Shown here: positions 1 to 64,000 of the stretch, in pieces
How the letters are laid out: the number at the start of each line of letters is the position of its first letter
Numbering within the stretch: the first letter of the stretch is position 1
Assembly: GCA_963807385.1 (NCBI GenBank)
Contig: CAWEBQ010000003.1
Span: 718,426 to 782,425 of the forward strand
DNA from: an uncultured Solirubrobacterales bacterium
GTDB taxonomy: Bacteria > Actinomycetota > Thermoleophilia > Solirubrobacterales > 70-9
Reading direction: 5' to 3'
Length of the DNA stretch: 64,000 bases
Position numbers and translations under genes: made by a program
Notes under the pieces: generated by a model
Seen by the model: only the letters and a program-made list of their open reading frames with translations
Told to the model about the DNA's origin: nothing
Databases searched by the model: none

Positions 1-1920
1 CTGATCGGTTCGCTCCAGCAAGAACTCCACCTGGCAAAGCCATGCGACGGCCTCGAGGCGCTCGGCGAGCTGCGCATCCGTCAGGGGGTCGATCAGGCCT
101 GCAGCGTGGTCGGCCATGGCGCGGGCCTCGGTCAGATCGGCGACCCGGAGAGCCTGCGAGGCCAGCACCGACGTGGCCACGCACTCGAGCACCGGGTGGC
201 CGACCTCGCGAGCCGAGGCCAGCGCCTGCCCGGCGAAGTCGTAGGCGTCCTCCCACTGGTCGCTCATCGCCGCCAGGCCCGCCAGCGCGCCGAGCACGGT
301 CGCTCGCCGGCGTCCCGCCTCCAACCCCGGGTCGTTGAGCAGTTCCTGCAGCGAGATGCGGGCCTCCTCGTGGCGGCTGAGAAAGCGATCGACGAGCGAG
401 CACGCCACCGTCGCCTCGATCCGCATGTCCAGCGCTTCGGCGGGCATCGCCGCGATGGCTTCGCGCAGGGCCACGCGGCTGTCGGTCAGTCGGCCGGCGG
501 CGGCGAGCATGCGTGCCCGCAGGACGAGCAGGGCGAGCCGCTGCTCGTCCGCCTCGGGGCCCTCGGGCAACAGGCGAAGAGCCGCGCCGAACCAGCGGGC
601 GGCAGCCGCCGGGTCGCGCGCCGCCGCATCGTTGGCGGCAGCGGTCAGGACCTCGATCGCATCCGCATCCCCGGCTCGGGCGGCCTGCTCCACATGGTGA
701 GAGCGCGCCAGCGGGCCGGCCCCGCGCTGGGACAGCACGGCGGCCAGCCGGGTGTGGGCGGCGATGCGCCATCCGGGACTCGCGGACTCGTAGACGGCCA
801 GCGCGACGATCGGGTGGCGGAAACGGAACTGTCGGGGCGCTGCAGTCGGCACCACAACCCCCATCGCGGTCGCCTGGTCGATCGAAGCCAGCAACTCCGC
901 CTGGTCGATCTCGGCGGCGGCCGACGCGAGGTCGAGATCGAAGGGGTCACCGGCAACGGCCGCGCCCTGGAGCGCAATCCTCGTGCGCTCGCCGAGGGCG
1001 GCCAGCTCGTCGCGAAGCGCCGCCTGGACAGCTTCCGGAACTCCCTCGATCATGCCGGCGGTACCTCCGCTCGGATTGGCAGCCAGGGATTCGGGCCGGG
1101 CGGCCAGTTGCTGGAGGTAGAAGGGATTGCCGCCCGCTAGCTCGTAGGCGCGCCTGGCCAGCTCTGGCTTCAGCGAGGACGCGAGGACGCGAGCTCCGGA
1201 TGGAGAGATCGGCCCGAGCTCAATTCGCACCAGGCCGGCGTCGCGGATGCCGGCGTCCAGCGCCGCCTGCCACCGAGCCGGGAGGATGCCGCTCCTGTGT
1301 GCCAGGGCGAAGGTCACCGGAGCGCGCGGTGGATGACGAAGAAGGTGCTCGGTGAGCTCGAGCGATGCGTCATCGGCCCAGTGCAGGTCGTCCAGCGCGA
1401 CTACCACGGGCTTGACCGAGCCGATCAGCTCCAGCAGACCCCTGACCGCCCGATGCGTCCGGTAGCGCTCCTCGCTCGGCGTCGCCGGCCTGGATTCGGC
1501 GAGGTCCGCCAGCGCTGGGAACACCTCGGCAAGCTCGGCGGCCTGATCCGTCGGCAACCGCTCAAGGAAGCGCAGGTTCAAAGAGGCGAGGTGGTCGTCC
1601 AGAGCGCCGACGTAGAGCGCGAAGGGGATCTCACGCTCGAGTTGCGCCGCTCGCGCCCTGAGGACGACTCTATCCGCGAGGCTCTCCGCGATCTCGTCCA
1701 GCAGCCGGGTCTTGCCGATCCCGGGTTCGCCGACGAGCTCCAGGAACCGGGCGCGTCCGGCGGGCGAATCACCAAGCACCTCCTTGATGCGGAGAAGCTC
1801 AGTCTGGCGACCGACGAGGGGCGGGGTGGGCAGGCCGGAGCCGGTCTCCCGACACGACCCGGGCGCTGAGATGGCGGAGATGGGCGTGGACGCCGACAGA
1901 GTTTCCCCCTCATCACGCAT
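1..1920 (-). CDS. STAND/LAL-type AAA+ ATPase regulator with a helical-repeat C-terminal region. Only the 5' part is present; the gene runs off the left edge.
   Basis: Absent from the ORF track because there is no stop codon in the window. My own minus-strand translation (codons whose lowest coordinate is 1 mod 3) starts at the ATG that is the reverse complement of 1918-1920. It reads MRDEGETLSAS...PPLVGRQTELLRIKEVLGDSPAGRARFLELVGEPGIGKTRLLDEIAES, with the Walker A motif GEPGIGKT encoded at about 1708-1731. It is still sensible at the edge (...AMADHAAGLIDPLTDAQLAERLEAVAWLCQVEFLLERTDQ at 1-120). The plus-strand ORFs 106..1140 and 1297..1869 are antisense shadows. Confidence 0.75.
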   Translation of the reverse strand, partial: MRDEGETLSASTPISAISAPGSCRETGSGLPTPPLVGRQTELLRIKEVLGDSPAGRARFLELVGEPGIGKTRLLDEIAESLADRVVLRARAAQLEREIPFALYVGALDDHLASLNLRFLERLPTDQAAELAEVFPALADLAESRPATPSEERYRTHRAVRGLLELIGSVKPVVVALDDLHWADDASLELTEHLLRHPPRAPVTFALAHRSGILPARWQAALDAGIRDAGLVRIELGPISPSGARVLASSLKPELARRAYELAGGNPFYLQQLAARPESLAANPSGGTAGMIEGVPEAVQAALRDELAALGERTRIALQGAAVAGDPFDLDLASAAAEIDQAELLASIDQATAMGVVVPTAAPRQFRFRHPIVALAVYESASPGWRIAAHTRLAAVLSQRGAGPLARSHHVEQAARAGDADAIEVLTAAANDAAARDPAAAARWFGAALRLLPEGPEADEQRLALLVLRARMLAAAGRLTDSRVALREAIAAMPAEALDMRIEATVACSLVDRFLSRHEEARISLQELLNDPGLEAGRRRATVLGALAGLAAMSDQWEDAYDFAGQALASAREVGHPVLECVATSVLASQALRVADLTEARAMADHAAGLIDPLTDAQLAERLEAVAWLCQVEFLLERTDQ

Positions 1921-1976
1921 CCTACTCGCGGATCGTCCCTCTGCGGCGACGCGGCCGCACGCGAGGGGCGCCGACG

Positions 1977-2843
1977 CTATCCCACCGGCTGGGCCATGGT
2001 CCGTCGATCGGCCACCGCCGCGGGGATGGCCCGTGCGTTCATGGCCACTAGCACCGTCGCGGACGCCCCGAACCAGGCAAACCAGACCCAGGTGGCCAAT
2101 GCGGCGGCCGGGAAGAGCTCGCTGTGCATGAGCGAGACCACGACCGTCCCGGCGGTGAAGACCAGCATTGCCGGCGCGATTGCCGCGAGCTCGGCCCAGG
2201 CCCGGCGCCGCGAATAGACCCAGCTGGTGAACGCGTAGGCCAGGAATGGACCGCCGTAGAACTGGGCGAGGCCGGCGCTGACCGGCCAGGGCCAGACATC
2301 CACCATCGCCTCACGTGCGACCAGCAGCGCCACCCCGACGACAGCGAACACGGTGGCCTGCAGCTTGAGGAACGCGGGAGCCCAGGCCGGCAGAGTGGGC
2401 CCCCCGACCGCTGGAGCTTCCCGGTGGCGAGCTGTCCACGCGAGCGTGAAGGCGATCGTCGGGTAGACGATGTAGGAGAGCGTCCAGACCCGGACAGGCG
2501 TCAGGTCGAAGTCGAACGCATCGAGGTTTAGGAGGGTCACGAGCAGCAGGAGGCTGGTGAAGATGCCAATCGCAGGCAAGGCCGGCGAGACCTGCGACCA
2601 GCGGTGCGCCAGGATGGATCCGATCATGTAGACGCCGCCGAAGAGGTAGAGGACGCCGACGAAGCGAGCGTGGAGGGGCGGCAGGACTACCCAGGTGAAG
2701 GACTCATCGATTCGTGCTGGAGCGAAGAGGCCCAGGTACGCCACCAGTAGCGCGGCGACGGCGATCACCGCGAAGAACAGGCGTCGCCCGGCCGAAACCT
2801 CGTTCGCCGCGCCGATCCGGGTGCGCGTTCCCAACCTCTTCAT
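1977..2843 (-). CDS. Polytopic membrane protein of an unrecognised family, internally duplicated (paralog 1 of 3 in the window)
   Basis: 288-aa ORF with about 8 hydrophobic segments. The two halves resemble each other (ESFTWVVLPPLHARFVGVLYLFGG versus VDVWPWPVSAGLAQFYGGPFLAYAF). It is collinear with 62105..62944 and 62941..63765. Confidence 0.7.
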   Translation of the reverse strand: MKRLGTRTRIGAANEVSAGRRLFFAVIAVAALLVAYLGLFAPARIDESFTWVVLPPLHARFVGVLYLFGGVYMIGSILAHRWSQVSPALPAIGIFTSLLLLVTLLNLDAFDFDLTPVRVWTLSYIVYPTIAFTLAWTARHREAPAVGGPTLPAWAPAFLKLQATVFAVVGVALLVAREAMVDVWPWPVSAGLAQFYGGPFLAYAFTSWVYSRRRAWAELAAIAPAMLVFTAGTVVVSLMHSELFPAAALATWVWFAWFGASATVLVAMNARAIPAAVADRRTMAQPVG

Positions 2844-3068
2844 CTTGATCTACCTCCTCTGAGGGCTTGTCTGCTCGGTCAACTCTGTCCCCGCCGCACG
2901 GCCCTGTGCATGGGGGAAGTGCCTACTCGCTCACCCACTTCGTCCCTAGGCCTCCGGTTTGAACGGAAGTAGGGGGTTCCCCCATGTTCAAAGAGCTTCG
3001 CGTGCCAGAGGGTGGGTCGCATGACAACTCGCAGCGACATACATGCACACGTACTCGGAACGACAAGA

Positions 3069-5207
3069 ATGAGCCGTACGGCCATCGGCCTCGGGTTCAT
3101 CGCCTTGACGCTCGCGCTCGCTCCGGCGGCGCTTGCAGCCCAGGCGTCTGTGACCGAGCTCCCGGGGGCCGGCAGCGACGTCCTCCGCTACGACGGCGGA
3201 ATCGACGCCCAGAACACGACGATCACCTTCAATCCGGGCGGAGTGCCCGACTTTCGTGTCCGCGAGACCGGATCGATCATCACCGCCGGGAGCGGCTGCA
3301 GCAAGATCTCGAGCGACACCGTCAGCTGCCCCTCTGCCGGGATCGGGCTGATCCTTGCGACGCTCGGTCTCGCCAACGACCGGATCGATGTCAGCGAGGG
3401 GATCCTGCTCCCGGCGACGCTAGACGGAGACGGAGGTGACGATGTCCTCATTGCCGGCGGCGGCGATGACCTGGTCCGCGGCGATCTCGGCGACGACACG
3501 CTACACGGGCGGTCTGGAGACGACGAGCTGAACGTGGGCGGCTCCGTCGCCCAGGCGTTCGAAGAGGAACTCACCGGAGGAGCCGGCGACGACACACTGG
3601 TCGGAGCCAACGGTGACGACACCCTCTCGGGAGGCGACGGCAACGACTCGCTCAACGACATCGCCGGAGCCGACGACGTGTCTGGCGACTCGGGAGTCGA
3701 CACGGCGCGGTTCGAGATCCTTGGTCCTGGCCCCCCAGGCGTCACGGCGGACCTCGACGATGCTCCGGACGACGGCCTCGCCGGACAGGGGGCAAACATC
3801 CACTCCGACGTCGAGAACCTTGTCGGCACCGACCGTGCCGACGTGCTGATCGGCAACGGCTCTTCGAACGAGCTACGCGGTGGCGAAGGCGCCGACAAGC
3901 TGTTCGGCGGGCCGGGAGGCACCGTTCCTGACGTCCTCAACGGTGGCGGCGGCCGCGATCTGGCCGACTATGGCGGGCGCACCGAACCCCTCGTCCTCAG
4001 GGCGGCCGCCCTGGGCGGTACCACGGGCAACGGCGCCTCCGGCGAGGGCGACGCGCTCTCCGGCATCGAAGACGTGCGCGGCGGACTGGCCGATGACACC
4101 CTGCGGGGAGACGCCGGCGCGAACCAGCTCGACGGCAACGCGGGAAATGACCGCCTCGACGGCGGCGCCGGCGACGATCAGGTCAGGGGCGGGCCCGGGA
4201 CCGACACCGCTGACTACTCGAGTCGCACCGAGGCGGTTCAGGCGAGCTTGGCCGGCGGGGAGGCCAGAAGCGGCACCGAGCTCGATGCGCTCGACCAGGT
4301 CGAGAACCTGGTGGGGGGCTCGGAACGCGACCAGCTCGAAGGCAGCTCGGTCAACAACGTGCTTCGGGGCGGAACGGGCGGGGACACGCTTCGCGGCCTC
4401 GGCGGATCCGACCTCCTGATCCCCGGTCCCGGGATTGTCAGCGATACGCTTGAGGGCGGCGAGGGTCCGGACACGCTCGACTACTCCGACCGTGGCGAGG
4501 ACCTCGTCGTCGACCTGACCGACGCCCAGGGGCTGGGCGGTCAGGGCGCGCCGGGCGAGGAGGATCGGGTCGCATCGAGCGAGCACGTGATCGGCGGCTC
4601 GGGCGACGACGTACTCGTCGGCGACCAGACCGCCAATCGTCTCGCCGGCAGCGGCGGCAGCGACAAGCTCGACGGGCTCGGTGGGTCCGACGAGCTCCTC
4701 GGCGAGGGCGGCCCAGACCGGGTGACCGCGCGCGACGGAGCTGCCGACATCGTGACGTGCGGCGACGCCTCAGACACGGCGCTCGTCGACGCCACGGGTG
4801 ACCAGGTTGACTCGGATTGCGAGGCGGTCGACCTCCCTGGGCCGCCCGAGGTGACGATCCTGAGCCGGCGCCTGCGCCCCGACGCGCGCGGGTTCGTGCG
4901 GATCAAGCTCGGGTGCGGCCCGGAGACCTGCGGCTTCGGCCGGCTAACGCTCGAGAGCGCGAAGAAGGTTCAGGATGCAAGTGGCCGGCGGCGAGTCCGA
5001 CTCGCCCGAGAGCGATTCGCGATCGAGCCCGGGCGGACCCGGATCGTCCGGACCCGACTCTCGGGTCGGAACCGCAGGCTGGTAGCGCGGCTCAGCCCGC
5101 TCGCGGTGCGCGTCGTAGCGGTCGCTGTCGACGCCGTCGGCGAACGCAGCAAAGCCACCCGAGAGGTGACTCTCACAGCAAGGCAAGGTGGGCGGGGCAC
5201 TCGATGA
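3069..5207 (+). CDS. Secreted RTX-like (hemolysin-type) calcium-binding repeat protein
   Basis: The ORF is 3012..5207. The likely start is the ATG at 3069, which gives a signal peptide MSRTAIGLGFIALTLALAPAALAAQA. There are many GGxGxD nonapeptide repeats, for example GGAGDDTLVGANGDDTLSGGDGNDSL and GNAGNDRLDGGAGDDQVRGGPGTD. Confidence 0.85.
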   Translation: MSRTAIGLGFIALTLALAPAALAAQASVTELPGAGSDVLRYDGGIDAQNTTITFNPGGVPDFRVRETGSIITAGSGCSKISSDTVSCPSAGIGLILATLGLANDRIDVSEGILLPATLDGDGGDDVLIAGGGDDLVRGDLGDDTLHGRSGDDELNVGGSVAQAFEEELTGGAGDDTLVGANGDDTLSGGDGNDSLNDIAGADDVSGDSGVDTARFEILGPGPPGVTADLDDAPDDGLAGQGANIHSDVENLVGTDRADVLIGNGSSNELRGGEGADKLFGGPGGTVPDVLNGGGGRDLADYGGRTEPLVLRAAALGGTTGNGASGEGDALSGIEDVRGGLADDTLRGDAGANQLDGNAGNDRLDGGAGDDQVRGGPGTDTADYSSRTEAVQASLAGGEARSGTELDALDQVENLVGGSERDQLEGSSVNNVLRGGTGGDTLRGLGGSDLLIPGPGIVSDTLEGGEGPDTLDYSDRGEDLVVDLTDAQGLGGQGAPGEEDRVASSEHVIGGSGDDVLVGDQTANRLAGSGGSDKLDGLGGSDELLGEGGPDRVTARDGAADIVTCGDASDTALVDATGDQVDSDCEAVDLPGPPEVTILSRRLRPDARGFVRIKLGCGPETCGFGRLTLESAKKVQDASGRRRVRLARERFAIEPGRTRIVRTRLSGRNRRLVARLSPLAVRVVAVAVDAVGERSKATREVTLTARQGGRGTR

Positions 5208-5256
5208 GACGACCGCCGCGCCGACCACGAACGCCACCGACCGAGGAGGTCAACCG

Positions 5257-5865
5257 ATGCTGAGTCAAACACCCTTGCAGTCGATGCCGCTGCTGCTCGT
5301 CGCCCTCGCTGCGATCGGCGCGGGCTGTGGGGACGACGGGGACGGCGCAGCCTCGGTGACGCCTCCGGAGGGGACGTTCGTCGGCCAGGTTGAGGAGACG
5401 AACGCATACATCGCACTGGTCTCCGACGGCGAGCGCGTCGCCAGGTAGGTCTGCGACGGCGACGCTGAGGGGCGCAGCGTCTCGGTCTCGGCCTGGTTCG
5501 GAGGAAGACTGGACGGCGAGGACGGCGAGCTCGTCGACCGAGACGGCTCCAGGCTGGGCGGGACTACCCTGACGCCGGCCGGGGCAACTGGCGAGGTCCT
5601 AATAGACGGCGAGTCCTACGCGTTCAGGGCGGGAGCCGCAGATGGCAACGCCGGTCTCTATCGGGGGGTGAATGGCGAGTCCGGGGGGCCTCCCGCCGTC
5701 GAGGTAGGCCAGATCGTCCTCGCCGACGGAAGCTGCCGGATACGGCGCGGTGATCCGGACCACAGCCTGACGGACGATCACCGGATCGACCGCCGGCGCT
5801 CGGAGCCTACGCGAGCAGGGACGCCAGGTCCGCGTCGAGCAAGTCGACTCGACGCGGTGAGCTGA
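5257..5865 (+). pseudogene. Lipoprotein gene interrupted by an in-frame TAG at 5446-5448
   Basis: GAGGAGG lies upstream of the ATG at 5257. The signal and lipobox read MLSQTPLQSMPLLLVALAAIGAGC. The frame stops at TAG 5446-5448 and then stays open in the same frame to 5865. The downstream sequence looks protein-like with GC-rich third positions (VCDGDAEGRSVSVSAWFGGRLDGEDGELVDRDGSRLGGTTLTPAGATGEVLIDGESYAFRAGAADGNAGLYRG...). No start codon explains 5449-5664. Confidence 0.55.
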
Positions 5866-6229
5866 CTGCGTCAAAGCTCCCATCGGCCGAGACGATGGTG
5901 GGGATCTCGTGCTCGAGGCTGCTGGCCACGTGCAGGCGGTCATTCGCTCCCAGCTCGGGCGGGGCTTCAAGGGCCATCGCGAGGTCGAGCGTACGCGGCG
6001 AGACCGCCAGCAGGTCGTCGAAGATCGTGCGGGCACGGAGGGTCTGCCCGGCCAGATCCGGGACGCGGCCGCTCAGCTCAAGGTGCCAAACCTCCTCGAG
6101 CACGGCGACCGAGGTGGTGCCCGGGACATCGCCTTCCGCGATCGCCGCGAGCACCTCGATCGCCGGTTCCCGGCGCGGACCCGGCGTGACCGCGTAGACG
6201 ATCACGTTGGCGTCCACAAAGAACGTCAC
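5807..6229 (-). CDS. vapC: PIN-domain toxin VapC
   Basis: 140 aa beginning (M)TFFVDANVIVYA, with a later acidic residue in ...GANDRLHVASSL..., typical of VapC. The GTG start overlaps the antitoxin stop (GTGA at 6226-6229). Confidence 0.85.
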   Translation of the reverse strand: MTFFVDANVIVYAVTPGPRREPAIEVLAAIAEGDVPGTTSVAVLEEVWHLELSGRVPDLAGQTLRARTIFDDLLAVSPRTLDLAMALEAPPELGANDRLHVASSLEHEIPTIVSADGSFDAVSSPRRVDLLDADLASLLA

Positions 6230-6510
6230 TCGCGAGCACGCTTGGACTTCGGGCCGAGGTCGCCCGCGTCGTCGATCGCCGCGTGGATCAGGCGCTCGAT
6301 CTCCTCCGGTTCAAGGCTGGGGCCACGTGGCCTGGCCGCGCGCATCCCTGCGATCGCCCGCGCCCTTTCCGCGCGAGTGCTCGTGCCGAGCTGGGCGTCG
6401 ATCGCGTCGCGCACGACGGCGCCGACGGAGACGCCGCGGCGGCGCGCCTCCGCGTCCAACCGGCGGCGCTGCTCGGGATCGACCAGCAGCTGCAAGCGCT
6501 CCTTGAGCAT
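6226..6510 (-). CDS. vapB: Ribbon-helix-helix (CopG-like) antitoxin VapB
   Basis: The ORF is 6226..6564. The probable start is the internal Met giving MLKERLQLLVDPEQRRRLDAEARRRGVSVGAVVRDAIDAQL, an RHH-like N-terminus. It overlaps vapC by 4 nt. Confidence 0.75.
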   Translation of the reverse strand: MLKERLQLLVDPEQRRRLDAEARRRGVSVGAVVRDAIDAQLGTSTRAERARAIAGMRAARPRGPSLEPEEIERLIHAAIDDAGDLGPKSKRARE

Positions 6511-6578
6511 GTGTAGAGCATACACCACTATGAGTGTAGGCACTTCCCCCATGGAGAAAGCCATGCCCGGCGGCGATC

Positions 6579-7568
6579 ATGGGAGCCAATGGAGACCTTC
6601 CCCGGAAAGCCCAGTTCGCTTCTGGGGTCCGCCCCGGCAGGTGGTCGGTGAGTCGTCGCGCCTCCTGGCTGACGGGCGGTTTGACCCTCACCCTCACGCT
6701 GGCGCTCGTCGCCTGTGGGGGCGCCGGAGACCGTGGCGGAAACGCGGACCCTGAGCAACTACTCGATAGCGCCTTCGCGAATCCGATCCCAACCTCGATT
6801 ACCGAGGCCACGGTAGTGGCTCAGGTCGAGGGCCTGAAGGGGCTCCCCGGCGCGCTGGAACTGAGGGTTGAGGGTCCATACGTGAGCGGCAAGGGCCAGG
6901 AGATCCCCAGTGTCGACTGGGCTGTCGACGTAGCAGCGGGCGCGCTCGGTCTGACAGGCGAGCTGGTTTCGACCGGGGACAACGTATTCGTCGTTCTCGG
7001 CGGCGAGCCATACGAGGTCGGTCGGAGGCCGGTGGCCAGGCAGAACCGCCAGGTCCGCGCTGCGACCCGCGCCGCCGGAGGGACCCCGAAGCCGCTGACG
7101 AATCTCGGAATCCATCCGCGTGATTGGTTCCGTGACCCATCGGTCGTCGGCGAGGAGGTTGTCGATGACGTCGAGACGGTTCACGTCACCGCTGGACTGG
7201 ATGCCCCACAGGTGGTCGAGGACGGCCACGAAGTCGCCAACAACCTGGGACTCGCAGGGCCCGAGCCGGCACCAACCCGGCTTTCGCCCGACCAGGCCGG
7301 GTCCGTGAAGCGCCAGATCGAGAGGGGCTCTATCGACGCCTGGATCGGCATCGACGACGAAGTCGTTCGCCGGTTTCGCGTGGAGCTCGCCTTTGCCGTG
7401 GCGCCCGCGCAGCGGAACGAGGTCGGCGGGGCACGATCTGGAACCGTGATCCTCGACATCCTCCAGCTCGAGGTCGGTGAGGAGCAAACCGTGGAAGGCC
7501 CCTCACGCGGCCGCCCGATAGCCGAGATCGTCGACGCCCTCCCCGGGATTCCCGGGCTTGAGCAATGA
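6579..7568 (+). CDS. Putative lipoprotein, function unknown
   Basis: 329-aa ORF with lipobox LTLALVACGG. The alternative GTG start at 6648 would give a conventional signal peptide (VSRRASWLTGGLTLTLTLALVAC). Confidence 0.7.
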   Translation: MGANGDLPRKAQFASGVRPGRWSVSRRASWLTGGLTLTLTLALVACGGAGDRGGNADPEQLLDSAFANPIPTSITEATVVAQVEGLKGLPGALELRVEGPYVSGKGQEIPSVDWAVDVAAGALGLTGELVSTGDNVFVVLGGEPYEVGRRPVARQNRQVRAATRAAGGTPKPLTNLGIHPRDWFRDPSVVGEEVVDDVETVHVTAGLDAPQVVEDGHEVANNLGLAGPEPAPTRLSPDQAGSVKRQIERGSIDAWIGIDDEVVRRFRVELAFAVAPAQRNEVGGARSGTVILDILQLEVGEEQTVEGPSRGRPIAEIVDALPGIPGLEQ

Positions 7569-7613
7569 TGGCTCGGCCCGGGTACGCCCAAGCGCAGTCG
7601 GACCGTGGGATCG

Positions 7614-10475
7614 CTACCCGCCCGGGGCGAGGGCGGCCGGGAGCTCCTGGCGCGAGCCGATATCCAGCTTGCGGTAGCTGCTCGTCAGGTGCACCTCCAC
7701 GGTCCGGACCGTCACGAACAGCGCCTGCGCGATCTCACGGTTGGTCAGCCCGTCGGCGGCCATGCGGACGACGCGAAGCTCGCTGGGGGTGAGCGCATCC
7801 ACGCCCGTGCGCATCATCCGCCGAGGTCGCGCCCCGGTCGCGACCAGCTCCTCGCGTGCACGCTCGGCCAGGGGCCGCGCTCCGCATCGGTGCGCCAGCT
7901 CCATCCCGGCTGCGAGTGGCTCCCGCGACTCCTGGCGGCTGCCGGCACGCCGAAGCGCCGCGCCGAGGTCGACGAGCGAACGCGCGTGCTCCAGCGACGC
8001 ACCGCTCCCCTCCAACACCTTCACGGCATCGCGCAGCCGCCCTGCCCCCTCCGGTCCGCCGGTAGCGAGGCCTAGCGCGCGCAGCGCCATGCCGACGGCG
8101 CGCGGCGCGCCCCAGGCCTCGGCGAGGGCAAGCTCCTGCGCAGCGGCGGCTTGGGCGGCCTCCGCGTCCCCCAGCGCCAGGTGTGCCTCCGCCATCAGCC
8201 CGCGGTGGAAGAACCAGGCAGGGTTCCGCCCCCTGCCCGGCCCCTCGCGCCTGTCCAGCTCCCTGAGATCGTCGAGCGCCGACTTCGGGCTCGACTGCGC
8301 CAGCCGAAGCCGGGCGCGGCTCGCAAGCGGGAAGTCATGCATCAGGATCCGCTCGAGATCGCCTGAGAGCCCGGCGGCGTCGAGCTCCTCCTCCGCCGCC
8401 TCTACCTCCCCGCGCTCCACCAGGGCGTCGATCAGCCAGCCACCCGCCATCTGGCGCACGATCCAGAGCGGCGCCGCGGCCTCGATCGATGTCCGGGCCT
8501 CTGCCTCCGCGTCGGCGAGGGCCCCCTGGCGAAACGACAGCGTCGCCAGGAAGGCCGACCCCCGCGCAACCCCCAGACGCGAGCCGCGCCGGCGAGCCTC
8601 GCGAATCGTGGCCACCAGCGCTCGCCTGGCCTCGTCGTATCTGTCGGCGAGGATCAGCGGGAACGGGGCGTTGAAGAGGACGTGCGCATCGGGACCCTGG
8701 TCCGCCAGCAGCCCGCCGTCCAGCGCTCGCGCTGCCCCGTCGGCCACGGGGTCCGCCCTCGACCCGCCAAAGGCCTGGGCGAAGGACACGGTCGCCAGCA
8801 GCGCGCGCTCGCCCGCGGTTCGCGCATCGCGGACCTCGTCCTCCCACCGTAGGATTCGTGCGAGCGCACCGTCCACCGTGCCCACGGATAAGAGTCCCTC
8901 GGTAGCGATCTCGGCCTCGACCTGAAGCGCCAGCTCGCGGTCGGCATCGCCCAGCTGGTCGACCGCTCGCTCGAGTACCTGCATCGCCTCCTCGTAGCGG
9001 CCCGACGGGACCATGCCGAAGGACAGCTCGCGCGCCACCTCGGCGTAGGCGGGGCCCGCCGGGACCAGCTCGAGCGCCTCGGCGAGGTGCTCGAGGCCGG
9101 CGGGCTCGCCTATTCGCAGCTCGCTCGAGCCCAGCTCGTGAAGCAGCTCGGCCCTCCGCTCCCCGTCTACGGGTTCGCGCAGAGCGCGCGTCAGGTACCT
9201 GACGGTCACGTCCGGCGCGCCGCGATTCAGGGCGGCGCGGCCGGCGCGCTGAAGCTGGCCGGCCGCGTCCTCGATCGCACCGGGCTCCGCCGACAGCAGC
9301 TGGATCGCGATTCGCTCCGCCTCGACGCCCGCCGCCTTGAGGATGGCGGCGGCGCGCCCGTGGACCAAGGCCCGGCGGCCGGACGGGATCAGGCCCAGCG
9401 CCCCCTCGGCGATGAGGGGATGAGTGAACTCCAGCGGACGCGAGGTGGCGAGGATCTCCGCCGCGGTGAGCATGTCCGCGGCGTCCGCCGCCGTTGTGTC
9501 GTCGAGATCCGCGAGACGCGCAGCGTGCGGCAGCTCGACCGCCGAGCCCAGAACCGCCACCGCCTCGGCGAGCGCCGACGCCTCGCGTGGAAGCGCATCC
9601 AGCCGTCGCGCTATCGCCCGGGAGACCGCCTCTCGCCCCAACTCCCGCGCGGCGCCGGCTTCGGTGGCCCCCGGAGCGACTCCTCGCTCCCTGAGGGTCG
9701 TCAGGAGGATGGCCAGGACGAACGGGTTTCCGCCGGTGGTCTCGTGGCATGCCCGCGTGAAGCCCTGGTCCGGTGAAGCGCCCAGGCCCCGCTCGACGAG
9801 GGTGGCCGTGGCGGCGGCGGTCAACGGCGCGAGCTTCAGCTGGCGCGCCTCGCCCGCGGTCGCACGCACGAGCCGCCGCGAGCTACCTGGATCGCCGGTC
9901 CTGAGCGCGACCAGCATGAGCAGCGGAAGCTCATCCACGCGGCGTGCGAGATAGGCGAGGAACTGGAGCGAGGGCTCGTCGCACCACTGGACGTCGTCCA
10001 CGACGACGACGAGGGGCCCGCGACTCGCCAGGTTCGCCGTCAACCAGTAGAGGCCGTGAACGGCAGCGAAAGCCGGCTCGGACGAGCCTCCCGGCGCGAG
10101 TCGCCCGTCATCGTGGGCGATACCGAGTAGGGGTCCGGCCAAGGCCGCTGCGCCGTCGAGCACCTCCGCTTGCTCCGCCGTCAAGAGCGCCCGCACCTTG
10201 GCCTCGAACAGCTGCCGAACGACGCCCATCCCGAACTCCTGCTCAAACTGACCCGCGCGGGCTGAGACAACCTCGAGCTGCTGATCACGGGCGATCCCGG
10301 CGGCCGTCTCCACCAGCCGGGTCTTGCCGCTGCCCGCCGGTCCGGCCACGGTGAGGACCGAACCGGCCCCGCGCACGGCGGCCCCAACCCGCTCCTCGAT
10401 CTCGGCCAGCTCCCGGTCACGTTCGAGCAGAGTGGGCTCTCCTCGCCCGTTCGCCACGCTGGCCACGCTCGTCAT
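7614..10475 (-). CDS. LuxR-family (LAL-type) transcriptional regulator: AAA+ ATPase, helical repeats and a C-terminal HTH
   Basis: 953 aa. Walker A is VAGPAGSGKTRL and Walker B is LVVVVDDVQW. The C-terminal LuxR HTH reads LTPSELRVVRMAADGLTNREIAQALFVTVRTVEVHLTSSYRKLDI. Confidence 0.9.
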   Translation of the reverse strand: MTSVASVANGRGEPTLLERDRELAEIEERVGAAVRGAGSVLTVAGPAGSGKTRLVETAAGIARDQQLEVVSARAGQFEQEFGMGVVRQLFEAKVRALLTAEQAEVLDGAAALAGPLLGIAHDDGRLAPGGSSEPAFAAVHGLYWLTANLASRGPLVVVVDDVQWCDEPSLQFLAYLARRVDELPLLMLVALRTGDPGSSRRLVRATAGEARQLKLAPLTAAATATLVERGLGASPDQGFTRACHETTGGNPFVLAILLTTLRERGVAPGATEAGAARELGREAVSRAIARRLDALPREASALAEAVAVLGSAVELPHAARLADLDDTTAADAADMLTAAEILATSRPLEFTHPLIAEGALGLIPSGRRALVHGRAAAILKAAGVEAERIAIQLLSAEPGAIEDAAGQLQRAGRAALNRGAPDVTVRYLTRALREPVDGERRAELLHELGSSELRIGEPAGLEHLAEALELVPAGPAYAEVARELSFGMVPSGRYEEAMQVLERAVDQLGDADRELALQVEAEIATEGLLSVGTVDGALARILRWEDEVRDARTAGERALLATVSFAQAFGGSRADPVADGAARALDGGLLADQGPDAHVLFNAPFPLILADRYDEARRALVATIREARRRGSRLGVARGSAFLATLSFRQGALADAEAEARTSIEAAAPLWIVRQMAGGWLIDALVERGEVEAAEEELDAAGLSGDLERILMHDFPLASRARLRLAQSSPKSALDDLRELDRREGPGRGRNPAWFFHRGLMAEAHLALGDAEAAQAAAAQELALAEAWGAPRAVGMALRALGLATGGPEGAGRLRDAVKVLEGSGASLEHARSLVDLGAALRRAGSRQESREPLAAGMELAHRCGARPLAERAREELVATGARPRRMMRTGVDALTPSELRVVRMAADGLTNREIAQALFVTVRTVEVHLTSSYRKLDIGSRQELPAALAPGG

Positions 10476-10579
10476 CTTGATCCTTCGGTACCCCCGAACA
10501 AAGTCTACGGGGGGTCACACGACGCGAAGCCTTCCCCCGTCACGGACGATCCGGTCGATCCGACCAGGAGGAGCGTCCG

Positions 10580-11560
10580 ATGAACGATGACCACCAGACC
10601 CCTTTCACCGCGATGGCCCAGTGCCAGGTGCCGATCCAGCTTGCGCCGATGGCCGGAGCCGTTAGCGTCGAGCTGAGCCTGGCCGTGATCGCCGCGGGTG
10701 CCCACGCGTCCTTGCCGTGCGTGAATCAGCCCGCGACGATCGTTGCCAGGCAGCTCGACGCGCTCGCGGCGAAGACGACCGCGTTCTCGGCCAACTTCAT
10801 CGCCCCCCTTGCCGATCCCGACGCGCTCGACGCTGCGATCGAGCGCGCGGCCATGGTCGACTTTCACGCGGGACCGCCCAACCCGAGCCTGATCGGGCGG
10901 GTCAGGGACGGCGGCCGCCACGCGGCCTGGCAGGTGGGGAGCGTGGACGACGCACGCGCGGCCGAGGCTGCGGGATGCGACCTGCTGGTCGTCCAGGGGT
11001 CGGAGGCCGGCGGGAGGCTGGCCGGGAACACCCCACTGCTCGCGCTGCTGCCCGAGGTGGTGGATGCGGTCGGTGTTCCCGTGCTCGCGGCGGGCGGCAT
11101 CGCGAAGCCCGCCGATGTCGCGGCCGCGCTCGGCGCCGGCGCCGACGGGGTACGGGTGGGGACCCGCTTCATCGCGTCCTCCGAGTCGGCCGCGCACCCC
11201 GCCTGGATCGAGGCGCTGCTCGCGGCGGCGGAAGAGGACTCCGTGGTCACGACCGCCTTCGTTCGCGACCTCTCTCCTCCGGCGTCGCTGATCCCGCATC
11301 GCGTGCTTCGAAGCTCGATCGACGCCGCGGAGAACGCCACTCGGGAGATCCTCGGCGAGATGGAAATCGGCGGGCGGGTCCGCGAGATCCGCCCCTTCGA
11401 GGCGCCGCCTCCGGACCGCACCTTCCACGGCCACGCCGATGCGATGCCTTTCTACGCCGGCGTGGCGGCCGGGTCGATCAACTCTGTGATGACGGCAGCG
11501 GAGATCGTTGCCGAGCTGGCGGCGGGCATGCCCGCCGGCGAGGAGGCAGTACGCCGATGA
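10580..11560 (+). CDS. Nitronate monooxygenase (NMO / 2-nitropropane dioxygenase-like FMN oxidoreductase)
   Basis: 326 aa with PIQLAPMAGA, LVVQGSEAGGR and VLAAGGIA..ADVAAALGAGADGVRVGTRF, the characteristic NMO TIM-barrel blocks. Confidence 0.8.
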   Translation: MNDDHQTPFTAMAQCQVPIQLAPMAGAVSVELSLAVIAAGAHASLPCVNQPATIVARQLDALAAKTTAFSANFIAPLADPDALDAAIERAAMVDFHAGPPNPSLIGRVRDGGRHAAWQVGSVDDARAAEAAGCDLLVVQGSEAGGRLAGNTPLLALLPEVVDAVGVPVLAAGGIAKPADVAAALGAGADGVRVGTRFIASSESAAHPAWIEALLAAAEEDSVVTTAFVRDLSPPASLIPHRVLRSSIDAAENATREILGEMEIGGRVREIRPFEAPPPDRTFHGHADAMPFYAGVAAGSINSVMTAAEIVAELAAGMPAGEEAVRR

Positions 11561-12063
11561 GGGGCCTGGGCTGGGAGCATGCGAGACAGAACGCGATCGC
11601 CTATCTGGCGCTCCTGATCGCGCTCGGCACCGGGAGCGCCTACGCGGCCGGGCGGATCGGCGCGAGCGACATCAGGCCCAACGCCGTTCGCTCCAAACAC
11701 ATCGCGAGCGGGCAGGTCAGGCCGGGTGACACTGCCTCAGCGCTGGGCCTGAACTGTCCAGACGGGACCGTGCTCGTCGAGGGAGCTTGTATCGAGGCGG
11801 TGGCTCGGGCGGCCGAGGACCACACGGCGGCGGCGAACGCCTGCACGGCCGCGCACGGGCGACTGCCGTCTCCCTCCGAGCTGCAATCGCTCGACGCGAG
11901 GGTGAGCCTGACCGCACAGGAGTGGACGGGCGTGCGCTACGTCGATCTCGACGATGGCTCCTCAGCCGTGATCAGAGTGATCGTGGCGGAGGGGGGCCTG
12001 AGCGGCTCCGACAACGGCATCGTGCCGAGCCCGTTCCGCTGTGTCGTCGCACCCTTGGACTGA
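11557..12063 (+). CDS. Hypothetical membrane-anchored or secreted Cys-containing protein
   Basis: The ATG at 11557 overlaps the NMO stop (ATGA). It has an N-terminal hydrophobic segment (AIAYLALLIALGTGSAYAA). The C-terminal part contains ...ANACTAAHGRLPSPSELQSL..., which is faintly DUF1566/lectin-like (weak). The first part of track ORF 10717..12063 is a shadow. Confidence 0.55.
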   Translation: MRGLGWEHARQNAIAYLALLIALGTGSAYAAGRIGASDIRPNAVRSKHIASGQVRPGDTASALGLNCPDGTVLVEGACIEAVARAAEDHTAAANACTAAHGRLPSPSELQSLDARVSLTAQEWTGVRYVDLDDGSSAVIRVIVAEGGLSGSDNGIVPSPFRCVVAPLD

Positions 12064-12108
12064 CCGGGGCCGAGCATCGGTCAGCCGGACGAATGCACCC
12101 GCCAGACG

Positions 12109-13287
12109 CTACAGCGTGGTGGTCCCGGACGTCTCACTGGCAAGGCCAGCGGCCCGCTCGCCCTTCAGCTGGCGTGCGTTGTCGGCGATGAAGTCCTCGG
12201 TCTGCTGCCGCGCCTCGTCGTCCGGCCGCTGCGTGTGCGGGGACTTCATGAGGTACGAGGACGGGCCATCGAGCTGACCGGCGATGCCGTTGTTGAGCGC
12301 GAGCTTGATCAGCCGCACGGCGTCGATCACGACGCCCGCCGAGTTCGGCGAGTCCCAGACTTCGAGCTTCAGCTCGACCGTCAGCGGCACGTCGCCGAAG
12401 GACTTGCCCTCGAGGCGGATGTGCGCCCACTTGCGGTCGGTGAGCCATGGCACGTAGTCCGAGGGGCCGACGTGGACGTCGTCCTCGGGGAGCTCGGTGC
12501 CCATCACCGAGGTGACGGCGTTCGTCTTCGAGATCTTCTTCGAGTCCAGCCGCTCGCGCTCGAGCATGTTGAAGAAGTCCATGTTGCCGCCCACGTTGAG
12601 CTGTGAGGTGTGCTGCATCTCGACGCCGCGCTCGTGGAAGAGGCGGGCGAGTTGGCGATGGACGATTGTGGCTCCGACCTGCGACTTGATGTCGTCGCCG
12701 ATGATCGGCAGCCCGGCCTCCGTGAAGCGCTTGTCCCAATAGTCCTCGCGGGCGATGAAGACCGGCAGGCAGTTGACGAACCCGACGTCCGCCTTCAGAG
12801 CCTGCTCGACGTACCACTTGGTCGCGTCCTCCGAGCCCACCGGGAGGTAGCAGACGAGGACGTCGGCCTTGGTCTCCTTGAGGATGCCGACGATGTCGGC
12901 GGTCTCCCCCGGCGCCTTCGTGATCCTCTGCTTCAGATATTTGCCGAGGCCGTCGTGGGTCATCCCCCGATGGACCTCGACGCCCATCTCCGGAACGTCG
13001 GCGAACTTGATCGTGTTGTTCTGGCCCGACCAGATCGCCTCGGAGAGGTCCTTGCCCACCTTCTCGGAGTCGATGTCGAACGCGGCGACGAACTCGATGT
13101 CGCGGACGTGGTAGCCACCGAGGTCCACGTGCATGAGGCCCGGGACCTGCTCGGCGGGATCGGCGTCCTTGTAGTACTCGACGCCCTGGATAAAGCTGTT
13201 GGCGCAGTTGCCGACGCCGACGATGGCGACGCGGACCTTGCCGTCGTCGTGCCTGTGGCCGTTGCTGCTGGCCCCGTTTGTACTCAT
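12109..13287 (-). CDS. ino1: myo-Inositol-1-phosphate synthase
   Basis: 392 aa with [42 protein letters not shown] and [16 protein letters not shown], matching bacterial/archaeal MIPS blocks. GAGGAGG lies upstream of the start. Confidence 0.9.
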
Positions 13288-13374
13288 GCGAACGAAGTCC
13301 TCCTCGCGGCGGGTGGAGAGGTAACTATGCCTGACCCCCGGCGCAGTTACAGCGGTGTGGGGCCCAGGGTGAGG

Positions 13375-14019
13375 CTACTCGGCGCCCGTTGCCTCCTGGG
13401 CTTTGAGCTCGCCGCGCACGTGCCAGACGCGCTGGCCGACCGTGAAGGCAGTGAGCACGGCCATCGCGTAGACCGCGGGCTCGAGCAGCTCCACCCCGTC
13501 GATCAGTTCCTCCGCGCCGAAGACGAGCCCCGCCGAGAGGATCACCACGCGCACCGGCCGCGTCGCGATGCCGACCTTGCATTCCACGCCGAGGGCCTCG
13601 GCGCGGGCGCGTGTGTAGGACACCATCAGCGAGCCGAGCACGGCGACGACGCAAGCCGCTGCGGCCACCGAGTCGCCGTTCTCGGCGAAGTAGTAGGCGA
13701 CGGCTGCCAGGACGATGCCCTCCTCGATGCGGTCGAGCGTGGAGTCAAGGAAGGCGCCGAACAGCGTGCCCTTCCCCGACATCCGCGAGTAACGCCCGTC
13801 GAGGGTGTCCATAACCGAGCCGACGATGAACGCGATCCCGCCGAGGAGGAAGTGCTCTCCCACGATGAGGGCGGCGGCGGCGAGGTTCAGCACGAGCCCG
13901 GTCATCGAGATCGCGTTCGGCGTGAGGCGGGACTCGATCAGGCGGTTGCGCGCGTAGACGCGCAGGTCCTGGCCCGACCGGGGACGCGGCCCGGGGCTTG
14001 GTGCCTTGCCTTCCACCAC
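13375..14019 (-). CDS. CDP-alcohol phosphatidyltransferase, probably phosphatidylinositol-phosphate synthase
   Basis: Carries the signature D-x2-DG-x2-AR...G-x3-D-x3-D as DTLDGRYSRMSGKGTLFGAFLDSTLDRIEE. The track ORF extends to 14124. I prefer the GTG at 14019 (or 14016), just after the upstream gene's stop at 14027. The substrate is inferred from adjacency to ino1. Confidence 0.75.
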   Translation of the reverse strand: MVEGKAPSPGPRPRSGQDLRVYARNRLIESRLTPNAISMTGLVLNLAAAALIVGEHFLLGGIAFIVGSVMDTLDGRYSRMSGKGTLFGAFLDSTLDRIEEGIVLAAVAYYFAENGDSVAAAACVVAVLGSLMVSYTRARAEALGVECKVGIATRPVRVVILSAGLVFGAEELIDGVELLEPAVYAMAVLTAFTVGQRVWHVRGELKAQEATGAE

Positions 14020-14026
14020 GCGGACG

Positions 14027-14803
14027 CTACTGCGCGATGGCGGCGTCGTGGCCTCCACGCCACGACCAGTGGCTCGAGCGGAGGCGAGCCAGGCGGTGCG
14101 CGGCGATCGCCGCGGCGCACGCAACGGCTGCTCCGGCGGCCGCGTCGAACCAGAAGTGATTGGCGGTCACGACGATCACGAACAGGACCAGCAGGGGGTA
14201 CGCGGACCAGGCGGCGCGCGCCGCCGCGCCCTGAACGAGCGCCACCGCCGGCGCGGCGACCATCAACGAGAACGCGATGTGCATGCTTGGGACCGCCGCG
14301 TAGGGGTTGACGAGGAAGCTGGCGCTCGAGGAGTCCTGCTCGATCCCCGCGACGGTCGCGATCGTGTCGGTAAACCCCAGCTCTCCGAACATCCTGGGTG
14401 GCGCCGTGGGGAACGCCGCGTAGCCCACGAGGGCCAGGACCATCGCCACCATGAACATGTTGCGCACGAAGTAAAAGTGGTCGTTGCGGCAGAGGTAGAG
14501 CCACGTGAGGAACCCGGCCGTGACCACGAAGTGGGTATTGAAGTAGGCCCAGTTGGCGAGGTCGATCAACCACCTGTGATCGAGCACGGCCTGCTGGAAC
14601 CCGGGCTCGAAGAACGTCCCGAGGGACCGCTCGAGGTCCATGATGCGCTCGGCGTTGGCGAACGCGAGCCCGGAGCGCCCGTCCACGAACCCGCGCACGA
14701 GCTGATAGCCCTGGTAGACGCCCAGGAAGAGCACGACCTGCAGTGCCAGATCGCGCCAGCCGCGCGGAAGGCGCGCGGAGATTGAGGAAAGGCTCCTGCG
14801 CAA
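14027..14803 (-). CDS. PAP2_C / inositol-phosphorylceramide-synthase-like membrane protein (PAP2 superfamily)
   Basis: 258 aa and polytopic. Motifs are NPYAAVPSMHIAFSL and VTANHFWFDAAAG (the S-x-H ... H-x3-D arrangement of the PAP2_C / Aur1-like group). Confidence 0.65.
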   Translation of the reverse strand: MRRSLSSISARLPRGWRDLALQVVLFLGVYQGYQLVRGFVDGRSGLAFANAERIMDLERSLGTFFEPGFQQAVLDHRWLIDLANWAYFNTHFVVTAGFLTWLYLCRNDHFYFVRNMFMVAMVLALVGYAAFPTAPPRMFGELGFTDTIATVAGIEQDSSSASFLVNPYAAVPSMHIAFSLMVAAPAVALVQGAAARAAWSAYPLLVLFVIVVTANHFWFDAAAGAAVACAAAIAAHRLARLRSSHWSWRGGHDAAIAQ

Positions 14804-14859
14804 GGCCTCCGATTCTAGGAGGCGTCGCTCGTCGGCCGGAGCGAACCGGCCTCGAACCT

Positions 14860-15801
14860 ATGCTGGGACCGATGAGCGCGACCGACCGGCCCGCGGGGCC
14901 GATCCTATGCCTGGGCGAGGCGATCGTGGACCTGATCTGCGAGGAGGAGGCGGAGAGCCTCGGCGACGCCTCCGCCTTCCGGCCTCATTTCGGCGGCGCG
15001 CTGGCGAACGTCGCCGTGTCGGCCGCGCGCCACGGGGCTGACGCGGCCCTCGCGGGCGGGGTCGGCGACGACCCCTGGGGGGAGTGGCTGGCGCGCCGGC
15101 TTGCCGCGGAGGGGGTTGACCTGAGCTGGTTCTCGCGGGTTCCGGGGCTCCAGACCCCGGTCGCGTTCGTGGCCTTCGACTCGGAGCGCGAGCCGACGTT
15201 CTCGGTCTACGGCGACGGCATCAGAGCCGGCATCCACTCGGTCGCACCGCGGCTGGCCGAAGCGGTCGGCTCAGCCTCCGCCCTGGTGTTCGGATCGAAC
15301 ACCCTGGTCGGTGAGGCCGAGCGCGAGGTCACCCTGCGGGCGCGGGACCTCGCCATCGCCGGCGGAATCCCCGTGCTGTTCGACCCGAACCTGCGACCGA
15401 ACCGGTGGCAGGACCTCGGGGCGGCGTGGGAGCTGTGCCGCGTGGCGGCGAAGGGAGCCTTCGTGGTCCGGGCGAACCTCGACGAGGCCCGCGGAATCAC
15501 CGGGCTCGGGGATCGGCCGGATCCGGCCGACTGCGCCGAGGCCATGACCGAGCTCGGGGCCAGGATCGCGGTCGTGACGATGGGGGCCGACGGGGCGATC
15601 GCGCGCGGCGAGGCGGATGGCGAGGCCCGGGCTCCGCGGGTGGATGTGGTCAGCCCGCTCGGAGCGGGCGACGCGTTCCTCGGCGCGCTCGCGGCCGAGG
15701 CGGCCAGCGGCGGATGGACTCCCGGGGCCGTGGTTGCCGGGCTCGGGGTGGCCGCTGCGGCGGGGGCCCGGGCCTGTGAGCGCTGGGAGGCCGTCGGTTG
15801 A
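14860..15801 (+). CDS. PfkB-family carbohydrate kinase
   Basis: Contains ILCLGEAIVDLI and the C-terminal GAGDAF motif (VVSPLGAGDAFLGAL). The track ORF starts at 14743; the ATG at 14860 or 14872 is more likely. Confidence 0.8.
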   Translation: MLGPMSATDRPAGPILCLGEAIVDLICEEEAESLGDASAFRPHFGGALANVAVSAARHGADAALAGGVGDDPWGEWLARRLAAEGVDLSWFSRVPGLQTPVAFVAFDSEREPTFSVYGDGIRAGIHSVAPRLAEAVGSASALVFGSNTLVGEAEREVTLRARDLAIAGGIPVLFDPNLRPNRWQDLGAAWELCRVAAKGAFVVRANLDEARGITGLGDRPDPADCAEAMTELGARIAVVTMGADGAIARGEADGEARAPRVDVVSPLGAGDAFLGALAAEAASGGWTPGAVVAGLGVAAAAGARACERWEAVG

Positions 15802-16481
15802 GTCGCGGCTGGACGCGCCCGCGGAGGGCGCGCATCCGGGCGATCAGGGATCGCCTGCGCGAGACCTACGGCCGTCCCGTAAACCAACCGCACGGCCATC
15901 CGATCGCCGAGCTGGTGCGGACGGTCCTCTCCCAGAACACCAGCGATGGCAACCGCGATCGGGCGTTCAACCGGCTGCGCGAACGCTACCCCTCCTGGGA
16001 GGAGGTTCGCGACGCCCCAGCCGATGACGTGATCGAAGCGCTGCGCCCGGGTGGCCTCGCGAACACCAAGGCACCGCGGATACAGCGGATCCTTTCGCAG
16101 CTCGGTGAGCACCCGGACCTCGATTGGACCGAGACGGCCCCCCGGAACGAGGTGATGGAGTTCCTCGTGGGCCTCCCCGGCGTCGGCCGAAAGACCGCGG
16201 CCTGCGTGATGATCTTCACCTGGGATCGCCCGGAGATCCCGGTCGACACGCACGTCTACCGGGTCGGCACGCGGCTCGGCCTGTTCCGGCCCGGCGCCTC
16301 ATTCGACGAGGCCCACGAGGAGATCCTGCGCATGGTCGATCCCGAGGATGCCTACGAGTTCCACATCAACCTGATCCGCCACGGCCGGGCGCTCTGCAAG
16401 GCCCAGCGGCCCCGGTGCGAGGAGTGCCCGCTGGTCCGCATGTGCCCCTACGGGCGGGACCTCCGGTCGGCCGGCCGGTAG
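15798..16481 (+). CDS. nth: Endonuclease III (HhH-GPD DNA glycosylase with an Fe-S cluster)
   Basis: Contains LVGLPGVGRKTAACVM..VDTHVYRV and a C-terminal Cys cluster CKAQRPRCEECPLVRMCP. The TTG start overlaps the kinase stop. Confidence 0.9.
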   Translation: MSRGWTRPRRARIRAIRDRLRETYGRPVNQPHGHPIAELVRTVLSQNTSDGNRDRAFNRLRERYPSWEEVRDAPADDVIEALRPGGLANTKAPRIQRILSQLGEHPDLDWTETAPRNEVMEFLVGLPGVGRKTAACVMIFTWDRPEIPVDTHVYRVGTRLGLFRPGASFDEAHEEILRMVDPEDAYEFHINLIRHGRALCKAQRPRCEECPLVRMCPYGRDLRSAGR

Positions 16482-16487
16482 CTTCCC

Positions 16488-16516
16488 GCGGCACGCGGCG
16501 GCGGTCAGCGTGCCGC
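16488..16516 (+). terminator. Stem-loop just after nth
   Basis: GCGGCACGC (16488-16496) pairs with GCGTGCCGC (16508-16516), a 9-bp perfect stem with an 11-nt loop. No U-tract follows. Confidence 0.35.
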
Positions 16517-16573
16517 AGTTCCCGACCCCCTAGTTACGGCGGCATTAGTATCCGGCGCGCCCCGACTGGCGAG

Positions 16574-17107
16574 ATGGCCGGGGCGTCGCCGACCATGAGC
16601 AAGAACCCGATTCTCATCTTCGCCGCACTAGTCGCCGTCGTGGGCGTGATTGCCTGGCAGGCGTTCGCCAAGGAGGGCAGCGAGGAGGCGGCCGCGGTGC
16701 CGGTCGATTCCGGCGACAAGCGGTCCCAGGAGATCTTCGCCGACAACTGCGGAAGCTGCCACACCCTGGCCGCGGGCGGGACCGACGGCGTGGTGGGCCC
16801 GAACCTCGATGAGATCCTGCCGACTCAGGTGGCGCCGCCCGACGGCACTCCCAAGGAGGTCGCAGAGGCCAACCTGCAGGCCTACGATGGCACCTACGGG
16901 CGCGTCCTCACGGCGGTGGTGTGCGGGCTCGGCGGCCGGATGCCGGCCGGGATCCTCCAGGACTCCGACGCCCAGGACATCGCTGGGTTCGTCGCGGCCT
17001 ACGCGGGTCAGCTGGGCGAGGACCAGGGACCGCTCGTACCCCCGGACGAACGCCAGACGCCGCCGCCCGAGGAATGCACCGGCGCCGCCGGCGCCGCCGC
17101 GAAGTAG
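16574..17107 (+). CDS. Membrane-anchored class I c-type cytochrome
   Basis: Start is the ATG at 16574 (or 16595). It has an N-terminal TM segment ILIFAALVAVVGVIAW, heme motif CGSCH, a distal Met region GGRMPAG and a Pro-rich tail. The upstream part of track ORF 16124..17107 is a shadow. Confidence 0.8.
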   Translation: MAGASPTMSKNPILIFAALVAVVGVIAWQAFAKEGSEEAAAVPVDSGDKRSQEIFADNCGSCHTLAAGGTDGVVGPNLDEILPTQVAPPDGTPKEVAEANLQAYDGTYGRVLTAVVCGLGGRMPAGILQDSDAQDIAGFVAAYAGQLGEDQGPLVPPDERQTPPPEECTGAAGAAAK

Positions 17108-17206
17108 CCACCCCGCCCTGGGGTAGGACCCCACCGCGAACGCATGACTTCCGTGCCTGAGGACCCCCAGGGGTCCGATCGCTCGGATTGGGAGGGGGTT
17201 GGGTAA

Positions 17207-17240
17207 TCTGCTATGTTCCGACTCAGATTTACTTAGGAAC
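17207..17240 (+). promoter_or_regulatory. Candidate HspR operator (HAIR-like) upstream of dnaK
   Basis: TCTGCTA-N7-ACTCAGA (17207-17227) is followed by ACTTAGG, framed by GTTCC...GGAAC (17215-17240). The 9-mer CGACTCAGA (17219-17227) is the reverse complement of TCTGAGTCG found upstream of clpB. The known HAIR consensus is CTTGAGT-N7-ACTCAAG. Confidence 0.35.
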
Positions 17241-17264
17241 CTGAACATAAGGAGCAGCTGAGAC

Positions 17265-19162
<1,898 letters not shown>

Positions 19163-19163
<1 letters not shown>

Positions 19164-19807
19164 TGGGCGACGACACGGAAGCCCGCCCCGAGTCCGACCC
19201 CGCCGCCGCCGGACGCGGGAGGAGCACCGAAGCGCCCGAGGCCGAAGCCGAGGACGAGGGCTTCGAGGCCGGAGCGGAGGAGGCGGCGGGAGACGTCCAG
19301 GCTGATCTCGACTCTCTGTTGGCCGACACGCAGCGCGAGCGCGACGAGTACCTCGCGCTCGCGCAACGCGCTCGCGCCGACTTCGAGAACTACCGCAAGC
19401 GCGCGGGCGCCGAGGCCCGCGACGCCGAGCGGCGCGGCCGGGCGGCGATCGCCAAGGACCTCGTCCCGACGCTCGACAACCTCGAGCGCGCGCTGCTCGC
19501 GGCGGGCATCAACCCGGCGCCTGCGGACGCTCCCACGTCCGAGCCTCAGTCCGAGGAGGTCTCCGCTCACGACGCCCTGGCGCGCGGGGTCGAGCTCGTG
19601 TATCGGGAGCTTCGCGGCGCGCTTGGGCGATCGGGTGTGGAGTCGTTTGACCCGGCGGGCGACCCGTTCGATCCCGAACTGCATGAGGCCGTGGCAAGCC
19701 GCCCGGGCGAGGGCACGACCGCCGGGACCATCGTCGAGACCGTTGACAAGGGCTACCGGCTCGATGGGCAGGTGCTGCGTGCCGCGCGCGTGATCGTGGC
19801 GGACTAG
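19163..19807 (+). CDS. grpE: Nucleotide exchange factor GrpE
   Basis: 214 aa with RARADFENYRKR and a C-terminal FDP..HEA...V..GY motif. The start overlaps the dnaK stop (TGATG). Confidence 0.95.
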
Positions 19808-19809
19808 CC

Positions 19810-20913
19810 GTGGCCGCGCGCGATCCATACGAGATCCTGGGCGTCTCCAACAAGGCGACGGACGAGGAGATCAAGAAGGCCTACCGGAAGCTGGCCCGCG
19901 ACTACCACCCGGACCGCAACCCCGGTGATCCGGCAGCCGAGGAGCGCTTCAAGGACGTCCAGGGCGCCTACGACACCCTGTCGGACCCGGAGAAGCGGCG
20001 CGAGTACGACGCCGGGGGACGCTTCGCCAACTTCGGGGGCGCGGGCGGGGGCTTCACCTCGGACATCGGCGACATCTTCTCCACCATCTTCAGCCGCGGC
20101 GGCCCCGGCGGCGGCCAACAGCAGATCCGCGGACGCGACCTCGAGACGGAGGTGTCGCTCGGCTTCGACCAGGCCATGCGTGGCACCGAGATCTCGGTCA
20201 CGGTCCCGAAGCAGGCCACCTGCGAGACGTGCGGCGGCAGCGGGGCGAAGCCGGGCACTACACCGATCACGTGCCCTCGGTGCGGCGGGCGCGGGATCGA
20301 CTCCGAGAGCCAGGGCTTCTTCTCGATCAGCCAGCCCTGTGCCCAGTGCGGAGGTCGCGGCCAGGTGATCGAGCATCCGTGTCCGACGTGCTCGGGCTCG
20401 GGGACCACGCCGCAGCGCAAGCGCTACCGGGTCCGGATCCCGGCGGGCGTTCGCGACGGCACGCGGATTCGCGTCGCCGGCAAGGGCGAGGACGGGCCCC
20501 TGGGCGGTCCGCCCGGCGACCTGTTCGTGGTGACCCGCGTCCAGCCTTCGCCCGTGTTCGCGCAGAGGCCCGACGGCCACCTCGAGGTCATGGTGCCGAT
20601 CACCTACGCCGAGGCAATCCAGGGCGCGGAGGTGACGGTGCCAACCCTGAACGGGACCAAGCGCATCCGGATCCCCGCCGGAACGCAGCACGGCACGATC
20701 CAGCGGCTGCGCGGAGAGGGGCCGCCGCGCACGGGAGCCTCCAGCCGCGCGGACATCCGCTACCGGATGGAGATCGAGGTGCCAGAGGAGCTGACCGCCG
20801 ACCAGCGGCGCGCCCTCGACGAGTTCTCGAAGACGATGAACGACCGTGATCCACGCGAGCGGCTGCTGCGGGATGCATCCGCGGCGTCCGCGAATGTGGG
20901 GGCCAAGGCATGA
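19810..20913 (+). CDS. dnaJ: Co-chaperone DnaJ
   Basis: J domain DPYEILGV...YRKLARDYHPDRNP, and four CxxCxGxG zinc motifs (CETCGGSG, CPRCGGRG, CAQCGGRG, CPTCSGSG). Confidence 0.97.
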   Translation: MAARDPYEILGVSNKATDEEIKKAYRKLARDYHPDRNPGDPAAEERFKDVQGAYDTLSDPEKRREYDAGGRFANFGGAGGGFTSDIGDIFSTIFSRGGPGGGQQQIRGRDLETEVSLGFDQAMRGTEISVTVPKQATCETCGGSGAKPGTTPITCPRCGGRGIDSESQGFFSISQPCAQCGGRGQVIEHPCPTCSGSGTTPQRKRYRVRIPAGVRDGTRIRVAGKGEDGPLGGPPGDLFVVTRVQPSPVFAQRPDGHLEVMVPITYAEAIQGAEVTVPTLNGTKRIRIPAGTQHGTIQRLRGEGPPRTGASSRADIRYRMEIEVPEELTADQRRALDEFSKTMNDRDPRERLLRDASAASANVGAKA

Positions 20914-21389
20914 GCGCTCCCGAGGAGAGCACCCCGCGGCGGGCCCGCCGCCGGACCCGCACGACGACGACAGCGTCCTTCGACGCGGGTCGCGGCGTCT
21001 TCATGATCTCGGTCGCTGCAGAGCTGGCAGAGATGCACCCGCAGACGCTTCGCCTGTACGAGGCGCGCGGGCTGATCACCCCGAAACGCTCGCCGAAGGG
21101 CACCCGGCTCTACTCCCAGGAGGACGTGGAGCGCCTGTTGAGGATCCAGCGCATGACCGCAGACGAGGGCCTGAACCTCGCCGGGGTTGAGACCGTGCTG
21201 GAGCTGGAGGAGCAGCTCAACCGCGTTCGCGGAGAGCTGGCCAGGATGCGGGAGCGCAGCGCTCAGCTGGAGCGGGAGCTGCTCGAGGAGGTCCAGCGCG
21301 TAAGGCGCTCCGTGCGGGCCGAGATCGTCCCCTTCGGCGCCTACGAACGGCACGGCATCAGCGGGCGTCCGGGCCGGACGGCCGAGTGA
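20910..21389 (+). CDS. hspR: MerR-family heat-shock repressor HspR
   Basis: Contains ISVAAELAEMHPQTLRLYEARGLITPKRSPKGTRLYSQEDVERLLRIQRM. It is the last regulatory gene of the dnaK operon, with an ATGA overlap with dnaJ. Confidence 0.9.
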   Translation: MSAPEESTPRRARRRTRTTTTASFDAGRGVFMISVAAELAEMHPQTLRLYEARGLITPKRSPKGTRLYSQEDVERLLRIQRMTADEGLNLAGVETVLELEEQLNRVRGELARMRERSAQLERELLEEVQRVRRSVRAEIVPFGAYERHGISGRPGRTAE

Positions 21390-21742
21390 TCGCCTACGGC
21401 CTCGCGGCCGGCCGCATCGTGATCGGCGCCGGACTGTGGGCCGCCCCGAGGCTGTCGATGCGGATGCTCGGGTTCGCAGACCCGACGCCGGAGACCATCG
21501 CGATCGCCCGAGTCGCGGGAACACGTGACCTCATCCTGGGCGCCTGGCAGCTCCGCTCGATCGGGGATGACGCGAAGCTCGCTCGGGCGAGCGCCACGGT
21601 GGCCATCTGCGATGCCGGGGACACCGTCGCATTCGGCCTGCTGTTCGCCTCGGGGAACCGGGCAGCCGGGCTGCGGGGCCTGGCCGCGGCCGGGCCTGCC
21701 ACGGTCGCCGGGCTCGCGCTCGCCGCCTCCCACCGACGGTAG
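21386..21742 (+). CDS. Small hydrophobic protein, function unknown
   Basis: 118 aa with a GTGA overlap with hspR and Gly/Ala-rich hydrophobic segments. No family recognised. Confidence 0.55.
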   Translation: MIAYGLAAGRIVIGAGLWAAPRLSMRMLGFADPTPETIAIARVAGTRDLILGAWQLRSIGDDAKLARASATVAICDAGDTVAFGLLFASGNRAAGLRGLAAAGPATVAGLALAASHRR

Positions 21743-21766
21743 GGGCGCCCCAGGCACGGTGCGCAC

Positions 21767-21793
21767 AGATCTGAGTCGAGGGCACTTAGATCT
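21767..21793 (+). promoter_or_regulatory. HspR operator-like inverted repeat overlapping the clpB promoter
   Basis: AGATCTGAGT-CGAGGGC-ACTTAGATCT: 10-nt arms with one mismatch and a 7-nt spacer, which is HAIR geometry. It is immediately followed by the -10-like TATGCT (21793-21798) and TAGAAT (21798-21803). Confidence 0.5.
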
Positions 21794-21804
21794 ATGCTAG
21801 AATC

Positions 21805-24402
21805 ATGCCTGAAATGCAGGCTGACCGATTCACGATCAAGGCCCAGGAGGCTGTAGCCGGAGCCCAGCGCCTGGCGCTGGCCGCGCGCAATCCCGAGGTC
21901 GCCCCCGTGCACCTGCTCGGCGCCCTGCTCGAACAGGACGACGGGTTCGCGCCCGCGGCGCTGCGCAAGGTGTCGTCGGACGTCGTCGCGATCGCCGAGC
22001 GCACCCGCGCCGCGATCGCCGAGCTGCCGACGGTGGGCGAGGGGGCCGAGCCGCGCTTCAACGACGCCACTACCCACGTCCTGCGCAGGGCGGAGCGCGA
22101 GATGAGCGCTCTGGGGGACGAGTACATCTCGGTCGGCCACCTTTTGCTGGCGCTCGCCGATTCCGCGTCTCCCACGACGGATCTGCTGCCGGACCGCGAG
22201 TCCCTCGCCGGTGCCGTCGCCGAGACGCAGGGCCCCAGCCGGGTCACCTCCCCGAACGCGGAGGAGATGGCCGAGGCGCTGGAGCGCTACGGGCGCGACC
22301 TCACCGCCGACGCACGCGCCGGCAAGCTCGACCCGGTCATCGGCCGCGACGAGGAGATCCGCCGGGTGATCCAGGTGCTCTCCCGCCGAACCAAGAACAA
22401 CCCGGTGCTGATCGGCGAGCCCGGCGTCGGCAAGACCGCTATCGTCGAGGGCCTCGCCCAGCGCATCACGAACGGCGACGTCCCCGAGTCGCTGCGCGAT
22501 CGACGCGTGATCGCGCTCGACATCGGCGCCCTGCTCGCCGGCTCCAAGTACCGGGGCGAGTTCGAGGAGCGCCTGAAGGCCGTGCTCGGCGAGGTCCAGG
22601 CTGCCGAGGGCCAGGTCGTGCTCTTCCTGGACGAGCTTCACACCATCGTCGGCGCCGGCGCCGCGGAGGGCGCCGTCGACGCCGCGAACCTTCTGAAGCC
22701 GATGCTGGCCCGCGGGGAGCTGCGCGCGGTCGGTGCGACCACGCTCGATGAGTACCGCAAGCACATAGAGAAGGATGCTGCGCTTGAGCGCCGCTTCCAG
22801 CCGGTGCTCGTCGGGGAGCCCGACATCAACGACACCATCGCGATCCTGCGCGGACTGAAGGAGCGCTACGAGGTGCACCACGGCGTCCGCATCGCAGACC
22901 CGGCGATCGTCGCGGCCGCGACGCTGTCCGAGCGATACATCGCCGACCGCTTCCTCCCCGACAAGGCGATCGACCTGATCGACGAAGCGGCCTCGCGCCT
23001 GAAGATGGAGATCGAGTCCTCCCCTGTCGAGATCGACGAGGTCGATCGCCGGATCCAGCAGCTCGAGATCGAGAAGCAGGCCCTCGGCAAGGAGAAGGAT
23101 GCCGCCTCGAAGCAGCGCCTGGGGGCGATCGAGTCCGAGTTGGCGGACCTGGGCGAGAGCGCGGGCGAGATGAAGGCCCGGTGGCAGGCCGAGAAGGGCG
23201 CCATCGAGGCGATCAAGGCCGCCGTCGCCGAGCTGGAGGAGGCCGGGCGTGAAGCCGAGCGGGCCGAGCGCGCGCAGGACCTCGAGCGCGCCGCCGAGCT
23301 CCGCTACGGGGTAATCCCGGACCTCGAGAAGACGCTGGCGGCGCAGGAGGAGCGCCTCCGCGGGCTGCACGCCGAGGGCGGCTCGATGCTCGCCGAGGAG
23401 GTCACGGAGGAGGACGTGGCGCAGGTCGTGGCGCGCTGGACCGGGATCCCGGTCTCACGCCTGCTCGAGGGCGAGGTCTCAAAGCTCGTCCACATGGAGG
23501 GGCGGCTGCACGAGCGCGTCGTCGGCCAGGACGAGGCCGTGGAGGCCGTCTCGAACGCGTTGCGACGCTCGCGCGCCGGGCTCTCCGACCCGCACCGGCC
23601 GATCGGCTCCTTCCTCTTCCTGGGCCCGACCGGCATCGGCAAGACGGAGCTGGCAAAGGCCCTCGCCGAGTTCATGTTCGACTCCGAGCAGGCGATCATC
23701 CGCGTGGACATGTCCGAGTACATGGAGAAGCACTCGGTCGCGCGCCTGATCGGCGCACCCCCGGGCTACGTCGGCTACGAGGAGGGCGGCCAGCTGACGG
23801 AGGCCGTGCGCCGCCGCCCCTACGCCGTGCTCCTCCTCGACGAGATCGAGAAGGCACACCCGGACGTCTTTAACGTGCTGCTCCAGCTGATGGACGACGG
23901 ACGCCTGACGGACGGCCAGGGCCGCAACGTCGACTTCACCAACACGATCCTGATCATGACCTCGAACGTGGGCTCCGACAAGATCGCGACCGAGACCGTG
24001 GACGAGCGCATGCGCGAACGCGTCGAGGAGGTGCTCGAGACGACCTTCAAGCCCGAGTTCCTCAACCGCATCGACGACGTCGTCATCTTCCATCGCCTCT
24101 CCCGCGAGGACATCAGCCGCATCGTCGATCTGCAGGTCGAGCTCCTCACCGACCGCCTCGAGGAGCGAGGCGTCGAGATCCGGCTCAGCGACGACGCCCG
24201 GACGCTGCTGGGGAACCTGGGCTACGACCCCACCTACGGCGCCCGCCCGCTGAAGCGGGTGATCCAGAAGCAGCTCGTCGACCGGCTCGCCCTGGCGCTG
24301 CTGGAGGGCGAGTTCGCGGAGGGCGAGGTGATCGCGGTGGAGGCGGAGGGTGGCGAGCTCGCCTTTTCGGCGACCGGCGAGCGGACCGCCGCCGTCGCGT
24401 AG
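21805..24402 (+). CDS. clpB: Disaggregase ClpB
   Basis: 865 aa with two Walker A motifs ([16 protein letters not shown]), a middle coiled-coil region and the C-terminal GARPLKR motif. The start may be the ATG at 21805 or at 21814 ([13 protein letters not shown]). Confidence 0.97.
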
Positions 24403-24423
24403 ACGGGTACATTTCCGCGCTTG

Positions 24424-25383
24424 ATGCGCGCCATCGTCACGGGGACGGCGGGATTCATCGGTTCGCGCCTGTCCCGGCGACTACTGGAAGCCGGGAGCGC
24501 GGTCGTCGGGATCGATCGGATCTCCGACTATTACGACCCGGCGCTGAAGCGCGAGCGACTCGACCGCCTGGGCCGCGCCGACGGCTTCGAGCTGATCGAG
24601 GGCGACCTCTGCGAGATCGACCTCCGAGCCGTGCTGTCGGACGCGGACGTCGTCTTTCACCTGGCGGCCCAGCCGGGCGCCCGCGGCGGCTGGGGTGAGG
24701 AGTTCGGGGTCTACCAGCGCGACAACGTGACCGCCACCCAGCGCCTGCTGGAGGCCGCCCGGGAGGGCGCGCTGCGCCGGTTCGTCTTCGCCTCCTCCTC
24801 ATCGGTGTACGGGGAGGCCGAGCGCTACCCGACCGACGAGGGCCTGGAGCCGCACCCCGCCTCTCCGTACGGGATCACGAAGCTGTCCGGCGAGCAGCTC
24901 TGCCACCTGTACGGCAGGTACGGCGTGCCGGCGGTGATCCTGCGCTACTTCACGGTCTACGGGCCGGGCCAGCGCCCGGACATGGCGTTCTCCCGGTTCA
25001 TCGCCGCCGTGCTCGCGGGGCGGCCAGTGGAGGTCTTCGGCGACGGGTTTCAGGAGCGCGAGTTCACCTACGTTGATGACGCCGTCAGGGCCACAGTCGC
25101 CGCCGGTCAGCGTGGGCGGCCGGGGGCCACCTACAACATCGGCGGCGGGTCGCGAGCGAGCGTCCTCGCCGCGATCGAGCTGATCGGCGAGCTGCTGGAG
25201 CGGGTGCCCGAGGTGCTCCACCTCCCGGTGGCCGCGGGTGACCTGCGCCGTACCGCCGCCGACGTCTCCCTCGCGAAGGCCGAGCTGGGCTTCGCGCCCA
25301 GGACATCCCTACGAGCGGGACTCTCCGCCCAGCTCGACGCCACTCCGAGCGCCCGCGAGCCCGTACCCGAGATCCTCGAGTAG
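24424..25383 (+). CDS. NAD-dependent sugar-nucleotide epimerase/dehydratase (SDR family)
   Basis: Contains MRAIVTGTAGFIGSRL (GxxGxxG), S..SVYG and YGITK (YxxxK). Its 3' end overlaps the convergent GT-ST fusion gene by about 75 nt. Confidence 0.85.
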   Translation: MRAIVTGTAGFIGSRLSRRLLEAGSAVVGIDRISDYYDPALKRERLDRLGRADGFELIEGDLCEIDLRAVLSDADVVFHLAAQPGARGGWGEEFGVYQRDNVTATQRLLEAAREGALRRFVFASSSSVYGEAERYPTDEGLEPHPASPYGITKLSGEQLCHLYGRYGVPAVILRYFTVYGPGQRPDMAFSRFIAAVLAGRPVEVFGDGFQEREFTYVDDAVRATVAAGQRGRPGATYNIGGGSRASVLAAIELIGELLERVPEVLHLPVAAGDLRRTAADVSLAKAELGFAPRTSLRAGLSAQLDATPSAREPVPEILE

Positions 25384-27111
25384 CTCCCCGGCGACGGCCT
25401 CGAATGTGCGCACGGCGCCGGCGTCCATCTCGGTCCGCCAGCGACCGATCCGGTCGGGACGCGGCGGCTCGGCCACGAGCGCATGCTGCTCCGCCCGCCG
25501 TTCGGCCACGGGGGCCATGCGCTCCGCGGCTCCCAGGTGATAGCCCAGCACCGCGTCGTCCCAGGGCAGGTCGAGGAACCGCGTGAGCCGGCGGAGGGCC
25601 GGGGCCGGATCGGTCACGAGCGCCTCGTAGCGAACCTCCGTGTAGGCGTGCGGGGGTAGGCGGGAGGCCTGCCGGCGGGCGCCCACGGTGCGCTGGCGCC
25701 ACAGGCGTGCCGCGCCCTCGACATCGTCCGGCCCCCAGCTCACGCCGGCCAGCGAGACGGCGACGTCCCGGCCATCCCGGATGACCTGGACGAAGCGCGC
25801 CTCCGGCACCACCGCGCTGATCATCCGCATCCGGCGCGAGTAGCCGGGGGTCTTATCACCCCACCGCGGCTTCCCGACGCGGCGGGCGTGAACGACGTGC
25901 ACGCAGCGAACGGCGTCGGCCAGACGCAGGGGCCGGATCGCGCTGAGGTGCGCGGCCAGCTCGCCGGGATCCAGTCCGAGGGCCGGCCATCGGCGATGGG
26001 AGACGATCAACTCGTGCGTCATTCGCCGAAGCTCGTCCTGGCTAGCCCCCTCGGAGTCGAGCTTTCGCCAGCGGCGCACCAGCATCGGGATGAAGTGGGT
26101 CTCGGCCGGGATCGCTAGCCGCGGATGAGCGTCCAGCATCAACCGCAGGAGCGTGGTGCCGGAGCGCGGGGTGCCGATGACGAACGGGACCGGCGGTGGC
26201 CGGGGATCCGCCCGCAGGCGGGCCGCCGATGCGCGGAGCCGACCCGGCGTCGCCTGCGCCCGGGCCAGCGCCGTGCGCGGGTCCACCCGGGGCGCGGGGG
26301 GGGCGGTCCAGGGGCCGAGCCGCCCCAGCCGGTCTCGAAAGCGGGTGTCCTCGACGACCAGGTCGTCGGGGGTGTCAACCACCTCCCGCGCGTAATAGTC
26401 CTCGAGCTCACCGCGGCGCCAGAGCCTGTACTCGCGCCGCCGGTTGCGGTTGAACCGCTCCTTCGGGGTGTTGGCGTGCTCGATCGTGCGCCCACGGATG
26501 ATCACGCCGTGCTCGAACTGGTCGTAGGTTCGCATCTGGAAATGGAGCACCTCGACGGAGCCCAGCCGGACCGTCCTGCCGGCCGCCGGCTGCGCCGGCC
26601 GGTGCACCCCCTCGATCCTCAGCCCCGGACGGGCCCGGTGGATCCACTTCGGCAGCAGGGGCAGGTGAAGCTTGTTGACGGCCGCCCGCTGACGAAGCGT
26701 CATCCGCTCCCACCACGGCCGGCCGTCCTCCGGAGTCGGCACGAAGTTCAAGCGCCGGCACACCACGCCCCCGATGCCGGGGTCGAGGGCGGCGACCGCC
26801 TCCTTCAAGGTGCCGCTCTCCGGGAACCAGAACTCGTCCGCGTCGTTGGGGAGCACCCAGTCCGCCCCCTCCTCGTCGATCGCGATTCGCGCCATCCGGG
26901 TCAGCCACCGCGCCTGGCGGTAGACGCCCGGTTCGTCGATCACCCGGACGAGCCCACGCGTCTCGTAGTCGCGCAGGATCTCCCGCGTGCCGTCCCGCGA
27001 CCCGTTGTCCATGACGACGGCGAAGTCCACTCCCTGGGAGAAGTGGTAGTCGAGGTTCTCCCGCACGACGTCGGCCTCATCGCGTACGAGCAGGGTCATC
27101 ACCAGGCGCAT
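25309..27111 (-). CDS. Bifunctional fusion: N-terminal GT2-like glycosyltransferase domain plus C-terminal TPST-like sulfotransferase domain
   Basis: 600 aa. The N-terminal roughly 300 aa read LLVRDEADVVRENLDYHFSQGVDFAVVMDNGSRDGTREIL...NDADEFWFP and are paralogous to 47806..48900. From about aa 305 (about nt 26199 downward) it reads PFVIGTPRSGTTLLRLMLDAHPRLAIPAETHFIP...KPRWGDKTPGY...VIRDGRDVAVS. Confidence 0.85.
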   Translation of the reverse strand: MRLVMTLLVRDEADVVRENLDYHFSQGVDFAVVMDNGSRDGTREILRDYETRGLVRVIDEPGVYRQARWLTRMARIAIDEEGADWVLPNDADEFWFPESGTLKEAVAALDPGIGGVVCRRLNFVPTPEDGRPWWERMTLRQRAAVNKLHLPLLPKWIHRARPGLRIEGVHRPAQPAAGRTVRLGSVEVLHFQMRTYDQFEHGVIIRGRTIEHANTPKERFNRNRRREYRLWRRGELEDYYAREVVDTPDDLVVEDTRFRDRLGRLGPWTAPPAPRVDPRTALARAQATPGRLRASAARLRADPRPPPVPFVIGTPRSGTTLLRLMLDAHPRLAIPAETHFIPMLVRRWRKLDSEGASQDELRRMTHELIVSHRRWPALGLDPGELAAHLSAIRPLRLADAVRCVHVVHARRVGKPRWGDKTPGYSRRMRMISAVVPEARFVQVIRDGRDVAVSLAGVSWGPDDVEGAARLWRQRTVGARRQASRLPPHAYTEVRYEALVTDPAPALRRLTRFLDLPWDDAVLGYHLGAAERMAPVAERRAEQHALVAEPPRPDRIGRWRTEMDAGAVRTFEAVAGELLEDLGYGLAGARSGVELGGESRS

Positions 27112-27142
27112 CGGGCTCTCACCCTGCCATGCCCGGAGGGGT

Positions 27143-28942
27143 CTAGGGGTGCTCGATGCGGATCAGCTGATTGTCCGCCACGTCGTGGAGGGTCCGGATG
27201 GCGCCGTCGGTCCAGCGCACGGTCACACGGTCGACCGTCGTCGAGTCCCCAAGGCCGAAGTAGGTGCGCCAGTCGCCGGCCGAGTACCTCGAGCTGTCGC
27301 TCTGCCCGACCCAGGCCGTCTGCTCAGCACCGCCCGCCGCGATCCGCACCCGGGCGCCCGGGGCCTCGCGGGCACCGCTCCGGCCCCCGACGTCCACCTG
27401 CAGCCAGTGGTCGAGGGCGAGGTTGTTGCGGAACAGCGAGCTGAACCGCCCGGAGTCACCGCGGGCCGTTAGGGCCCCGTCGCGGTCGCCGTCTCCGTCC
27501 ACGTCCATCCACACCGCCCGGGCCGTCCTCAGGCTCCCGGTGGCGAGCATCCCGGTCGCGGTGAAGCCACCCTGCGGCCGCTGCTCGTAGATCCCCCCCG
27601 GGGGGGCGTAGAGGTCGAGCAGGCCGTCGTTTTGGTGGTCGATCCAGACGACTGGACCCTCCGCCTGCGCCGGCAGGCCCATCCCCGGGGGAGTGCGCGC
27701 CGCCAGGGCGCCGCGGCGGTTGGGAAGCAGGGTGAGCCCATCGCGCGCCGAGACGAGCACGTCGGCGTCGCCGTCGTTATCGAAGTCCGCCGACGCGACG
27801 CCCGCCACCTCCCCCCGGGGCAGGTGGGTCATGCGCTGTCTGCGCGCCCACCCGCCGTCCGCCCGACGCTCGAAGACGCGCAGGCCACCGCGGTCGAAGG
27901 TGATCAGCTCCGGCTTGAGGTCGCCGCGGAGGTCAACCCACTCGATCGCGGGGCCGCGCGCGCCCGCGCGCTTGAGCGGGCCTGACGCGTTCTCGAACCC
28001 CCGCCCGCGCCGAACGAACAGCCGAGTGGGCCCGTCGGTGCAAGACATCGACAGGTCGGTACGGGCGTCCCCGTCGGCGTCGATTGGCAGCGCAGCCCGA
28101 GCGCGGCAGCGGCCCTTGCGCAGCCCGCGCGCGGCCGCGAAGTCGTCGAAGACGCCGCGCGCCTGGAGCATCAGCTGGTCCTGAACCAGGTTGCCGTGGC
28201 CCTTGATGCGGCCGGCGAGCCCCCCGCGCGCGATCAGCGTGTCGCTGTCGCCGTCGGAATCCGCGTCCGCCCAGCCCATGCCGTGCCTGTCGCGGACCTG
28301 GATCGAGAACCTCGCCTTCGCCGCCTTTACCGCCTGCGAGCCGATGAAGGTCGGGTGGGCCGAGGTCTCGAGCACCTTGACCGGAAGCGCAAGCGGGACC
28401 ATCCGGACGTCAACGCGGCCGCCGGGCGGGATCGAGTAGTCCACGCGGGTGTTCGGGAGGTCGCCGCCGCCCTGGACGTCCACCCCCGCCCGCGCGCCGG
28501 ACTTGGCGATCGCCTTGACGATCCCGCGCGACTTGATCGAGCCCGAGGTGCTCACGCCGTGCGAGGCCAATCGCAGCCCGTTCGGCCGGTAGAAGACGTA
28601 AAGCCCCGGATCGCCGTGGGTCGGGGCGTTGTTGATCGCCTCGAGGCCGGGGAACGCCGGCTTGTGGTCGAGCCTCAGGTCCGAGAGCTGATTCGTAAAG
28701 CCGCCCCCGCCGTCGCCGATCAGCACCACCTGGCGGTTGTTGTGCGCGGTGGTGAAGAGATCCGGGCGGGCGTCGGCACCGACGTAGGCGACGCCCAGGT
28801 CGTAGACGCGTTGCGGGATCGGCAGATCGGTGGTCGTGAACGGGGCGAGGCGGGCCTCGGGCGAGGAGGCCCCGAACGCGAGCACGGCGACCAACACGGC
28901 GATCGCCGCGGTCTCCCTGCGATACCGCTTGCGTGCCCCCAT
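27143..28942 (-). CDS. Secreted FG-GAP/VCBS-repeat protein with a C-terminal ASPIC/UnbV domain (CRTAC1-like)
   Basis: 599 aa with an N-terminal signal-like segment AAIAVLVAVLAFGASS. Repeats include ADFDNDGDADVLV, WMDVDGDGDRD and ADADSDGDSD. The C-terminus reads GARVRIAAGG...GQSDSSRYSAGDWRTYFGLGDSTTVDRVTVRWTDG. It lies 31 nt upstream of the GT-ST fusion on the same strand. Confidence 0.8.
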   Translation of the reverse strand: MGARKRYRRETAAIAVLVAVLAFGASSPEARLAPFTTTDLPIPQRVYDLGVAYVGADARPDLFTTAHNNRQVVLIGDGGGGFTNQLSDLRLDHKPAFPGLEAINNAPTHGDPGLYVFYRPNGLRLASHGVSTSGSIKSRGIVKAIAKSGARAGVDVQGGGDLPNTRVDYSIPPGGRVDVRMVPLALPVKVLETSAHPTFIGSQAVKAAKARFSIQVRDRHGMGWADADSDGDSDTLIARGGLAGRIKGHGNLVQDQLMLQARGVFDDFAAARGLRKGRCRARAALPIDADGDARTDLSMSCTDGPTRLFVRRGRGFENASGPLKRAGARGPAIEWVDLRGDLKPELITFDRGGLRVFERRADGGWARRQRMTHLPRGEVAGVASADFDNDGDADVLVSARDGLTLLPNRRGALAARTPPGMGLPAQAEGPVVWIDHQNDGLLDLYAPPGGIYEQRPQGGFTATGMLATGSLRTARAVWMDVDGDGDRDGALTARGDSGRFSSLFRNNLALDHWLQVDVGGRSGAREAPGARVRIAAGGAEQTAWVGQSDSSRYSAGDWRTYFGLGDSTTVDRVTVRWTDGAIRTLHDVADNQLIRIEHP

Positions 28943-28995
28943 GACTGGGGAAAGCGTAGAGCAGTCGCCAGGGCGATAATCGATGTGCTTCCGAG

Positions 28996-29388
28996 ATGGG
29001 CCCGATCACCAAAAGCGCGCTGGCCGGCTACGAGGACTTCAACGATCAGGACTTCGACTCCCTCCTCTCGCGGATGACGGAGGACTTCTCGTGGCACGAG
29101 GCTCCGGAGATTCCCGGGCCGAAGTCGGCGCGCACACGCGCCGAGTTCGCGAGATACCTCCGGGGCTTCGACCAGCTGTGGGACGAGTTCCGCTTCGAGG
29201 TCCTCGAGACCGCTGAGGCGGACGACATGCTCTACAGCAGAGTGGTGCTGCACGGCCGAGGCAGGGCAAGCGCAGACGCCCTCGAACTCGAGATCCACCA
29301 CGTCTGGCGCCTGCGCGATGGCCTCTTCGCGAGCATGCACGCTTACCTGGATCGCGACGAGGCGCGCGCGGCCGCGCGCGTCGACTAG
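28996..29388 (+). CDS. SnoaL/NTF2-like small protein
   Basis: 130 aa. The size and pattern (...FRFEVLETAEADDMLYSRVVLHGRGRASADALELEIHHVWRLRDGL...) are typical of the NTF2-like/SnoaL_2 fold. Same architecture as 56569..56985. Confidence 0.6.
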   Translation: MGPITKSALAGYEDFNDQDFDSLLSRMTEDFSWHEAPEIPGPKSARTRAEFARYLRGFDQLWDEFRFEVLETAEADDMLYSRVVLHGRGRASADALELEIHHVWRLRDGLFASMHAYLDRDEARAAARVD

Positions 29389-32300
29389 AGGCGCCGCTCG
29401 GTGTCGCGGATCACCCGCAGCGCCGCGTGCTGGCGCTCCGCCGAGACGACGTCTCCCTTGGCCTCGTAGAGCTGAATCGCCCTGGTGATCGGGGACACCG
29501 CCTCGGTAGGGGCGCGCGCTGCGCGCATGACGGCCCCGAGCGAGGCCAGCGCATCGGCGAGCAGAAGCGTTGTGTCGCTGGGCTCGGCCGCCGCGATCGC
29601 CTCGCGCGCCAGCCGCTCCGCCTCGGCCAGATCGCCGCTGGCCAGCAGGCTCTCGACCCGCGCGAGTCGCCACTTGACCTGGGCGTCGAGATCGTCGTGC
29701 GCGGCCATCCGCTCGGCCCGGCGGGTGAGCTCCAGCGCCTCCTCAATTCGGCCCTGGCGTACGATCGCTACGGCGAGCATCGGCGCCACCGTGGCGGCGA
29801 TGTGCTTGGCGCCGATCGAGTCGAAGTAGGCCAGCGCATCCCGAAGCTCGACCTCCGCCGCAACCGGATTGGAGCGGAGCGGCTCCACCGCCGCGGTCGA
29901 GATCGGCAGGTAGGCGTTGTGAGCGGGCTGGCCGAGCTCGTCGAAGATCCGGCGCGCGGAGTTGAACGCGTCCGCCGCCTCCTCCGCCCGGCCCGAGCGC
30001 GCAAGCATCTCGCCCATGCGCGTAAGCGTGGAACCCTCCAGCGAGCGGTTCCCGCGGGCACGCGCCCAGTCGAGGTCGTCCCGCGCCCGGGCGACGACGC
30101 GCTCGCATGGGGATGGGCCGAAGACGGCCACCTGCAGCAGCCAATAGCGAATCCAGGCCTCGACGCCCTGGTCTCCGGCGTCGCGGGCGAACTCCAGCGC
30201 GTGCTCGAAGGCCTCCTGCGCGGCCGCCTGTTCGCCGCGATCGGAGTGGGCCTTGCCCAGCAGGTGCCATGCCTTGGCCGCGCCGAGATCGTCGCCGAGG
30301 CCCTGGAAGACGCCCGTCAGCTCCGCGGCGCCGGAGCGCCCGTTCTCCGCCCACCAGGTCGGCTCCGTGAGTCGGCGCAGGCTGAGTTCGAGGATCCGCA
30401 CCTCCGCGTCGGTCCGGGGATCGACTCCTCGCGCCGCTCGCCTTCGCAGCTCCGCCAGGGCGTCGGCGGCCGCGGACGTCTCGCCCCCTCGGACGAGCGC
30501 CGTCCCGAGGGACAGCAGCGGCTCCAGGCGCGACGAATCCTCCTCCGAGGCGAGGGCGACGACCCTTGCGTAGAACTGCGCGGCGGTGACGTCGTCCTGG
30601 CGGGCGCTCGCGCGGTTTCCGGCCGCCATCAGATGCTCGGCTGCCTTGGCCGTCACCCTCTGGGCGTCGGCGGCTCCGGCCAGGAGCTCGCGGTGATACC
30701 CGGCGGCGGCCTCGAAGTGGTAGCCGACGATCTCCTCGGCCTCACCACGCCGATCGTTGGTCCACTCAAGCATCCAGTCGCCGACCTGCTCGTGCAGCTG
30801 AGCACGTCGGGCCTTCGGGATCGCCTCGTAGACGGCGTCCCGAAGCAGCAGGTGCCGAAACCGGAGCATGTCCGGCGCCGTGCCCCTGCGGCGGACCGTC
30901 TCGACCACGAGCTTGCGAGCGAGCCCTGCCAGGGGCTCGGTCATGTCCTCGTCGGTCATCCGCTGGACGGCGCTCGCCCAGAACTCCATGCCGACCACCG
31001 CCGCCAGCTCGGCGCAGGCGCGCTCGCGATCGTCAAGATGGTCCACGCGCGAGGCGAGGATCGTCTCGATCGAGGGGGGTACGTCAAACTCCGCCAGGTC
31101 GTCGGCCGCGGTCCACCCGGACTCCGATCTGGTCAGGCGACCGTCGTCGATCAGCATGCGGAGCACCTGCTCGACGAACAGCGGGTTGCCCGCTGCGAGC
31201 TCGACGATCCGGGCGCGGGTCGTGTCCGGTAGGGCCGCGCCCGCGAGCTCCTCCACCAGCGCCTCGATATCGGCATCGGGCAGTGGGCCCAGGGGGATCG
31301 TCGTCGGGCCGGGCTCCGCCCATCCCGATCGGCGCGCGAGTAGCTCGAAGCGCGCAGTGCACGCGATCAGCACGGCGGCGTCCAGCTGGCCCGGGAGGCG
31401 CTCGATCAGGTCCAGGAGCGGATCCTCGGCCCACTGGAGATCCTCCAAAACCACCACGACGGGGCCGTGCGCCGCCCGCGAGCTGAGCAGCGTCCGCAGG
31501 GCCCACAGGATCTGCTCGGGGGCCTTGGAGGCCGGCTCGACGCCGATCAGCTGGGCGAGCTCGGACGCGGCGACGTCGGCCCGCTCGGAGCCGTCGAGCG
31601 CCGCGGCGATCTTCGCTCGCGCCGAGCGGGAGTCGTCGTCCTCGGTGATTCCCGCCGCCTGTCTCACGATCTCGGCCACCGCCCACCAGGTGATGCCCTC
31701 CCCGTAGGAGAGGCAGCGCCCCGCCAGCACCAGGGCTCTGCCGTGGTAGCGATCGACCACCTCCGCGAGCAGACGGGTCTTGCCGACGCCGGCGTCGCCC
31801 AGAAGGATCAGGAACTCCGGCGATCCGCGCGCCACGCACCGCTCGAACGCAACGGTCAGCAGCGAGAGCTCCCGGCTCCGGCCCACCAGCGGCTGATCCG
31901 CCAGCGGCACCGCCGCTTCCCGCGCCGCCGGGCCAAGCACTTGGTACGCCCTGATCGGCTCGGTGCGGCCCCGGAGGTCGAGGTCGCCCGCGAACTCCGC
32001 GTCCATCTCGCGGCGAACGAGGACATACGTCTCCTCGCCGATCACGAGGCCTCCCGGCGGCGCCCAGGATTGAAGGCGGGCCGCTACGTTCATCGTGTCC
32101 CCCAGGCTGACCCTCCGTCCCGCGACCTGACGGCCGACGACGACGGTGCCGGTGTTCACGCCCACGCGCATCTCAAGCCGCGTGCCCAGGCGGGGCTCGA
32201 CCTCGGCGTTCAGGGCCTGGAGCTCCTCGAACATCGCGATCCCGGAACGTACCGCGCGCAGCGCCTCGTCGGGCTGGGCCACCTCGGTGCCGAACACCCC

Positions 32301-32504
32301 CATCACGCCGTCGCCCGCGAGGTGCTCGATCAAGCCACCATGACGCTCGACCACGCCCGCCATGCGCTCGAGGAACGCCAGCATCAGCTCGCGGAAGGTC
32401 TCAGGATCGAACCGCTCGGCCAGCGGGGTCGAGCCGACGACGTCGGCGAACACGGCCGTTACCTGCTTGCGAAAGCCCTCCGGGCCCCCACGGTTCCCGT
32501 CCAC
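29385..32504 (-). CDS. Class III adenylate/guanylate cyclase fused to a STAND AAA+ ATPase and TPR-like repeats, with no recognisable HTH
   Basis: 1039 aa. Cyclase blocks are VTAVFADVVGSTPL, AGDGVMGVFG, VGVNTGTVVVG and GDTMNVAARLQS. Walker A is LGDAGVGKTRL, followed by a long helical-repeat C-terminus. Confidence 0.85.
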   Translation of the reverse strand: MDGNRGGPEGFRKQVTAVFADVVGSTPLAERFDPETFRELMLAFLERMAGVVERHGGLIEHLAGDGVMGVFGTEVAQPDEALRAVRSGIAMFEELQALNAEVEPRLGTRLEMRVGVNTGTVVVGRQVAGRRVSLGDTMNVAARLQSWAPPGGLVIGEETYVLVRREMDAEFAGDLDLRGRTEPIRAYQVLGPAAREAAVPLADQPLVGRSRELSLLTVAFERCVARGSPEFLILLGDAGVGKTRLLAEVVDRYHGRALVLAGRCLSYGEGITWWAVAEIVRQAAGITEDDDSRSARAKIAAALDGSERADVAASELAQLIGVEPASKAPEQILWALRTLLSSRAAHGPVVVVLEDLQWAEDPLLDLIERLPGQLDAAVLIACTARFELLARRSGWAEPGPTTIPLGPLPDADIEALVEELAGAALPDTTRARIVELAAGNPLFVEQVLRMLIDDGRLTRSESGWTAADDLAEFDVPPSIETILASRVDHLDDRERACAELAAVVGMEFWASAVQRMTDEDMTEPLAGLARKLVVETVRRRGTAPDMLRFRHLLLRDAVYEAIPKARRAQLHEQVGDWMLEWTNDRRGEAEEIVGYHFEAAAGYHRELLAGAADAQRVTAKAAEHLMAAGNRASARQDDVTAAQFYARVVALASEEDSSRLEPLLSLGTALVRGGETSAAADALAELRRRAARGVDPRTDAEVRILELSLRRLTEPTWWAENGRSGAAELTGVFQGLGDDLGAAKAWHLLGKAHSDRGEQAAAQEAFEHALEFARDAGDQGVEAWIRYWLLQVAVFGPSPCERVVARARDDLDWARARGNRSLEGSTLTRMGEMLARSGRAEEAADAFNSARRIFDELGQPAHNAYLPISTAAVEPLRSNPVAAEVELRDALAYFDSIGAKHIAATVAPMLAVAIVRQGRIEEALELTRRAERMAAHDDLDAQVKWRLARVESLLASGDLAEAERLAREAIAAAEPSDTTLLLADALASLGAVMRAARAPTEAVSPITRAIQLYEAKGDVVSAERQHAALRVIRDTERRL

Positions 32505-32569
32505 CCCGCAATCATCGCCGCTGCGGGCCCCGGCCGCAAGCGTCGCTCCTCCGTACGCTTCCCAGCCTC

Positions 32570-33655
32570 ATGCGGATCGGAATCTGTGCCTACTGGTTCA
32601 ACCGTGGTCAGGGCGTCGTCGCACGCCAGATCCGAACCGTGCTCGACGGGCTCGGGCACGAGACCTTCGTCCTTGCCCGGCCGACGCGCGAGTCCAACAT
32701 CCGCTCGGCTTTCGTCGATCGCAGCGACGTCTGGGATCAGCCCGGCATCACGGAGGCCTCCGCGTACGAGATCCCGGTGCAGGAGTACCTCGACTGGGGA
32801 GCGGAGCGACAGCTCGACATCGCGTTCTTCGACCAGAACTACGGATTCGAAGGGATCGCCGCTCTGCGAGGGACCGGTGTCAGGACGGTCGGGCGCTTCG
32901 TCTGGGAGCAGTTCTCGGAGTCTCACGTCCCCGAGGCGAAGGAGGCCCTGGACGTCCTGTACTCGCTCACGCGCTGCGAGCAGGAACGCTACGCCGGCTT
33001 CGGGATCGAGAGCCCGTACGTGCAATGGGGCGTCCATCCCGATCTGCTCGCCTACGACCACGGCGAGCGGCCCCCGGGCGAGGTCGTGAACTTTCTCTAC
33101 CCCGCCGGGTTTCTCTCGCGGCGCAAGCCGCTGCGCCAGATCCTGCGGGCGTTCCGGACGGTCGAAGGCGCTGACCTCCGGCTCACGGTGAAGGCGCAGG
33201 TCGAACGCCAGCAGCGGCGGCTGACGGAGGCCGCCGAGTCGGATCCGCGGATCTCGTTCAGCTTCGAGGACCTCCCCACCGACGAGCACCTGCGCCGGTT
33301 CGCCGCGGCCGACGTCTGCCTCGCCCCGAGCCGCTGGGAGGGTTTGGGCCTGCACCTATACGAGGCGACGGCGTTCGGGATGCCCGTCATCACCAACGAC
33401 GACCCGCCGATGAACGAGGTCATCAAGGACGGTGTCAACGGCCTCCTCGTCAAGAGCAGGCGCAAGGGCGAGGCGAAGTCGGGAATCCCGTCGGTGGACC
33501 CGAGCGTCCGCAGCATGCGAAAGGCGATAGATCGCATCCGAGACCCGGGCCTGCGCACCGAGTTGCGGGCCGGAGCTCTCGCCGAGCGCGAGCGCCTCGA
33601 CTGGCGCCACACCGTCGAGGGCTACGCACGTCTGGTCGAGTTGGCCACCGCTTAG
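32570..33655 (+). CDS. GT4-family (GT-B) glycosyltransferase, paralog A
   Basis: 361 aa with the C-terminal E-x7-E-type block PSRWEGLGLHLYEATAFGMPVITNDDPPMNEVIKDGVNGLLV. It is collinear along its full length with 54469..55566. Confidence 0.85.
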   Translation: MRIGICAYWFNRGQGVVARQIRTVLDGLGHETFVLARPTRESNIRSAFVDRSDVWDQPGITEASAYEIPVQEYLDWGAERQLDIAFFDQNYGFEGIAALRGTGVRTVGRFVWEQFSESHVPEAKEALDVLYSLTRCEQERYAGFGIESPYVQWGVHPDLLAYDHGERPPGEVVNFLYPAGFLSRRKPLRQILRAFRTVEGADLRLTVKAQVERQQRRLTEAAESDPRISFSFEDLPTDEHLRRFAAADVCLAPSRWEGLGLHLYEATAFGMPVITNDDPPMNEVIKDGVNGLLVKSRRKGEAKSGIPSVDPSVRSMRKAIDRIRDPGLRTELRAGALAERERLDWRHTVEGYARLVELATA

Positions 33656-33771
33656 GGCGTCGAGCGCCCCATCGCCGCCCCAGCGCGCCCTGCCGGATCG
33701 GGGGCGGGCTTGCACGAAGGGCGCGGACGTGAAAGAAAGGGGGGGTCCAATCCCCAAGGAGGAGATCCCCA

Positions 33772-34053
33772 ATGCCCACCTACATCATGCTCACGCGCCT
33801 CACTTCCGACGGCATCAAGACCATCAAGGACAACCCGTCGCGCGTTCGTGAGGTGAACAAGGAGGTCGAGCAGATGGGCGTAAGCGTGGTCAGCCAGTGG
33901 GCCACGCTGGGCGAGTTCGACTTCGTGTCGGTGGTCGAGGCACCGGACGAGATCACGATGGCGAAGCTCTCGATCGAGATGGGCTCGCGCGGCACCGTGA
34001 CTAACCAGACGCTTACCGCGATCGACGCTGAAGCGTTCACCAACGCCCTGTAG
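33772..34053 (+). CDS. GYD-domain protein
   Basis: 93 aa: MPTYIMLTRLTSDGIKTIKDNPSRV...TLGEFDFVSVVEAPDE. AAGGAGG RBS upstream. Confidence 0.75.
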   Translation: MPTYIMLTRLTSDGIKTIKDNPSRVREVNKEVEQMGVSVVSQWATLGEFDFVSVVEAPDEITMAKLSIEMGSRGTVTNQTLTAIDAEAFTNAL

Positions 34054-34074
34054 CGCAGCCAGCCGAGCCCTCGG

Positions 34075-35355
34075 ATGCGGATCCTCGTCGTCGGCGCCGG
34101 CGGGCGCGAGCACGCGATCGTGCGCGCCCTCGGCCGCTCGCCGTCGGCGGACGAGCTCCTCTGCGCGCCCGGCAACGCCGGGATCGCGGCCGATGCCCGC
34201 TTGCTAGACGTCGCGGCCGGCGACGTCCGGGGGCTGGTTGACGCCGCCGTCGCCGAGGACGTTGGGCTGGTCGTGGTGGGCCCGGAGGCCCCGCTTGTCG
34301 CCGGGCTCGTGGACGCTCTCGAGGCGGCCGGGATCCCTGCCTTCGGACCGAGCGCCTCGGCGGCCCGCCTCGAAGGCTCGAAGGTCCATGCCAAGGAGGT
34401 GATGGCCGAGGCCGGCGTCCCGACGGCCTCGCATGCTGTCCTGCGCGACCGGGAGGAGGCGCTGCGGCACCTGGCCGCCGCGGAGTACCCGCTGGTCCTC
34501 AAGGCCGACGGGCTGGCCGCGGGCAAGGGCGTGATCATCGCCGCGTCCGAGCCGGAGGCGCGCGACGCCGTCGAGCTGTTCTTCGTCGAGCAGCGATTCG
34601 GCGCCACCGAGGTGGTGTTGGAGGAGCATCTCCTCGGCGAGGAGCTCTCCCTCCTCGCGCTCTGCGACGGGCAGAACGTGCTGCCCCTGGCGCCCGCCCA
34701 GGATTACAAGCGGATCTTCGACGGCGACGAGGGGCCCAACACGGGGGGAATGGGGAGCTACTCGCCGGTTCCCGGCGTCAGCGCCAGCGCCGTGGAGGCA
34801 CTCGTCGACGAGGTCCACCGGCCCGTGGTCGAGTTGCTCGCCGCCAACGGCACCCCGTTCCACGGCGTCCTCTACGCCGGGCTCATGATGACCGCCGCGG
34901 GCCCGCGGGTGCTGGAGTTCAACTGTCGCTTCGGCGACCCGGAGACCCAGGCGGTGCTTCCGAGGCTGCGCTCGGATCTGGCGGACCTGTTCATGGCGTC
35001 GCGCGAGCCCGGTGGCCTCTCGGGCCTCAGCGCGGACTTCGACGAGCGCTGGGCGGTGACGGTGGTGCTCGCCTCGGCCGGCTACCCGGAGAGCTCGTCG
35101 AAGGGCGACGTCATCTCCGGGATCGCGGAAGCCGGGGCGCTCGAGGACGTGGAGGTCACGCACGCGGGGACGGCCGTCGCCGAGGGGAACGTCGTGACCG
35201 CCGGGGGCAGGGTGATCAACGTGACCGCGCTGGGCGCGGACGCGGCCGGAGCGCGCGCCCGGGCCTACGAGGCGGCCCGGCTGATCTCGTTCGACGGCAT
35301 GCAGATCCGCTCGGATATCGCCGCGCGTGCGGTCGAACGCACCGATGCGCCCTGA
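34075..35355 (+). CDS. purD: Phosphoribosylamine-glycine ligase
   Basis: 426 aa with [17 protein letters not shown]-grasp blocks and GGMGSYSP. Confidence 0.95.
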
Positions 35356-35371
35356 CTGGAAGAATCGCCCC

Positions 35372-35887
35372 ATGCAAGCCAAGAAGCCCGCCGACCAGCC
35401 CAGCACCGAGACCGCGACCGAGGAGCCGACCGAGGCGCCGCCCGACACCATGCCTGACGTCGAGGTCGCCTTCGAGGAGATCGAGGTCGACGCCCCCCGC
35501 GTGGGGATCATCATGGGCTCGAAGAACGACAAGCCCAAAATGCAGCCGGCCGGCGAGGCGCTTCAGGCGGCGGGTATCCGCTATGAGGTCCGCGTGATGA
35601 GCGCGCACCGCGACCCCGAGATGGTGCGCGAGTACTGCCACAACGCACGGATGCGCGGCCTGCGAGTAATCATCGCCGGGGCCGGAATGTCCGCGGCGCT
35701 GCCCGGAGTGGCCGCCGCCCACACGGACCTTCCGGTGATCGGGGTTCCGATTCTGGGCAAGGCCCTCGGCGGGCTCGACGCCCTGCTCTCTGCGGTTCAG
35801 ATGCCTCCTGGCATCCCGGTCGCGTGCGTCGCGATCGACGGCGCGAAGAACGCAGGGATACTGGCGGCCAGGATCATCACGTCCTAG
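35372..35887 (+). CDS. purE: N5-carboxyaminoimidazole ribonucleotide mutase
   Basis: Core is RVGIIMGSKNDKPKM...VMSAHRDP...IIAGAGMSAALPGVAAAHTDLPVIGVP. The start is uncertain: the ATG at 35372 gives an acidic, Pro/Thr/Glu-rich extension of about 40 aa, and the ATG at 35450 gives a canonical length. Confidence 0.9.
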   Translation: MQAKKPADQPSTETATEEPTEAPPDTMPDVEVAFEEIEVDAPRVGIIMGSKNDKPKMQPAGEALQAAGIRYEVRVMSAHRDPEMVREYCHNARMRGLRVIIAGAGMSAALPGVAAAHTDLPVIGVPILGKALGGLDALLSAVQMPPGIPVACVAIDGAKNAGILAARIITS

Positions 35888-35898
35888 ATGACCGTCAC

Positions 35899-37179
35899 GT
35901 GATCTCGCGGTACACGCGCGAAGGCATCGGGGGCGTCTGGACCGACGACCGGCGGATGCGCGCGTGGCTCGAGGTCGAGCTGGCCGCGACCGACGCCTGG
36001 GCCGCGGAGGGGATAGTGCCCCTCGAGGCCGCAGCGGCGTGCAGGGAGCGGGCCAGCTTCACGGTCGAGGAGGTCAAGAAACGCGAGCGGACCACGGGCC
36101 ATGATGTCGCCGCGTTCGTCGATGTCGTCTCCGCCTCGGTTGGAGAGCACGGCCGCTGGATCCACTACGGGCTCACCTCCTCCGACGTGCTGGATACCGC
36201 CATGGGCGTCCAGCTGCGAGAGGCCGGTGAGGTCCTGCTCCCGGGCGCCCGGGCATACCGCGACGCCCTGGTCACGCGCGCCCGAGAGCATGCCGAGACG
36301 CTCTGCGTCGGCCGCACCCACGGCGTTCACGCGGAGCCGACCACGTTCGGCCTGCGGCTCGCCGGGTTCGCCCTGGAGGCCGATCGCAACCACGACCGGC
36401 TCACCGACGCGTTTCAGCACGCGGCCGTGGGCAAGCTCTCCGGCGCCGTCGGGACATACGCGTCGGTACCGCCGGCGGTCGAGGCCCGCGTGATGGAGGC
36501 CCTGGGCCTGCGGCGCGAGGACATCGCGACGCAGGTGGTCCCGCGGGACCGGCACGCCGTCGTGCTCACCTCCGCTGCCCTCGCCGGGGCAGGTCTCGAG
36601 CGCTTCGCGACCGAGATCCGCCACCTGCAGCGAACCGAGGTCCGCGAGGTCGAGGAGCCGTTCGGCTCCGGTCAGAAGGGCTCCTCGGCGATGCCGCACA
36701 AGCGCAACCCGATCCTCACCGAGCGGATCACCGGGCTCGCCCGGGTCCTACGCGGTTACGCGCAGGTGGGCCTCGAGAACGTCGCGCTGTGGCACGAGCG
36801 CGATATCTCCCACTCGGGGGCCGAGCGCATCGTCCTCCCCGACGCCACGATCGGGCTCGACTACATGCAGCACCTGGGCGCAAATGTCGCCGCCGAGATG
36901 ACGGTTCGCGCGGACCGCATGAAGGAGAACCTCGAGCTCACCCACGGCGCGCTGTTCAGCCAGCGGGCGCTGACCGCGCTGGTCGAGTCCGGGATGACGC
37001 GAGACGACGCCTACCGGATCGTCCAGGAGACGGCCCAGCGGGCCTGGGACACCGGCACGCAGTTCCGCGAGCTGCTCGGCGCGAGCGCACCGGAGCTGGA
37101 CCTCGACGCGGTCTTCGACTACGGCGCGTACCTCGAGCACGTGCCCGACGTCCTGGCACGACTCGACGAGCTGGGGTAG
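35899..37179 (+). CDS. purB: Adenylosuccinate lyase
   Basis: The GTG at 35899 gives VISRYTREGIG..., and the signature GSSAMPHKRNP is present. The track ORF begins at 35824, inside purE. Confidence 0.93.
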   Translation: MISRYTREGIGGVWTDDRRMRAWLEVELAATDAWAAEGIVPLEAAAACRERASFTVEEVKKRERTTGHDVAAFVDVVSASVGEHGRWIHYGLTSSDVLDTAMGVQLREAGEVLLPGARAYRDALVTRAREHAETLCVGRTHGVHAEPTTFGLRLAGFALEADRNHDRLTDAFQHAAVGKLSGAVGTYASVPPAVEARVMEALGLRREDIATQVVPRDRHAVVLTSAALAGAGLERFATEIRHLQRTEVREVEEPFGSGQKGSSAMPHKRNPILTERITGLARVLRGYAQVGLENVALWHERDISHSGAERIVLPDATIGLDYMQHLGANVAAEMTVRADRMKENLELTHGALFSQRALTALVESGMTRDDAYRIVQETAQRAWDTGTQFRELLGASAPELDLDAVFDYGAYLEHVPDVLARLDELG

Positions 37180-37226
37180 TCGCATCACTGAGCGTTTTGG
37201 GATCTATTGGGTCCTCGAGCGCTCAC

Positions 37227-38570
37227 TCACCTGCGCCGCTCGAGGACCGCGCCGGTTCCGGTGGCGGGGGCGAGCGTGACGTTGCGGCGGACGATGCGCT
37301 CCGGCTCGGGGTCGCCCGCGCGCAGAACCGCGCCGCGAAGGATGGTGCGTAGCGCGACCCGCATCTCCATCAGCGCGAAGGATGCGCCGAGGCACCGCCG
37401 CGTGCCGCCGCCGAAGGGAACCCACGAGAACGTCTCGGGCGCTTCAGCGAGGAACCGCTCCGGGCGGAACGCGCGCGCGTTCGGGTAGACGTCGTCCCGC
37501 ATGTGGGTGAGGTAGATCGACGCCATCACCACGGTGCGGTCGGGGAGCTCGTACCCGCCGAGCTCGGCGACCTCGCGCAGCTGCCTGCCGGTGAACGGGA
37601 CCACAGGGCGGATCCGCATCGACTCGCTGATCACGGCGTCCAGCCACTCGGTGCCGTCGCCCTCGGCCTCATCGCGCAGGCGCTCCATCGCCTCCGGGTG
37701 GTGGAAGAGCTGGTCGAACGCCCACGCCAGCGATGTGGCGGTCGTCTCGTGGCCCGCCAGCAGCAGGGTCATGAGCTGGTCACGGACGTCGATGTCGTCC
37801 ATCGCGGTGCCGTCCTCGAACCGGGCGCTCACCAGCATCGAGAGGATGTCCTCGCGCTCGTCCAGCGCGGGATCGGCGCGGCGCGAGGCGATCTCGGCCC
37901 CCAGGAGCTCGTCGGTGCGCCGGATGCGGGCGACCGTCGTCCGCCACGGTGGCAGCTTCCGCAGGCGCGGGACGGCCATGCCCACGGCGCGGGCGGACTG
38001 CGTCGCGGCGAGGATCGCGACCAGGTTCTCGCTCAGCTCATCGCGCCGGCCCGCCTCCTCCATGCCGAACACCGCGCGCAGGATCACCTCCAGGGTCAGG
38101 GCCTGCATGCTGGGGTGAAGCGGAAAGCGTCGGCCGGTGGGCCAGCCTTCGATCTGCCGCTCGGCGGCCTCCTCGATCACCGATTCGTAGGCGCGCATCC
38201 GCTCGCCGTGGAACGGCGGGAGCATCAGCTTGCGCCGGCGCAGATGCTCCTCGTCCTTGGCCAGCAGCACCGAGCGGCGGCCGAGCACCGACTCCAGCAT
38301 GACGTTGCGACCGGGGGCGACCGTGTTCGTCCGGTCGGCGGCGAAGAGGCGCTTGAGCGAGGGCGGATCGGAGATGAACACCACGTCGCCGGGGCCGTAG
38401 AGGCGCAGCGTGAAGGTCTGGCCGAAGCGCCGCGTCGCGTCCTCCCAGAACGAGACCGGGTCGCGGACGAAGCGCAGCGTCTGGACGGCGCGGGAGGCGC
38501 TGGGCCCGGGCGGGAGCCCCGAGGGCCTACCCCGCGGCGGGGCGGCCGCTGCGGTCGCGTCCCCGGACAC
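37227..38570 (-). CDS. Cytochrome P450
   Basis: 447 aa with I-helix LLLAGHETT, ExxR (ESMRIRP) and heme loop FGGGTRRCLGASFA. The GTG start lies 2 nt after the csoR stop. Confidence 0.92.
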   Translation of the reverse strand: MSGDATAAAAPPRGRPSGLPPGPSASRAVQTLRFVRDPVSFWEDATRRFGQTFTLRLYGPGDVVFISDPPSLKRLFAADRTNTVAPGRNVMLESVLGRRSVLLAKDEEHLRRRKLMLPPFHGERMRAYESVIEEAAERQIEGWPTGRRFPLHPSMQALTLEVILRAVFGMEEAGRRDELSENLVAILAATQSARAVGMAVPRLRKLPPWRTTVARIRRTDELLGAEIASRRADPALDEREDILSMLVSARFEDGTAMDDIDVRDQLMTLLLAGHETTATSLAWAFDQLFHHPEAMERLRDEAEGDGTEWLDAVISESMRIRPVVPFTGRQLREVAELGGYELPDRTVVMASIYLTHMRDDVYPNARAFRPERFLAEAPETFSWVPFGGGTRRCLGASFALMEMRVALRTILRGAVLRAGDPEPERIVRRNVTLAPATGTGAVLERRR

Positions 38571-38572
38571 GT

Positions 38573-38875
38573 TCAGCGGGTCCGTGCGAAGCGCTCGACC
38601 GCCCCGAGCAGCTCCGCGACGCGCTCCTGCGCCTCCGGCCCGCCCTGCTCAACCGCGTCGCGTACGCAGTGGTTGGTGTGATCGGTGAGGACCTCGAAGC
38701 CCACCCGGTCGAGCGCCTTGGTGACGGCCGCAAGCTGGGTCAGGACATCGATGCAGTAGGCCTCGTCCGAGACCATCCGCCCTAGTCCGCGGACCTGGCC
38801 CTCGATGCGAGCAAGGCGGCGGAGGATCGCATCGCGGTTCTCGATGTAGCCGACGTCGGAAGTGGCAGCCTCCAC
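38573..38875 (-). CDS. csoR: CsoR-family copper-sensing repressor (DUF156)
   Basis: The GTG at 38875 gives a 100-aa protein VEAATSDVGYIENRDAILRRLARIEGQVRGLGRMV..AYCIDVLTQL...DHTNHC. The Cys / His(+25) / Cys(+29) spacing equals the C-H-C copper ligands of CsoR. The rest of track ORF 38573..39151 is a shadow. Confidence 0.8.
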   Translation of the reverse strand: MEAATSDVGYIENRDAILRRLARIEGQVRGLGRMVSDEAYCIDVLTQLAAVTKALDRVGFEVLTDHTNHCVRDAVEQGGPEAQERVAELLGAVERFARTR

Positions 38876-38885
38876 CCCCCGCACT

Positions 38886-38902
38886 ATACCGGGTGGGGGT
38901 AT
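38886..38902. promoter_or_regulatory. CsoR-operator-like palindrome overlapping a -10 element
   Basis: ATACC-GGGTGGG-GGTAT lies in the 55-nt divergent gap. On the minus strand, TATAGT (reverse complement of 38883-38888) ends 7 nt before the csoR GTG, so the transcript may be leaderless. Confidence 0.5.
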
Positions 38903-38930
38903 TGACCCTGCCACAATTCGCGGCCGTCTC

Positions 38931-39836
38931 ATGAGGATTCCCCTCTTCAGCCGCCGGCATGTACCAGACCCCGCCCCGTTCGTCGTCGGCGTCGGCCGCT
39001 CCGGCACGACGCTGCTGCGCCTGATGCTGGACGCGCATCCCCGGCTTGCGATGCCCCCGGAGACGGGCTTTATCCCCGGGCTCATCGCGGCCGCCAAGGA
39101 GCCGGGCGCCACCCCCGAGAGCGCCCTGGCCGCCGTCACGGGCCACCGCAAGTGGGGGGACTTCCCGATGTCTGAGGACGAGCTGCTCGAGCGCTGGCGG
39201 GGGCTCGATCGCGTGCGCCCGAGGGGCGTCGTCCGGGCCTTCTACGAACTCTACGCCGAGCATCAGGGTAAGCCGCGCTGGGGCGACAAGACCCCCGGCT
39301 ACACGATGTACATGGGGCGGATCTCGCGAACGCTGCCCGAGGCCCGCTTCGTGCACGTCATCCGCGACGGCCGCGCCGTCGCCCTTTCGCGGATGCGAAC
39401 GCTCGCGCTGCGGCCCGTCGAGATCAGCAAGGTGGCGAACCGCTGGCAGAAGCGGGTCCGCAAGGCGCGCGCGAAGGGAGCCGAGCTCGATCACTACCTG
39501 GAGATCCGGTACGAGTCGCTCGTTCGCGAGCCCGAGTCCACGCTGAGGCACGTTTGCGAGTTCATCGAGCTCGACTGGGATCCGGCGCTGCTCGATTACC
39601 ACCGCCGCTCCGAGGAGCGCCTGGCCGAGCTCGACCGCGATATCCCCGCCTGGGGGAAGAAGCTACCCCGCTCGGCGGAGAGCCGCATGGCCCTGCACCA
39701 GCAGACGACCAAGCCGCCGGACACCGCGCGCATCGATCGCTGGCGCGACGAGCTCTCGGCGGAGGACGTGGAGGCCTTCGAGTCGGTGGCGGGCGACCTG
39801 CTGAGCGAGCTGGGCTACGAGCCCGCCTCGGCGTGA
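38931..39836 (+). CDS. TPST-like PAPS-dependent sulfotransferase
   Basis: The ATG at 38931 gives MRIPLFSRRHVPDPAPFVVGVGRSGTTLLRLMLDAHPRLAMPPETGFIP...KPRWGDKTPGY...VIRDGRAVALS...LEIRYESLV...AGDLLSELGYEP. Confidence 0.88.
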   Translation: MRIPLFSRRHVPDPAPFVVGVGRSGTTLLRLMLDAHPRLAMPPETGFIPGLIAAAKEPGATPESALAAVTGHRKWGDFPMSEDELLERWRGLDRVRPRGVVRAFYELYAEHQGKPRWGDKTPGYTMYMGRISRTLPEARFVHVIRDGRAVALSRMRTLALRPVEISKVANRWQKRVRKARAKGAELDHYLEIRYESLVREPESTLRHVCEFIELDWDPALLDYHRRSEERLAELDRDIPAWGKKLPRSAESRMALHQQTTKPPDTARIDRWRDELSAEDVEAFESVAGDLLSELGYEPASA

Positions 39837-40699
39837 GCGATCCACGGCCCGTCCTGGTCGTCGGGCTGCAGAAGTCGGGGACGAGCCTGCTGCTGCGCCT
39901 GCTGTCTGAGACCAGCGCGTTCCGCAACCCGGTCCGCTTCGAGGGGCGCGAGCTGTGGGGAGACGACCCGCCGTTCGCACCAACCGCCTTTCCGGCGGGG
40001 ACGTTCTACCAGCGCGAGGGCGGCGAGAACGGGCACGAGCTGGGCGTCGCCGAGGCCACCGACGAGGTGCGCGAGCACCTTGAGCGGGCGCTGGCGGGCG
40101 CCGCGAGGCCGGGCAAGTCCCTGGTCCTGAAGAACCCGTACAACACCGTCCGCGTCCCATGGCTGCGCGCCCTGCTGCCGGACGCCGTGATCGTCGGCGT
40201 CGTGCGCCGAGCCTTGCCGAACACCTTCTCCCTGGTCAAGAAGCACGTCGAGAACCCTCACGTCCACCGCGGCCCGGAGGAGGGCTGGTGGGGGGTAAAG
40301 CCGGCCGGCTGGCGCGGGATCGTCTCCGAGGACAAGGTCGTGCAGGCGGCGCACCAGTGGGCGGGCGTAAACGGCAAGCTCTGGACGGACAGGGCGACCC
40401 TCGACCTGCTGGTCCCCTATCAGGATCTGTGCGCGGATCCTGCGGGGTTCGTGGGCCGGATCGGCGAGCTGGCCACGGACCGGGCGGTGACCGGGGAGTT
40501 CCCCGCCCTCGAAGCGCTCGACGACGAGTTCGAGCGCGGGGGCCCCTTGGAGTCTGCGAACCGCGTCTTCAAGCGCACCGGGTCGCTCGACCTCGAAGGA
40601 GCCGAGCGGGACCCGGCGCACCTCGAGCCGTACACGGAGGCCCAGCGCGCAAGGGTGCTCGCGATCTGCGAGCCGGTCGCGGCCCAGTTCGGGCTCTAA
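39833..40699 (+). CDS. Divergent sulfotransferase-family protein
   Basis: The GTG at 39833 overlaps the preceding stop (GTGA). It has a P-loop-like 5'-PSB motif VVGLQKSGTSLLLRLL and a later block LVLKNPYNTVRVPWLRALLPDAVIVGVVRRALPNTFS. The first part of track ORF 39554.. is a shadow. Confidence 0.7.
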   Translation: MSDPRPVLVVGLQKSGTSLLLRLLSETSAFRNPVRFEGRELWGDDPPFAPTAFPAGTFYQREGGENGHELGVAEATDEVREHLERALAGAARPGKSLVLKNPYNTVRVPWLRALLPDAVIVGVVRRALPNTFSLVKKHVENPHVHRGPEEGWWGVKPAGWRGIVSEDKVVQAAHQWAGVNGKLWTDRATLDLLVPYQDLCADPAGFVGRIGELATDRAVTGEFPALEALDDEFERGGPLESANRVFKRTGSLDLEGAERDPAHLEPYTEAQRARVLAICEPVAAQFGL

Positions 40700-42489
40700 C
40701 CGCGGGCCGCTGCTGCGAGCGTGCTCAGATGCGGTGCGAAACCCGCGCGCCAGGCGATGCGGGTGAGCATCCGCTCGTCGTGGGGACGCCCGCCGCCGTC
40801 GCGCGAGCGCTCCCACATCGCGCGGACCGCCTCCGGCTCGAAGACATCCTCCCAATCCCCCGCCGCGGCGATCAGCGCCTCCATCTCCTCGCGCCGCGCC
40901 GGCTGCTCGTAGAGGCGCCGGCGCGTGACGGGCCCGGCCGTCTCGGCCTCGAAGATGCGCACGCCCGCCCATTCTCCGAGCAGGCGCTCGACCAGGAGCG
41001 GGTGCAGCTTCGCGCGGACCCTCTGCAGCGGCTCGAGGTCGAAGCACGCGCGGACGAAGGCTGGGGTCGAGCAGGCCGACGAGCGGTCGTTCCGCGCCCC
41101 GAGGCCGGAGCGGAAGGCCAGGCGCTCGGTGAGGTAGTAGTAGTCGGTGAGAGAGGCGCCGCTGAGGCCCAGCTCGCGGCCGGACTCGAAGGCCCGGGTT
41201 GCCCCCTCACGAAACGTCGCGTAGGCCTCGGGCCGGGCGGCATCCCGCTTGCGCCTCGCCATCCGCTCGAACTTCTCGGCGAGCTGCGGGATGTCCATCG
41301 CCTCGGCGCGCTCCATCTTGCGCCGGCCCCCGTAGTAGAAGCCATGGCCCAGCTCCCCACCATGGCCGGAGACGATCGGCGGCAGGAAGCCGGACTGGGG
41401 CAGATCGAGCGGACCGCGGATCAGCGAGTGCGGGTTGAGCATCCCGTCGTGCACCAGGTGGTAGTCCGCCACCCGGTCCGCGATCGCATCGTCCTCGGTG
41501 GGGCTCTCCGCCGCGCGGACGACATGGTCGAGGGGCCTCGGCGCGGCGTCGAGCAGCTCTTGGACGACGTCCAGCTCCCCCGGCTCGAGGTCGACGGTCT
41601 GGAAGCGGCCGTCGATCCCGGCGGCGACGGCCGCGGCGGCGGAGACCCGCGAGTCGCGCCCACCGGAGAGGTCGATCGCCAGGCCGCAGGACCAGTTGGC
41701 GCGAAGGTCCCGGAACAGGCCCTTCGCCGCGCTCGCGGCGGCATCGGCGGAGCGGCCCAGCCTGGCCCGCCGGGGGCTCACCAGCTCGATCGCCCGGCGT
41801 GCCCGCGCCCGCCCTACCTCGATCCCCGACGGGCCGGGGCGAACCGTGAGCGCGCTCGCGCGGGGCACCTTCCGAGCTCCGGCGATCGCCGTCTCCTCGC
41901 CGAGGAACCAGCCCGTCGCCGCAAGCATCCCCCACGCGCGCTCGTCGAGCGCCGGGACCTCGCCGGCGAAGACCGGGAGCGCGCCCAGGCGGTTTGACCA
42001 CACCCGTAGGCCACCGCTCTCCAGTTCGTAGAGGCGAGCGGTGCCGATGAAGTCGTTGGCGACGTGCAGGTCCCCGGTGGCGGTGTCACGGACGCCCATG
42101 AGAAGCGGCGGATTGAGCTCGGCGATCAGGTCCGGGTCGGCCACCAGGCGGGCGGCCAGATCGGTCGCCGCCTCCGCGGGTGCAAGCTCGCCCAGGAGCG
42201 CGCCCCATCCGGTCGGCGGCGAGGTCCAGGCGACGGCGCGGCCGTCGCGCTCACTCCACAGCGGCCACAGGCGTCGCTCGTCGTCTCGGGCGAGCAAAGC
42301 AAGGCCAGTGCGGTGACCGAAGCTGGCGTGGCGAAGGAGCGGCTCCTCCGACAACGGCCCGTAGTGAGCCTCGACCCGGGCCAGAGCCCGCTCGACCTGG
42401 TCGTGCGGGACCTCACCGTCGTACGCCCACGCCAGCCAGGTGTGCTCGATGTAGTTGGGAACGCGGACGAGGCCGCCGTCGTCCGCCAT
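40696..42489 (-). CDS. Asparagine-synthase-like (PP-loop adenylating) enzyme lacking the N-terminal catalytic Cys
   Basis: 597 aa with PP-loop motif AIDLSGGRDSRV and AsnB-like C-terminal architecture. The N-terminus is MADDGG... rather than MCG. Its start overlaps the upstream gene's stop by 1 nt. Confidence 0.7.
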   Translation of the reverse strand: MADDGGLVRVPNYIEHTWLAWAYDGEVPHDQVERALARVEAHYGPLSEEPLLRHASFGHRTGLALLARDDERRLWPLWSERDGRAVAWTSPPTGWGALLGELAPAEAATDLAARLVADPDLIAELNPPLLMGVRDTATGDLHVANDFIGTARLYELESGGLRVWSNRLGALPVFAGEVPALDERAWGMLAATGWFLGEETAIAGARKVPRASALTVRPGPSGIEVGRARARRAIELVSPRRARLGRSADAAASAAKGLFRDLRANWSCGLAIDLSGGRDSRVSAAAAVAAGIDGRFQTVDLEPGELDVVQELLDAAPRPLDHVVRAAESPTEDDAIADRVADYHLVHDGMLNPHSLIRGPLDLPQSGFLPPIVSGHGGELGHGFYYGGRRKMERAEAMDIPQLAEKFERMARRKRDAARPEAYATFREGATRAFESGRELGLSGASLTDYYYLTERLAFRSGLGARNDRSSACSTPAFVRACFDLEPLQRVRAKLHPLLVERLLGEWAGVRIFEAETAGPVTRRRLYEQPARREEMEALIAAAGDWEDVFEPEAVRAMWERSRDGGGRPHDERMLTRIAWRAGFAPHLSTLAAAARG

Positions 42490-43421
42490 CAGGAGGAGCG
42501 CTCCGCGCGGCGCGCCTGGACATCGGCGAATGATTCATCTCGACTCGGCTTGAGCGGCAGGCGCGCCGCGAGCCAACGGCGGCGCTCGGAGTCCGCAAGC
42601 GGCGGCAGCAGCTCGTCCAGGAACCCTTCGACGTGGGCCCAGCGGTGCAGGTGCACGTGGACGAGGTCGTCGAGCTCGAGCGCCGATGCCGCGCCGGGCA
42701 GGCGGGCGCGCTGCGGCAGCGGGTAGTTGTAGGGCTCGGACAGCTCCCAGACCTCCTCGTGGCGGTCGGCGATCGTCGCCGCCCAGCTCATCTGGTCCAT
42801 CAGCTCAGGCTTGGCGTGGATGCACCCGGCGCCGACGAGGCGCTCGTGCGCCGCCTCCCAGGCGGAGAAGAGGCCAGCCGCACGCCGCGCCGCCAGCAGG
42901 CCGGCGTTCCAGTACGCGCGCACCCGAACGCCATCGACGGCGGTGAAGACGAAGGGCTCCGAGCTGACCCCCGCCGTCGCGTATAGCCGCTGCCACCACT
43001 CCTCGGCCTCGCCGTCATCCGGGCCGCGCGAGGCGGCGCGTGCGACGCCGACGGGCTTGGCCGCAGCGATCCAACTCCCCGTCGCCAGGTCCGACGGCTC
43101 GTTGACGAAGGCGCAGTCGCTGTCGGTGAAAACGAGGGTGGTGAAGTCCAGCTCTCGCTCGGCCCAGGCGGCCGCGTAGACCTTGTTCCATGTTGGGTGA
43201 TCGAGGTGGCGTTCGTTCAGGGGCTCGTCGATCAGCTCCACGCCGAGCCGGCCGAGCGCGGCTCTGGTCTCGGCGCCCGGGCCCAGGCCCGGTCGCGGCG
43301 CGAACGCGTAGACGGGCGCCTCGGCGTGAGCCCCCCCGAACTCCCGCAGCGACGAGACGCACAGGAGGGACTGCGCCTCCAGGGGGCCGCGCTCGACGCA
43401 GAGAAGGAAGGCCATCGACAT
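42489..43421 (-). CDS. Putative GT-A-like nucleotide-sugar transferase of an unassigned family (DxD motif)
   Basis: 310 aa: MAFLLCVERGPLEAQSLLCVSSLREFGG...LVFTDSDCAF...YWNAGLLAAR. It is collinear with the C-terminal half of 49829..51709. Confidence 0.6.
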   Translation of the reverse strand: MSMAFLLCVERGPLEAQSLLCVSSLREFGGAHAEAPVYAFAPRPGLGPGAETRAALGRLGVELIDEPLNERHLDHPTWNKVYAAAWAERELDFTTLVFTDSDCAFVNEPSDLATGSWIAAAKPVGVARAASRGPDDGEAEEWWQRLYATAGVSSEPFVFTAVDGVRVRAYWNAGLLAARRAAGLFSAWEAAHERLVGAGCIHAKPELMDQMSWAATIADRHEEVWELSEPYNYPLPQRARLPGAASALELDDLVHVHLHRWAHVEGFLDELLPPLADSERRRWLAARLPLKPSRDESFADVQARRAERSS

Positions 43422-43504
43422 GAGCCGGGCGAGGATAGGCGCAAAGCCGCAACGTGCGGGAACGCCGCGGCAGGGCCACCGCAGCGGCGTCTAGCATCGG
43501 CGCC

Positions 43505-44359
<855 letters not shown>

Positions 44360-44381
44360 GCCGACCGCCGGGAGCACGGCT

Positions 44382-45011
44382 TTGGCGGTCCTCGCCGAGT
44401 TCGACCGCCAGCTCGCCACGCTGCTGGAGCGCGGCTACGCCGGCGCGGCGGGCCTCGACGAGGCAGGCTTTTTGGCCCGGCTGGAGCCACTTCGCGCGCC
44501 GGCCGCCTCCCTGGCCACCGAGGCCGACGCCGAGGCCGGGCGCTTCGGCTTCGTGCTCGTGCCGAGTCGGCCCCTGGTGCCGGCGGCGGCCGGGATCGGA
44601 CTCGTTGAGCGCCGGGGCAAGGCCGGATTCCTCGCGATGCTCGACGCACAGGACCTTGACCGGTTCGGCCCGATCGACGGCGTGAGCGAGCCCGACGCGC
44701 CGGCCTACCTGCTCGCCGACGTCTCGAGCGGCCGCGAGAGCCTGAACGTCACCCCCGACGCAGCCGTCGCGGCCCAACTGGAGGCGGGGCGCACGCCCCT
44801 AACTGTCGAGGAGGGCGTCGCGCTGGCCACCCAGTTCCCCGAGGCCGTCGCCACCAACGGCGGTTTCTCGCTGGCCGGCTCGCGCTGCGGCGACCGGCGC
44901 GTGGTCGCGCTCTGGATCAGCGGGGGGGCGCCGAAGATGGGCTGGTGCTGGGCCGGCAACCCGCACACCTGGCTCGGTACCGCCTCGTGCCGAGGACGCA
45001 TCGCCGCCTAA
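44382..45011 (+). CDS. Conserved-looking hypothetical protein
   Basis: 209 aa with a TTG start. Third positions are GC-rich, and it is tightly packed between purC and a sulfotransferase. The C-terminal GWCWAGNPHTWLG looks like a conserved block, but I cannot name a family. Confidence 0.55.
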   Translation: MAVLAEFDRQLATLLERGYAGAAGLDEAGFLARLEPLRAPAASLATEADAEAGRFGFVLVPSRPLVPAAAGIGLVERRGKAGFLAMLDAQDLDRFGPIDGVSEPDAPAYLLADVSSGRESLNVTPDAAVAAQLEAGRTPLTVEEGVALATQFPEAVATNGGFSLAGSRCGDRRVVALWISGGAPKMGWCWAGNPHTWLGTASCRGRIAA

Positions 45012-45021
45012 GCTCAGCGCC

Positions 45022-45957
45022 GTGAACCTGTTCGTCCAGGGGATGCGCCGATCGGGCACGACGATCCTCTACGACGCCCTGCTCGAGGATCGCGAGCTGC
45101 GCTCGTTCTACGAGCCCCTGCGCGAGCAGAAGGTCTCGGTCGGCGGCGGCAGCGGCGCGCGCACCGGGGATGCGTTCGGCGAGACCGGTGCGCTGCGCGA
45201 GGCGTTCCGCGCCGATCGGTACCCAAAGCTCGACATCTCCGAGTTCAACTGGGGCGGGCCACGGAAGCCCCCGCTCGAGGTGGAGCCCGGGCTGCCGGAG
45301 CACGCGATGGAGTGGCTGCGCCACCTGCTGGGCACAGCGCCCGCGGTTGCGATCAAGGAGACGCGCTTCTACTCGAAGGTCCCGGAGCTTGTGAAGCTCG
45401 ACGCCGATGCAGCGCTCGTCCACGTCGTGCGGGACCCCCGCGCAGTGGCGGCCTCGATCGTGCTCGGGCGAGGGCGGCGCCAGGCCGAGAGGCTGCCCGA
45501 CGCCGACGCCTTCTTCGCCGACCGCTCGGAGCGCAAGCTCTGGTCGTGCCGCCCGATCTCGCGGCGGCTGATCCGCAAGGGACTCGCCTCTGGCGCCGAT
45601 GCCGCCTTCCTCGGGGATCCGTCGAACGTCCTGCGCGTGCTGCTGGTATGGAAGCTGACCTTCGAGCGCACGTTCGCCGAGGGTCGGCGGCTCTTCGGCG
45701 AGCGCTACCGCCTGGTGCGCAACGAGGACCTGCGAGGTGATCCCGCCGCGGCGCTCGGCTCCGTCTACGGAATCCTCGGCCGCGAGGTGCCCGCGGAGGT
45801 GGCGGCGTGGGCCGCCGCCAACGTACGCGAGCCCGAGCCCGTCTACGCCGCGGGCGACCCGCGCTGGGCCGAGGAGCTGCGGCGGGCCGGCATCTCGGAC
45901 GGGGTGCTGGCCGACGCGGGGTATTCCGCGGACCCGGCGGGTACGCTGGGCGCGTGA
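45022..45957 (+). CDS. Divergent sulfotransferase-family protein
   Basis: The GTG start gives MNLFVQGMRRSGTTILYDAL (5'-PSB). It also has AIKETRFY...LVHVVRDPRAVAASI (3'-PB-like). The stop overlaps the purS start (GTGA). Confidence 0.72.
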   Translation: MNLFVQGMRRSGTTILYDALLEDRELRSFYEPLREQKVSVGGGSGARTGDAFGETGALREAFRADRYPKLDISEFNWGGPRKPPLEVEPGLPEHAMEWLRHLLGTAPAVAIKETRFYSKVPELVKLDADAALVHVVRDPRAVAASIVLGRGRRQAERLPDADAFFADRSERKLWSCRPISRRLIRKGLASGADAAFLGDPSNVLRVLLVWKLTFERTFAEGRRLFGERYRLVRNEDLRGDPAAALGSVYGILGREVPAEVAAWAAANVREPEPVYAAGDPRWAEELRRAGISDGVLADAGYSADPAGTLGA

Positions 45958-46214
45958 AGGCAACGGTCCTGATCCGGCCCAAGGAGGGCATCCTCGACCC
46001 GCAGGGCAAGGCGGTCGAGCGCGCCCTGCCGGCGCTCGGGTTCTCGGGCATCTCCGGGGTGCGCGTCGGGCGCATGGTGGAGCTCGAGGTCGAGGACGCC
46101 GACGACCTGCCCTCCCTCTGCGAGAAGCTCCTCGCGAACCCGCTGATCGAGGACTATGAAGTACTGCCTGATGCCTCCTCCGCTTCGCGTCCGGGGGCAT
46201 CAGGGTCCGAGTGA
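45954..46214 (+). CDS. purS: FGAM synthase subunit PurS
   Basis: The GTG at 45954 gives VKATVLIRPKEGILDPQGKAVERALPALGF..V..VRVGR..ELE. Confidence 0.88.
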   Translation: MKATVLIRPKEGILDPQGKAVERALPALGFSGISGVRVGRMVELEVEDADDLPSLCEKLLANPLIEDYEVLPDASSASRPGASGSE

Positions 46215-46879
46215 CATTCGGGGTCCTTCAGTTCCCCGGCTCCTGCGACGAGCGCGATGCGCTTGCGGCCTGTGAGCGCGCCGGTGAGGCGCGGATGGTC
46301 TGGCACGAGGACACCGACCTGTCCGGTATCGATGCCGTCGTCGTGCCCGGCGGCTTCTCCTACGGCGACTACCTGCGGGCCGGGGCGATCGCACGCTTCT
46401 CGCCGGCGATGGGCGCCGTCGCCGGGTTCGCCGCCGCAGGCGGGCCGGTGCTCGGGATCTGCAACGGCTTCCAGGTTCTGTGCGAGGCGGGCCTGCTTCC
46501 CGGCGCGCTGCTGCCGAACGAGAGCGTCCGGTTCCTCTGCCGCCAGGTCGATCTGGTGGTCGAGAACGCGGACACTGCCTTTACTCGGGAGTGCTCGGTC
46601 GGCCAAACCCTCTCGATCCCCGTCAAGCACATGTCGGGGCGCTATTTCGCCCCGGACGAGCAGCTCGACGCGATGCAGGCGAGTGGCCAGGTGGTCCTGC
46701 GCTACGCCACCGGCCAGAACCCGAACGGCTCGGTTCGTGATGTGGCCGGCGTGATCAACGAGGCGGGCAACGTCATGGGCCTCATGCCCCACCCCGAGCA
46801 CGCGGTCGACGAGCTCGCGGGCTCGGCCGACGGGCTCGCGCTGTTCCGGTCCATGGCCGCCGTGCCCGCCGCGGCATAG
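46211..46879 (+). CDS. purQ: FGAM synthase glutaminase subunit PurQ
   Basis: Contains FGVLQFPGSCDERD, VVPGGFSYGDYLR, GICNGFQVL and MPHPE. Confidence 0.95.
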   Translation: MTFGVLQFPGSCDERDALAACERAGEARMVWHEDTDLSGIDAVVVPGGFSYGDYLRAGAIARFSPAMGAVAGFAAAGGPVLGICNGFQVLCEAGLLPGALLPNESVRFLCRQVDLVVENADTAFTRECSVGQTLSIPVKHMSGRYFAPDEQLDAMQASGQVVLRYATGQNPNGSVRDVAGVINEAGNVMGLMPHPEHAVDELAGSADGLALFRSMAAVPAAA

Positions 46880-47683
46880 ATGGCCGAGGGCACGGGGCGC
46901 CCCCGGCAGCGCTACCTGCTCCCGATCCCTACCCCGGAAGCGCCCCCGGGGCAGGTGACCGGCCCGCCGGACCTGATCGGGATCGGGGCCCAGCGCGCCG
47001 GGACGACCTGGTGGTGGCGCGGCGCGGTCCGCTCTCACCCCGGCTTCGCCCGCGACGTAAAGCCCGGCAAGGAGCTCCACTTCTTCGACCGCTTCTGGGA
47101 CGGGCGCGAGGTGCCCTCCGACCTCGCCGAGCAGTACGCGCTCCAGTTCCCCAGGCCCGAGGGAAAGCTCACGGGCGAGTGGACGCCCCGCTACATGCAC
47201 GACTACTGGACCCTGCCGCTGCTCCGCGCCGCTGCGCCGGAGGCGCGGATCCTGGTGATGCTGCGCGACCCCGTCGCCCGCTACCGCTCGGGCATCGCAC
47301 GCGAGCTGGGCATCGCCGGGAAGGCGGGCGAACCCCTGGAGATCGCGATCGTCGGCGACGCCGTGTACCGCAGCCTCTACAGCTCCCAGCTCCGGCGCCT
47401 CTTCGAGCTGTACGAGCGCGAGCGGGTGTTGGTCCTCCAGTACGAGCGCTGCGAGGCCGACCCCCTGGGGGAGATGCGACGCACCCACGAGTTCCTGGGT
47501 CTCGAGCCGCTCACCGAGATCCCGGGGGACCTCGACCGGCAGGTGGGGACCGCCCGCGAGAAGGTTCGCCTGGCTCCACTTTTGGAGGCGGAGTTGGCCG
47601 GTCGCCTCACCGAGGACGCACACAGGACCAGCGATCTGTGCCCTGAGATTGACCTCTCGCTGTGGCCCAGCGTCGGCGGATAG
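46880..47683 (+). CDS. Sulfotransfer_1-type (heparan-sulfate-ST-like) carbohydrate sulfotransferase
   Basis: The ATG directly abuts the purQ stop. Blocks are IGIGAQRAGTTWW, KELHFFD, EWTPRY and ILVMLRDPVARYRSG, which align by eye with the GxxKxGT / HFFD / TPxY / LRDPxxRxxS blocks of animal HS 3-O/N-sulfotransferases. Confidence 0.8.
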   Translation: MAEGTGRPRQRYLLPIPTPEAPPGQVTGPPDLIGIGAQRAGTTWWWRGAVRSHPGFARDVKPGKELHFFDRFWDGREVPSDLAEQYALQFPRPEGKLTGEWTPRYMHDYWTLPLLRAAAPEARILVMLRDPVARYRSGIARELGIAGKAGEPLEIAIVGDAVYRSLYSSQLRRLFELYERERVLVLQYERCEADPLGEMRRTHEFLGLEPLTEIPGDLDRQVGTAREKVRLAPLLEAELAGRLTEDAHRTSDLCPEIDLSLWPSVGG

Positions 47684-47726
47684 CCGCTCTGCGCGCCCGC
47701 CTGCCCGACTGTGAATTTTCGCAAGT

Positions 47727-47745
47727 GACCACCGCATAGGTGGTC
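47727..47745 (+). terminator. Small hairpin in the only sizeable low-GC gap of the sulfotransferase region
   Basis: GACCACC-gcata-GGTGGTC (7-bp stem). No U-tract. It could instead be a regulatory site for the operon starting at 47806. Confidence 0.25.
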
Positions 47746-47805
47746 TGACGCGAATACTCGAGGGTGAGACGCTTGGGACGAGAAGCCCTACCTACACTCC
47801 GCGCC

Positions 47806-48900
47806 ATGAAGCTGGCCATGGCCATGAAGGTCCGCGACGAGGCGGACATCATCGAGTTGAACCTGCGCTACCACGCTGCGCAGGGCGTTGATGAGTTCAT
47901 CGTCACCGACAACGGCTCGACCGACGGCACCCTCGAGATACTCGAGCGGTGGCGCGACGAGGGGCGCCTGCGGCTGATCAGCGAGCCCAGCGCCGACGCC
48001 TTCCGCGACCAGGGGCACTGGTGGGTCACCCGCATGGGCCGGATGGGGGCCGAGGTGGGCGCCGACTGGGTCCTCCACGCCGACGCCGACGAGTTCTGGT
48101 GGCCAGCAGGGGGCGATCTGCGGCAGGGCTTCGAGTCGGTCCCCGAGGCCTACGGCGCCGTGATCGGCCCACGCAGCGAGTTCGTGGCACGGCCTGACGG
48201 GCCGGGCCCCTGGTGGGAACGCCTCACGGTTCGCGAGACCCGGACGGCGCTGCGCCCGAAGATCGCCCACCGGCCAGAGCCCGACCTGCGACTGCGCCGC
48301 GGGGCCCACGACGTGGACTTCGACGCCGACGAGCTGGCCCGAGCCGGCCGGCCTGTGCTCCGCGGCATTCGGGAGCGGATGCGCCACGACGACGGGCGCC
48401 TCGTCTACGCACCGGTCTTTCCCGCCCGCGTGCTCCACGTGCCGCTGCGGAGCTTCGAGCAGTACAAGCGGCGGGTAGAGGTGATGCTCTCCGGCGGCTT
48501 CCACGACAACACGCGCGAGAAGCTCCAGCAGGCCCATGACAGCGGGCGCCTGGAGGAGATGTACGCCGACCTCGCGGTGGACGACGCGACCGCGCAGGCG
48601 GGCGTGGCCGACGGCACCCTCGTGGTCGACGAGCGTCTGAAGCGAGTCCTTCCCAGCTACGCCGACGCCGACGGCGTGCCGGTGGCCGCGCTCGACCCCG
48701 CAGACGTCGAAGCGGAGCGCACGGATGTTGCCTTCGAGGGAATGCGCTCGCTGACCCGCTCCCAGCAGGTTCTGATGCGTCAGCGCGAGACGCTGAGGAG
48801 GCGCCTGGACCGCAAGGACGCGAAGCTCGCCGCCAGGGAGACCGATCGCGGCGACAGCCGGCTTCGGAACGTCGCGCGGATGCTGAACCGGCCTAGATGA
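47806..48900 (+). CDS. GT2-like (Glyco_tranf_2_4-like) glycosyltransferase
   Basis: The ATG at 47806 gives MKLAMAMKVRDEADIIELNLRYHAAQGVDEFIVTDNGSTDGTLEIL...HADADEFWWP. It is paralogous to the N-terminal half of 25309..27111. Confidence 0.8.
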   Translation: MKLAMAMKVRDEADIIELNLRYHAAQGVDEFIVTDNGSTDGTLEILERWRDEGRLRLISEPSADAFRDQGHWWVTRMGRMGAEVGADWVLHADADEFWWPAGGDLRQGFESVPEAYGAVIGPRSEFVARPDGPGPWWERLTVRETRTALRPKIAHRPEPDLRLRRGAHDVDFDADELARAGRPVLRGIRERMRHDDGRLVYAPVFPARVLHVPLRSFEQYKRRVEVMLSGGFHDNTREKLQQAHDSGRLEEMYADLAVDDATAQAGVADGTLVVDERLKRVLPSYADADGVPVAALDPADVEAERTDVAFEGMRSLTRSQQVLMRQRETLRRRLDRKDAKLAARETDRGDSRLRNVARMLNRPR

Positions 48901-49832
48901 TCATCGCGCGTCGCTTCAGGCCCCGGCGCCGGGCGCCGGGACTCCCCGCGCCCTTCGTCGTCGGCGTCGGCCGCTCCGGCACAACGCTCCTGCGGCTGAT
49001 GCTCGACGCCCACCCCGACCTGGCGATGCCGCCGGAGACCGGATTCGCGCCGAGCGTGATCCGCGCAGGCCGCAACGGCCCGACACCCGCGAGCATGATG
49101 GAGCTGCTGCGCGAGCAGCGGAGCTGGGGCGACCATCACGTCGATGATGCCCAGCTCGAGCGCCGCCTCCGCGCCGCCAGAAGGCTCGACGGGACATCGG
49201 CCCTGCGCGCCTTCTACGGCCTCTACGCCGAGCGCCAGGGCAAACCGCGCTGGGGCGACAAGACCCCCGGGTACGTGAAGAAGATGCCGATGATCGAGCG
49301 CGCGCTCCCGGAGGCGCGTTTCATCCACGTGATCCGCGACGGACGAGACGTCTCGCTCTCCCGCGGGAGGCGCCGCCTCGCCGAGGGCGACGCGCCGGGG
49401 CCCGGGCGGGTCGCCGAGATGTGGCGCAACCGGATCCTGCGCGCCCGCGAGGACGGTGAGCGCCTCCGTCACTACCTGGAGATCCGCTACGAGGACCTGG
49501 TGACGGACACCGAACCCACCCTTCGTCGGGTCGCGGACCTGATCGAGCTCCCCTGGGACGGCGCGATGCTGACCTACTACGAGCGCGCGCCCGAGCGCCT
49601 GGCCGAGATGGCGCGGGACCTGCCCGCGACAGGCAAGAAGCTCTCGCGCTCGGGAGACGAGCGAATGGCTGCCCACGCCCTCGCGGCCGAGCCGCCAAAG
49701 GCCGACAGAATCGCGACGTGGCGCGAGCGCATGGGCGAGGAGGACCTCACGGCCTTCGAGGACGTGGCCGGGGACCTGCTCGCCGAACTCGGATACGAGG
49801 TCGGGAGCGGTCAGACTTCGGGCGTCGCATGA
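48897..49832 (+). CDS. TPST-like sulfotransferase
   Basis: ATGA overlap. Contains PFVVGVGRSGTTLLRLMLDAHPDLAMPPETGF, KPRWGDKTPGY, VIRDGRDVSLS and LEIRYEDLV. Confidence 0.9.
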   Translation: MIIARRFRPRRRAPGLPAPFVVGVGRSGTTLLRLMLDAHPDLAMPPETGFAPSVIRAGRNGPTPASMMELLREQRSWGDHHVDDAQLERRLRAARRLDGTSALRAFYGLYAERQGKPRWGDKTPGYVKKMPMIERALPEARFIHVIRDGRDVSLSRGRRRLAEGDAPGPGRVAEMWRNRILRAREDGERLRHYLEIRYEDLVTDTEPTLRRVADLIELPWDGAMLTYYERAPERLAEMARDLPATGKKLSRSGDERMAAHALAAEPPKADRIATWRERMGEEDLTAFEDVAGDLLAELGYEVGSGQTSGVA

Positions 49833-51709
49833 GCGCTGGCGCCGCGCAGAGCCCCGCCCCCTTTGTGGTCGGCATGAACCGCTCGGGCACGACCCTGCTG
49901 CGGATGATGCTCGATGCCCATCCCGAGCTCGTGATTCCGCCCGAGACGCACTTCATCCCAGACCTGATCAAGGCGACCAGGAAACGGGGCGCGAAGCCCG
50001 CTGACGCGCTGGCGGCGATGAGGTCCCACCGCGAATGGGAGGACTTCGCCTTCACCGACGCCGAGGCGCTGGCCTGGCTGGAGGGGCTGCCCCGCCTGGA
50101 GCCCGGCCCCGCCGTGCGCGCCTTCTACAAGGCCTACGCAGCCCGCGCGGGCAAGCCGCGATGGGGAGATAAGACGCCCCGCTACGTGCTGAAGATGCCG
50201 CGGCTCCAGGCGGCCCTGCCGGAGGCGCGGTTCGTCCACGTGATCCGCGACGGACGGGACGTCGCGCTCTCGGTACTCGACCGGACCGTGAAAGACCTCG
50301 ACGCGCCCGAGGTCGCCCGGCGCTGGAGCCGCAAGATCGAGCGGGCGCGCGCCGACGCACCTGCCCTAGCGCACTACCTCGAGGTGCGCTACGAGGAGCT
50401 CGTGTCCAACCCGAGGCCGGTGCTCGAGCGGATCTGCGAGTTCCTCGACCTGCCCTTCGATGAGGCCATGCTCGACTACCACGAGCGCTCCGGCGAGCGC
50501 CTGGAGGAGATGCGCCGCGGGCTGCCGGGGGCCGGCAACTCCGCGGAGCTCTCGGTCGAGCGACGGATGGAGACCCACCGCCGCACCACCGCGCCGCCCG
50601 ACGCCTCGAGGGCGACGCGCTGGCGCGAGGAGATGAGCGCGGAGGATCGGTCCGGCTTCGAACGCGTCGCCGGCGGAACGCTTGGCCGCCTCGGCTACAG
50701 ACCCTCCAACACCCCAAGCGTCGCGTTTTTGATCTGCGTGGAGGAGGGCCAGCTCGAGCAACAGGGGATCCTGTTCGCGCGCTCGCTGCGGCGCTTCGGC
50801 GGGCGCTTCGCGGGCTGCGCCGTCCACGCCTACGCGCCCCGCAAGGGACGCAACCCCTCGGCAGGGACCACCGCGGCGCTGGAGTCGGAGGGCGTCACGG
50901 TCCACACCGAGGTCCTGAACGCCGACCACGACTTCTACCCCTTTGCGAACAAGATCTACGCGGCCGCCGCGGCGGAGCGCGACCTCGACGAGGACGTGGT
51001 CGTCTTCACCGACTCCGACACGGTGATCATGAGCTCCCCGGACGCGCTCGAGCTGGCCGAGGACACGGACGTGGCGGCGGCGCCGGCGTTCCACGTCAAC
51101 AAGGCGAGCACGGGGCCCGGCCACCGGATGGAGGGCTACTGGGACCGGGTCTGGGAGCTGGCCGGCGTGCCCGGCGAGCCGCCCTGGGTCGAGACGTCGG
51201 AGCGCAAGAGGCCGGTCCGCTGCTACTTCAACGCGGGGATCCTGGCGGCGAGGCGGTCCTCCGGCTACTGCTCGGAGTGGCTGGAGCTGTGGAGGATGCT
51301 GCTGGCGGAGCAGCACTTCCCCGATGGCAAGATGATGGTCACCGACCAGGTGGCGATCTCGGCCGCGGTCGCCCGCCGGCCAGACCGGTTCGTTGCTTTC
51401 GAGCGCACCTACAACTACAACGTCCACCGCCGCCCCTACTACTCGGGCGGCATGGACACGGCCGACCTGCCGGACCTGGTCCACCTGCATTACCACCAGT
51501 GGTTCAACCGCCGGAACGTCCTTCGCGACCTGCGCCCGCCGCTCAGCCCGGACACCGAGCAGTACCTGTGGCTCGACTCGGAGCTGCCCCTCGAGCCCGC
51601 GATCCGCGCCCCGCTCCCCAGGCCCGGCCGCAAGCGCTCGCGCTGGCGCAACCGGGGCCTGGGCAAGCTGCGCTCGCCGTTGAGGGAGATCGGGAGGTCG
51701 GACAAGTGA
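49829..51709 (+). CDS. Bifunctional fusion: N-terminal TPST-like sulfotransferase plus C-terminal GT-A-like DxD domain
   Basis: ATGA overlap. The first roughly 295 aa contain PFVVGMNRSGTTLLRMMLDAHPELVIPPETHFIP...KPRWGDKTPRY...VIRDGRDVALS. From about nt 50711 it reads VAFLICVEEGQLEQQGILFARSLRRFGG...VVFTDSDTVI...YFNAGILAAR, which is paralogous to 42489..43421. Confidence 0.85.
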   Translation: MSAGAAQSPAPFVVGMNRSGTTLLRMMLDAHPELVIPPETHFIPDLIKATRKRGAKPADALAAMRSHREWEDFAFTDAEALAWLEGLPRLEPGPAVRAFYKAYAARAGKPRWGDKTPRYVLKMPRLQAALPEARFVHVIRDGRDVALSVLDRTVKDLDAPEVARRWSRKIERARADAPALAHYLEVRYEELVSNPRPVLERICEFLDLPFDEAMLDYHERSGERLEEMRRGLPGAGNSAELSVERRMETHRRTTAPPDASRATRWREEMSAEDRSGFERVAGGTLGRLGYRPSNTPSVAFLICVEEGQLEQQGILFARSLRRFGGRFAGCAVHAYAPRKGRNPSAGTTAALESEGVTVHTEVLNADHDFYPFANKIYAAAAAERDLDEDVVVFTDSDTVIMSSPDALELAEDTDVAAAPAFHVNKASTGPGHRMEGYWDRVWELAGVPGEPPWVETSERKRPVRCYFNAGILAARRSSGYCSEWLELWRMLLAEQHFPDGKMMVTDQVAISAAVARRPDRFVAFERTYNYNVHRRPYYSGGMDTADLPDLVHLHYHQWFNRRNVLRDLRPPLSPDTEQYLWLDSELPLEPAIRAPLPRPGRKRSRWRNRGLGKLRSPLREIGRSDK

Positions 51710-52605
51710 GCGCCGAATCCGTAGCGCCGGTGCCGTTCATCGTCGGGGTGCCGCGCTCCGGGACGACGATGCTGCGGCTGATGCTCGACGCGCACCCCGA
51801 CCTGGCGATCCCGCCCGAGACCTATTTCGTCACCAACCTGATCGAGGCCGGGTACGGCGGCGCCGGGCCCGAGCAGCTCGCCAACGTGCTCGTCAGCCAC
51901 CGGCGCTGGGGCGATCTGGGAATCGAGGAAGCCGAGCTTCGCCGCCGCCTGAACGAGATCGGGCGGCCTAGCGGCGGGGACGCGGCGAGGGTGGCGTTCG
52001 AGCTCTACGCCCACGGCCGCGGCAAGCCGCGCTGGGGCGACAAGACGCCGGCGTACCTCACCAACATCGCGGAGATCCACGAGGCGCTGCCCGAGGCCCG
52101 CTTCATCCACCTGATCCGCGACGGGCGCGACGTCGCGCTCTCCATCCTGCGGATGCCGGAGGCCGACCGGCCGATGCGCCGGCCCGACTCCGTCGGGCTC
52201 GTCGCGAGGCGCTGGAGCCGGCGGATCAAGCGCGCCCGCGCCCAGGCCGATGGCCTCCCCCACTACCTCGAGCTCCGCTACGAGGACCTGGTGCGCGATC
52301 CCGGGCCCGCCTTGCGCCAAGCGTGCGACCTGATCGAGCTGCCGTTCACCGAGTCGATGCTGGACTTTCACGCCGGGGCCTCGGAGCGCCTGGCCGAGAT
52401 CGACCGCGACCTCGCGGCGCGCGACGATCTACCGGCCCAGTCCGCTGAGGGCCGGACCGCGCCGCACGCCCTGGCGTCGCAGCCGCCAAGCGAAGGACGG
52501 ATCGGCGTCTGGCGCGAGGAGATGACCGCCGAGCAGCTGGCCGAGTTCGAGGACAAGGGCGGCGAGATGCTGCGGTCGCTCGGCTACGACGGGGGCGGGG
52601 GATGA
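51706..52605 (+). CDS. TPST-like sulfotransferase
   Basis: GTGA overlap. Contains PFIVGVPRSGTTMLRLMLDAHPDLAIPPETYF, KPRWGDKTPAY and LIRDGRDVALS. Confidence 0.9.
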   Translation: MSAESVAPVPFIVGVPRSGTTMLRLMLDAHPDLAIPPETYFVTNLIEAGYGGAGPEQLANVLVSHRRWGDLGIEEAELRRRLNEIGRPSGGDAARVAFELYAHGRGKPRWGDKTPAYLTNIAEIHEALPEARFIHLIRDGRDVALSILRMPEADRPMRRPDSVGLVARRWSRRIKRARAQADGLPHYLELRYEDLVRDPGPALRQACDLIELPFTESMLDFHAGASERLAEIDRDLAARDDLPAQSAEGRTAPHALASQPPSEGRIGVWREEMTAEQLAEFEDKGGEMLRSLGYDGGGG

Positions 52606-53549
52606 GCCCGTTGCTGCGACGCCGCTCCACGCCCGGTGGCCCTCCCGCCCCGTTCGTGGTCGCGAGCCCACGGTCGGGCACCACGCTCCTGCGGATGATG
52701 CTCGACGCCCATCCCGAGATGGCGGTTCCCTTCGAGACCCATTTCGTACCCGAGTTGATCGGCGCCGTTGAGGCGGGCGGCGGTGCGGCCTCGGCGCTTC
52801 AGGTCGTTACCGGGCACCGTCGATGGGGCGATTTCGGGCTCGACGACGAGGCCTTGGCGGAACGGCTGCGCTCGCACGGCGAGCTCACCCCCGGCGACGC
52901 CGTGCGCAGCTTCTACACCCTCTACGCGGAATCGCAGGGGAAGCCCCGCTGGGGCGACAAGACCCCGGAGTACGTGGAGTTCATGCGGCCGATCGCGGGA
53001 GCGCTCGGGGAGGCGCGCTTCGTCCACGTCATCCGCGACGGGCGCGACGTGGCGATGTCGCGGATCCGCTGGCGCCAGAAGCGCAGCGGCAAGACACCGC
53101 CCGTGCGTCGGATGGCCCGGCGCTGGAAGGAGGCGATCACCGTCGCCCGCGAGCAGGCGAGGAAGGTGGGTCACTACGTCGAGGTTCGCTACGAGGACCT
53201 CGTGGCCGAGCCGGAGGCAACGCTGGGGAGGATCTGCGACTTCGCGGAACTGGACTACGACTCGGCGATGCTGAGCTACCACGAGCGAGCCTCCGAACGG
53301 ATGGCGGAGATCGACCGGACGCTCCCGGGCACAAGCGACCGGGTTGAGCTGGACGCTTCGCAGCGCCTCGCCAAGCACGAGATGGCGACCAAGCCGCCGG
53401 AGCGCGACCGGATCCTGGCCTGGCGCAACGACATGAGCGAGGCCGACCGGCGGGAGTTCGAGGCCATCGCCGGGAAGCTCCTGCGGGACCTCGACTACCC
53501 CGTGGGCGACGGTGCGGTGGCCGCGGCCGCGGTGGTAGCGGAGGGCTGA
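52602..53549 (+). CDS. TPST-like sulfotransferase
   Basis: ATGA overlap. Contains PFVVASPRSGTTLLRMMLDAHPEMAVPFETHF, KPRWGDKTPEY and VIRDGRDVAMS. Confidence 0.9.
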   Translation: MSPLLRRRSTPGGPPAPFVVASPRSGTTLLRMMLDAHPEMAVPFETHFVPELIGAVEAGGGAASALQVVTGHRRWGDFGLDDEALAERLRSHGELTPGDAVRSFYTLYAESQGKPRWGDKTPEYVEFMRPIAGALGEARFVHVIRDGRDVAMSRIRWRQKRSGKTPPVRRMARRWKEAITVAREQARKVGHYVEVRYEDLVAEPEATLGRICDFAELDYDSAMLSYHERASERMAEIDRTLPGTSDRVELDASQRLAKHEMATKPPERDRILAWRNDMSEADRREFEAIAGKLLRDLDYPVGDGAVAAAAVVAEG

Positions 53550-54472
53550 TGGCCGCGCACCCCGCCCCCGCGCCGTTCATCGTCGCCAACCCCGGGTCGG
53601 GCACGACCCTGCTGCGGATGATGCTTGACGCTCATCCGGACCTGGCGATCCCGCCGGAGACCCACTTCGTCCCCGAGGTGATCGATCGGGCCCGCGAGAT
53701 CCGCAGGGCCAGCGACCGCAAGCCCACCGGCGAGGAGCTAGCCGACGCGATCGCCGCGGGACGCCGCTGGGAGGACTTCCACCTCGACCGCGGCGAGCTG
53801 GCGAAGCGCATGTCGGGACGCAGGGGCGAGGCCGGGGCGCGGGCGGCGATACGCGCCTTCTACGAGATGTACGCGGAGGCTCAGGGCAAGGCGCGCTGGG
53901 GCGACAAGACGCCCGACTACCTGCTGTCAATCCGGCGGATCGGCAAGACGCTGCCCGAGGCCCGATTCGTCCACCTGATCCGCGACGGTCGCGACGTCGC
54001 CACCTCCCGGCGGCGCTGGCGTGAGCGGGCCGGCGGACGGGAGCGCTCGGTCACGGCCTGGGCCGGACAGTGGCAGCGATGGATCGAAACCGCTCGCAAG
54101 CAGTCGGGCGACGTCGCGCACTACCTGGAGGTCCGCTACGAGGACCTCGTCACGGACACGGAGCCGGCGCTGCGCCGGGTCTGCGAGTTCGCGGAGCTCG
54201 ACTTCCGCCCAGAGATGCTCGATTACCACGAGCGCGCCGCCGGACGGCTTCGCGAGCTTGACCGCTCGCTGCCCGCCGCCGAGGGCAAGGGCGCGCGCGA
54301 GGCCTCTCACCGTCAGGCCAAGCACTCGCTGACGGCCGCGCCGCCGCAGGAGGCGAAGGTGCAGGCGTGGCGCCACGACATGAGCGAGGCCGACCGGGTT
54401 GCGTTCGAGGCGGAGGCCGGAGAGCTGCTCGCCGAGCTCGGCTACCCGGTGGGGGAGGCGGTCTCCTCGTGA
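53549..54472 (+). CDS. TPST-like sulfotransferase
   Basis: TGATG overlap. Contains PFIVANPGSGTTLLRMMLDAHPDLAIPPETHF, KARWGDKTPDY and LIRDGRDVATS. The 5'-PSB motif has G in place of R (PGSGTT). Confidence 0.88.
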   Translation: MAAHPAPAPFIVANPGSGTTLLRMMLDAHPDLAIPPETHFVPEVIDRAREIRRASDRKPTGEELADAIAAGRRWEDFHLDRGELAKRMSGRRGEAGARAAIRAFYEMYAEAQGKARWGDKTPDYLLSIRRIGKTLPEARFVHLIRDGRDVATSRRRWRERAGGRERSVTAWAGQWQRWIETARKQSGDVAHYLEVRYEDLVTDTEPALRRVCEFAELDFRPEMLDYHERAAGRLRELDRSLPAAEGKGAREASHRQAKHSLTAAPPQEAKVQAWRHDMSEADRVAFEAEAGELLAELGYPVGEAVSS

Positions 54473-55566
54473 GGGTCGGCGTGGTGACGAAGTGGTTCAA
54501 CCGGGGGCAGCCGGTCGTCGGACGCTACCTCCGCTCGGCGCTCGATGAGCTGGGCCACGAGACTTTCGTCCTGGCGAGACCGAGGCGCGAGGACGGCCCG
54601 ATGCCGGGCGCCCTCTCCAATGACGACGTTTGGGATCAGCCCGGCGTCACCGAGGGCTCCGCCTACGACATCCCGATGCGGGAGTACGAGGCATGGGCCG
54701 CGGAAAACGGGATCGAGGTCGTCTTCTGCGACCAGAACTACCAGTTCGACGAGGTCCGGAGGCTGCGCGAGGGGGGGCTGCGGACCGTGGGCCGATTCGT
54801 CTGGGAGCACTTCTCCGAGCAGCATGTCGATGGCGCGGGGTCCGCCTACGACGTGGTGTACTCGTTCACCCGGTCCGAGCAGGCCCGCTACGCCGAGCTG
54901 GGGATCGAGAGCCCCTACGTCACGTGGGGCTGCCACCCGGAGCTGGTGGCGGTCGGCGATGCGAGGCGACCCGCCGGCGACGGCCTGGTCCGAGCGGTCT
55001 TCCCCGGTGGGTTCCTCGGCAACCGCAAGCCGGTCGAAACGGTGCTGGAGGCCTTCGCGCGAACCGTGGATGAACGACTGCGGCTGCTGGTGAAGACCCA
55101 GGTTGAGCGCGAGCAGCTGAAGCCGGTCCTCGCCGCGGCAGAGGCCGACCCCAGGATCGAGGTGCTGGTGGAAAACGAGGCGACAGCCGATCACCTGCAG
55201 CGCTTCGCCGCGAACGACTTCTGCGTCGCGCCCGCCCGCTGGGAGGGCCTGGGGCTGCCGCTTTATGAGTCGATGGCGTTCGGGATGCCGGTGATCACGA
55301 ACGACTACCCGCCGCTGAACGAGGCGGTCACCGACGACGTGAACGGCCTGCTGGTCTCCGGCTCCCCCACCGGCAAGACCACGCGCTCGGGCATCCCGTG
55401 GCAGACGCCGGATGTGCGCGAGCTGGCCGCAGCTATCGAGCGCCTTGCCGACGATGAGCTTCGCGAACGGCTGAGCGCCGGGCAGATCGCGCTCCGCGAC
55501 GGCGCCCGGGCCTGGAGCCACACCGTGTCGGGGATCGGCGCGCTGGCCGAGGGGCGAGAGCCGTGA
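54469..55566 (+). CDS. GT4-family (GT-B) glycosyltransferase, paralog B
   Basis: The GTG at 54469 (GTGA overlap) gives VRVGVVTKWFNRGQPVVGRYLRSALDELGHETFVLARP...PARWEGLGLPLYESMAFGMPVITNDYPPLNEAVTDDVNGLLV. It is collinear with 32570..33655. Confidence 0.88.
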   Translation: MRVGVVTKWFNRGQPVVGRYLRSALDELGHETFVLARPRREDGPMPGALSNDDVWDQPGVTEGSAYDIPMREYEAWAAENGIEVVFCDQNYQFDEVRRLREGGLRTVGRFVWEHFSEQHVDGAGSAYDVVYSFTRSEQARYAELGIESPYVTWGCHPELVAVGDARRPAGDGLVRAVFPGGFLGNRKPVETVLEAFARTVDERLRLLVKTQVEREQLKPVLAAAEADPRIEVLVENEATADHLQRFAANDFCVAPARWEGLGLPLYESMAFGMPVITNDYPPLNEAVTDDVNGLLVSGSPTGKTTRSGIPWQTPDVRELAAAIERLADDELRERLSAGQIALRDGARAWSHTVSGIGALAEGREP

Positions 55567-56537
55567 GCGAGCGGCTAGGCCCGCTCGCCATCGCGGGACG
55601 CAAGCTCAGCCTGATGAAGCGCCGCAGGCGCCTGCGGCGCGCCGCGGCTCGGCTCCACGGCGGCACGCCCGATCCGCCGGCCCCGTTCATCGGCGGGGCG
55701 ACGCGATCGGGAACCACGCTGCTTCGGCTGATGCTGGACGCCCATCCGGATCTGGCAATCCCATCCGAGACGCATTTCGTGCCGGCCATGATCTCGCGCT
55801 GCGTCGAGGGGCCGGTTGAGGCGGGCGAGCTGGCGGCGATCGCAACAAGCCATCCGCGCTGGGGCGACTTCGGTCTCGAGGCCGCCGAGTACGTGGCGCG
55901 GGTGCAGGCCCTGGAGCCACTGACCGCCGCCGAGGCCGTGCGCGAGTTCTACCGCCTCTACGCCGACGGCCAAGGGAAGGTCCGGTGGGGCGACAAGACC
56001 CCTGGCTACATCCGCAAGACCCGGCCGATCCAACGGGTGCTGCCGGAGGCCCGGTTCATCCACATGATCCGCGACGGGCGTGACGTCGCCCTGTCGGTGA
56101 TGCCACTCAACTTCGGCCCCTCGACCGTCACCGGAGCCGCCGAGCTTTGGGTCAAGCGGGTGAGCCTGGGCCGAAAGCAGGCCAAGGCCGCCGACCACTA
56201 CGCCGAGGTCTTCTACGAGGAGCTGATCGAGCAGACGGAGCCGGCGCTGCGGCAGGTGTGCGATTACCTCGACCTGCCCTTCCACCGCGCCATGCTGGAC
56301 TACCACCAGCGGGCGGGAGAACGCCTGGCCGAGAAGGCACGCGACCTCAAAAAGGAGGACGGGCGCACCCAGCCCGCCGAGGCGCGGATCACGAGTCACG
56401 CCCTCGCCTCGGAGGCGCCGCGGGCCGACCGCATCGGCCGCTGGCGCCGCGAGATGACCGAGGCGGACGTGGCGGAGTACGAGCGGGTCGCCGGGGAGCT
56501 CCTCGCCGAGCTCGGCTACGAGCTGGGCTCGGGCTGA
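55563..56537 (+). CDS. TPST-like sulfotransferase (last gene of the operon)
   Basis: GTGA overlap. Contains PFIGGATRSGTTLLRLMLDAHPDLAIPSETHF, KVRWGDKTPGY and MIRDGRDVALS. Confidence 0.9.
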   Translation: MSERLGPLAIAGRKLSLMKRRRRLRRAAARLHGGTPDPPAPFIGGATRSGTTLLRLMLDAHPDLAIPSETHFVPAMISRCVEGPVEAGELAAIATSHPRWGDFGLEAAEYVARVQALEPLTAAEAVREFYRLYADGQGKVRWGDKTPGYIRKTRPIQRVLPEARFIHMIRDGRDVALSVMPLNFGPSTVTGAAELWVKRVSLGRKQAKAADHYAEVFYEELIEQTEPALRQVCDYLDLPFHRAMLDYHQRAGERLAEKARDLKKEDGRTQPAEARITSHALASEAPRADRIGRWRREMTEADVAEYERVAGELLAELGYELGSG

Positions 56538-56539
56538 GG

Positions 56540-56555
56540 GCGGCTCGACAGCCGC
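56540..56555. terminator. Short hairpin between convergent genes
   Basis: GCGGCT-cgac-AGCCGC (6-bp stem) in the 31-nt gap between 56537 and 56569. Weak. Confidence 0.25.
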
Positions 56556-56568
56556 GCCCGCCCGTGCG

Positions 56569-56985
56569 CTAGTTGTCCTCCCCGCGAAGGCTTTCTGGGA
56601 TGCCAGCCGCCTCGAGTGCCTCTTCCCTCGAGTTGAACGCCTCCTGACGCACAACCTTCCCTTCGCGGAGTTGGTACGCCCAGTTGACGGCCCCCTCGAC
56701 CGCCGCCCCGCTGCCACGGCCCTTTGCCCGGTGGACGGCGACCACGACCACGCGGTCGTCGAACTCCGCCAACTCCTCGATGTCGAAGTAGGCGCCCCGA
56801 TCGAAGGTGCGAAACCAGTCGCCGAACCACTCACCGACCGCGTCCCGACCGCGGAACGTGCCCGCGCGGATACCCGCCGTGACCACCAGCACGACGCCCT
56901 CCGCGTAGTGGCCCAGCGCCCGCTCCCAGTCCCGCTCGTTTGCGGCCGCGTACTGGTCCTCGACGATCTCCGCGTTGGTCAGCAT
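56569..56985 (-). CDS. SnoaL/NTF2-like small protein
   Basis: 138 aa: ...AYFDIEELAEFDDRVVVVAVHRAKGRGSGAAVEGAVNWAYQLREGKVV.... Same pattern as 28996..29388. Confidence 0.6.
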   Translation of the reverse strand: MLTNAEIVEDQYAAANERDWERALGHYAEGVVLVVTAGIRAGTFRGRDAVGEWFGDWFRTFDRGAYFDIEELAEFDDRVVVVAVHRAKGRGSGAAVEGAVNWAYQLREGKVVRQEAFNSREEALEAAGIPESLRGEDN

Positions 56986-57024
56986 CGCTGTAGCGCAGTG
57001 TGCTTCGGGCAGCTGCAGGCCGGG

Positions 57025-57663
57025 TTAGCCGTCCGGCGCCGGGGCCCCCTCGACGCGTTCGTGCACGCGCTGGGCGAGATCGGTCACGTCCTCGGGCCCC
57101 GACTCGCTCGGTGGCGCGTAGCGCTGGACCAGGTACATGAACCGGCCGTCAGCGAACTCGATCGTGTGGGTCGCGCCGTCCTGGGCGCCGTGCCCCTCCT
57201 GGATCGGCGTCGCGGACGCGCCCAGAGCCCCCGGGATCCCGTCAACACTGAACTCGGCCAGCGTGAACACGCACTCCCGCGGGCACTGCTCGAGGTCCTG
57301 GGCGTGGACGAAATCCCGCGCGGCGGCGGCACCATCCTCGTCAGCGAACTCGAAGGCGATGACCCAGGCGACGTCCCCCTTCTCCCTTGCGAAGACCCGC
57401 GCTGCAGCTCCCTGATACCCCGCCTCGGTGAATTCCTGGGTCGCCTGCTCGCGATCAACGTAGGTGATCCCGTCGCGCAGGGCCGGCTTGAGCTGCGGCC
57501 ACTCGAACTCGTCTGTGACCTTGAAGCCTGGCGCCTGGCCCGCTGGCAGCAGACGCGCCTGCAGGCTCATGGCCGGCGGGCTCTCGTCTTCTCCTCCGCA
57601 CCCCGACAATGCGATCGCGCAAAGCGACACGACCGCCCATCGCAGTCCACGTATGCGTCCCAT
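57025..57663 (-). CDS. Putative lipoprotein
   Basis: 212 aa with signal and lipobox MGRIRGLRWAVVSLCAIALSGC. Confidence 0.7.
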   Translation of the reverse strand: MGRIRGLRWAVVSLCAIALSGCGGEDESPPAMSLQARLLPAGQAPGFKVTDEFEWPQLKPALRDGITYVDREQATQEFTEAGYQGAAARVFAREKGDVAWVIAFEFADEDGAAAARDFVHAQDLEQCPRECVFTLAEFSVDGIPGALGASATPIQEGHGAQDGATHTIEFADGRFMYLVQRYAPPSESGPEDVTDLAQRVHERVEGAPAPDG

Positions 57664-57698
57664 GGCCCGGCAGAGTATCCGGTCCGCCGAAGACCGCG

Positions 57699-58274
57699 CT
57701 AGCGCAGCCAGCTCTCCAGAATGCGGACGAGGACAGCGACGGCGTCGCGACCCACGATCCCACGCTCACGCAGCGCGACCAATGCGTCGTAGTCGGTCAG
57801 CGCGCGAACCACCGAGATCTGGCGGTCCTCGAGCCCCAGCGGGTCGAGCGCGACGGTGGCAATTGCGTCGAGACGCTCCTCGATCTCCTCGTGGGCCTCC
57901 TGAAGGGGGGCCAGCAGGACTCGCTCGCGGCGGACCGCCCGCAGCACATCGGCGCCGCGCTCGTACAGGTCGAACAGCTCGCCGACCAGGCGGCGGAGGC
58001 GCTCCCGGCGAGAGCGCGCGCCCCGGAAGCGCTTCGCGATCTCCTCGTCCGACGGCAGCGATAGCCGGAGGAAGCTCAATTCGCCGCAGGCAGGAAGCAG
58101 CTCGTCAAGCGTCGGGAAGTGCCGGAAGACGGTCGCCGGCGCGACGTCGGCTCGCTCCGCGATCTCCTCCCAGCTCGTCGAGGATCTTCTGCGAGTTGTG
58201 ATCGAGGTCGTCCCGCCGCCGGGCCTGGAGGCCCCGCTCCACGTCCACCATGGCGAGGACGAGGGCTTCCTCAT
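57699..58274 (-). CDS. TetR-family regulator, possibly 5'-truncated or degraded
   Basis: HTH TSWEEIAERADVAPATVFRHFPTLDELL followed by a plausible ligand domain. The 33 aa upstream of the HTH are non-canonical (MRKPSSSPWWTWSGASRPGGGTTSITTRRRSS) and lie antisense to the cupin gene. Confidence 0.55.
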   Translation of the reverse strand: MRKPSSSPWWTWSGASRPGGGTTSITTRRRSSTSWEEIAERADVAPATVFRHFPTLDELLPACGELSFLRLSLPSDEEIAKRFRGARSRRERLRRLVGELFDLYERGADVLRAVRRERVLLAPLQEAHEEIEERLDAIATVALDPLGLEDRQISVVRALTDYDALVALRERGIVGRDAVAVLVRILESWLR

Positions 58275-58551
58275 CCTCGAGGGCGACGCGGTGCTCTACG
58301 TGGGCGATCAGCGCATCGAGGCCACAGCGGGCCAGTTCGCGCTCGGGCCCCGCGAGGTGCCACACCGCTACAAGGTGGGTTCCGCCGGCGCCCGCATGTT
58401 GTGGGTCCTGACGCCGGCCGGTTTCGAGGACCTCGTGGAGGCCCTGAGCGTTCCCGCCGAGGCGATGACGGTGCCGCCCCCGGAGATCGCCCCACCGGAG
58501 AACGCGACCGAGATCGCACTGCGATACGGCAACGAGCTCCTCGAGCAGTAG
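58198..58551 (+). CDS. Cupin-domain protein, possibly 5'-truncated
   Basis: The GTG start gives VIEVVPPPGLEAPLHVHHGEDEGFLILEGDAVLYVGD...PREVPHRY (cupin motifs 1 and 2). The usual N-terminal strands before motif 1 are missing. Confidence 0.6.
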   Translation: MIEVVPPPGLEAPLHVHHGEDEGFLILEGDAVLYVGDQRIEATAGQFALGPREVPHRYKVGSAGARMLWVLTPAGFEDLVEALSVPAEAMTVPPPEIAPPENATEIALRYGNELLEQ

Positions 58552-58618
58552 GGGCAGGACCAGCCCGGCACCGGTCGGTGCCCTCTCCGGCTGCGAGCCG
58601 CAGGGTGAAACCGCCCGG

Positions 58619-59860
58619 CTAGCCCTTCTCCTTCTCGTAGCCGCCCGCGTCGCAGCGCTTCCCCTGGGCCCGCGCCACGCCGCGCTGGTCCGTCGCCGGG
58701 TAGTCAGGCGGATCGGCGCACATCGGCTTCGTCTCCTTCGGCCCGGCGTCGATCGCGTCGCTGCCGTTGAGAAGAGCGTGGGTCTGGGTCGGGCCGCCGT
58801 TGGCGGCGAGCCGTCCCAGCTTGGCGTCGGCGTTCATCAGGTCGGTCGCGTCGGTCAAGCCCCCGCAGCTGCCGTCGCTGGCGACGTTGGAGCCCTCTGA
58901 GCCCTGGTTGTCCCCCCCGCAGTTCCCGTCCCCGCGTGGCTGCGCGAGCACAGTGGCAAAGAGCACCGAGGTGCCGCCGCCGAGGTTCGCCCCACCGACC
59001 TTTGCCCTGTTGTTCGCGATCGTCGCATAGCGGAATCGCGCGTTGGTGGCGCTGGAGCCGTAGTAGTAGCCACCACCGCCGCTGAACATGCCCGAGCCCG
59101 TGGCCCGGTTGCCGCTGATCGTGCTGTTGCGAATCACCGCGACCCCCTGGTCGTGGACGCCACCGCCCGTGTCCGCGACGTTGTTGCTGATGGTGCTCCG
59201 CTCGATCGTGGAGGTGATTGTCGTGCTGGACAGCGACAACCCGCCTCCGATCGAGCCGGCGGCCTTGTTCCTCCTGACCGTCGACTTGGTGAGGCTCAGG
59301 TTCGCATCGCCCCCGATGACCTTTATGCCGCCCCCCCCGCAACAGCTTGCTTGGTTGTTGCGGATCACCGAGGACTTGATATTGAGGATGTCCGAGGCTC
59401 GGATCCCGCCGCCACCGGCGTTCGACTCAGATCCGTTGGCGACGGTGAGACGCCGCAGGTAGAGGGGTCCACCGGCGTCGAAGACGCGGTCGTCGAGCGC
59501 CTTCGCGTCGATCACCGCCTTGCCGGGCGAGCGCCCCTTGACCGTGAGCCCGTCGGTGTCGAGCACGTCGAGGTCACCCGTGGCGCCCGCGTCCTCGTTG
59601 TTGCCCTCGATCTTCAGCTTGTAGGGCTTGCTCTGCGCCGGCAGAACGATCTTGTCGGGGCCGACCGCGTTGTTCGCATCGAGTACGGCCTCGCGCAGGC
59701 TGCAGGCCGACTGAGTGCAGCCGTTGGGTGCCGGGTCGCCGCGCGTAGTAACCGTCAACGGGGCCGCAACCGACGCGGAGGCCCATCCGAGCGATGCAAC
59801 GCCGACAACGACGAGCGCACCCACATGGCGGCCACCTGGGCACGATCGGACTCGACTCAT
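58619..59860 (-). CDS. Secreted right-handed beta-helix repeat protein (choice-of-anchor-Q-like)
   Basis: The track ORF extends to 59977. The Met at 59860 gives signal MSRVRSCPGGRHVGALVVVGVASLGWASASVAAP. After that come CSLREAVLDANN, repeated ...I.NS.I.GN.A...GGG... turns, and a Cys-rich C-terminus. Confidence 0.75.
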   Translation of the reverse strand: MSRVRSCPGGRHVGALVVVGVASLGWASASVAAPLTVTTRGDPAPNGCTQSACSLREAVLDANNAVGPDKIVLPAQSKPYKLKIEGNNEDAGATGDLDVLDTDGLTVKGRSPGKAVIDAKALDDRVFDAGGPLYLRRLTVANGSESNAGGGGIRASDILNIKSSVIRNNQASCCGGGGIKVIGGDANLSLTKSTVRRNKAAGSIGGGLSLSSTTITSTIERSTISNNVADTGGGVHDQGVAVIRNSTISGNRATGSGMFSGGGGYYYGSSATNARFRYATIANNRAKVGGANLGGGTSVLFATVLAQPRGDGNCGGDNQGSEGSNVASDGSCGGLTDATDLMNADAKLGRLAANGGPTQTHALLNGSDAIDAGPKETKPMCADPPDYPATDQRGVARAQGKRCDAGGYEKEKG

Positions 59861-59928
59861 TAGAACCCCCCGGTAGGCGGACCCCCTCATGGGGTGTGTC
59901 AACCTATACCACCGAAGAAGGGCCAAGC

Positions 59929-62067
59929 TCACGCCTCCGCCTCGATCACCAGACGGCGAAGGGGCTTCGGCGCCCACCAGTTACGATCGCCGAGCAGCGC
60001 CATCAGCGAGGGAACCAGCATCGCTCGCACGATTGTCGAGTCGATCAGCACGGCTACCGCCAAGCCGAAGCCGCTCTCCTTAACTCCGATCAGGCTGCCG
60101 CTTACCAGCGCGCCCATCGCGACTGCAAACAGCAGCGCCGCAGAGCTGATCAGCCGGCCTGTTCGCTCGAGCCCGAGCGCAACCGCCTCAGCGTTCGACT
60201 CGCCCCCGTCGTGCAGCTCGCGGATGCGGCTGAGGCTGAAGACGCCGTAGTCGGTCGAGAGCCCGAAGCCCGTTATCACGACGATCACCGCGACTCCGAT
60301 CGAGATCCCACCGGGGCTCGTAAAGCCGAACGCGCCCTCGAGATTCCCGTCCTGGAAGACCAGCCTCATCAGTCCGAGGGTGGCGCCGAGCGTGAGAACG
60401 TTCATCACCAGTGCCTTCAGCGGCAGGAGCAGCGAGCCGGTCATCACGAACAGGGCAGACACCGTGGTCGCGATCAGAATCGCCGCCGCGAGCGGTAGCT
60501 TGCTGAGGACGCTTTCCTCCTCGTCGATCTCGCTGGCCGCCAGGCCGCCGACGCGAACCTCGGCCACCGGCGGTGATTCCAGCGCCCGCACCTCGCCGAT
60601 CAGCTCCCGCGTCCGCGGACTCGCCCGTCCGACGGCGCTGAACACGTCCATTCTCACCACGTTCCCGAATCGAACGAGCGGTGGAACCACCTCGACCCCT
60701 TCGAGCGCCGACGCGTCTTTGCGGTACTTCACGGCCCAGGGCGCCGGCGGGCTGCCCGGCGGATCCTCGGTGACCCACTGAGTGATGATCGGATATTGGG
60801 AATCGGGCGTGAACTCGGCCGCGAGCTTGCGATCAACGGCCCCCGCCGACTGCTCGTCCGGAAGCAGGCTCGCGTCATCGGGGACAAACCTGATCCCCAA
60901 TGCGGGCAGGGCCAGGACGATCAGTACCGCCGCCGAGGAGACGGCGATCGTGGCAGGGTGCCGCATGACCCAGTGCGAGAACCGGTACCAGCGACCATGG
61001 GCGTCCGGTATCGCCGTCGCCCGAGCCGAGCGCTGCAACCAGCTCGGCGCCAGCGCGTTGACGCGCTCGCCGAGCAGTGACAGCAACGCCGGGAGGATGA
61101 AGAGCGCGCCGAGCGCGCACAGGAGGGTGACCGCGATGCCGCTGATCCCGACCGAGCGCAAAAGCTGCTGCGGGAAGACCAACAGGCTCGCCATCGCACC
61201 GGCGACCGTGACAGCACTGAAGATGACCGCACGCCCGGACGTGGACAGCGTGCGATGAAGCGCCTCGGGTACCTGCACCCCCCGGGCCAGCTCCTCGCGG
61301 AAGCGCGAGACTATGAACAGGGAGTAGTCGATCGCCAAACCGAGGCCGAGGGCGGTGATCACGTTGGTCGCGGTGACCGTGACCGGAACCACCTCGTGGA
61401 TCGCTCGCATTGCGGCCAGGGCGCCGACGACCGCGACTCCGCCCAGGATCAGCGGGAGCGTCGCGGCGACCAGGCTCCGGAAGAACAGCAGGGAGAGCAC
61501 CAGCAGCAGCGGAAAGGCGAACAGCTCGGCCCGTTGCAGGTCCTTCTCGGATTGCTCGGCGATCTGTTCGTCGGCGATCACCACCCCGCCTAGCTCCACG
61601 TCATCTTGGCCCGCGAACTCCTCTTCCACCGCCGGGGCGATGTCGTCGCTGTTGGCCTGGGCGTCGACTTCCGCGACCGCGAAGGCGCTCTGGCCGTCGA
61701 GGGCGATCAGCGGCCTCTTTGGCGCATACGGGCTGGTCACTCGCTCGACTCCTTCGACCCGTTTGAGCGCGGAGACGACCTCAGCGACCCGCTCGCGGCC
61801 GTAGGGGGACAGCGCCGGAACGCTGACGAGGGCGATCACCGTCCCGTCGCTGCGGACCCCGGTGACGTCCTCGAGCGCCTTGCTCGCCTGGGCGCTGTCG
61901 GTGTTGGAATCCTCGAATTCGTAGGGATCGAGAGCGTCGAAGGCCGTCATCCCGAGCGGCGCCGCCAGCAGGATCGCCACACCGCAAACGAGGAGGACGC
62001 GTTTGGGCGCGTGGATCGCGATGCCTGCCATCCGTGCGGCTAGCGGCTCTCTCCCCTCCGGAGCCAT
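59929..62067 (-). CDS. MMPL-family (RND superfamily) membrane transporter
   Basis: 712 aa with two blocks of about 6 TM segments separated by soluble loops and typical MMPL motifs (LGLAIDYSLFIVSRFREEL, GFGLSTDYGVFSLSRIRE). Confidence 0.88.
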   Translation of the reverse strand: MAPEGREPLAARMAGIAIHAPKRVLLVCGVAILLAAPLGMTAFDALDPYEFEDSNTDSAQASKALEDVTGVRSDGTVIALVSVPALSPYGRERVAEVVSALKRVEGVERVTSPYAPKRPLIALDGQSAFAVAEVDAQANSDDIAPAVEEEFAGQDDVELGGVVIADEQIAEQSEKDLQRAELFAFPLLLVLSLLFFRSLVAATLPLILGGVAVVGALAAMRAIHEVVPVTVTATNVITALGLGLAIDYSLFIVSRFREELARGVQVPEALHRTLSTSGRAVIFSAVTVAGAMASLLVFPQQLLRSVGISGIAVTLLCALGALFILPALLSLLGERVNALAPSWLQRSARATAIPDAHGRWYRFSHWVMRHPATIAVSSAAVLIVLALPALGIRFVPDDASLLPDEQSAGAVDRKLAAEFTPDSQYPIITQWVTEDPPGSPPAPWAVKYRKDASALEGVEVVPPLVRFGNVVRMDVFSAVGRASPRTRELIGEVRALESPPVAEVRVGGLAASEIDEEESVLSKLPLAAAILIATTVSALFVMTGSLLLPLKALVMNVLTLGATLGLMRLVFQDGNLEGAFGFTSPGGISIGVAVIVVITGFGLSTDYGVFSLSRIRELHDGGESNAEAVALGLERTGRLISSAALLFAVAMGALVSGSLIGVKESGFGLAVAVLIDSTIVRAMLVPSLMALLGDRNWWAPKPLRRLVIEAEA

Positions 62068-62104
62068 CGCTGCGGCAGTCTATCCGCGATAATCCGCCCG
62101 GCTC

Positions 62105-62944
62105 ATGACCTCCGGCTCAGAGCCCGATCCGATGCTGCCCCAGGTCCGCGCCGGGATTGCGGTGCTGTTGGCGCTCGCGATAGCCAATGGAGCCTTCCTC
62201 TACTTTCTTCCCGGTCGGGCCGAGCCCGACTACGCGTGGGCGATCGCGTTGCCGGTGAGCGCGGCGTTCATGGGGGCGGGCTACCTGGCCGGCACCGTCG
62301 CCACGGGGCTTGGCACCTTCGCCGCGCGGTATTGGCGATCCGTCCGCGCGCTGGTACCGGCCTTCTGCGTGCTCGGGTTGACTCTGCTCGCGGCGACCCT
62401 GATAGACGCCGAGCAGTTCCGCTGGGACTACTTCCCCACCTGGGTGTGGACGATCGTCTACGCCGCGCTTCCCCCTGCGGCCGTGTACTTCTGGATCCTT
62501 CAGGAGCGTGTCGCCGGTGAGCAGCCCGAGCGCGACGTACGGCTGTCGTCGCTCTGGGCGCCGGCAGTGCTGGTGGGCGTGATCCTCGGGGTCGTCGGCC
62601 TCGCCCTCTTCGCAGCGCCGGACTCGCTCCTCGAGGAGTGGCCGTGGGACATCACCCCATTGCTCGCACGCGTATTCGGGGGCTGGTACCTGCTAGCCGC
62701 CACCACCCTGATCTTCTCGGCTGCGAGCGTCCGTCGCGCGCACGAGATGCCGATTCCCTTCGCGACGGTGGCGACCTGGTGCCTCCTGATCGTGTTGCTG
62801 CCACTGCTCTACTCGGACACCGTGCGCACCAGTGGCATCGGCTTCTGGGGATTCGTAGGAATCCACGCCATTGTGCTGGCCGGCTGCACGTTCGCGGTCG
62901 TGCGCAGCGCCGCCCTGATGCGGGTCGACGGCGCGCGGCTCTAG
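62105..62944 (+). CDS. Internally duplicated polytopic membrane protein (paralog 2 of 3)
   Basis: 279 aa with DYAWAIALPVSAAFMGAGYLAG and EEWPWDITPLLARVFGGWYLLAA, plus a TWVW motif. Same family as 1977..2843. Confidence 0.7.
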   Translation: MTSGSEPDPMLPQVRAGIAVLLALAIANGAFLYFLPGRAEPDYAWAIALPVSAAFMGAGYLAGTVATGLGTFAARYWRSVRALVPAFCVLGLTLLAATLIDAEQFRWDYFPTWVWTIVYAALPPAAVYFWILQERVAGEQPERDVRLSSLWAPAVLVGVILGVVGLALFAAPDSLLEEWPWDITPLLARVFGGWYLLAATTLIFSAASVRRAHEMPIPFATVATWCLLIVLLPLLYSDTVRTSGIGFWGFVGIHAIVLAGCTFAVVRSAALMRVDGARL

Positions 62945-63765
62945 GCTGCCGCCGGCGCGCCTCGGGATCGCATCATGAGCGCAAGACCCGAGATCAGGAT
63001 CACCGCGAAGGCGCCGACCCATACCCAGGTGCCGAGCGCAGCCCAGTCGACCGTGTGCTCTTCGCGATCGGCGAGCACCAGGCCGAGAATCGCGAAGGCG
63101 CCCACCACGACCTGCACCAGGCCGACCAGCAGCACCTCAGTGGCCGCTGCAACCCGGGCGATCGCCAGCGCTGCCACCCCCAGGGTGATGATGATCGCGC
63201 TGTAGAGGCGGGCGTGGAAGACGTCCACCTCCCACGGCCAGAAGTCGATGAAGGTCTCCGGCGCCACCAGCAGGCCGACGCCGTAGGCGATAAAGAGTGT
63301 CGCGGTGACGAGGAGATACGTGCGCCAGGCAGGCGGAGTCGGCAGCGGATTGGCGGGCGGGAGGTGGCGGAAGCGCAGGTATGCGTAGATCGAGCCGGCC
63401 GGGATCAGCACGTAGAGCACGAACCAGATCCACGTCCCCGGGTTCGCCGAGTCGAAGCGATCGGCGTAAAACAGCGTCACCACGAGCACCAGGCTCGTGA
63501 ACACGGACACCATCAGCAGGGCCACCCGCCCCGGCGCCCATCGGAAAGAGGTCTGCCAGAAGAGCACCGCCGCCAACGACGCCAGGTAGACGGCGCCGAT
63601 GAAGCGGATGTTGAAGGGCCCGCTCTCCCACGGCAGCTCCTCCAGCCCCGTCGAGGGGAAGAAGAAGGGAACGATGCCCGCAACCGCGAGTACGACGGCC
63701 TCGACACCGATCAGCGCACGTAGGGCCGGCGGCAGAGCAGGGTTGGCTGGGTGAGTCCGCGTCAT
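62941..63765 (-). CDS. Internally duplicated polytopic membrane protein (paralog 3 of 3)
   Basis: 274 aa with ELPWESGPFNIRFIGAVYLAS and DFWPWEVDVFHARLYSAIIITLG, plus TWIW/TWVW motifs. It is convergent with paralog 2, and the two stop codons share the palindrome CTAG at 62941-62944. Confidence 0.7.
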   Translation of the reverse strand: MTRTHPANPALPPALRALIGVEAVVLAVAGIVPFFFPSTGLEELPWESGPFNIRFIGAVYLASLAAVLFWQTSFRWAPGRVALLMVSVFTSLVLVVTLFYADRFDSANPGTWIWFVLYVLIPAGSIYAYLRFRHLPPANPLPTPPAWRTYLLVTATLFIAYGVGLLVAPETFIDFWPWEVDVFHARLYSAIIITLGVAALAIARVAAATEVLLVGLVQVVVGAFAILGLVLADREEHTVDWAALGTWVWVGAFAVILISGLALMMRSRGAPAAA

Positions 63766-64000
63766 GTGCGGGAGGAGATCGTATTTCTTCTCCGGCTCGT
63801 CCCGAGGCGGTACGCGGATTCGCCCTAGGCCACGCCGCTCTCAGCAACCGGATGACGGGCGACCGTGCACCGTTGCGCGGCGAAGTCTGGGACGTCCTGC
63901 ACGAAGAGTGTCTGCTCTTCACCGACGAGGGATTCCATGATGCGGTCGCAGCCTTCCCAGAAGCTCGTACGTGTTCGATGTCAAGGGTCTGCGCGGCGAG

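Follow-up and report, generated by a model that had tools for sequence, protein, structure and literature searches.

An old array of sulfotransferase genes interleaved with the purine operon of uncultured Solirubrobacterales, with a probable role in making a multiply sulfated glycoconjugate

In animals, a series of regiospecific sulfotransferase paralogs (NDST, 2-OST, 6-OST, and 3-OST) and accompanying bifunctional enzymes modify a single glycan, heparan sulfate. The bacterial synechan, Vibrio, and Cobetia clusters contain Wzx/Wzy or ABC export, chain-length, and priming genes and few sulfotransferases. The synechan (xss) cluster of Synechocystis PCC 6803 is reported to specify a sulfated exopolysaccharide (PMC8205485), and sulfated capsule clusters are described from marine Vibrio and Cobetia (PMC11641403, PMC11766843). 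The 64-kb stretch of DNA analyzed here (the window), from an uncultured soil actinobacterium of the order Solirubrobacterales, resembles these clusters in combining several glycosyltransferases (GTs) with PAPS-type sulfotransferases (STs). It differs from them in its eleven ST domains, its Actinomycetota host, the interleaving with a purine operon, and the absence of any export, polymerase, or priming gene. Nothing on such a cluster or its product was found in the literature.

The cluster (Table 1) comprises eleven ST domains, six GT domains of three families (two GT4, two GT2-like, and two of a type designated X), one NDP-sugar epimerase/dehydratase, and one AsnB-like amide synthetase. These genes occupy the spaces within the purine operon (purD-E-B ... 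purC ... purS-Q). STs were called with Pfam Sulfotransfer_3 (PF13469; gathering score 27 bits), which recovered all eleven at the positions given in an earlier note on this DNA; tblastn with all eleven as queries found no further copies in the 64-kb window. The same note's observation that each accessory domain occurs twice also held, the pairs being 54% (GT4a versus GT4b), 35% (N-terminus of the ST1 protein versus GT2b), and 41% (free-standing X versus the C-terminus of the ST7 protein) identical. It had missed the interleaving with purine genes, the recurrence of the layout, the ST subfamilies, and two clade-restricted families lacking a Pfam match (X and the amide synthetase). The gaps at the ST4-purS-purQ-ST5 junctions are -4, -4, and 0 nt, the ST4 stop codon overlapping the purS start by 4 bp and ST5 starting immediately behind the purQ stop codon. 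From GT2b to ST11, overlaps of 4 bp or 1 bp link eight genes, and no intergenic gap in the main operon exceeds 80 bp; the ST and GT genes may be co-transcribed with the pur genes.

Table 1. Features of the cluster and its surroundings, in window positions.
Feature	Position	Strand	Basis and remarks
NAD-dependent NDP-sugar epimerase/dehydratase	24421..25383	+	Pfam Epimerase, 201 bits
GT2-like (Glyco_tranf_2_4) + ST1 fusion protein	25309..27111	-	PF13704, 50 bits, residues 10-99; no TM segment
ST1	C-terminus of 25309-27111, ST part about 25309-26220	-	PF13469, 129.6 bits, residues 310-519
Secreted FG-GAP/ASPIC-UnbV beta-propeller protein	27143..28942	-	Pfam FG-GAP_3, UnbV_ASPIC
Adenylate-cyclase/AAA16/TPR STAND-type protein	29385..32504	-	Pfam Guanylate_cyc, AAA_16, TPR
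GT4a	32570..33655	+	Glycos_transf_1, 66 bits
purD, purE, purB	34075..37179	+	Pfam GARS, AIRC, Lyase_1/ADSL_C
Cytochrome P450, between purB and ST2	37227..38570	-	Pfam p450, 214 bits
ST2	38862/38931-39836	+	PF13469, 146.7 bits; TPST/CurM/NoeE-like paralog
ST3	39833-40699	+	PF13469, 52.1 bits; divergent orphan ST subfamily
Predicted asparagine-synthetase-B-superfamily amide synthetase	40696..42489	-	AF2 model and Foldseek; clade-restricted family
Domain X, free-standing; predicted GT-A fold, DxD glycosyltransferase	42489..43421	-	AF2 model and Foldseek; no Pfam match
purC	43454..44359	+	SAICAR_synt, 259.7 bits
DUF5701 protein	44382..45011	+	PF18959, 200 bits
ST4	45022-45957	+	PF13469, 41.6 bits; divergent ST subfamily
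purS	45954-46214	+	PurS, 84 bits
purQ	46211-46879	+	GATase_5, 125 bits
ST5	46880-47683	+	PF13469, 46.0 bits; PF00685, 37 bits; heparan-sulfate-3-O-sulfotransferase-like
GT2b (GT2-like)	47764..48900 (probable start 47806)	+	PF13704, 64.6 bits
ST6	48897-49832	+	PF13469, 123.4 bits; TPST/CurM/NoeE-like paralog
ST7 + predicted X GT-A fusion protein	49829..51709 (X = 50717-51709)	+	Pfam for ST7; X by identity to 42489-43421
ST7	N-terminus of 49829-51709	+	PF13469, 130.1 bits, residues 12-212
ST8	51706-52605	+	PF13469, 136.6 bits
ST9	52602-53549	+	PF13469, 116.9 bits
ST10	53549-54472	+	PF13469, 124.1 bits
GT4b	54469..55566	+	Glycos_transf_1, 62 bits
ST11	55563-56537	+	PF13469, 113.8 bits; end of overlapping operon
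SnoaL gene, convergent, after ST11	56569-56985	-	
MmpL-family RND transporter, with TetR gene	59929-62067	-	3.4 kb downstream of cluster

The earlier note had read the array as an old family expansion maintained by selection. Its age and maintenance were borne out, but only eight of the STs form one paralog family; ST3, ST4, and ST5 represent three other subfamilies (four in all), share at most 30% identity with the other STs, and are much older lineages outside the eight-paralog expansion. Among the eight close paralogs, identity is 42-57% at the protein level and 56-64% at the DNA level, so that the near-identity which the note named as contrary evidence was not seen. Their third-position identity is about 0.5, which we judge to be roughly chance level at a GC3 of about 0.9, with synonymous sites saturated. 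Exact runs shared by two paralogs reach 29 nt at most. As noted earlier, a 26-mer occurs at 39273-39298 and 49245-49270, and a 20-mer at 52027-52046; the shared 26-mer codes for the conserved PRWGDKTPG motif. For comparison, related contigs and MAGs from metagenomes were used (loci with L-numbers). In a neighbor-joining tree every window ST grouped with its positional counterpart in L001-L003, with bootstrap values of 89-100 (100 for the ST9 orthogroup); branching between paralogs was not resolved, and the deep nodes do not separate local duplication from independent acquisition. The dN/dS ratios of the STs against their L001-L003 orthologs are 0.12-0.38 (0.07-0.15 for purC/S/Q). The duplications are old, and the copies show positional orthology and are under purifying selection. 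Ten alignment positions are conserved within orthogroups and differ between them (0 in label shuffles), several beside catalytic motifs, which lends modest support to the proposed functional diversification. As to the duplicated modules of the earlier note, the domain families are duplicated, but en-bloc copying finds no support: a GT2+ST module duplication would predict that ST1 and ST6 pair, and they do not.

Apart from the repetitive domain content, nothing speaks for recently amplified copies, for repeats collapsed or expanded in assembly, or for a newly acquired island. This reading has next to no probability, and is refuted, in agreement with the earlier note, by the divergence of the copies, by the same gene order in four independent metagenomic assemblies, by homogeneous composition (GC 0.67-0.74, flat across the window; GC3 0.87-0.94 in ST and housekeeping genes alike), and by the lack of mobility genes, as Pfam scans of the window found no integrase or transposase and no tRNA was found in it.

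The layout recurs in many uncultured Solirubrobacterales/Thermoleophilia MAGs. Gene order is identical in L001-L003 and L005-L007 and similar in L008, L011, L014, L016, L022, L023, L040, L050, L061, and L068. The gene after purQ encodes an ST or GT in 17/17 loci, and an ST lies upstream of purS in 14/17, the other three being truncated at that site; in L002, ST4 was called as an ST-PurS fusion. Orthologs of ST2 (66-83% identity) occur in L001, L003, L006, L007, L032, L040, L050, L055, L056, L061, and L068. Those of ST3 are 61-73% identical across Thermoleophilia and 47-48% identical, adjoining X, in Planctomycetota and other MAGs (L052, L059, L065, L066), and ST8 has clear orthologs in the closest lineages only. 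A GT4 gene adjoining purD is kept in L032, L040, and L068, and in L040 an epimerase gene adjoins ST and GT4 genes.

The cluster genes form three sub-clusters on both strands with unrelated genes (P450, DUF5701, and the STAND-type protein, possibly a regulator) in between, so that a single product is an assumption. Post-purQ content also varies in distant lineages (methyltransferases and an FAD oxidase in L004; fewer STs in L008 to L023), and actinobacterial pur clusters can hold unrelated genes, such as cyp126 between purB and purC in M. tuberculosis (PMC5270475). A tandem ST family and assorted GTs may thus have settled in permissive pur gaps and act on unrelated substrates (metabolites, lipids, xenobiotics). 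We regard this as unlikely, given the overlaps that join GT2b to ST11, a gene order kept across lineages at pairwise dS values of 0.45-0.86 from the window, and the existence of GT-ST fusions and of neighboring paralogs fused in one polypeptide elsewhere.

Two elements are invariant in the alignment of the eleven STs, GT in the 5'-PSB loop and R...S in the 3'-PB motif, and S20, T23, E40, K123, and D149 are nearly so; the PAPS-binding motifs are intact. The 5'-PSB loop of ST3 reads LQKSGTS. ST10 carries NPGSGTT, with Gly in place of the catalytic Arg; this is kept in its orthologs (dN/dS 0.19-0.21). The loss of the Arg counts against the glycoconjugate reading favored below. ST5 is closest among solved structures to the heparan sulfate 3-O-sulfotransferases 3-OST-3A1, 3-OST-1, and 3-OST-5 (E from 1e-8). 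The paralogous ST set and bifunctional enzymes also recall the heparan sulfate machinery; this is a likeness of function based on remote homology, and the eight main paralogs belong to a TPST/CurM/NoeE-like branch. Unlike the Golgi type II membrane proteins of that machinery, the window enzymes are soluble and cytoplasmic, no TM segment being found in any ST or GT protein. Cytoplasmic, PAPS-dependent sulfation of oligosaccharides is also known from rhizobial NoeE and NodH (Nod factor), which are single STs per modification and not part of a paralog series as found here. The Nod-factor fucose sulfotransferase NoeE was the best NCBIfam match of ST6; equivalence was rejected because the score of 41.7 bits is far under the cut-off of 500.

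Among solved structures, those nearest to the eight paralogs are sulfotransferases that act on protein tyrosine or polyketides and not on carbohydrates, which counts against a glycan acceptor. TPST1 and TPST2 are top matches (about 1e-13 for ST6), and the paralogs share with TPST1/2 and RaxST the RSGTT, ET, (D/N)K(T/D)P (DKTP/NKDP), and RDGR...S motifs. They could be protein or peptide tyrosine sulfotransferases with secreted targets such as the adjacent FG-GAP/ASPIC protein, which has a hydrophobic N-terminal anchor or signal sequence and homologs flanking X and ST genes in L015-L017, L022, L023, and L069. This we hold to be very unlikely: the CurM/OLS polyketide sulfotransferases score equally, a substrate-peptide and exporter context is lacking (no small Tyr-rich precursor ORF or peptidase-type exporter, with main-operon gaps of 80 bp at most), and the fusion partners are GTs. 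Elsewhere, ST6 homologs (40-50% identical) are fused to Glyco_tranf_2_4 and GT92, to GT2 plus GT-D, or to Wzt (ABC_tran plus Wzt_C) with or without GT2; another joins GT4, WbsX, RgpF, and the capsule-synthesis domain NKWYS in one protein. In a 1298-aa protein, four ST domains follow one another as ST2/6-, ST6-, ST7-, and ST11-like. Some of these fusions in metagenomic proteins could be frameshift artefacts, and pur genes are fragmented in L001 and L003. The ST7-X fusion (626-627 aa) is also present in L001-L003. Because ST homologs are fused to polysaccharide GTs and Wzt, the product is likely a cytoplasmically assembled, multiply sulfated glycan.

Domain X had no match in Pfam, NCBIfam, or PDB sequences. 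Its AF2 model (pLDDT 95.9) matched GT6 ABO transferases, LARGE1, WbbM, UGGT, and GT8 enzymes in Foldseek (E about 1e-8), and its fold relationship to LARGE1, GT8, and GT6 enzymes is a further point of likeness to the animal heparan sulfate machinery. D100 and D102 (FTDSD motif) and H257 are invariant, and H255 and H263 occur in at least 90% of sequences. On this model, X is predicted to be a retaining-type GT-A glycosyltransferase of a new family. The AsnB-like protein likewise lacked matches in Pfam, NCBIfam, and PDB sequences; its model (pLDDT 91) resembles TsnB9, beta-lactam synthetase, and AsnB (E 1e-14 to 1e-12), with an invariant PP-loop SGGRDSR and no N-terminal Cys. The epimerase had dTDP-glucose 4,6-dehydratase and GalE as best NCBIfam matches, both under cut-off.

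The MmpL-family transporter, its TetR gene, the P450, the SnoaL-like protein, phosphatidylinositol-synthesis genes at 12-15 kb of the window, and the CurM/OLS matches would fit a non-polymeric lipid or secondary metabolite (an SL-1-like glycolipid, terpenoid, or polyketide) as acceptor, exported by the nearby transporter. The mycobacterial sulfolipid-1 locus (stf0, pks2, papA1/2, mmpL8) offers an actinobacterial precedent for a sulfated glycoconjugate with an MmpL-type transporter; here, unlike there, no Stf0-family ST (similarity under threshold), PKS, or Pap acyltransferase is encoded, nor are other acyltransferase or terpene-synthase genes. In L001-L003, MMPL, TetR, and SnoaL are not found beside the cluster, and what follows it there is a sulfatase gene, a beta-lactamase-like gene, or purL. 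We consider such an acceptor very unlikely, and a sulfated glycolipid would itself count as a sulfated glycoconjugate and overlap with the reading favored here.

The locus is thus probably a chromosomal, vertically inherited neighborhood that makes a densely, multiply sulfated glycoconjugate. Its GTs would build a short glycan (oligosaccharide or repeat unit) in the cytoplasm, each ST orthogroup, with PAPS as donor, would sulfate a hydroxyl or sugar of its own, and the GT-ST and ST-GT fusion proteins would couple sulfation to elongation, with export by machinery encoded outside the locus. This presumes that the STs act on a glycan, that each copy is regiospecific, and that all cluster genes serve one product. 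Counting against it, the window contains no PAPS-synthesis genes (cysC/D/N), and neither the window nor the related loci contain a priming polyprenyl-phosphate sugar transferase, flippase, polymerase, Wzm/Wzt, OPX, or PCP. If correct, the locus would specify a densely sulfated sugar polymer of which no description was found for this bacterial group.

The ATG starts of ST2 (38931) and GT2b (47806) are favored by ortholog lengths in L001. The P450 was rejected on comparison as a CYP126 ortholog; it occupies the same position in L003, L006, L007, and L032. The DUF5701 slot is not conserved in related loci, and in L001 and L002 it holds an acetyltransferase gene on the opposite strand.

Because the window has a GC content of about 71%, genuine genes were selected by their third-position GC and then annotated with Pfam. 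Eleven sulfotransferase domains (ST1–ST11, numbered by position) passed the gathering threshold of Sulfotransfer_3 (PF13469; 27 bits) with scores of 41.6–146.7 bits, in agreement with the number and placement claimed in an earlier note on this DNA, and tblastn revealed no twelfth copy. The accessory domains occur twice each, as had also been claimed: the two GT4 genes are 54% identical and the two GT2-like Glyco_tranf_2_4 domains 35%, and a DxD domain, here termed domain X, is present in two copies with 41% identity. One GT2-like domain forms a fusion with ST1, and one domain X with ST7. None of the GT4s, the epimerase, the FG-GAP protein and DUF5701 received a name at the equivalog level from NCBIfam. 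One ORF on the + strand downstream of ST11 was rejected as probably spurious, as SnoaL and lipoprotein-like genes are carried there on the - strand.

Gene order in the window and coordinates of features in the window and in related loci
Feature	Position	Strand	Remarks
Block 1			dnaK-dnaJ-hspR-clpB operon
Block 2			epimerase, GT2-ST1 (-), secreted FG-GAP/ASPIC (-), cyclase-STAND (-), GT4a, GYD-domain gene
Block 3			purD-purE-purB
Block 4			P450 (-), ST2-ST3, AsnB-like protein and X (both -)
Block 5			purC, DUF5701
Block 6			ST4-purS-purQ-ST5
Block 7			GT2b-ST6-ST7/X-ST8-ST9-ST10-GT4b-ST11
Block 8			convergent SnoaL gene, lipoprotein, TetR, beta-helix protein, MMPL transporter
AAA_16 STAND-type proteins	1-1920; 7614-10475; 29385-32504	-	three large proteins
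RTX-repeat protein	3012-5207	+	731 aa
Inositol lipid genes	12109-14803	-	about 10 kb upstream of ST region
ST1 protein	25309-27111	-	ST1 at C-terminus
GT4a	32570-33655
P450	37227-38570	-
AsnB-like protein	40696-42489	-	597 aa
Domain X, free-standing	42489-43421	-
ST4 and purS	45022-46214		ST4 stop codon overlaps purS start
GT2b	47764/47806-48900
Domain X of ST7 protein	50717-51709
ST10	53549-54472
GT4b	54469-55566
ST11	55563-56537
SnoaL-like gene	56569-56985	-
Rejected ORF	56671-57702	+	343 aa
Lipoprotein-like gene	57025-57663	-	N-terminal sequence ending LSGCGG
TetR regulator	57699-58274	-	with the MmpL3-like transporter, 1-3.5 kb downstream of ST11
MmpL3-like RND transporter	59929-62067	-
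ST-PurS fusion, L002	3478-4629		383 aa, ST4 and PurS as one protein
Sulfatase, L002	19348-20834		next to ST cluster
Sulfatase, L006	20243-20893		next to ST cluster
Sulfatases, 10 further ST-rich loci			next to ST cluster
ST10 orthologs	L001 14662; L002 14496; L003 14535; L005 1

The ST and GT genes fall into three sub-clusters with housekeeping genes interleaved, and the ST region is not a self-contained island. No tRNA gene or compositional break was found to flank it, nor an integrase or transposase in any scan, which upholds the earlier note's remark that mobility signals are missing. Within the purine genes the junctions are tight (ST4/purS -4, purS/purQ -4 and purQ/ST5 0 nt), and all junctions from GT2b through ST11 overlap by 4 or 1 nt; it is therefore likely that the ST genes are transcribed jointly with purS and purQ. 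Promoter and terminator scans yielded sites not above chance expectation. In the related metagenomic locus L002, ST4 and PurS are called as a single fusion protein. Some housekeeping genes are fragmented in the related contigs (purB is in four pieces in L001, purC and X are split in L003), which suggests assembly indel errors, and lengths and fusions called there need caution.

Judged by their sequences, the eleven STs are a heterogeneous set, which the earlier note had not seen. ST1, 2, 6, 7, 8, 9, 10 and 11 share a mutual identity of 42–57%, and no identity above 30% links ST3, ST4 or ST5 to these eight or to each other. The codon-aligned DNA of the eight paralogs is 56–64% identical, with a third-position identity of about 0.5, which in our judgement represents saturation at this GC3, and a longest exact run of 29 nt. 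A 26-mer shared between paralogs and its 20-mer version were recovered precisely where the earlier note had located them; both encode the conserved motif PRWGDKTPG. Gene conversion as source of the 26-mer was rejected on the grounds of this motif, a GC3 of about 0.9 and the shortness of the longest exact run. In a neighbor-joining tree with 100 bootstraps, each ST of the window grouped with the same-position gene of the contigs L001–L003 (bootstrap 89–100%), the gene order of which is the same as in the window, pur genes included. The dN/dS ratios against the L001 and L003 orthologs were 0.12–0.38 for STs and GTs and 0.07–0.15 for purC, purS and purQ. The divergence of the paralogs, their positional orthology and the signature of selection thus support the claim of an old expansion kept by selection, and a recent amplification or an assembly artefact, the opposite explanation, is excluded. 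These evolutionary conclusions are solid. That the copies have also diversified in function gains modest support from ten alignment positions that are fixed within orthogroups and have at least four states between them (0 in 100 label shuffles), several of which flank the RSGTT, DKTPxY and R256/H260 motifs. The idea of duplicated modules stood in part: the domain families are paired, but duplication en bloc is unsupported, as ST1 with its GT2 fusion is closest to ST11 and not to ST6, which adjoins GT2b, and the deep nodes among the paralogs have bootstrap values below 50.

The residues for binding of PAPS are kept in all eleven STs with the exception of one arginine in ST10. In the 5'-phosphosulfate-binding loop, (R/K)-S-G-T-T, G21 and T22 are invariant in the alignment of the eleven and S20 and T23 nearly so, and in the 3'-phosphate-binding motif, R-D-x-x-x-x-x-x-S, R148 and S156 are invariant in 11 of 11 and D149 nearly. 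An R or K precedes SGT in 10 of 11 STs; ST10 has a G (NPGSGTT, compared to xxRSGTT in the other paralogs). This replacement is common to all four ST10 orthologs, and ST10 is under purifying selection (dN/dS about 0.2). The loop arginine is catalytic in TPST2 and equivalent to the Lys of cytosolic sulfotransferases, and ST10 may have an altered catalysis or a non-catalytic role. Searches against PDB sequences matched the eight-paralog group with near-equal strength to TPST1/2 (E 7e-14 to 1e-11) and to the CurM/OLS polyketide sulfotransferases (1.8e-13 to 1.2e-11), and ST5 to heparan-sulfate 3-O-sulfotransferases (E 1e-8); ST3 and ST4 had no meaningful PDB match by sequence search. The TPST hits suggest that the eight paralogs could be tyrosine sulfotransferases. 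However, this is contradicted by the fusion partners described below, and no genes for a Tyr-containing substrate peptide and its exporter were found, with operon gaps of at most 80 bp. The lack of substrate peptide and exporter in the window also sets it apart from the TPST/RaxST system (raxX-raxST-raxABC).

Domain X had no match in Pfam, NCBIfam or PDB sequences, and since sequence searches, a profile search among them, gave nothing, it was identified only via structure prediction and Foldseek. Its AlphaFold (AF2) model has a pLDDT of 95.9 and retrieved GT6, GT8, GT24, LARGE1 and WbbM with a probability of 1.00, E values of about 1e-8 and TM scores of about 0.5; the neighbors are retaining GT-A enzymes (GT6 ABO transferases, LARGE1, WbbM, UGGT, glycogenin, XXYLT1). 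D100 and D102 of the motif FTDSD are invariant in 25 sequences, and a C-terminal His cluster (H255, H257, H263) is conserved. The GT-A fold of the model and the invariant DxD bear out the earlier guess of a GT-A-like domain, which appears to represent an undescribed family. The 597-aa protein encoded beside free-standing X also lacked any match in Pfam, NCBIfam or PDB sequences, profile search included. Its model (pLDDT 91) shows a full fold of the asparagine-synthetase-B type, consisting of an Ntn-like domain and a PP-loop synthetase domain with an SGGxDS motif in which G276, G277, D279 and S280 are invariant, and the nearest structures were TsnB9, beta-lactam synthetase and AsnB (Foldseek E 1e-14 to 1e-12). 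The protein starts with MADDGG and thus without an N-terminal Cys nucleophile; as with beta-lactam synthetase, glutamine amidotransferase activity is improbable, and the enzyme may adenylate a carboxylate to form an amide, with a uronic acid as a conceivable substrate. It was found in only some related loci, and its family appears to be limited to Solirubrobacterales-type metagenomic sequences. The 958-kb source contig also carries a second paralog (P0317; 48% identity).

Homologs of ST6 form more than 7000 clusters at 90% identity (E ≤ 1e-20), and most of those that bear a name are labelled Solirubrobacterales. An exact-sequence look-up of the window's own ST6 protein matched no recorded contig, and contigs with close homologs, such as L001–L003, took its place. 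A survey of one genome per GTDB species with domain X as marker yielded 229 relatives, the best 80 of which are almost all from uncultured Solirubrobacterales/Thermoleophilia MAGs, many of the MFD series. Remoter copies occur in Planctomycetota, Thermoanaerobaculia and filamentous cyanobacteria; the homologs in Calothrix, Rivularia, Scytonematopsis and Plectonema are 32–35% identical. About half of the domain X loci (L009, L010, L012, L018-L021, L024-L039, L073-L084 and others) have no ST within 10 kb, and X therefore occurs in other contexts too. In an HMM scan, 16 of 84 fetched loci contained ST-rich clusters around purC-purS-purQ. The next same-strand gene after purQ was an ST or GT in 17 of 17 loci with purS and purQ, and in L003 an ST/GT block lies between purQ and purL. 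An ST is located immediately upstream of purS in 14 of these 17 loci, the remaining three ending there; an ST is paired with an FGAM-synthase subunit in this way in at least 14 loci. Genes like ST3 and ST4 accompany domain X as far afield as MAGs of Planctomycetota. Clear orthologs exist for ST4, ST5 and ST7 in most Thermoleophilia loci, for ST2 and ST3 in several of those, and for ST8, ST9 and ST10 in the closest lineages only. In the remoter relative L004 the corresponding slot is filled by another combination of GT, ST and methyltransferase genes. The history of the locus, as read from this distribution, is layered. A further explanation is that unrelated sulfotransferases gathered where gaps in a loosely organised pur cluster permitted it. 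For the outlying genes this is plausible, and such gaps are known from Mycobacterium tuberculosis, where cyp126 (CYP126A1) sits between purB and purC (PMC5270475), but it fits poorly with eight overlapping genes of conserved order. The P450 gene of the window directly follows purB, a placement kept in L003, L006, L007 and L032. Orthology to CYP126A1 was rejected because its best PDB hits were to different P450s, some of them CYP120- or CYP51-like, and the likeness is one of position only.

Domain fusions, among them GT2-ST1 and ST7/X of the window, are the strongest evidence on the acceptor. The ST6 family comprised 694 clusters (E ≤ 1e-30) in a library of representatives at 50% identity, and among its long members there are fusions to Glyco_tranf_2_4/GT92, to GT2 and GT-D, to a GT4-WbsX-RgpF-capsule-synthesis protein, and to Wzt, the O-polysaccharide ABC-transporter ATPase, with Wzt_C; the Wzt fusions are confined to distant homologs. 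One protein of 1298 aa (P0361) consists of four STs in the order ST2/6-, ST6-, ST7- and ST11-like, which suggests that neighboring ST paralogs cooperate physically. Tandem-ST polyproteins of two to four domains were also seen in P0362, P0363, P0365 and P0375, the last with an ST4-like domain fused to a TPST-like one. Some of them could be frameshift artefacts of long-read assemblies, although errors would hardly produce three in-frame junctions in a row. Because of the fusions, the likeness of ST5 to carbohydrate sulfotransferases and the epimerase/dehydratase gene, we infer as the best reading that the product is a multiply sulfated glycan, on which the ST orthogroups would each act at a position of their own. 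No ST or GT protein has a membrane segment and PAPS is cytoplasmic, and the chemistry should therefore be cytoplasmic. Sulfatase genes (PF00884; 30 members) recur beside ST-rich loci (12 of 25) and would fit turnover of a sulfated polymer; the window contains none. Four observations count against the glycan reading or mark gaps in it: genes for a priming transferase, flippase, polymerase, Wzm/Wzt or exporter are missing from the window and do not recur in the 25 ST-rich loci, the window has no genes for PAPS synthesis, the ST and GT genes are split into three sub-clusters, and the ST10 loop is altered. The product could alternatively be a sulfolipid that leaves the cell through the MMPL transporter, but the adjacency of this transporter and the TetR regulator to the cluster is not conserved in L001–L003. 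Compared to the mycobacterial SL-1 locus, the window also lacks a Stf0-family ST (PF09037 gave only a sub-threshold match, for ST9, 17.7 bits vs a cut-off of 22), PKS, Pap acyltransferases and a conserved MmpL.

Among known systems, a multiply sulfated glycan locus would resemble the synechan (xss) and marine capsule clusters in the co-location of STs with GTs, here eleven ST and six GT domains with two ST/GT fusions. It differs from canonical Wzx/Wzy or ABC sulfated-polysaccharide clusters by the lack of priming, flippase/polymerase, Wzm/Wzt and export apparatus, and it is similar to animal glycosaminoglycan sulfation in the logic of many regiospecific paralogs. We know of no denser ST/GT cluster; this one comes from an order of soil actinobacteria, and its conservation extends over many MAGs. 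Sulfated polysaccharides are generally regarded as rare in bacteria. A passage of the synechan paper names cyanobacteria as their sole bacterial producers (PMC8205485), and the other examples retrieved by the literature search are from marine bacteria. A full-text literature search for sulfotransferases in Solirubrobacterales, Thermoleophilia, Solirubrobacter and Conexibacter returned nothing relevant. The novel features are the exceptional ST density, two families without Pfam match (domain X and the AsnB-like protein), the clade-wide conservation and the tight embedding in the purine operon. The locus suggests a kind of envelope or matrix polymer that has not been described, its naturally diversified ST orthogroups could serve glycan engineering, and the overlaps would provide an unusual example of translational coupling between secondary glycan genes and the core genes of purine synthesis. 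A rather improbable, more specific scenario would be a hypersulfated GAG-like glycan, produced by at least eight regiospecific STs and three GT types, including the new GT-A family, that would work as a soluble assembly line; translational coupling of their genes to purS/purQ would link PAPS-consuming sulfation (PAPS being made from ATP) to purine supply. Uncultured Solirubrobacterales are abundant soil bacteria, and if this scenario were true, the soil ester-sulfate pool would have in such a polymer a microbial source that has gone unrecognised, and the polymer would be a bacterial analogue of animal GAG sulfation codes.

The window holds further genes outside the ST region. A myo-inositol-1-phosphate synthase, a CDP-alcohol phosphatidyltransferase and a PAP2 phosphatase are encoded together in what looks like a phosphatidylinositol-synthesis module; a tie to the glycan cluster, for example through a lipid anchor, is pure speculation. 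One of the three AAA_16 STAND-type proteins has a LuxR HTH and another an adenylate-cyclase domain and TPR repeats, and the RTX-repeat protein contains ten matched stretches of calcium-binding (HemolysinCabind) repeats.

Follow-up and report, generated by a model that had tools for sequence, protein, structure and literature searches.

Glycosyltransferase-sulfotransferase fusions in a purine-operon locus of Solirubrobacterales

The locus and its two fusion genes

Glycosyltransferase (GT) and sulfotransferase (ST) domains occur both joined in one polypeptide and as separate genes in a locus of Solirubrobacterales DNA (Actinomycetota, Thermoleophilia), which raises the questions of whether the fusions are real and what they say about the coupling of sugar transfer to sulfation. 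The window, the whole 64,000-nucleotide stretch analysed here, contains 11 PAPS-type ST domains, 6 GT domains (two GT2_4/GT92-like, two of a GT8-like GT-A type called DxD here, and two GT4), and a sugar-nucleotide epimerase. Searches of the whole window with tblastn recovered two copies each of DxD, GT2_4, and GT4 and eight of the canonical ST, a further three divergent STs were detected with Pfam, and the E-values behind these copies were far beyond chance. The locus sits inside the pur operon and is kept across the order Solirubrobacterales, and its GT, ST, and epimerase proteins have no predicted membrane segments. The evidence comes throughout from metagenome-assembled genomes (MAGs) and metagenomes.

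The first fusion gene (25309..27111, minus strand) is a single open reading frame (ORF) of 600 amino acids, and Pfam bore out the sequence-only reading of it as a GT2-like domain followed by a TPST-like ST. Its GT2_4/GT92-like GT-A domain, GT2f (26317..27111, about residues 1 to 265), matched Glyco_tranf_2_4 (PF13704) over residues 10 to 99 (50.0 bits, cutoff 27.5), with further matches to Glycos_transf_2 and GT92 (PF01697) extending to residue 205. A basic linker rich in Ala, Pro, and Arg (residues 266 to 305), variable in both length and sequence, leads to a TPST/NodH-like PAPS sulfotransferase (25312..26196, residues 306 to 600) that matched Sulfotransfer_3 (PF13469) over residues 310 to 519 (129.6 bits, cutoff 27, E = 2.7e-37). 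The GT2f motifs DNGSxDGT and DADEFW are invariant in both GT2 subfamilies, with D35, S38, D40, and D90-A-D92-E93 as the invariant residues, and, judged by their intact catalytic motifs, both halves of the protein look active. In the full-length AF2 model (pLDDT 90.9, pTM 0.83) the linker is helical, and in Foldseek searches the GT half matched SunS/ThuS, GalS1 (GT92), and SpsA and the ST half matched TPST1/2. A NAD-dependent sugar-nucleotide epimerase/dehydratase gene (24421..25383, plus strand; Pfam Epimerase, 201 bits) runs toward the fusion gene in a convergent arrangement, with 75 bp of overlap at the 3' end of the fusion; among NCBIfam models it matched RmlB/GalE types, all under cutoff. 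This epimerase is a conserved partner of GT2f, as the convergent arrangement recurs in three related loci (L001, L002, and L003), in the first two of which the fusion itself still faces it. Beyond the other end of the fusion gene lies a gene for an FG-GAP/ASPIC-UnbV repeat protein (27143..28942, minus strand; Pfam) with an N-terminal hydrophobic segment in a hydrophobicity scan, and its homologues adjoin the fusion in L002 and adjacent ST1-DxD pairs at eight loci.

In the second fusion gene (49829..51709, plus strand, 626 residues) the order is reversed: an ST, ST_c (residues 1 to 290; Sulfotransfer_3, 129.9 bits), is joined through a junction of 6 to 8 residues, RPSNTP, to the domain DxD_a (50717..51706, from residue 297). 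The C-terminal 330 residues had no match in Pfam, and the sequence-only reading had proposed that this unassigned domain is a genuine GT, a proposal that structure prediction upheld. The AF2 model of the stand-alone copy, DxD_b (pLDDT 96.7, pTM 0.94), has a nucleotide-sugar-binding GT-A fold and matched GT6, GT8, GT24, WbbM, and LARGE1 structures (Foldseek probability 1.00, E about 5e-8, TM 0.46 to 0.56), the nearest being the retaining GT6/GT8/GT24 enzymes; there were 349 PDB matches at E <= 0.001, and all 50 among the matches listed were GT-A enzymes. Across 121 family sequences D100, D102, N172, G174, Q210, and H257 are invariant, and one member is flanked by Bac_transf (priming transferase) and Wzy_C (Wzy-like) genes; the confident fold, the invariant DxD, and this context argue that the domain is a GT. 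At the level of motifs, DxD, N-x-G, D-Q, and a His toward the C terminus may correspond to GT8 signatures. Membership in CAZy GT8 (Pfam Glyco_transf_8) by sequence was rejected, as none of the 121 members had a significant Pfam match (best E 0.06; Nucleotid_trans at 0.11 in two members), and a profile search of PDB sequences likewise found no match for the family. On the predicted structure, then, the family is GT8-like by fold and outside GT8 by sequence. Its only other copy in the window, as had been read from the sequence, is DxD_b (42489..43421, minus strand, 310 residues), a stand-alone member of this unannotated GT-A family that is 41% identical to DxD_a over 297 residues (E = 1e-55). 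DxD_b is translationally coupled through a TGATG overlap to U597 (40696..42489, minus strand, 597 residues), a protein of unknown family with a PP-loop-like SGGRDS motif and no match in Pfam, NCBIfam, or PDB sequences, and the DxD-U597 pair is conserved at four related loci (L082 and L087 to L089) and on a 136-kb JGI contig.

The remaining ST and GT genes are all on the plus strand. GT4_a (32570..33655; Pfam Glycos_transf_1) lies farthest upstream and is 55% identical to GT4_b (54469..55566; Pfam), which has a GTGA overlap on each side. Next come canonical ST_g (38862..39836; 146.7 bits), a divergent ST (39848..40699; Sulfotransfer_3, 50.7 bits) whose start is approximate, its ORF opening at 39554, and a second divergent ST (45022..45957; 41.6 bits) between purC/DUF5701 and purS-purQ, a position kept at four other loci (L082, L086, L087, and L098). 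The first gene past purQ, which it directly abuts (TAGATG), is the divergent, Sulfotransfer_1-like ST1 (46880..47683; Pfam). It is followed by GT2s (47806..48900, 364 residues; Glyco_tranf_2_4, 64.6 bits), a stand-alone GT2_4/GT92-like GT with a C-terminal extension of coiled-coil appearance by eye, and by canonical ST_b (48897..49832; Sulfotransfer_3, 123.4 bits), which shares ATGA overlaps with GT genes on both sides, GT2s upstream and the ST_c-DxD_a gene downstream. After the latter stand canonical ST_h (51706..52605; 135 bits, GTGA overlap), canonical ST_d (52602..53549; assigned by Pfam, overlap, and motifs), ST_e (53549..54472), whose 5'-PSB loop reads PGSGTT and not PRSGTT, GT4_b, and canonical ST_f (55563..56537; Pfam). 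Stop/start overlaps (ATGA, GTGA, or TGATG) occur at seven consecutive junctions from GT2s to ST_f. The STs at 51706..52605 and about 39848..40699 had been absent from the sequence-only reading. Canonical STs other than the fused ST and ST_c scored 114 to 147 bits with Pfam, and seven of the eight canonical STs, the fused ST among them, carry PRSGTT, ETHF, RWGDKTP, and IRDGRDVA, aligned to the TPST catalytic regions; score, 5'-PSB loop, 3'-PB motif, and catalytic base all place them in PF13469.

Both fusions are genuine and have separate counterparts elsewhere

The window comes from a MAG, and some related long-read assemblies, such as L085, in which STs and sulfatases are fragmented, are visibly frameshifted; a frameshift or assembly artefact was therefore weighed as the source of the fusions. 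Each fusion is a continuous ORF across its junction, GC3 stays in frame at 0.88 to 0.93 across the GT2f-ST linker and within 0.87 to 0.95 at both junctions, and the identical 600-residue protein was recovered from an independent Logan assembly. About 10 fused homologues from differing samples and sources were found, eight of them with 39 to 72% identity over 97 to 98% of the query. ST_c-DxD_a has a fused orthologue with 86% identity in the syntenic position of another locus (L086), as well as a second counterpart of 632 residues on a JGI contig. The GT2f-ST proteins form a monophyletic clade within which the fusion is kept down to 52 to 54% identity; one member, in L003, lacks the ST, and one fused protein with 39% identity (P0097) falls outside the clade. 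Because the fusion is conserved, a stop codon in the linker is very unlikely. An artefact, which the sequence-only reading had named as what would overturn it, is thus effectively refuted and exceedingly improbable as an explanation, and both fusions are genuine and maintained over long divergence.

Alignment of the domains in pairs revised the sequence-only reading of the window. The two domain types at 47806..49832 are the same as in the GT2f-ST fusion and lie in two ATGA-overlapping genes, as had been noted, but they are not orthologues of the fused domains: GT2f and GT2s share 35% identity, and the fused ST is nearer to ST_f (48%), its closest relative in the window, than to ST_b (44%). 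We therefore rejected this pair of distant paralogues as the fission counterpart of the fusion. True split counterparts were found in about 20 other Solirubrobacterales genomes. In neighbor-joining (NJ) trees, which were built on Kimura distances and not by maximum likelihood, the fused ST clade had 100% bootstrap support and was sister, with 98.5% support, to the stand-alone STs of loci L004 to L021, where a stand-alone GT2f with 50 to 56% identity lies one or two genes from the ST; the ST half of the fusion thus traces clearly to the co-located separate genes, whereas the GT half and the pur-locus GT2f grouped in only 43% of NJ replicates. The Rosetta-stone logic of that reading, a composite protein in some genomes and separate related parts in others, holds for GT2f/ST and for DxD, which has a stand-alone form with 57% identity (P0365) and also occurs in adjacent ST1-DxD gene pairs.

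Pairing of domains, coupling of reactions, and nature of the acceptor

The sequence-only reading had gone further and proposed that each glycosyl transfer step owns one dedicated sulfotransferase, so that GT/ST pairs are one-to-one modules. The two fusions and the overlapping GT2s-ST_b pair fit this idea, as do nine metagenome loci in which DxD immediately follows an ST gene of the same orientation. With 11 ST and 6 GT domains, however, one-to-one pairing fails. Three consecutive STs (51706..54472) have no GT among them, the partner of DxD_b is U597 and not an ST, and in the ST clade ST-ST fusions are common and a protein with four ST domains exists; among the 120 top-scoring matches, in a list biased toward multi-ST proteins, 110 were ST-ST. 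No ST-DxD fusion was found among 80 metagenome DxD loci, and of the 36 informative ones, 12 that are well flanked lack any ST gene within 5 kb. The best 120 relatives of GT2s comprise 119 stand-alone proteins and 1 GT2-GT2 fusion. Strict pairing is accordingly unlikely. Fused homologues do exist, as the survey called for by the earlier reading brought out, but stand-alone architecture dominates both GT families, and fusion is therefore not needed for function.

The fusions probably arose from neighbouring coupled cistrons with 1- to 4-bp overlaps after loss of a stop codon. The fused enzymes would then act on the same growing acceptor, the GT active site adding a sugar, from a donor probably provided by the adjacent epimerase, and the ST active site moving sulfate from PAPS onto the added or a neighbouring sugar; that the acceptor is a glycan, the order of the reactions, and a kinetic advantage of fusion are all points that we infer. 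It is also conceivable, at a probability well short of even, that the fusions are near-neutral by-products of tight operons that signal a shared operon and no physical coupling or channelling. Overlapping stops and starts run throughout the array, and one indel is enough to join two cistrons that overlap by the 4 bp of ATGA or GTGA; the ST_c-DxD_a junction is a simple end-to-start join, the GT2f-ST linker is inconstant, the ST clade is fused in both orders to many partners including itself, and L003 dispenses with the ST altogether. Against this, the GT2f-ST fusion has been kept through a monophyletic clade and is also found outside it in P0097, GT2-ST fusion looks to have arisen independently at least four times in an unbootstrapped NJ tree, and the pTM of 0.83 and the helical linker of the model suggest a defined inter-domain arrangement.

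A protein or peptide acceptor was also weighed, in which TPST-like tyrosine O-sulfation would accompany SunS-like peptide glycosylation, possibly of the secreted FG-GAP/ASPIC protein. The closest solved relatives of the STs are TPST1/2 (E = 5e-20 to 1e-16, 22 to 27% identity), the peptide S-glycosyltransferases SunS/ThuS are among the best matches of the GT half, the FG-GAP/ASPIC gene recurs beside genes of the locus, and polysaccharide export genes are absent from the window. The GT half is matched to a similar degree by GalS1, SpsA, and SunS, however, and the identifiable fusion partners of the ST clade all belong to polysaccharide pathways: it is fused elsewhere to GT2, GT92, GT4, GT9, GT-D, WbsX, RgpF, and NKWYS domains and to a Wzt ABC-transporter ATPase with a Wzt_C domain. 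Known tyrosine-sulfation systems such as RaxST are, to our knowledge, unlike a set of eleven STs, six GTs, and an epimerase. The repeated fusion of this ST clade to further STs, to a variety of GTs, and to the Wzt ATPase favours glycan over tyrosine sulfation as its predicted role, and a protein acceptor appears improbable.

Glycan sulfation as the preferred reading leaves the pathway incomplete as seen, since no priming transferase, flippase, polymerase, ABC exporter, or PAPS-synthesis gene is among the genes of the window; only an MMPL transporter lies nearby, 3 kb downstream. A Wzx/Wzy- or ABC-dependent cluster of the synechan type was rejected on these absences. A mycobacterial sulfolipid-type locus (Stf0/MmpL8) was rejected as well, for, although an MMPL gene is present, polyketide synthase and acyltransferase genes are absent from the window; one ST had a sub-threshold match to Stf0 (PF09037; 0.0027). 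Sulfatases flank ST arrays in relatives. Taken together, the domain content and gene order make it fairly likely that the locus serves to build, in the cytoplasm, a glycan or glycoconjugate that carries much sulfate, with the fusions as genuine bifunctional enzymes on the same growing acceptor. A more specific proposal, that Solirubrobacterales make a densely sulfated, glycosaminoglycan (GAG)-like glycan from this purine-operon locus through a modular assembly line of GT-ST, ST-GT, ST-ST, and four-ST proteins, is offered tentatively, as a conjecture with the odds against it.

Significance and comparison with known systems

According to two recent papers, bacterial sulfated polysaccharides are known essentially from cyanobacteria alone (PMC8205485, PMC13390465). 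The large cluster described here, with its two GT/ST welds, suggests that a bacterial group not known to make such a polymer has one that is rich in sulfate and as yet undescribed. Solirubrobacterales are widespread in soil, and a conserved locus of 11 STs would enlarge the set of known sulfated-glycan makers and give chemists a target, namely sulfate esters on the carbohydrates of Solirubrobacter or Conexibacter cultures. The GT-ST fusions, if active, would be ready bifunctional catalysts, sulfated oligosaccharides being a bottleneck in the biomanufacture of heparin and GAGs. The census of fusion partners (GT2, GT4, GT9, WbsX, RgpF, and Wzt) suggests a substrate class for a large PF13469 branch that lacks annotation, and DxD is a GT family absent from Pfam. 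Should the densely sulfated glycan be real, it would represent a non-cyanobacterial bacterial route with a new GT-A family and natural glycosyl/sulfo-transferases.

The locus resembles the synechan (xss) cluster of Synechocystis PCC 6803 in having several cytoplasmic GTs and PAPS STs, a STAND-type regulator nearby, and a proposed cytoplasmic sulfation before export (PMC8205485), and the xss authors included PF13469 among the ST families with which they screened cyanobacterial genomes (PMC8205485). The xss cluster has 2 STs and 8 GTs in separate genes together with Wzx/Wzy/PCP, whereas here there are 11 and 6 with two fusions, export and polymerisation genes are not in view, purine-biosynthesis genes are interspersed among those of the locus, and the host is actinobacterial. 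NodH, a carbohydrate ST, belongs to PF13469 like the STs of the locus (PMC11625862), which argues against a protein acceptor, and NoeE was their only NCBIfam match, weak and far under cutoff. Both NodH/NoeE and, as predicted, the locus STs are cytoplasmic, PAPS-dependent, and sulfate a sugar of a glycoconjugate; NodH/NoeE differ in being single-domain enzymes for lipo-chitooligosaccharide acceptors, free of GTs and of multi-paralogue arrays. TPST1/2 (PDB 3AP1, 5WRI, 8W5Z) are the closest solved structures to the STs in sequence and fold and share with them the PRSGTT 5'-PSB loop, the catalytic Glu, the Lys, and the RDGR 3'-PB motif, but where TPSTs have Ser285 (LSKW) the STs of the window carry Gly (IGRW), and TPSTs reside in the Golgi membrane and act on tyrosine in peptides, whereas the context here is one of glycan biosynthesis. 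The DxD model superposes on glycogenin, XXYLT1, the xylosyltransferase domain of LARGE1, ABO GTA/GTB, UGGT, and WbbM, while sequence similarity to GT8, GT6, and GT24 is undetectable and identity in the structural alignments is 9 to 16%. We found no description of a bacterial GT-ST fusion in the literature; the closest published parallel comes from a brown alga, in which an ST is fused to a hydrolase (PMC6418280). Among the bifunctional enzymes of GAG synthesis, the deacetylase-sulfotransferase NDST (PMC10864358) and the dual-GT synthases K4CP and PmHS2 each place two successive steps toward a sulfated or acidic glycan on one polypeptide, as predicted for the fusions of this locus, but none of the three joins a GT to an ST, as both fusion genes do here.

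Authenticity of the two fusion genes

The sequence-only reading of this DNA held that the same glycosyltransferase (GT) and sulfotransferase (ST) domains occur both fused in one protein and as separate genes, and the gene structures that it described were recovered in our analysis. The 600-aa product of 25309..27111 (minus strand), here called GT2f~ST, has a Glyco_tranf_2_4/GT92 match in its N-terminal 205 residues and a Sulfotransfer_3 match at residues 310 to 519. The genes at 47806..48900 (GT2_4; GT2s) and 48897..49832 (ST_b) are split neighbors that overlap by ATGA. The gene at 49829..51709, ST~DxD, encodes an ST followed by a domain without a Pfam match that was 41% identical (E 1e-55) to the product of 42489..43421 (minus strand), its sole other copy in the window by tblastn. 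An origin of the fusions in frameshifts or assembly errors, which the same reading had named as one outcome that would undo it, was ruled out by the continuity of frame and of third-position G+C, which was 0.87 to 0.95 in the coding frame across both junctions, and by the conservation of both fusions across assemblies. A second, independent assembly holds an identical 600-aa GT2f~ST protein, and the GT2~ST architecture is common to nine protein clusters (97 to 98% query coverage, 39 to 72% identity). For ST~DxD, a full-length orthologue (P0362) that is 86% identical occupies the syntenic position in another locus, L086, and a second counterpart of 632 aa was found in a JGI contig; all sequences came from metagenome-assembled genomes (MAGs) and metagenomes.

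The two junctions were built differently. ST~DxD is a direct end-to-start join of only 6 to 8 residues, and the linker of GT2f~ST is about 40 residues long, basic, Ala/Pro-rich, variable in length among homologues, and poorly conserved. The AF2 model of full-length GT2f~ST (pLDDT 90.9, pTM 0.83) has a helical linker, which together with the pTM hints at a fixed arrangement of the two domains, against which stands the poor conservation of the linker. A genome scan yielded 80 loci, the window's own genome not among them, and the closest was L002 (79%). In both L001 and L002 the fusion is convergent with and overlaps an epimerase gene, the same as in the window. L001 (7145..12810) contains the fusion and the epimerase with no further GT or ST within 10 kb, and a DUF5701 gene lies nearby, much like the one at 44382..45011 in the window. 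Together, fusion and epimerase may form a self-sufficient two-gene module.

Identity of the fused domains

The motifs DNGSxDGT and DADEFW were invariant and common to the GT half of GT2f~ST (GT2f) and GT2s, and the GT half of the AF2 model matched SunS/ThuS, GalS1 (GT92), SpsA, TarS, and WrtF. The closest solved relatives of the STs were tyrosylprotein sulfotransferases (TPSTs; E 5e-20 to 1e-16), followed by the CurM/OLS ST domains, so that the "TPST-like" label applied to them earlier was accurate. The nodulation-protein model NoeE was their sole NCBIfam match, and a weak one; the carbohydrate sulfotransferase NodH belongs to the same Pfam family as these STs (PMC11625862). Seven of the eight canonical STs had the full motif set PRSGTT, ETHF, RWGDKTP, and IRDGRDVA. 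In the eighth, ST_e (53549..54472, plus strand), PGSGTT replaces PRSGTT in the loop that binds the 5'-phosphosulfate of PAPS, and one fused homologue (P0007) has PYSGTT in the same loop. The corresponding Arg is catalytic in TPST, so ST_e may be an impaired paralogue or one that works differently.

The DxD domain was assigned by fold comparison only. Neither Pfam (E<=0.01) nor NCBIfam gave a usable sequence-level assignment, Pfam at E<=1 gave nothing significant for 121 members of the family, and a family profile matched no PDB sequence. Of the 252 homologues, each of the best 120 stood alone, was about 305 aa long, and had no Pfam domain. The AF2 model (pLDDT 96.7) was placed by Foldseek among retaining GT-A enzymes (E about 5e-8, probability 1.00, TM about 0.5), with matches to the GT6 ABO transferases, GT8 glycogenin/XXYLT1/LARGE1, the GT24 UGGT catalytic domain, and WbbM. 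D100 and D102 (the DxD), N172, G174, Q210, and H257 were invariant in the family, and in a classical polysaccharide cluster one member is flanked by a Bac_transf priming transferase on one side and by a Wzy_C gene on the other. Because of this placement, the invariant residues, and the polysaccharide-cluster neighbor, the concern that the domain might lack a nucleotide-sugar binding fold can be set aside, and on its modeled structure DxD is an unannotated GT-A family.

Close orthologues of the stand-alone DxD gene were paired not with an ST but with U597 (40696..42489, minus strand), a 597-aa protein that is translationally coupled to DxD in the window by a TGATG overlap; several relatives keep the two genes together. 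The sole Pfam match of U597 up to E 10 was at chance level, and no match was obtained in NCBIfam or among PDB sequences. Its stretch DLSGGRDSR resembles the PP-loop (SGGxDS) ATP-pyrophosphatase motif.

Genomic setting and split counterparts

Because the G+C content of the window is about 71%, ORF lists were crowded by spurious frames, and the gene map was obtained by a third-position G+C filter on ORFs followed by Pfam annotation. The dnaK-grpE-dnaJ-hspR-clpB group comes first and is followed by a sugar-nucleotide epimerase (24421..25383), GT2f~ST on the opposite strand, an FG-GAP/ASPIC protein, a cyclase-AAA-TPR regulator, a GT4, purD-purE-purB, a P450, two STs, U597 with the stand-alone DxD gene (minus strand), and then purC, DUF5701, a divergent ST, (purS), and purQ. 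After purQ the plus strand carries an unbroken array of ST1, GT2s, ST_b, ST_c~DxD (the ST~DxD fusion), ST_h, ST_d, ST_e, GT4_b, and ST_f, and the start of ST1 directly abuts the stop codon of purQ (TAGATG). The purine genes purD-purE-purB, purC, and purS-purQ are interleaved with GT and ST genes over 34075..47683, an arrangement kept in >20 Solirubrobacterales genomes (L002, L004-L022, L086, L098, L100), with purL after the ST/GT array in relatives. Nearly all homologues were labeled as Solirubrobacterales, an order of the class Thermoleophilia in the Actinomycetota, or as "uncultured Actinomycetes" MAGs.

Several other genes were recorded in this setting. The FG-GAP/ASPIC(UnbV) repeat protein (27143..28942, minus strand) has an N-terminal hydrophobic segment and recurs beside the GT2f~ST fusion or ST1-DxD pairs (L002, L090, L101, L102, L105, L111, L121, L130, L135), in some loci on both sides of the pair; it could be a secreted partner or substrate. 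Genes for a priming transferase, a flippase, a polymerase, an ABC exporter, or PAPS synthesis were not found within the window. At 58619..62067 (minus strand), 3 kb downstream of the last ST, a right-handed beta-helix protein lies beside a 712-aa transporter of the MMPL family with about 12 hydrophobic segments; this transporter may serve as an exporter. Sulfatase genes (PF00884) lie at the ends of ST arrays in relatives (L085 15487..18531, L086 20107..21669, and one JGI contig), and none is present in the window. Of two large STAND-type regulators, at 29385..32504 and 7614..10475 (both minus strand), one combines adenylate/guanylate cyclase, AAA_16, and TPR domains, adjoins GT4_a, and is conserved in L002, and the other combines AAA_16, TPR, and a LuxR HTH. 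A myo-inositol-1-phosphate synthase beside a CDP-alcohol phosphatidyltransferase (12109..14124, minus strand), the usual inositol-phospholipid pair, appears unrelated to the GT and ST genes.

Fused and split forms of the domains were compared in a survey of other genomes and in neighbor-joining (NJ) trees from Kimura distances. The pair at 47806..49832 was rejected as the fission counterpart of GT2f~ST, with identities of 35% and 44% and both halves in different clades. The pur clusters of about 20 Solirubrobacterales genomes contain the stand-alone protein nearest to the fused GT half (about 275 aa, 50 to 56% identity). A stand-alone ST follows 1 to 2 genes further on the same strand, and its best match in the window was the fused ST or ST_f. 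The fused ST domains formed a clade (100% bootstrap) that was sister to these stand-alone STs (98.5%). L003, an unfused member, joined the fused GT halves in a second clade (96%), which grouped with the pur-cluster GT2f in only 43% of replicates. From the sister relation of the ST clade and the pur-cluster GT2f loci, the split counterpart of the fusion lies in other genomes; the claim of fused and split forms thus holds, but not for GT2s and ST_b, which are different subfamilies. Close relatives of GT2s were stand-alone proteins of about 365 aa, with a GT2~GT2 tandem as the single exception among the best-scoring homologues listed. Independent GT2~ST fusions were apparent in P0097, the P0379 group, P0393 (GT2s~ST), and P0432 (ST~GT2s) in an unbootstrapped NJ tree. 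For DxD, none of 80 metagenome loci had an ST~DxD fusion; an ST gene was directly upstream on the same strand in 9 and within 5 kb in 15, 12 loci with adequate flanks had no ST within 5 kb, and 44 were too short to judge proximity.

Sulfation logic and comparison with known systems

The window contains 11 ST and 6 GT domains by tblastn and Pfam: tblastn gave exactly two copies each of DxD, GT2_4, and GT4 and eight canonical STs, and three divergent STs were added by Pfam. The proposal that each glycosyl transfer is paired with its own dedicated sulfation was contradicted by this 11:6 ratio, the presence of three STs in a row, and the ST~ST proteins. Several sulfations of one residue, or STs specific for position, are more likely.

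Judged by domain architecture, the ST clade of the window is an unusually promiscuous fusion partner. The best 120 matches to the GT2f~ST fusion included 110 ST~ST tandems and one GT4~ST~ST protein, a score ranking that over-represents multi-ST proteins and is not a frequency, and the best 150 representatives at 50% identity comprised 83 single STs, 14 single DxD proteins, and 53 multi-domain proteins. One protein (P0361, 1298 aa) contains four ST domains, another (P0406, 1808 aa) joins ST, GT4, WbsX, RgpF, and NKWYS, and in a third (P0470) an ST is joined to a Wzt ABC-transporter ATPase that has a Wzt_C domain. The partners identified were GT2, GT92-like, GT4, GT9, GT-D-like, WbsX, RgpF, NKWYS, and the Wzt ATPase with Wzt_C. 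The catalytic partners identified all come from pathways of polysaccharide biosynthesis or export, and this census is the strongest available argument that the TPST-like enzymes would sulfate glycans. A protein or peptide acceptor is possible, as TPST and SunS were among the nearest structures.

No membrane segments were predicted in any GT or ST protein of the window, so glycosyl and sulfo transfer probably take place in the cytoplasm, where PAPS is made. The GT half of GT2f~ST would add a sugar, with a donor plausibly supplied by the adjacent conserved epimerase, and the ST half would then sulfate that sugar or a neighboring one on the same acceptor. Members of its clade as far apart as about 52 to 54% identity retain the fusion with both catalytic motif sets intact, which shows, on grounds of conservation, that the composite is functional. 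Seven consecutive plus-strand junctions overlap by ATGA, GTGA, or TGATG, and these overlaps would couple translation of the array. A single indel in such overlapping cistrons would remove a stop codon and join the neighbors, and fusions may for this reason arise often and in either order.

Neither a GT-ST fusion in bacteria nor a sulfotransferase of Solirubrobacterales was described in the literature found by searching; the closest published fusions were NDST (PMC10864358) and an ST-hydrolase of an alga (PMC6418280). Among bacteria, sulfated polysaccharides are stated to be known essentially from the cyanobacteria, both in the synechan paper (PMC8205485) and in a study of Actinoplanes from 2026 (PMC13390465). 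Of the systems described so far, the synechan xss cluster comes nearest, and its 2 STs, 8 GTs, and Wzx/Wzy are all separate genes (PMC8205485). A STAND regulator also controls that cluster (PMC8205485). The enzyme classes and the pathway logic are known already; new are the architectures (GT~ST, ST~GT, and proteins with multiple STs, STxN), a scale of 11 STs, the host, and the placement of the genes within the pur operon.

Follow-up and report, generated by a model that had tools for sequence, protein, structure and literature searches.

The window, i.e., the whole stretch of 64,000 nucleotides that was analysed, belongs to a Solirubrobacterales bacterium, a soil actinobacterium known from metagenome assemblies only. 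An operon of eight intact genes occupies positions 47806..56537 on the plus strand. Each ORF is in frame, has one terminal stop and shows a GC3 of 0.90-0.94. The genes encode predicted sulfotransferases (ST) and glycosyltransferases (GT), listed here with Pfam E-values.

47806..48900, plus strand: GT2_4-family GT, GT-A fold, DxD motif HADADE, first operon gene; PF13704 1e-17, PF00535 5.5e-5
48897..49832, plus strand: ST1, TPST-like putative PAPS sulfotransferase, ATGA overlap with the preceding gene; PF13469 2e-35
49829..51709, plus strand: ST2 (about 49829..50770) fused to a predicted GT8-like retaining GT-A domain (about 50774..51709); PF13469 1.9e-37 over aa 12-212
51706..52605, plus strand: ST3; PF13469 2e-39
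52602..53549, plus strand: ST4, ATGA overlap; PF13469 2e-33
53549..54472, plus strand: ST5, Gly replacing the 5'-PSB Arg (NPGSGTT); PF13469 1.2e-35
54469..55566, plus strand: GT4 glycosyltransferase, GT-B fold, EX7E motif EGLGLPLYE; PF00534 5.7e-17, PF13692 3e-16
55563..56537, plus strand: ST6, final operon gene; PF13469 1.8e-32

All ORFs and junctions described in the earlier note were recovered exactly. Six junctions are 4-nt overlaps, ATGA at 48897, 49829 and 52602 and GTGA at 51706, 54469 and 55563, and the remaining genes overlap by 1 nt, TGATG at 53549. For the source contig, an independent public gene call gave the same products at 48897, 51706 (with the same GTG start) and 54469, and a protein identical to ST1 is recorded on a public contig. 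The ATG at 47806 agrees with the N-terminus of a paralog at 25309..27111. Neighbouring genes of this genome often overlap stop to start (10 of 28 other same-strand pairs), but seven out of seven in succession exceed this background (roughly 0.36^7, about 1e-3). The operon-like coupling proposed earlier is supported. The ST and GT assignments were likewise confirmed by Pfam: six Sulfotransfer_3 genes (PF13469 in 6/6, E 1e-32 to 1e-39), one GT2_4 (PF13704) and one GT4 (PF00534/PF13692), i.e., six STs to three GTs when the GT half of the ST2 fusion is counted. NCBIfam matches of the GT4 were sub-threshold only. The GT2_4 enzyme has no transmembrane segment, and all operon proteins are soluble, which weighs against the glycoconjugate reading given below.

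The surroundings of the operon contain the following features.

24421..25383, plus strand: NAD-dependent sugar-nucleotide epimerase/dehydratase; PF01370 2.4e-59
25309..27111, minus strand: GT2_4-ST fusion, N-terminal GT2_4 (PF13704 4.4e-13, aa 10-99) and C-terminal TPST-like ST (PF13469 2.7e-37, aa 310-519; local ST HMM 7e-95)
32570..33655, plus strand: GT4b, second GT4; PF00534 3.8e-18
38862..39836, plus strand: ST0, seventh stand-alone TPST-like paralog; PF13469 1.6e-42
39833..40699, plus strand: STu3, divergent sulfotransferase, motifs QKSGTS and RR..NTFS; PF13469 1.3e-13
40696..42489, minus strand: asparagine-synthetase-B-like (AsnB-like) enzyme, PP-loop SGGRDS, without the N-terminal Cys; AF2 pLDDT 91.4
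42489..43421, minus strand: stand-alone GT8-like paralog, 39% identical to the C-terminal half of the ST2 fusion
43454..44359, plus strand: purC; SAICAR_synt 3.6e-77
44382..45011, plus strand: DUF5701; 4e-59
45022..45957, plus strand: STu1, divergent sulfotransferase between purC/DUF5701 and purS; PF13469 2.2e-10
45954..46214, plus strand: purS, read from translation
46211..46879, plus strand: purQ; GATase_5 2.9e-36
46880..47683, plus strand: STu2, divergent sulfotransferase; PF13469 9.8e-12, PF00685 2.6e-9
47684..47805, no strand: spacer of 122 nt, 63% GC, regional GC about 71%
56569..56985, minus strand: SnoaL-like gene

The lower-GC gap upstream of the operon and the convergent gene downstream (the SnoaL-like one) are thus present, as the earlier note had it. 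The spacer is the sole gap above 25 nt within the same-strand block 43454..56537. Its predicted RNA fold was not above shuffles (z -0.57), no promoter or terminator consensus was found in it, and the equivalent spacer in relative L003 is about 31 nt in longest-ORF coordinates. A unit starting at 47806 did not hold up, since the ATG of STu2 directly follows the TAG of purQ and the block begins at purC. That frame was too narrow because ST/GT genes extend over 24.4-56.5 kb of the window, among purC, purS and purQ. These 32 kb hold 11 ST domains and six GT domains. The three purine genes, whose backbone spans 43454..46879, are interspersed among the ST/GT genes and coupled to them translationally. 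The stop of STu1 overlaps the GTG start of purS at 45954 (GTGA). The stretch at 24.4-43.4 kb adds more ST, GT and AsnB-like genes; there, the GTG start of STu3 overlaps the ST0 stop (GTGA) and the AsnB-like gene shares 1 nt with the GT8-like gene. This larger island, lodged among purine genes, is densest in the eight-gene operon. GC and GC3 of the island match the genome background, and the epimerase/dehydratase gene is convergent with the GT2_4-ST fusion; both were counted in favour of a sulfated glycan. The NCBIfam matches of that enzyme to dTDP-glucose 4,6-dehydratase and GalE were under cut-offs. Counting against such a glycan, neither the window nor most relatives had a linked priming phosphoglycosyltransferase, Wzx/Wzy, ABC exporter or acyltransferase.

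In alignments, the blocks (R/G)SGTT..LR.MLDAHP, P.ET.F, RWGDKTP and IRDGRDV..S are intact in 6/6 operon STs, in line with the earlier claim of conserved PAPS-binding and catalytic blocks, and the variable segments fall outside the PAPS motifs. ST0 is 47-57% identical to ST1-ST6. The paralogs are about 50% identical to each other, while positional orthologs are 64-76% identical and reciprocal best matches; each copy is therefore maintained. ST1 has reciprocal-best orthologs throughout the order, and those of ST6 follow the GT4 gene, itself retained within ST arrays of relatives, across the order. Reciprocal orthologs of ST3-ST5 are confined to the closest relatives. The Gly of ST5 is kept in the orthologs of L002-L005, while Arg stands in 326 of the 342 motif matches counted. 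Judging from the motif, six active STs are not assured, because ST5 lacks the 5'-PSB Arg. This lack, together with the narrow distribution of ST3-ST5, would suit a redundant or decaying array of tandem duplicates without division of labour and with several inactive copies. We consider such decay highly improbable, as every ORF is intact with GC3 about 0.9 and complete motifs, the paralogs are old, and each copy has a positional ortholog, the Gly variant included.

The C-terminal half of the ST2 fusion had no Pfam match. Its AF2 model (pLDDT 91.6) gave XXYLT1, the UGGT catalytic domain, WbbM, glycogenin and LgtC as top Foldseek matches (5e-10 to 1e-8), and D104xD106 and N177/G179 are invariant in the domain. 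The model suggests a retaining GT-A fold of the GT8/glycogenin/UGGT-like kind, which agrees with the GT-A half assigned earlier. Of the three GT folds once proposed, three families remain but only two folds, GT-A for GT2_4 and the GT8-like domain and GT-B for GT4. The stand-alone gene at 42489..43421 is also without a Pfam match; its DSD and NAG motifs align with the GT8-like domain, and its homologs recur beside STu2-like and ST genes in relatives. The GT8-like family is separate, with 836 clusters at E<=1e-30. In a global protein library, 6 of its 10 long members carry Sulfotransfer_3 domains, in three architectures including GT2-ST-GT8-like, and the window itself has two independent fusions, ST-GT8-like at 49829 and GT2_4-ST at 25309. 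By Rosetta-stone reasoning, the recurrent ST-GT8-like fusions therefore suggest that one substrate is both sulfated and glycosylated.

Among solved proteins, the STs come closest to protein-tyrosine and PKS sulfotransferases and not to carbohydrate STs, which again weighs against a glycan. The best PDB sequence matches of ST3 were TPSTs (8w5z, 1.2e-16) and OLS/CurM PKS sulfotransferases. NoeE was the only named bacterial carbohydrate-ST model of NCBIfam to match, at 40-47 bits against a cut-off of 500; the Stf0 match was sub-threshold (17.7 bits vs cut-off 22). RaxST sulfates tyrosine on RaxX, and the STs could similarly sulfate tyrosines of a protein which the GTs glycosylate. The protein-tyrosine matches (E 1e-16 to 2e-11), with common Arg, Glu, Lys and 3'-PB residues, point this way, and a candidate target exists in a secreted FG-GAP/ASPIC protein that has a hydrophobic N-terminal segment; its gene lies immediately upstream of that for the GT2_4-ST fusion and recurs next to GT8-like, STu2-like and ST genes in 8 relatives. 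Still, protein modification seems quite unlikely: PKS STs and the carbohydrate ST NoeE match to a similar order, the STs are cytoplasmic and without signal peptides, no precursor peptide, protease or dedicated exporter was noticed, five to eleven paralogs fit poorly with one protein target, and the ST-GT fusions favour a glycan substrate.

There were 74 related loci, nearly all labelled Solirubrobacterales/Thermoleophilia MAGs, with an ST/GT island that varies in content and usually lies between purQ and purL. At least three ST-domain equivalents were present in 61 of them and at least five in 37. The island lies directly 3' of purQ in 38 of the 45 purQ-containing loci, with purL after it in 31 of these. 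STu1 co-occurs with purQ in 38 related loci, STu2 is kept in relatives L001-L005, and GT4b, which has the same N-terminal signature as the operon GT4, recurs in related islands. Depending on lineage, islands are ST-rich, GT4-rich with an O-methyltransferase, or GT2_4-rich.

The accessory genes raise the alternative that a lipid, quinone or aromatic metabolite is sulfated by the STs on its non-sugar hydroxyls and also glycosylated by the GTs; sulfomenaquinone (Cyp128/Stf3) and sulfated glycosylated natural products are analogies. A P450 gene (37227..38570) adjoins ST0 and is kept between purB and purC in relatives, SnoaL-like genes lie at 28996 and 56569, and 18 related islands contain a PF01596 O-methyltransferase. 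The AsnB-like protein had no Pfam or PDB sequence match, but its Foldseek matches (TsnB9 at 1e-13, beta-lactam synthetase, AsnB, CarA) suggest an amide-forming enzyme of the natural-product-pathway kind. The CurM/OLS matches, the solubility of all enzymes and the absence of a linked glycan exporter would also fit. We nevertheless find aglycone tailoring rather unlikely, since the window has no scaffold synthase (PKS, NRPS, terpene), the island occurs throughout the order and within a housekeeping operon, its SnoaL, TetR and MMPL neighbours are not kept in relatives, and the recurrent fusions indicate a glycan as the common substrate.

Lineage-variable content at a fixed site resembles, by analogy, the arrangement of surface-glycan loci. 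This tells against a sulfated saccharide retained in the cytoplasm as a compatible solute or a sulfur/charge reservoir (cf. sulfotrehalose), as does the Wzx-like flippase adjoining the array in two relatives, L035 and L037. So many distinct STs would be unusual for one solute, too. A core metabolite would suit the constitutive housekeeping operon and soluble enzymes with no exporter, polymerase or lipid-carrier priming enzyme linked, and the GT4s weakly resemble the small-acceptor GT4s BshA and MshA, though far under family cut-offs. On balance, we give an intracellular product a small probability.

The operon is probably best read as the cytoplasmic assembly of a multiply sulfated glycoconjugate. 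Three soluble GTs, the inverting-type GT2_4 (GT-A, DxD), the retaining GT8-like GT-A domain on ST2 and the retaining GT4 (GT-B), would assemble or lengthen a glycan from nucleotide sugars on a putative acceptor. Different hydroxyls would then be O-sulfated by five to six soluble TPST-fold, presumably PAPS-dependent STs, with one position or intermediate per paralog. The 5'-PSB loop RSGTT would hold the phosphosulfate, the Glu of PPETHF would act as base, and the Lys of GDKTP and the RDGRDV..S motif would hold the 3'-phosphate. Stop/start overlaps would couple ST and GT synthesis. The most likely product would be an oligosaccharide, polysaccharide or glycolipid head group with multiple sulfates, formed at the cytoplasmic face and exported via unlinked machinery. 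Since the chromosomal site is fixed and the content of the island differs from species to species, this product is probably a component of the envelope or surface that varies by lineage. The earlier proposal of a small glycan with several sulfated positions is likewise something we infer, against which stand the protein-tyrosine/PKS affinity of the nearest solved STs and the lack of linked export or polymerisation genes.

The enzyme families are already known; the ST density, the purine-operon embedding and the order-wide conservation are apparently undescribed, and the operon most likely makes a heavily sulfated, sugar-containing molecule that is likewise undescribed. No described locus of comparable ST density was found, as had been supposed. 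The best-described bacterial GT and ST cluster, xss/synechan of Synechocystis PCC 6803, has 2 STs, 8 GTs, Wzx/Wzy/PCP and a dedicated regulator on a megaplasmid (PMC8205485). Both systems co-cluster PAPS-type ST genes with several GTs, and the inferred logic is a glycan built and then sulfated; the island, however, lacks a polymerase, flippase and priming enzyme and is chromosomal, among purine genes of an actinobacterium. With TPST1/2 and RaxST (Pfam Sulfotransfer_3) the window STs have the RSGTT 5'-PSB, Glu base, Lys and RDGR..S 3'-PB in common, but they are soluble, cytoplasmic, tandem paralogs, fused or linked to GTs, and no peptide substrate gene was found for them. NoeE, NodH, LpsS and mycobacterial Stf0-3 are likewise soluble bacterial enzymes of PAPS-dependent O-sulfation and act on glycolipids or oligosaccharides, but occur singly or in pairs; no pks2, papA or mmpL8-type partners are conserved with the island. 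Surface-glycan loci of fixed site and variable content include the O-antigen locus between galF and gnd and pneumococcal cps between dexB and aliA. As in those, conserved housekeeping flanks (here purQ and purL) surround species-variable, GT-rich content, but the flanks of the island are one biosynthetic operon translationally coupled to island genes, and the island is ST-dominated, without Wzx/Wzy or an ABC transporter. Finally, the GT half of the ST2 fusion and the protein of 42489..43421 resemble the GT8/GT24 enzymes glycogenin, LgtC, XXYLT1, UGGT and WbbM in predicted fold and DxD metal site, but their family is only 12-16% identical to these, has no Pfam GT8 match and is often fused to an ST.

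The operon comprises eight plus-strand genes at 47806..56537, in the order GT2_4 (47806), ST1 (48897), the ST2-GT8-like fusion (49829), ST3 (51706), ST4 (52602), ST5 (53549), GT4 (54469) and ST6 (55563), where ST stands for sulfotransferase and GT for glycosyltransferase. The eight frames read in the earlier note are real: each is open with one terminal stop, and their GC3 lies between 0.90 and 0.94 in a genome of 71% GC. The junctions were also found as described there, with ATGA at 48897, 49829 and 52602, GTGA at 51706, 54469 and 55563, and a 1-nt overlap at 53549. The products of the genes starting at 48897, 51706 (GTG) and 54469 (GTG) are identical to proteins on one public contig of 958,187 bp, hence an independent gene caller picked the same three starts. 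Since stop/start overlaps occur in 10 of 28 other same-strand neighbour pairs in the genome, the overlap style as such is not special, but seven out of seven junctions in the operon are still well above this background. The spacer of lower GC content that was said to precede the operon (47684..47805) is indeed 122 nt long with 63% GC, and a convergent SnoaL-like gene lies directly 3' of the last gene. The predicted RNA fold of the spacer was no better than that of shuffled sequences, a promoter and terminator consensus scan over 43-58 kb gave nothing over shuffle expectation, and no Rfam family reached its gathering score in the whole window. None of the operon proteins carries a transmembrane segment or a signal peptide.

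The sulfotransferase assignment, which the earlier note had made from motifs, was borne out by Pfam: PF13469 (Sulfotransfer_3) was found in six of the genes with E-values from 1.8e-32 to 2e-39, corresponding to 114-137 bits against a gathering cut-off of 27. Against the same cut-off, the stand-alone paralog ST0 scores 147 bits, a second ST-GT fusion starting at 25309 scores 130, and three divergent sulfotransferases designated STu1, STu2 and STu3 score 42-52. The 5'-phosphosulfate loop (a basic residue followed by SGTT) and the 3'-phosphate motif (RDGR..S) are present in all eight paralogs that resemble protein-tyrosine sulfotransferases (TPSTs), with Gly in place of the basic residue in ST5. 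By sequence the nearest solved structures are TPSTs (8w5z at 1.2e-16; TPST1 and TPST2) and the PKS-embedded OLS (4gox) and CurM (4gbm) domains, and phmmer matches to TPST chains range from 1.2e-16 to 2.2e-11. Four alignment columns match TPST, i.e., the RSGTT 5'-phosphosulfate loop, the Glu of PPET, the Lys of GDKTP and the RDGR..S 3'-phosphate motif, which correspond in TPST2 to Arg78, Glu99, Lys158 and 3'-PB. The resemblance to PKS and carbohydrate sulfotransferases is comparable to that to TPSTs. NCBIfam holds no equivalog for any operon protein, and the only model matching the sulfotransferases is NoeE, a Nod-factor sugar sulfotransferase, with a score far under its cut-off. The Stf0 family (PF09037) gave a single sub-threshold match, to ST4 (17.7 bits vs a cut-off of 22). 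The fold and the cofactor site of these predicted PAPS-dependent enzymes are thus secure, but the acceptor is not readable from homology.

The paralogs of the window are 46-57% identical to one another, while for each of them a reciprocal best match in the corresponding position, with 64-76% identity, was found in one or more of the loci L001-L003. ST1, ST2 and ST6 have reciprocal orthologs order-wide, and ST3-ST5 are confined to the sub-lineage of the window. The sulfotransferase paralogs are thus old and individually maintained. Conservation is centred on the PAPS motifs, and the variable segments correspond to residues 41-100, 147-170 and 235-260 of ST3, a pattern which would fit diverged acceptor specificities. 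ST5 (53549..54472, plus strand) differs from the others in the loop itself, NPGSGTT vs RSGTT. Its Gly is kept in the orthologs of four close relatives (L002-L005), whereas Arg occupies this position in 326 of the 342 motif matches counted in frames with ST domains, both in the window and in related loci. Although maintained, ST5 may be a pseudo-enzyme without activity, or its catalysis may follow a changed mechanism.

Among the glycosyltransferases, the first gene was confirmed as PF13704 (Glyco_tranf_2_4), with a DxD motif (HADADE) read from the translation, and the gene at 54469..55566 as GT4 (PF00534/PF13692; 62 bits vs a cut-off of 26.4), with the EX7E motif EGLGLPLYE read in the same way. 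Sequence searches of the PDB with these two proteins gave nothing useful. In the 626-aa fusion, Pfam matched nothing within the last 310 residues even at E<=5. The earlier note had read this half as a GT-A domain, and this is right because of three results: the AlphaFold2 model (pLDDT 91.6, pTM 0.88), its placement by Foldseek, and the residues D104xD106 (DSD) and N177/G179, invariant in an alignment of 35 collected homologs. Foldseek placed the model with XXYLT1, the UGGT catalytic domain, WbbM, glycogenin and LgtC at E-values from 5e-10 to 1e-8 and TM scores of 0.43-0.63 (probability 1.0 for XXYLT1, UGGT, glycogenin and LgtC). By predicted fold it is a retaining GT-A of GT8/GT24 type; the curated Pfam family Glyco_transf_8 gave no match at E<=5, and the kinship is at fold level alone. 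The three GT folds proposed for the operon are instead three families with two folds, two GT-A and one GT-B. Each family occurs twice in the window: GT2_4 at 47806 and 25309, GT4 at 54469 and 32570, and GT8-like at 50774 and 42489..43421, the last being a stand-alone gene whose product is 39% identical to the GT8-like half of the fusion.

Two ST-GT fusions were found within the window. When 1.84 billion proteins were searched with a profile of the GT8-like family, 836 representative clusters matched at E<=1e-30, and ten long multidomain members of the family were scanned with Pfam. Sulfotransfer_3 was found in six of the ten, in the architectures ST-GT8-like, GT8-like-ST and GT2-ST-GT8-like; GT2 was present in three, two of which are the GT2-ST-GT8-like proteins already counted among the six. 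Of all the evidence gathered, this recurrent and independent fusion most strongly indicates that the sulfotransferases and glycosyltransferases act on one substrate, and for this reason a sulfated glycoconjugate was ranked above the sulfation of tyrosine, as in the TPSTs, or of an aglycone.

The unit turned out to be larger than the eight genes to which it had been limited, as further sulfotransferase genes were recognised with a local paralog HMM and Pfam. In total, 11 sulfotransferase domains lie between 25.3 and 56.5 kb of the window. The additional features are:

24421..25383: sugar-nucleotide epimerase/dehydratase, flanking the GT2_4-ST fusion
25309..27111, minus strand: GT2_4-ST fusion (Pfam and local paralog HMM)
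38862..39836, plus strand: ST0, stand-alone TPST-like paralog (PF13469, 1.6e-42)
39833..40699, plus strand: STu3, divergent ST (PF13469, 1.3e-13), its GTG start overlapping the ST0 stop (GTGA)
45022..45957, plus strand: STu1, divergent ST (Pfam)
46880..47683, plus strand: STu2, divergent ST (Pfam)
57699..62067, minus strand, downstream of the operon and outside the unit: TetR regulator, secreted beta-helix protein and MMPL transporter (59929..62067)

STu3 was caught neither by the GC3-based gene filter nor by the paralog HMM, and was found by translating an apparently empty stretch of 860 bp. The gene order, with minus-strand genes marked (-) within the island, is:

first part: dnaK-grpE-dnaJ-hspR, clpB, epimerase, GT2_4-ST(-), FG-GAP(-), SnoaL, cyclase-AAA-TPR(-), GT4b, GYD
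middle: purD, purE, purB, P450(-), ST0, STu3, AsnB-like(-), GT8-like(-), purC, DUF5701
end: STu1, purS, purQ, STu2, the 122-nt spacer, eight-gene operon

From purC (43454) to the end of ST6 (56537) there are 14 same-strand genes with one gap over 25 nt. The STu1 stop overlaps the purS start (GTGA, 45954), purS and purQ overlap by 4 nt, and the purQ stop abuts the ATG of STu2. A DUF5701 protein (44382..45011, plus strand; Pfam 4e-59) sits between purC and STu1. The longest reading frames of purE (35327..35887) and purB (35824..37179), both on the plus strand, run 29 and 64 nt into the genes upstream of them, and the true starts are probably internal. The interpretation in the earlier note, a co-translated set of enzymes that builds and sulfates a small glycan, is partly supported: the ST and GT assignments and the GT-A half of the fusion stand, while the three folds and the limits of the unit do not.

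A secreted FG-GAP/ASPIC-repeat protein (27143..28942, minus strand) is encoded directly upstream of the GT2_4-ST fusion, and such proteins recur beside GT8-like, STu2-like and ST genes in eight relatives (including L021, L029, L044 and L051). Its role could be that of a target protein or of a binding partner. It is the only secreted-protein neighbour, and no gene resembling a tyrosine-acceptor precursor was noticed among the annotated ORFs. A cytochrome P450 gene (37227..38570, minus strand) is divergent from ST0 and is kept between purB and purC in most related loci; the pair is reminiscent of the mycobacterial cyp128-stf3 pairing of sulfomenaquinone. The AsnB-like gene (40696..42489, minus strand; 597 aa) overlaps the stand-alone GT8-like gene by 1 nt. 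Its product has no Pfam match, and PDB sequence searches with the protein or its profile gave nothing useful. The predicted model (pLDDT 91.4) is placed by Foldseek with TsnB9 (1e-13), followed by beta-lactam synthetase, AsnB and carbapenam synthetase. The PP-loop SGGRDS is invariant, and the N-terminal Cys expected for glutaminase activity is absent, as it is in members of the beta-lactam synthetase type. Where members of this family are named they are called hypothetical protein, and come from Solirubrobacterales or Actinomycetota MAGs. A paralog, P0249, with 48% identity, lies on the same 958-kb public contig.

Outside the island, consecutive genes at 12109..14803 (minus strand) encode an inositol-1-phosphate synthase, a CDP-alcohol phosphatidyltransferase and a PAP2 phosphatase, likely a phosphatidylinositol pathway. 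Speculatively, and by analogy to PIM synthesis, soluble GT4 enzymes could obtain a lipid acceptor from it. Three further features appear unrelated to the island: an RTX-repeat protein (3012..5207, plus strand), a PIN-domain toxin with an overlapping small upstream gene, likely a toxin-antitoxin pair (5807..6564, minus strand), and a 1039-aa adenylate cyclase-AAA-TPR signalling protein (29385..32504, minus strand).

With the fusion protein as query and one genome per species, 564 related stretches were collected, the best 80 of which represent 74 loci, with a top identity to the fusion of 77%. The records of these 74 loci are mostly labelled as Solirubrobacterales, Thermoleophilia or Conexibacteraceae MAGs; others are labelled Actinomycetes, Actinomycetota or bacterium, and there is one Acidimicrobiia and one Rubrobacter; the best 80 comprise MAGs only. 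According to the local HMM, at least three ST-domain equivalents per about 20 kb or less occur in 61 of the 74 loci and at least five in 37, with a maximum of 8.8. An ST or GT gene follows purQ on the same strand within 1.5 kb in 38 of the 45 loci which include purQ; in 31 of those, purL lies further downstream on that strand, at a distance of over 3 kb. STu1 was found together with purQ in 38 loci, and Pfam placed purL-purF-purN right after the array in two Conexibacteraceae-type loci, L024 and L035. In loci of this type a 615-aa protein with two tandem Sulfotransfer_3 domains closes the array before purL (L024, 14870..16717; L035, 14966..16813). The composition itself is variable. L001-L005, the closest relatives of the window, are ST-rich islands with the ST-GT8 fusion, L024-L052 are GT4-rich with an O-methyltransferase and the ST-ST double-domain protein, and L060-L064 are GT2_4-rich; the O-methyltransferase (PF01596) occurs in 18 Conexibacteraceae-type islands. 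Recent horizontal acquisition was ruled out, as GC and GC3 of the island equal the background and synteny is order-wide. The SnoaL, TetR and MMPL genes downstream of the operon were ruled out as parts of the system, since in relatives none of them is kept next to the arrays; the downstream genes for a lipoprotein and the secreted beta-helix protein are not kept there either.

Among the Pfam-annotated ORFs of the window there is no priming phosphoglycosyltransferase, Wzy, flippase, co-polymerase or ABC exporter, and no acyltransferase linked to the island; the window also has no PAPS-synthesis gene. A Wzx-like flippase is linked in only two of the 74 loci (L035 and L037). A locus of the mycobacterial SL-1 type was rejected, as there is no PKS or PapA and the MMPL gene at 59929..62067 is not conserved beside the arrays. 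A defence role was also rejected: no PADLOC model matches, and a weak Pfam match to GT4-conflict was set aside.

As the product of this variable ST/GT island, we somewhat favour a glycoconjugate that is multiply sulfated. A wider proposal is that Solirubrobacterales as a rule make a densely sulfated glycoconjugate, near the charge density of glycosaminoglycans, from a species-variable island locked in the purine operon; this we put forward tentatively, with the balance tilting against it. To our knowledge, bacterial sulfated glycans are barely known outside cyanobacteria, and organic ester-sulfate makes up a large share of soil sulfur. Should the wider proposal hold, no polysulfated glycan system would have been described in Gram-positive bacteria before this one, which would also be a plausible biological source of soil ester-sulfate. 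Conserved in an abundant soil order and with 3-9 sulfotransferases at each locus, the island would indicate a class of sulfated envelope or extracellular material that has so far gone unrecognised, and could bear on the origin of that sulfur pool. It would also provide a set of eight or more soluble bacterial carbohydrate sulfotransferases, probably regiospecific, with which sulfated glycans could be synthesised chemoenzymatically, and together with them the two unannotated enzyme families, GT8-like and AsnB-like, would become usable in glyco-engineering. It is also unusual that accessory genes, through their location in the purine operon, show translational coupling to genes of core metabolism.

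No relevant paper turned up when the literature was searched for sulfotransferase or sulfated in combination with Solirubrobacter, Thermoleophilia, Conexibacter, Solirubrobacterales or purine operon. According to a 2024 review, the characterised bacterial glyco-sulfotransferases are NodH, KpsS and Stf0 (PMC11625862), and three putative sulfotransferases are described in Pontiella (PMC7356697). The authors of the synechan study considered two sulfotransferases in one EPS cluster unprecedented and stated that reports of sulfated polysaccharides from bacteria other than cyanobacteria were lacking (PMC8205485). Their xss cluster is the closest described system, with two sulfotransferases, eight glycosyltransferases and Wzx/Wzy/PCP (PMC8205485). 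The window shares the co-clustering of ST and GT genes with it, but a Wzx/Wzy- or ABC-dependent cluster of the xss type does not fit, as there are no export, polymerisation or priming genes of that type among its Pfam-annotated ORFs. The enzymes themselves fall into known families. The features that appear to be new are the density of sulfotransferases, their ratio to glycosyltransferases, the repeated fusion of ST and GT domains, the lack of export genes, the conservation throughout the order and the location among purine genes.
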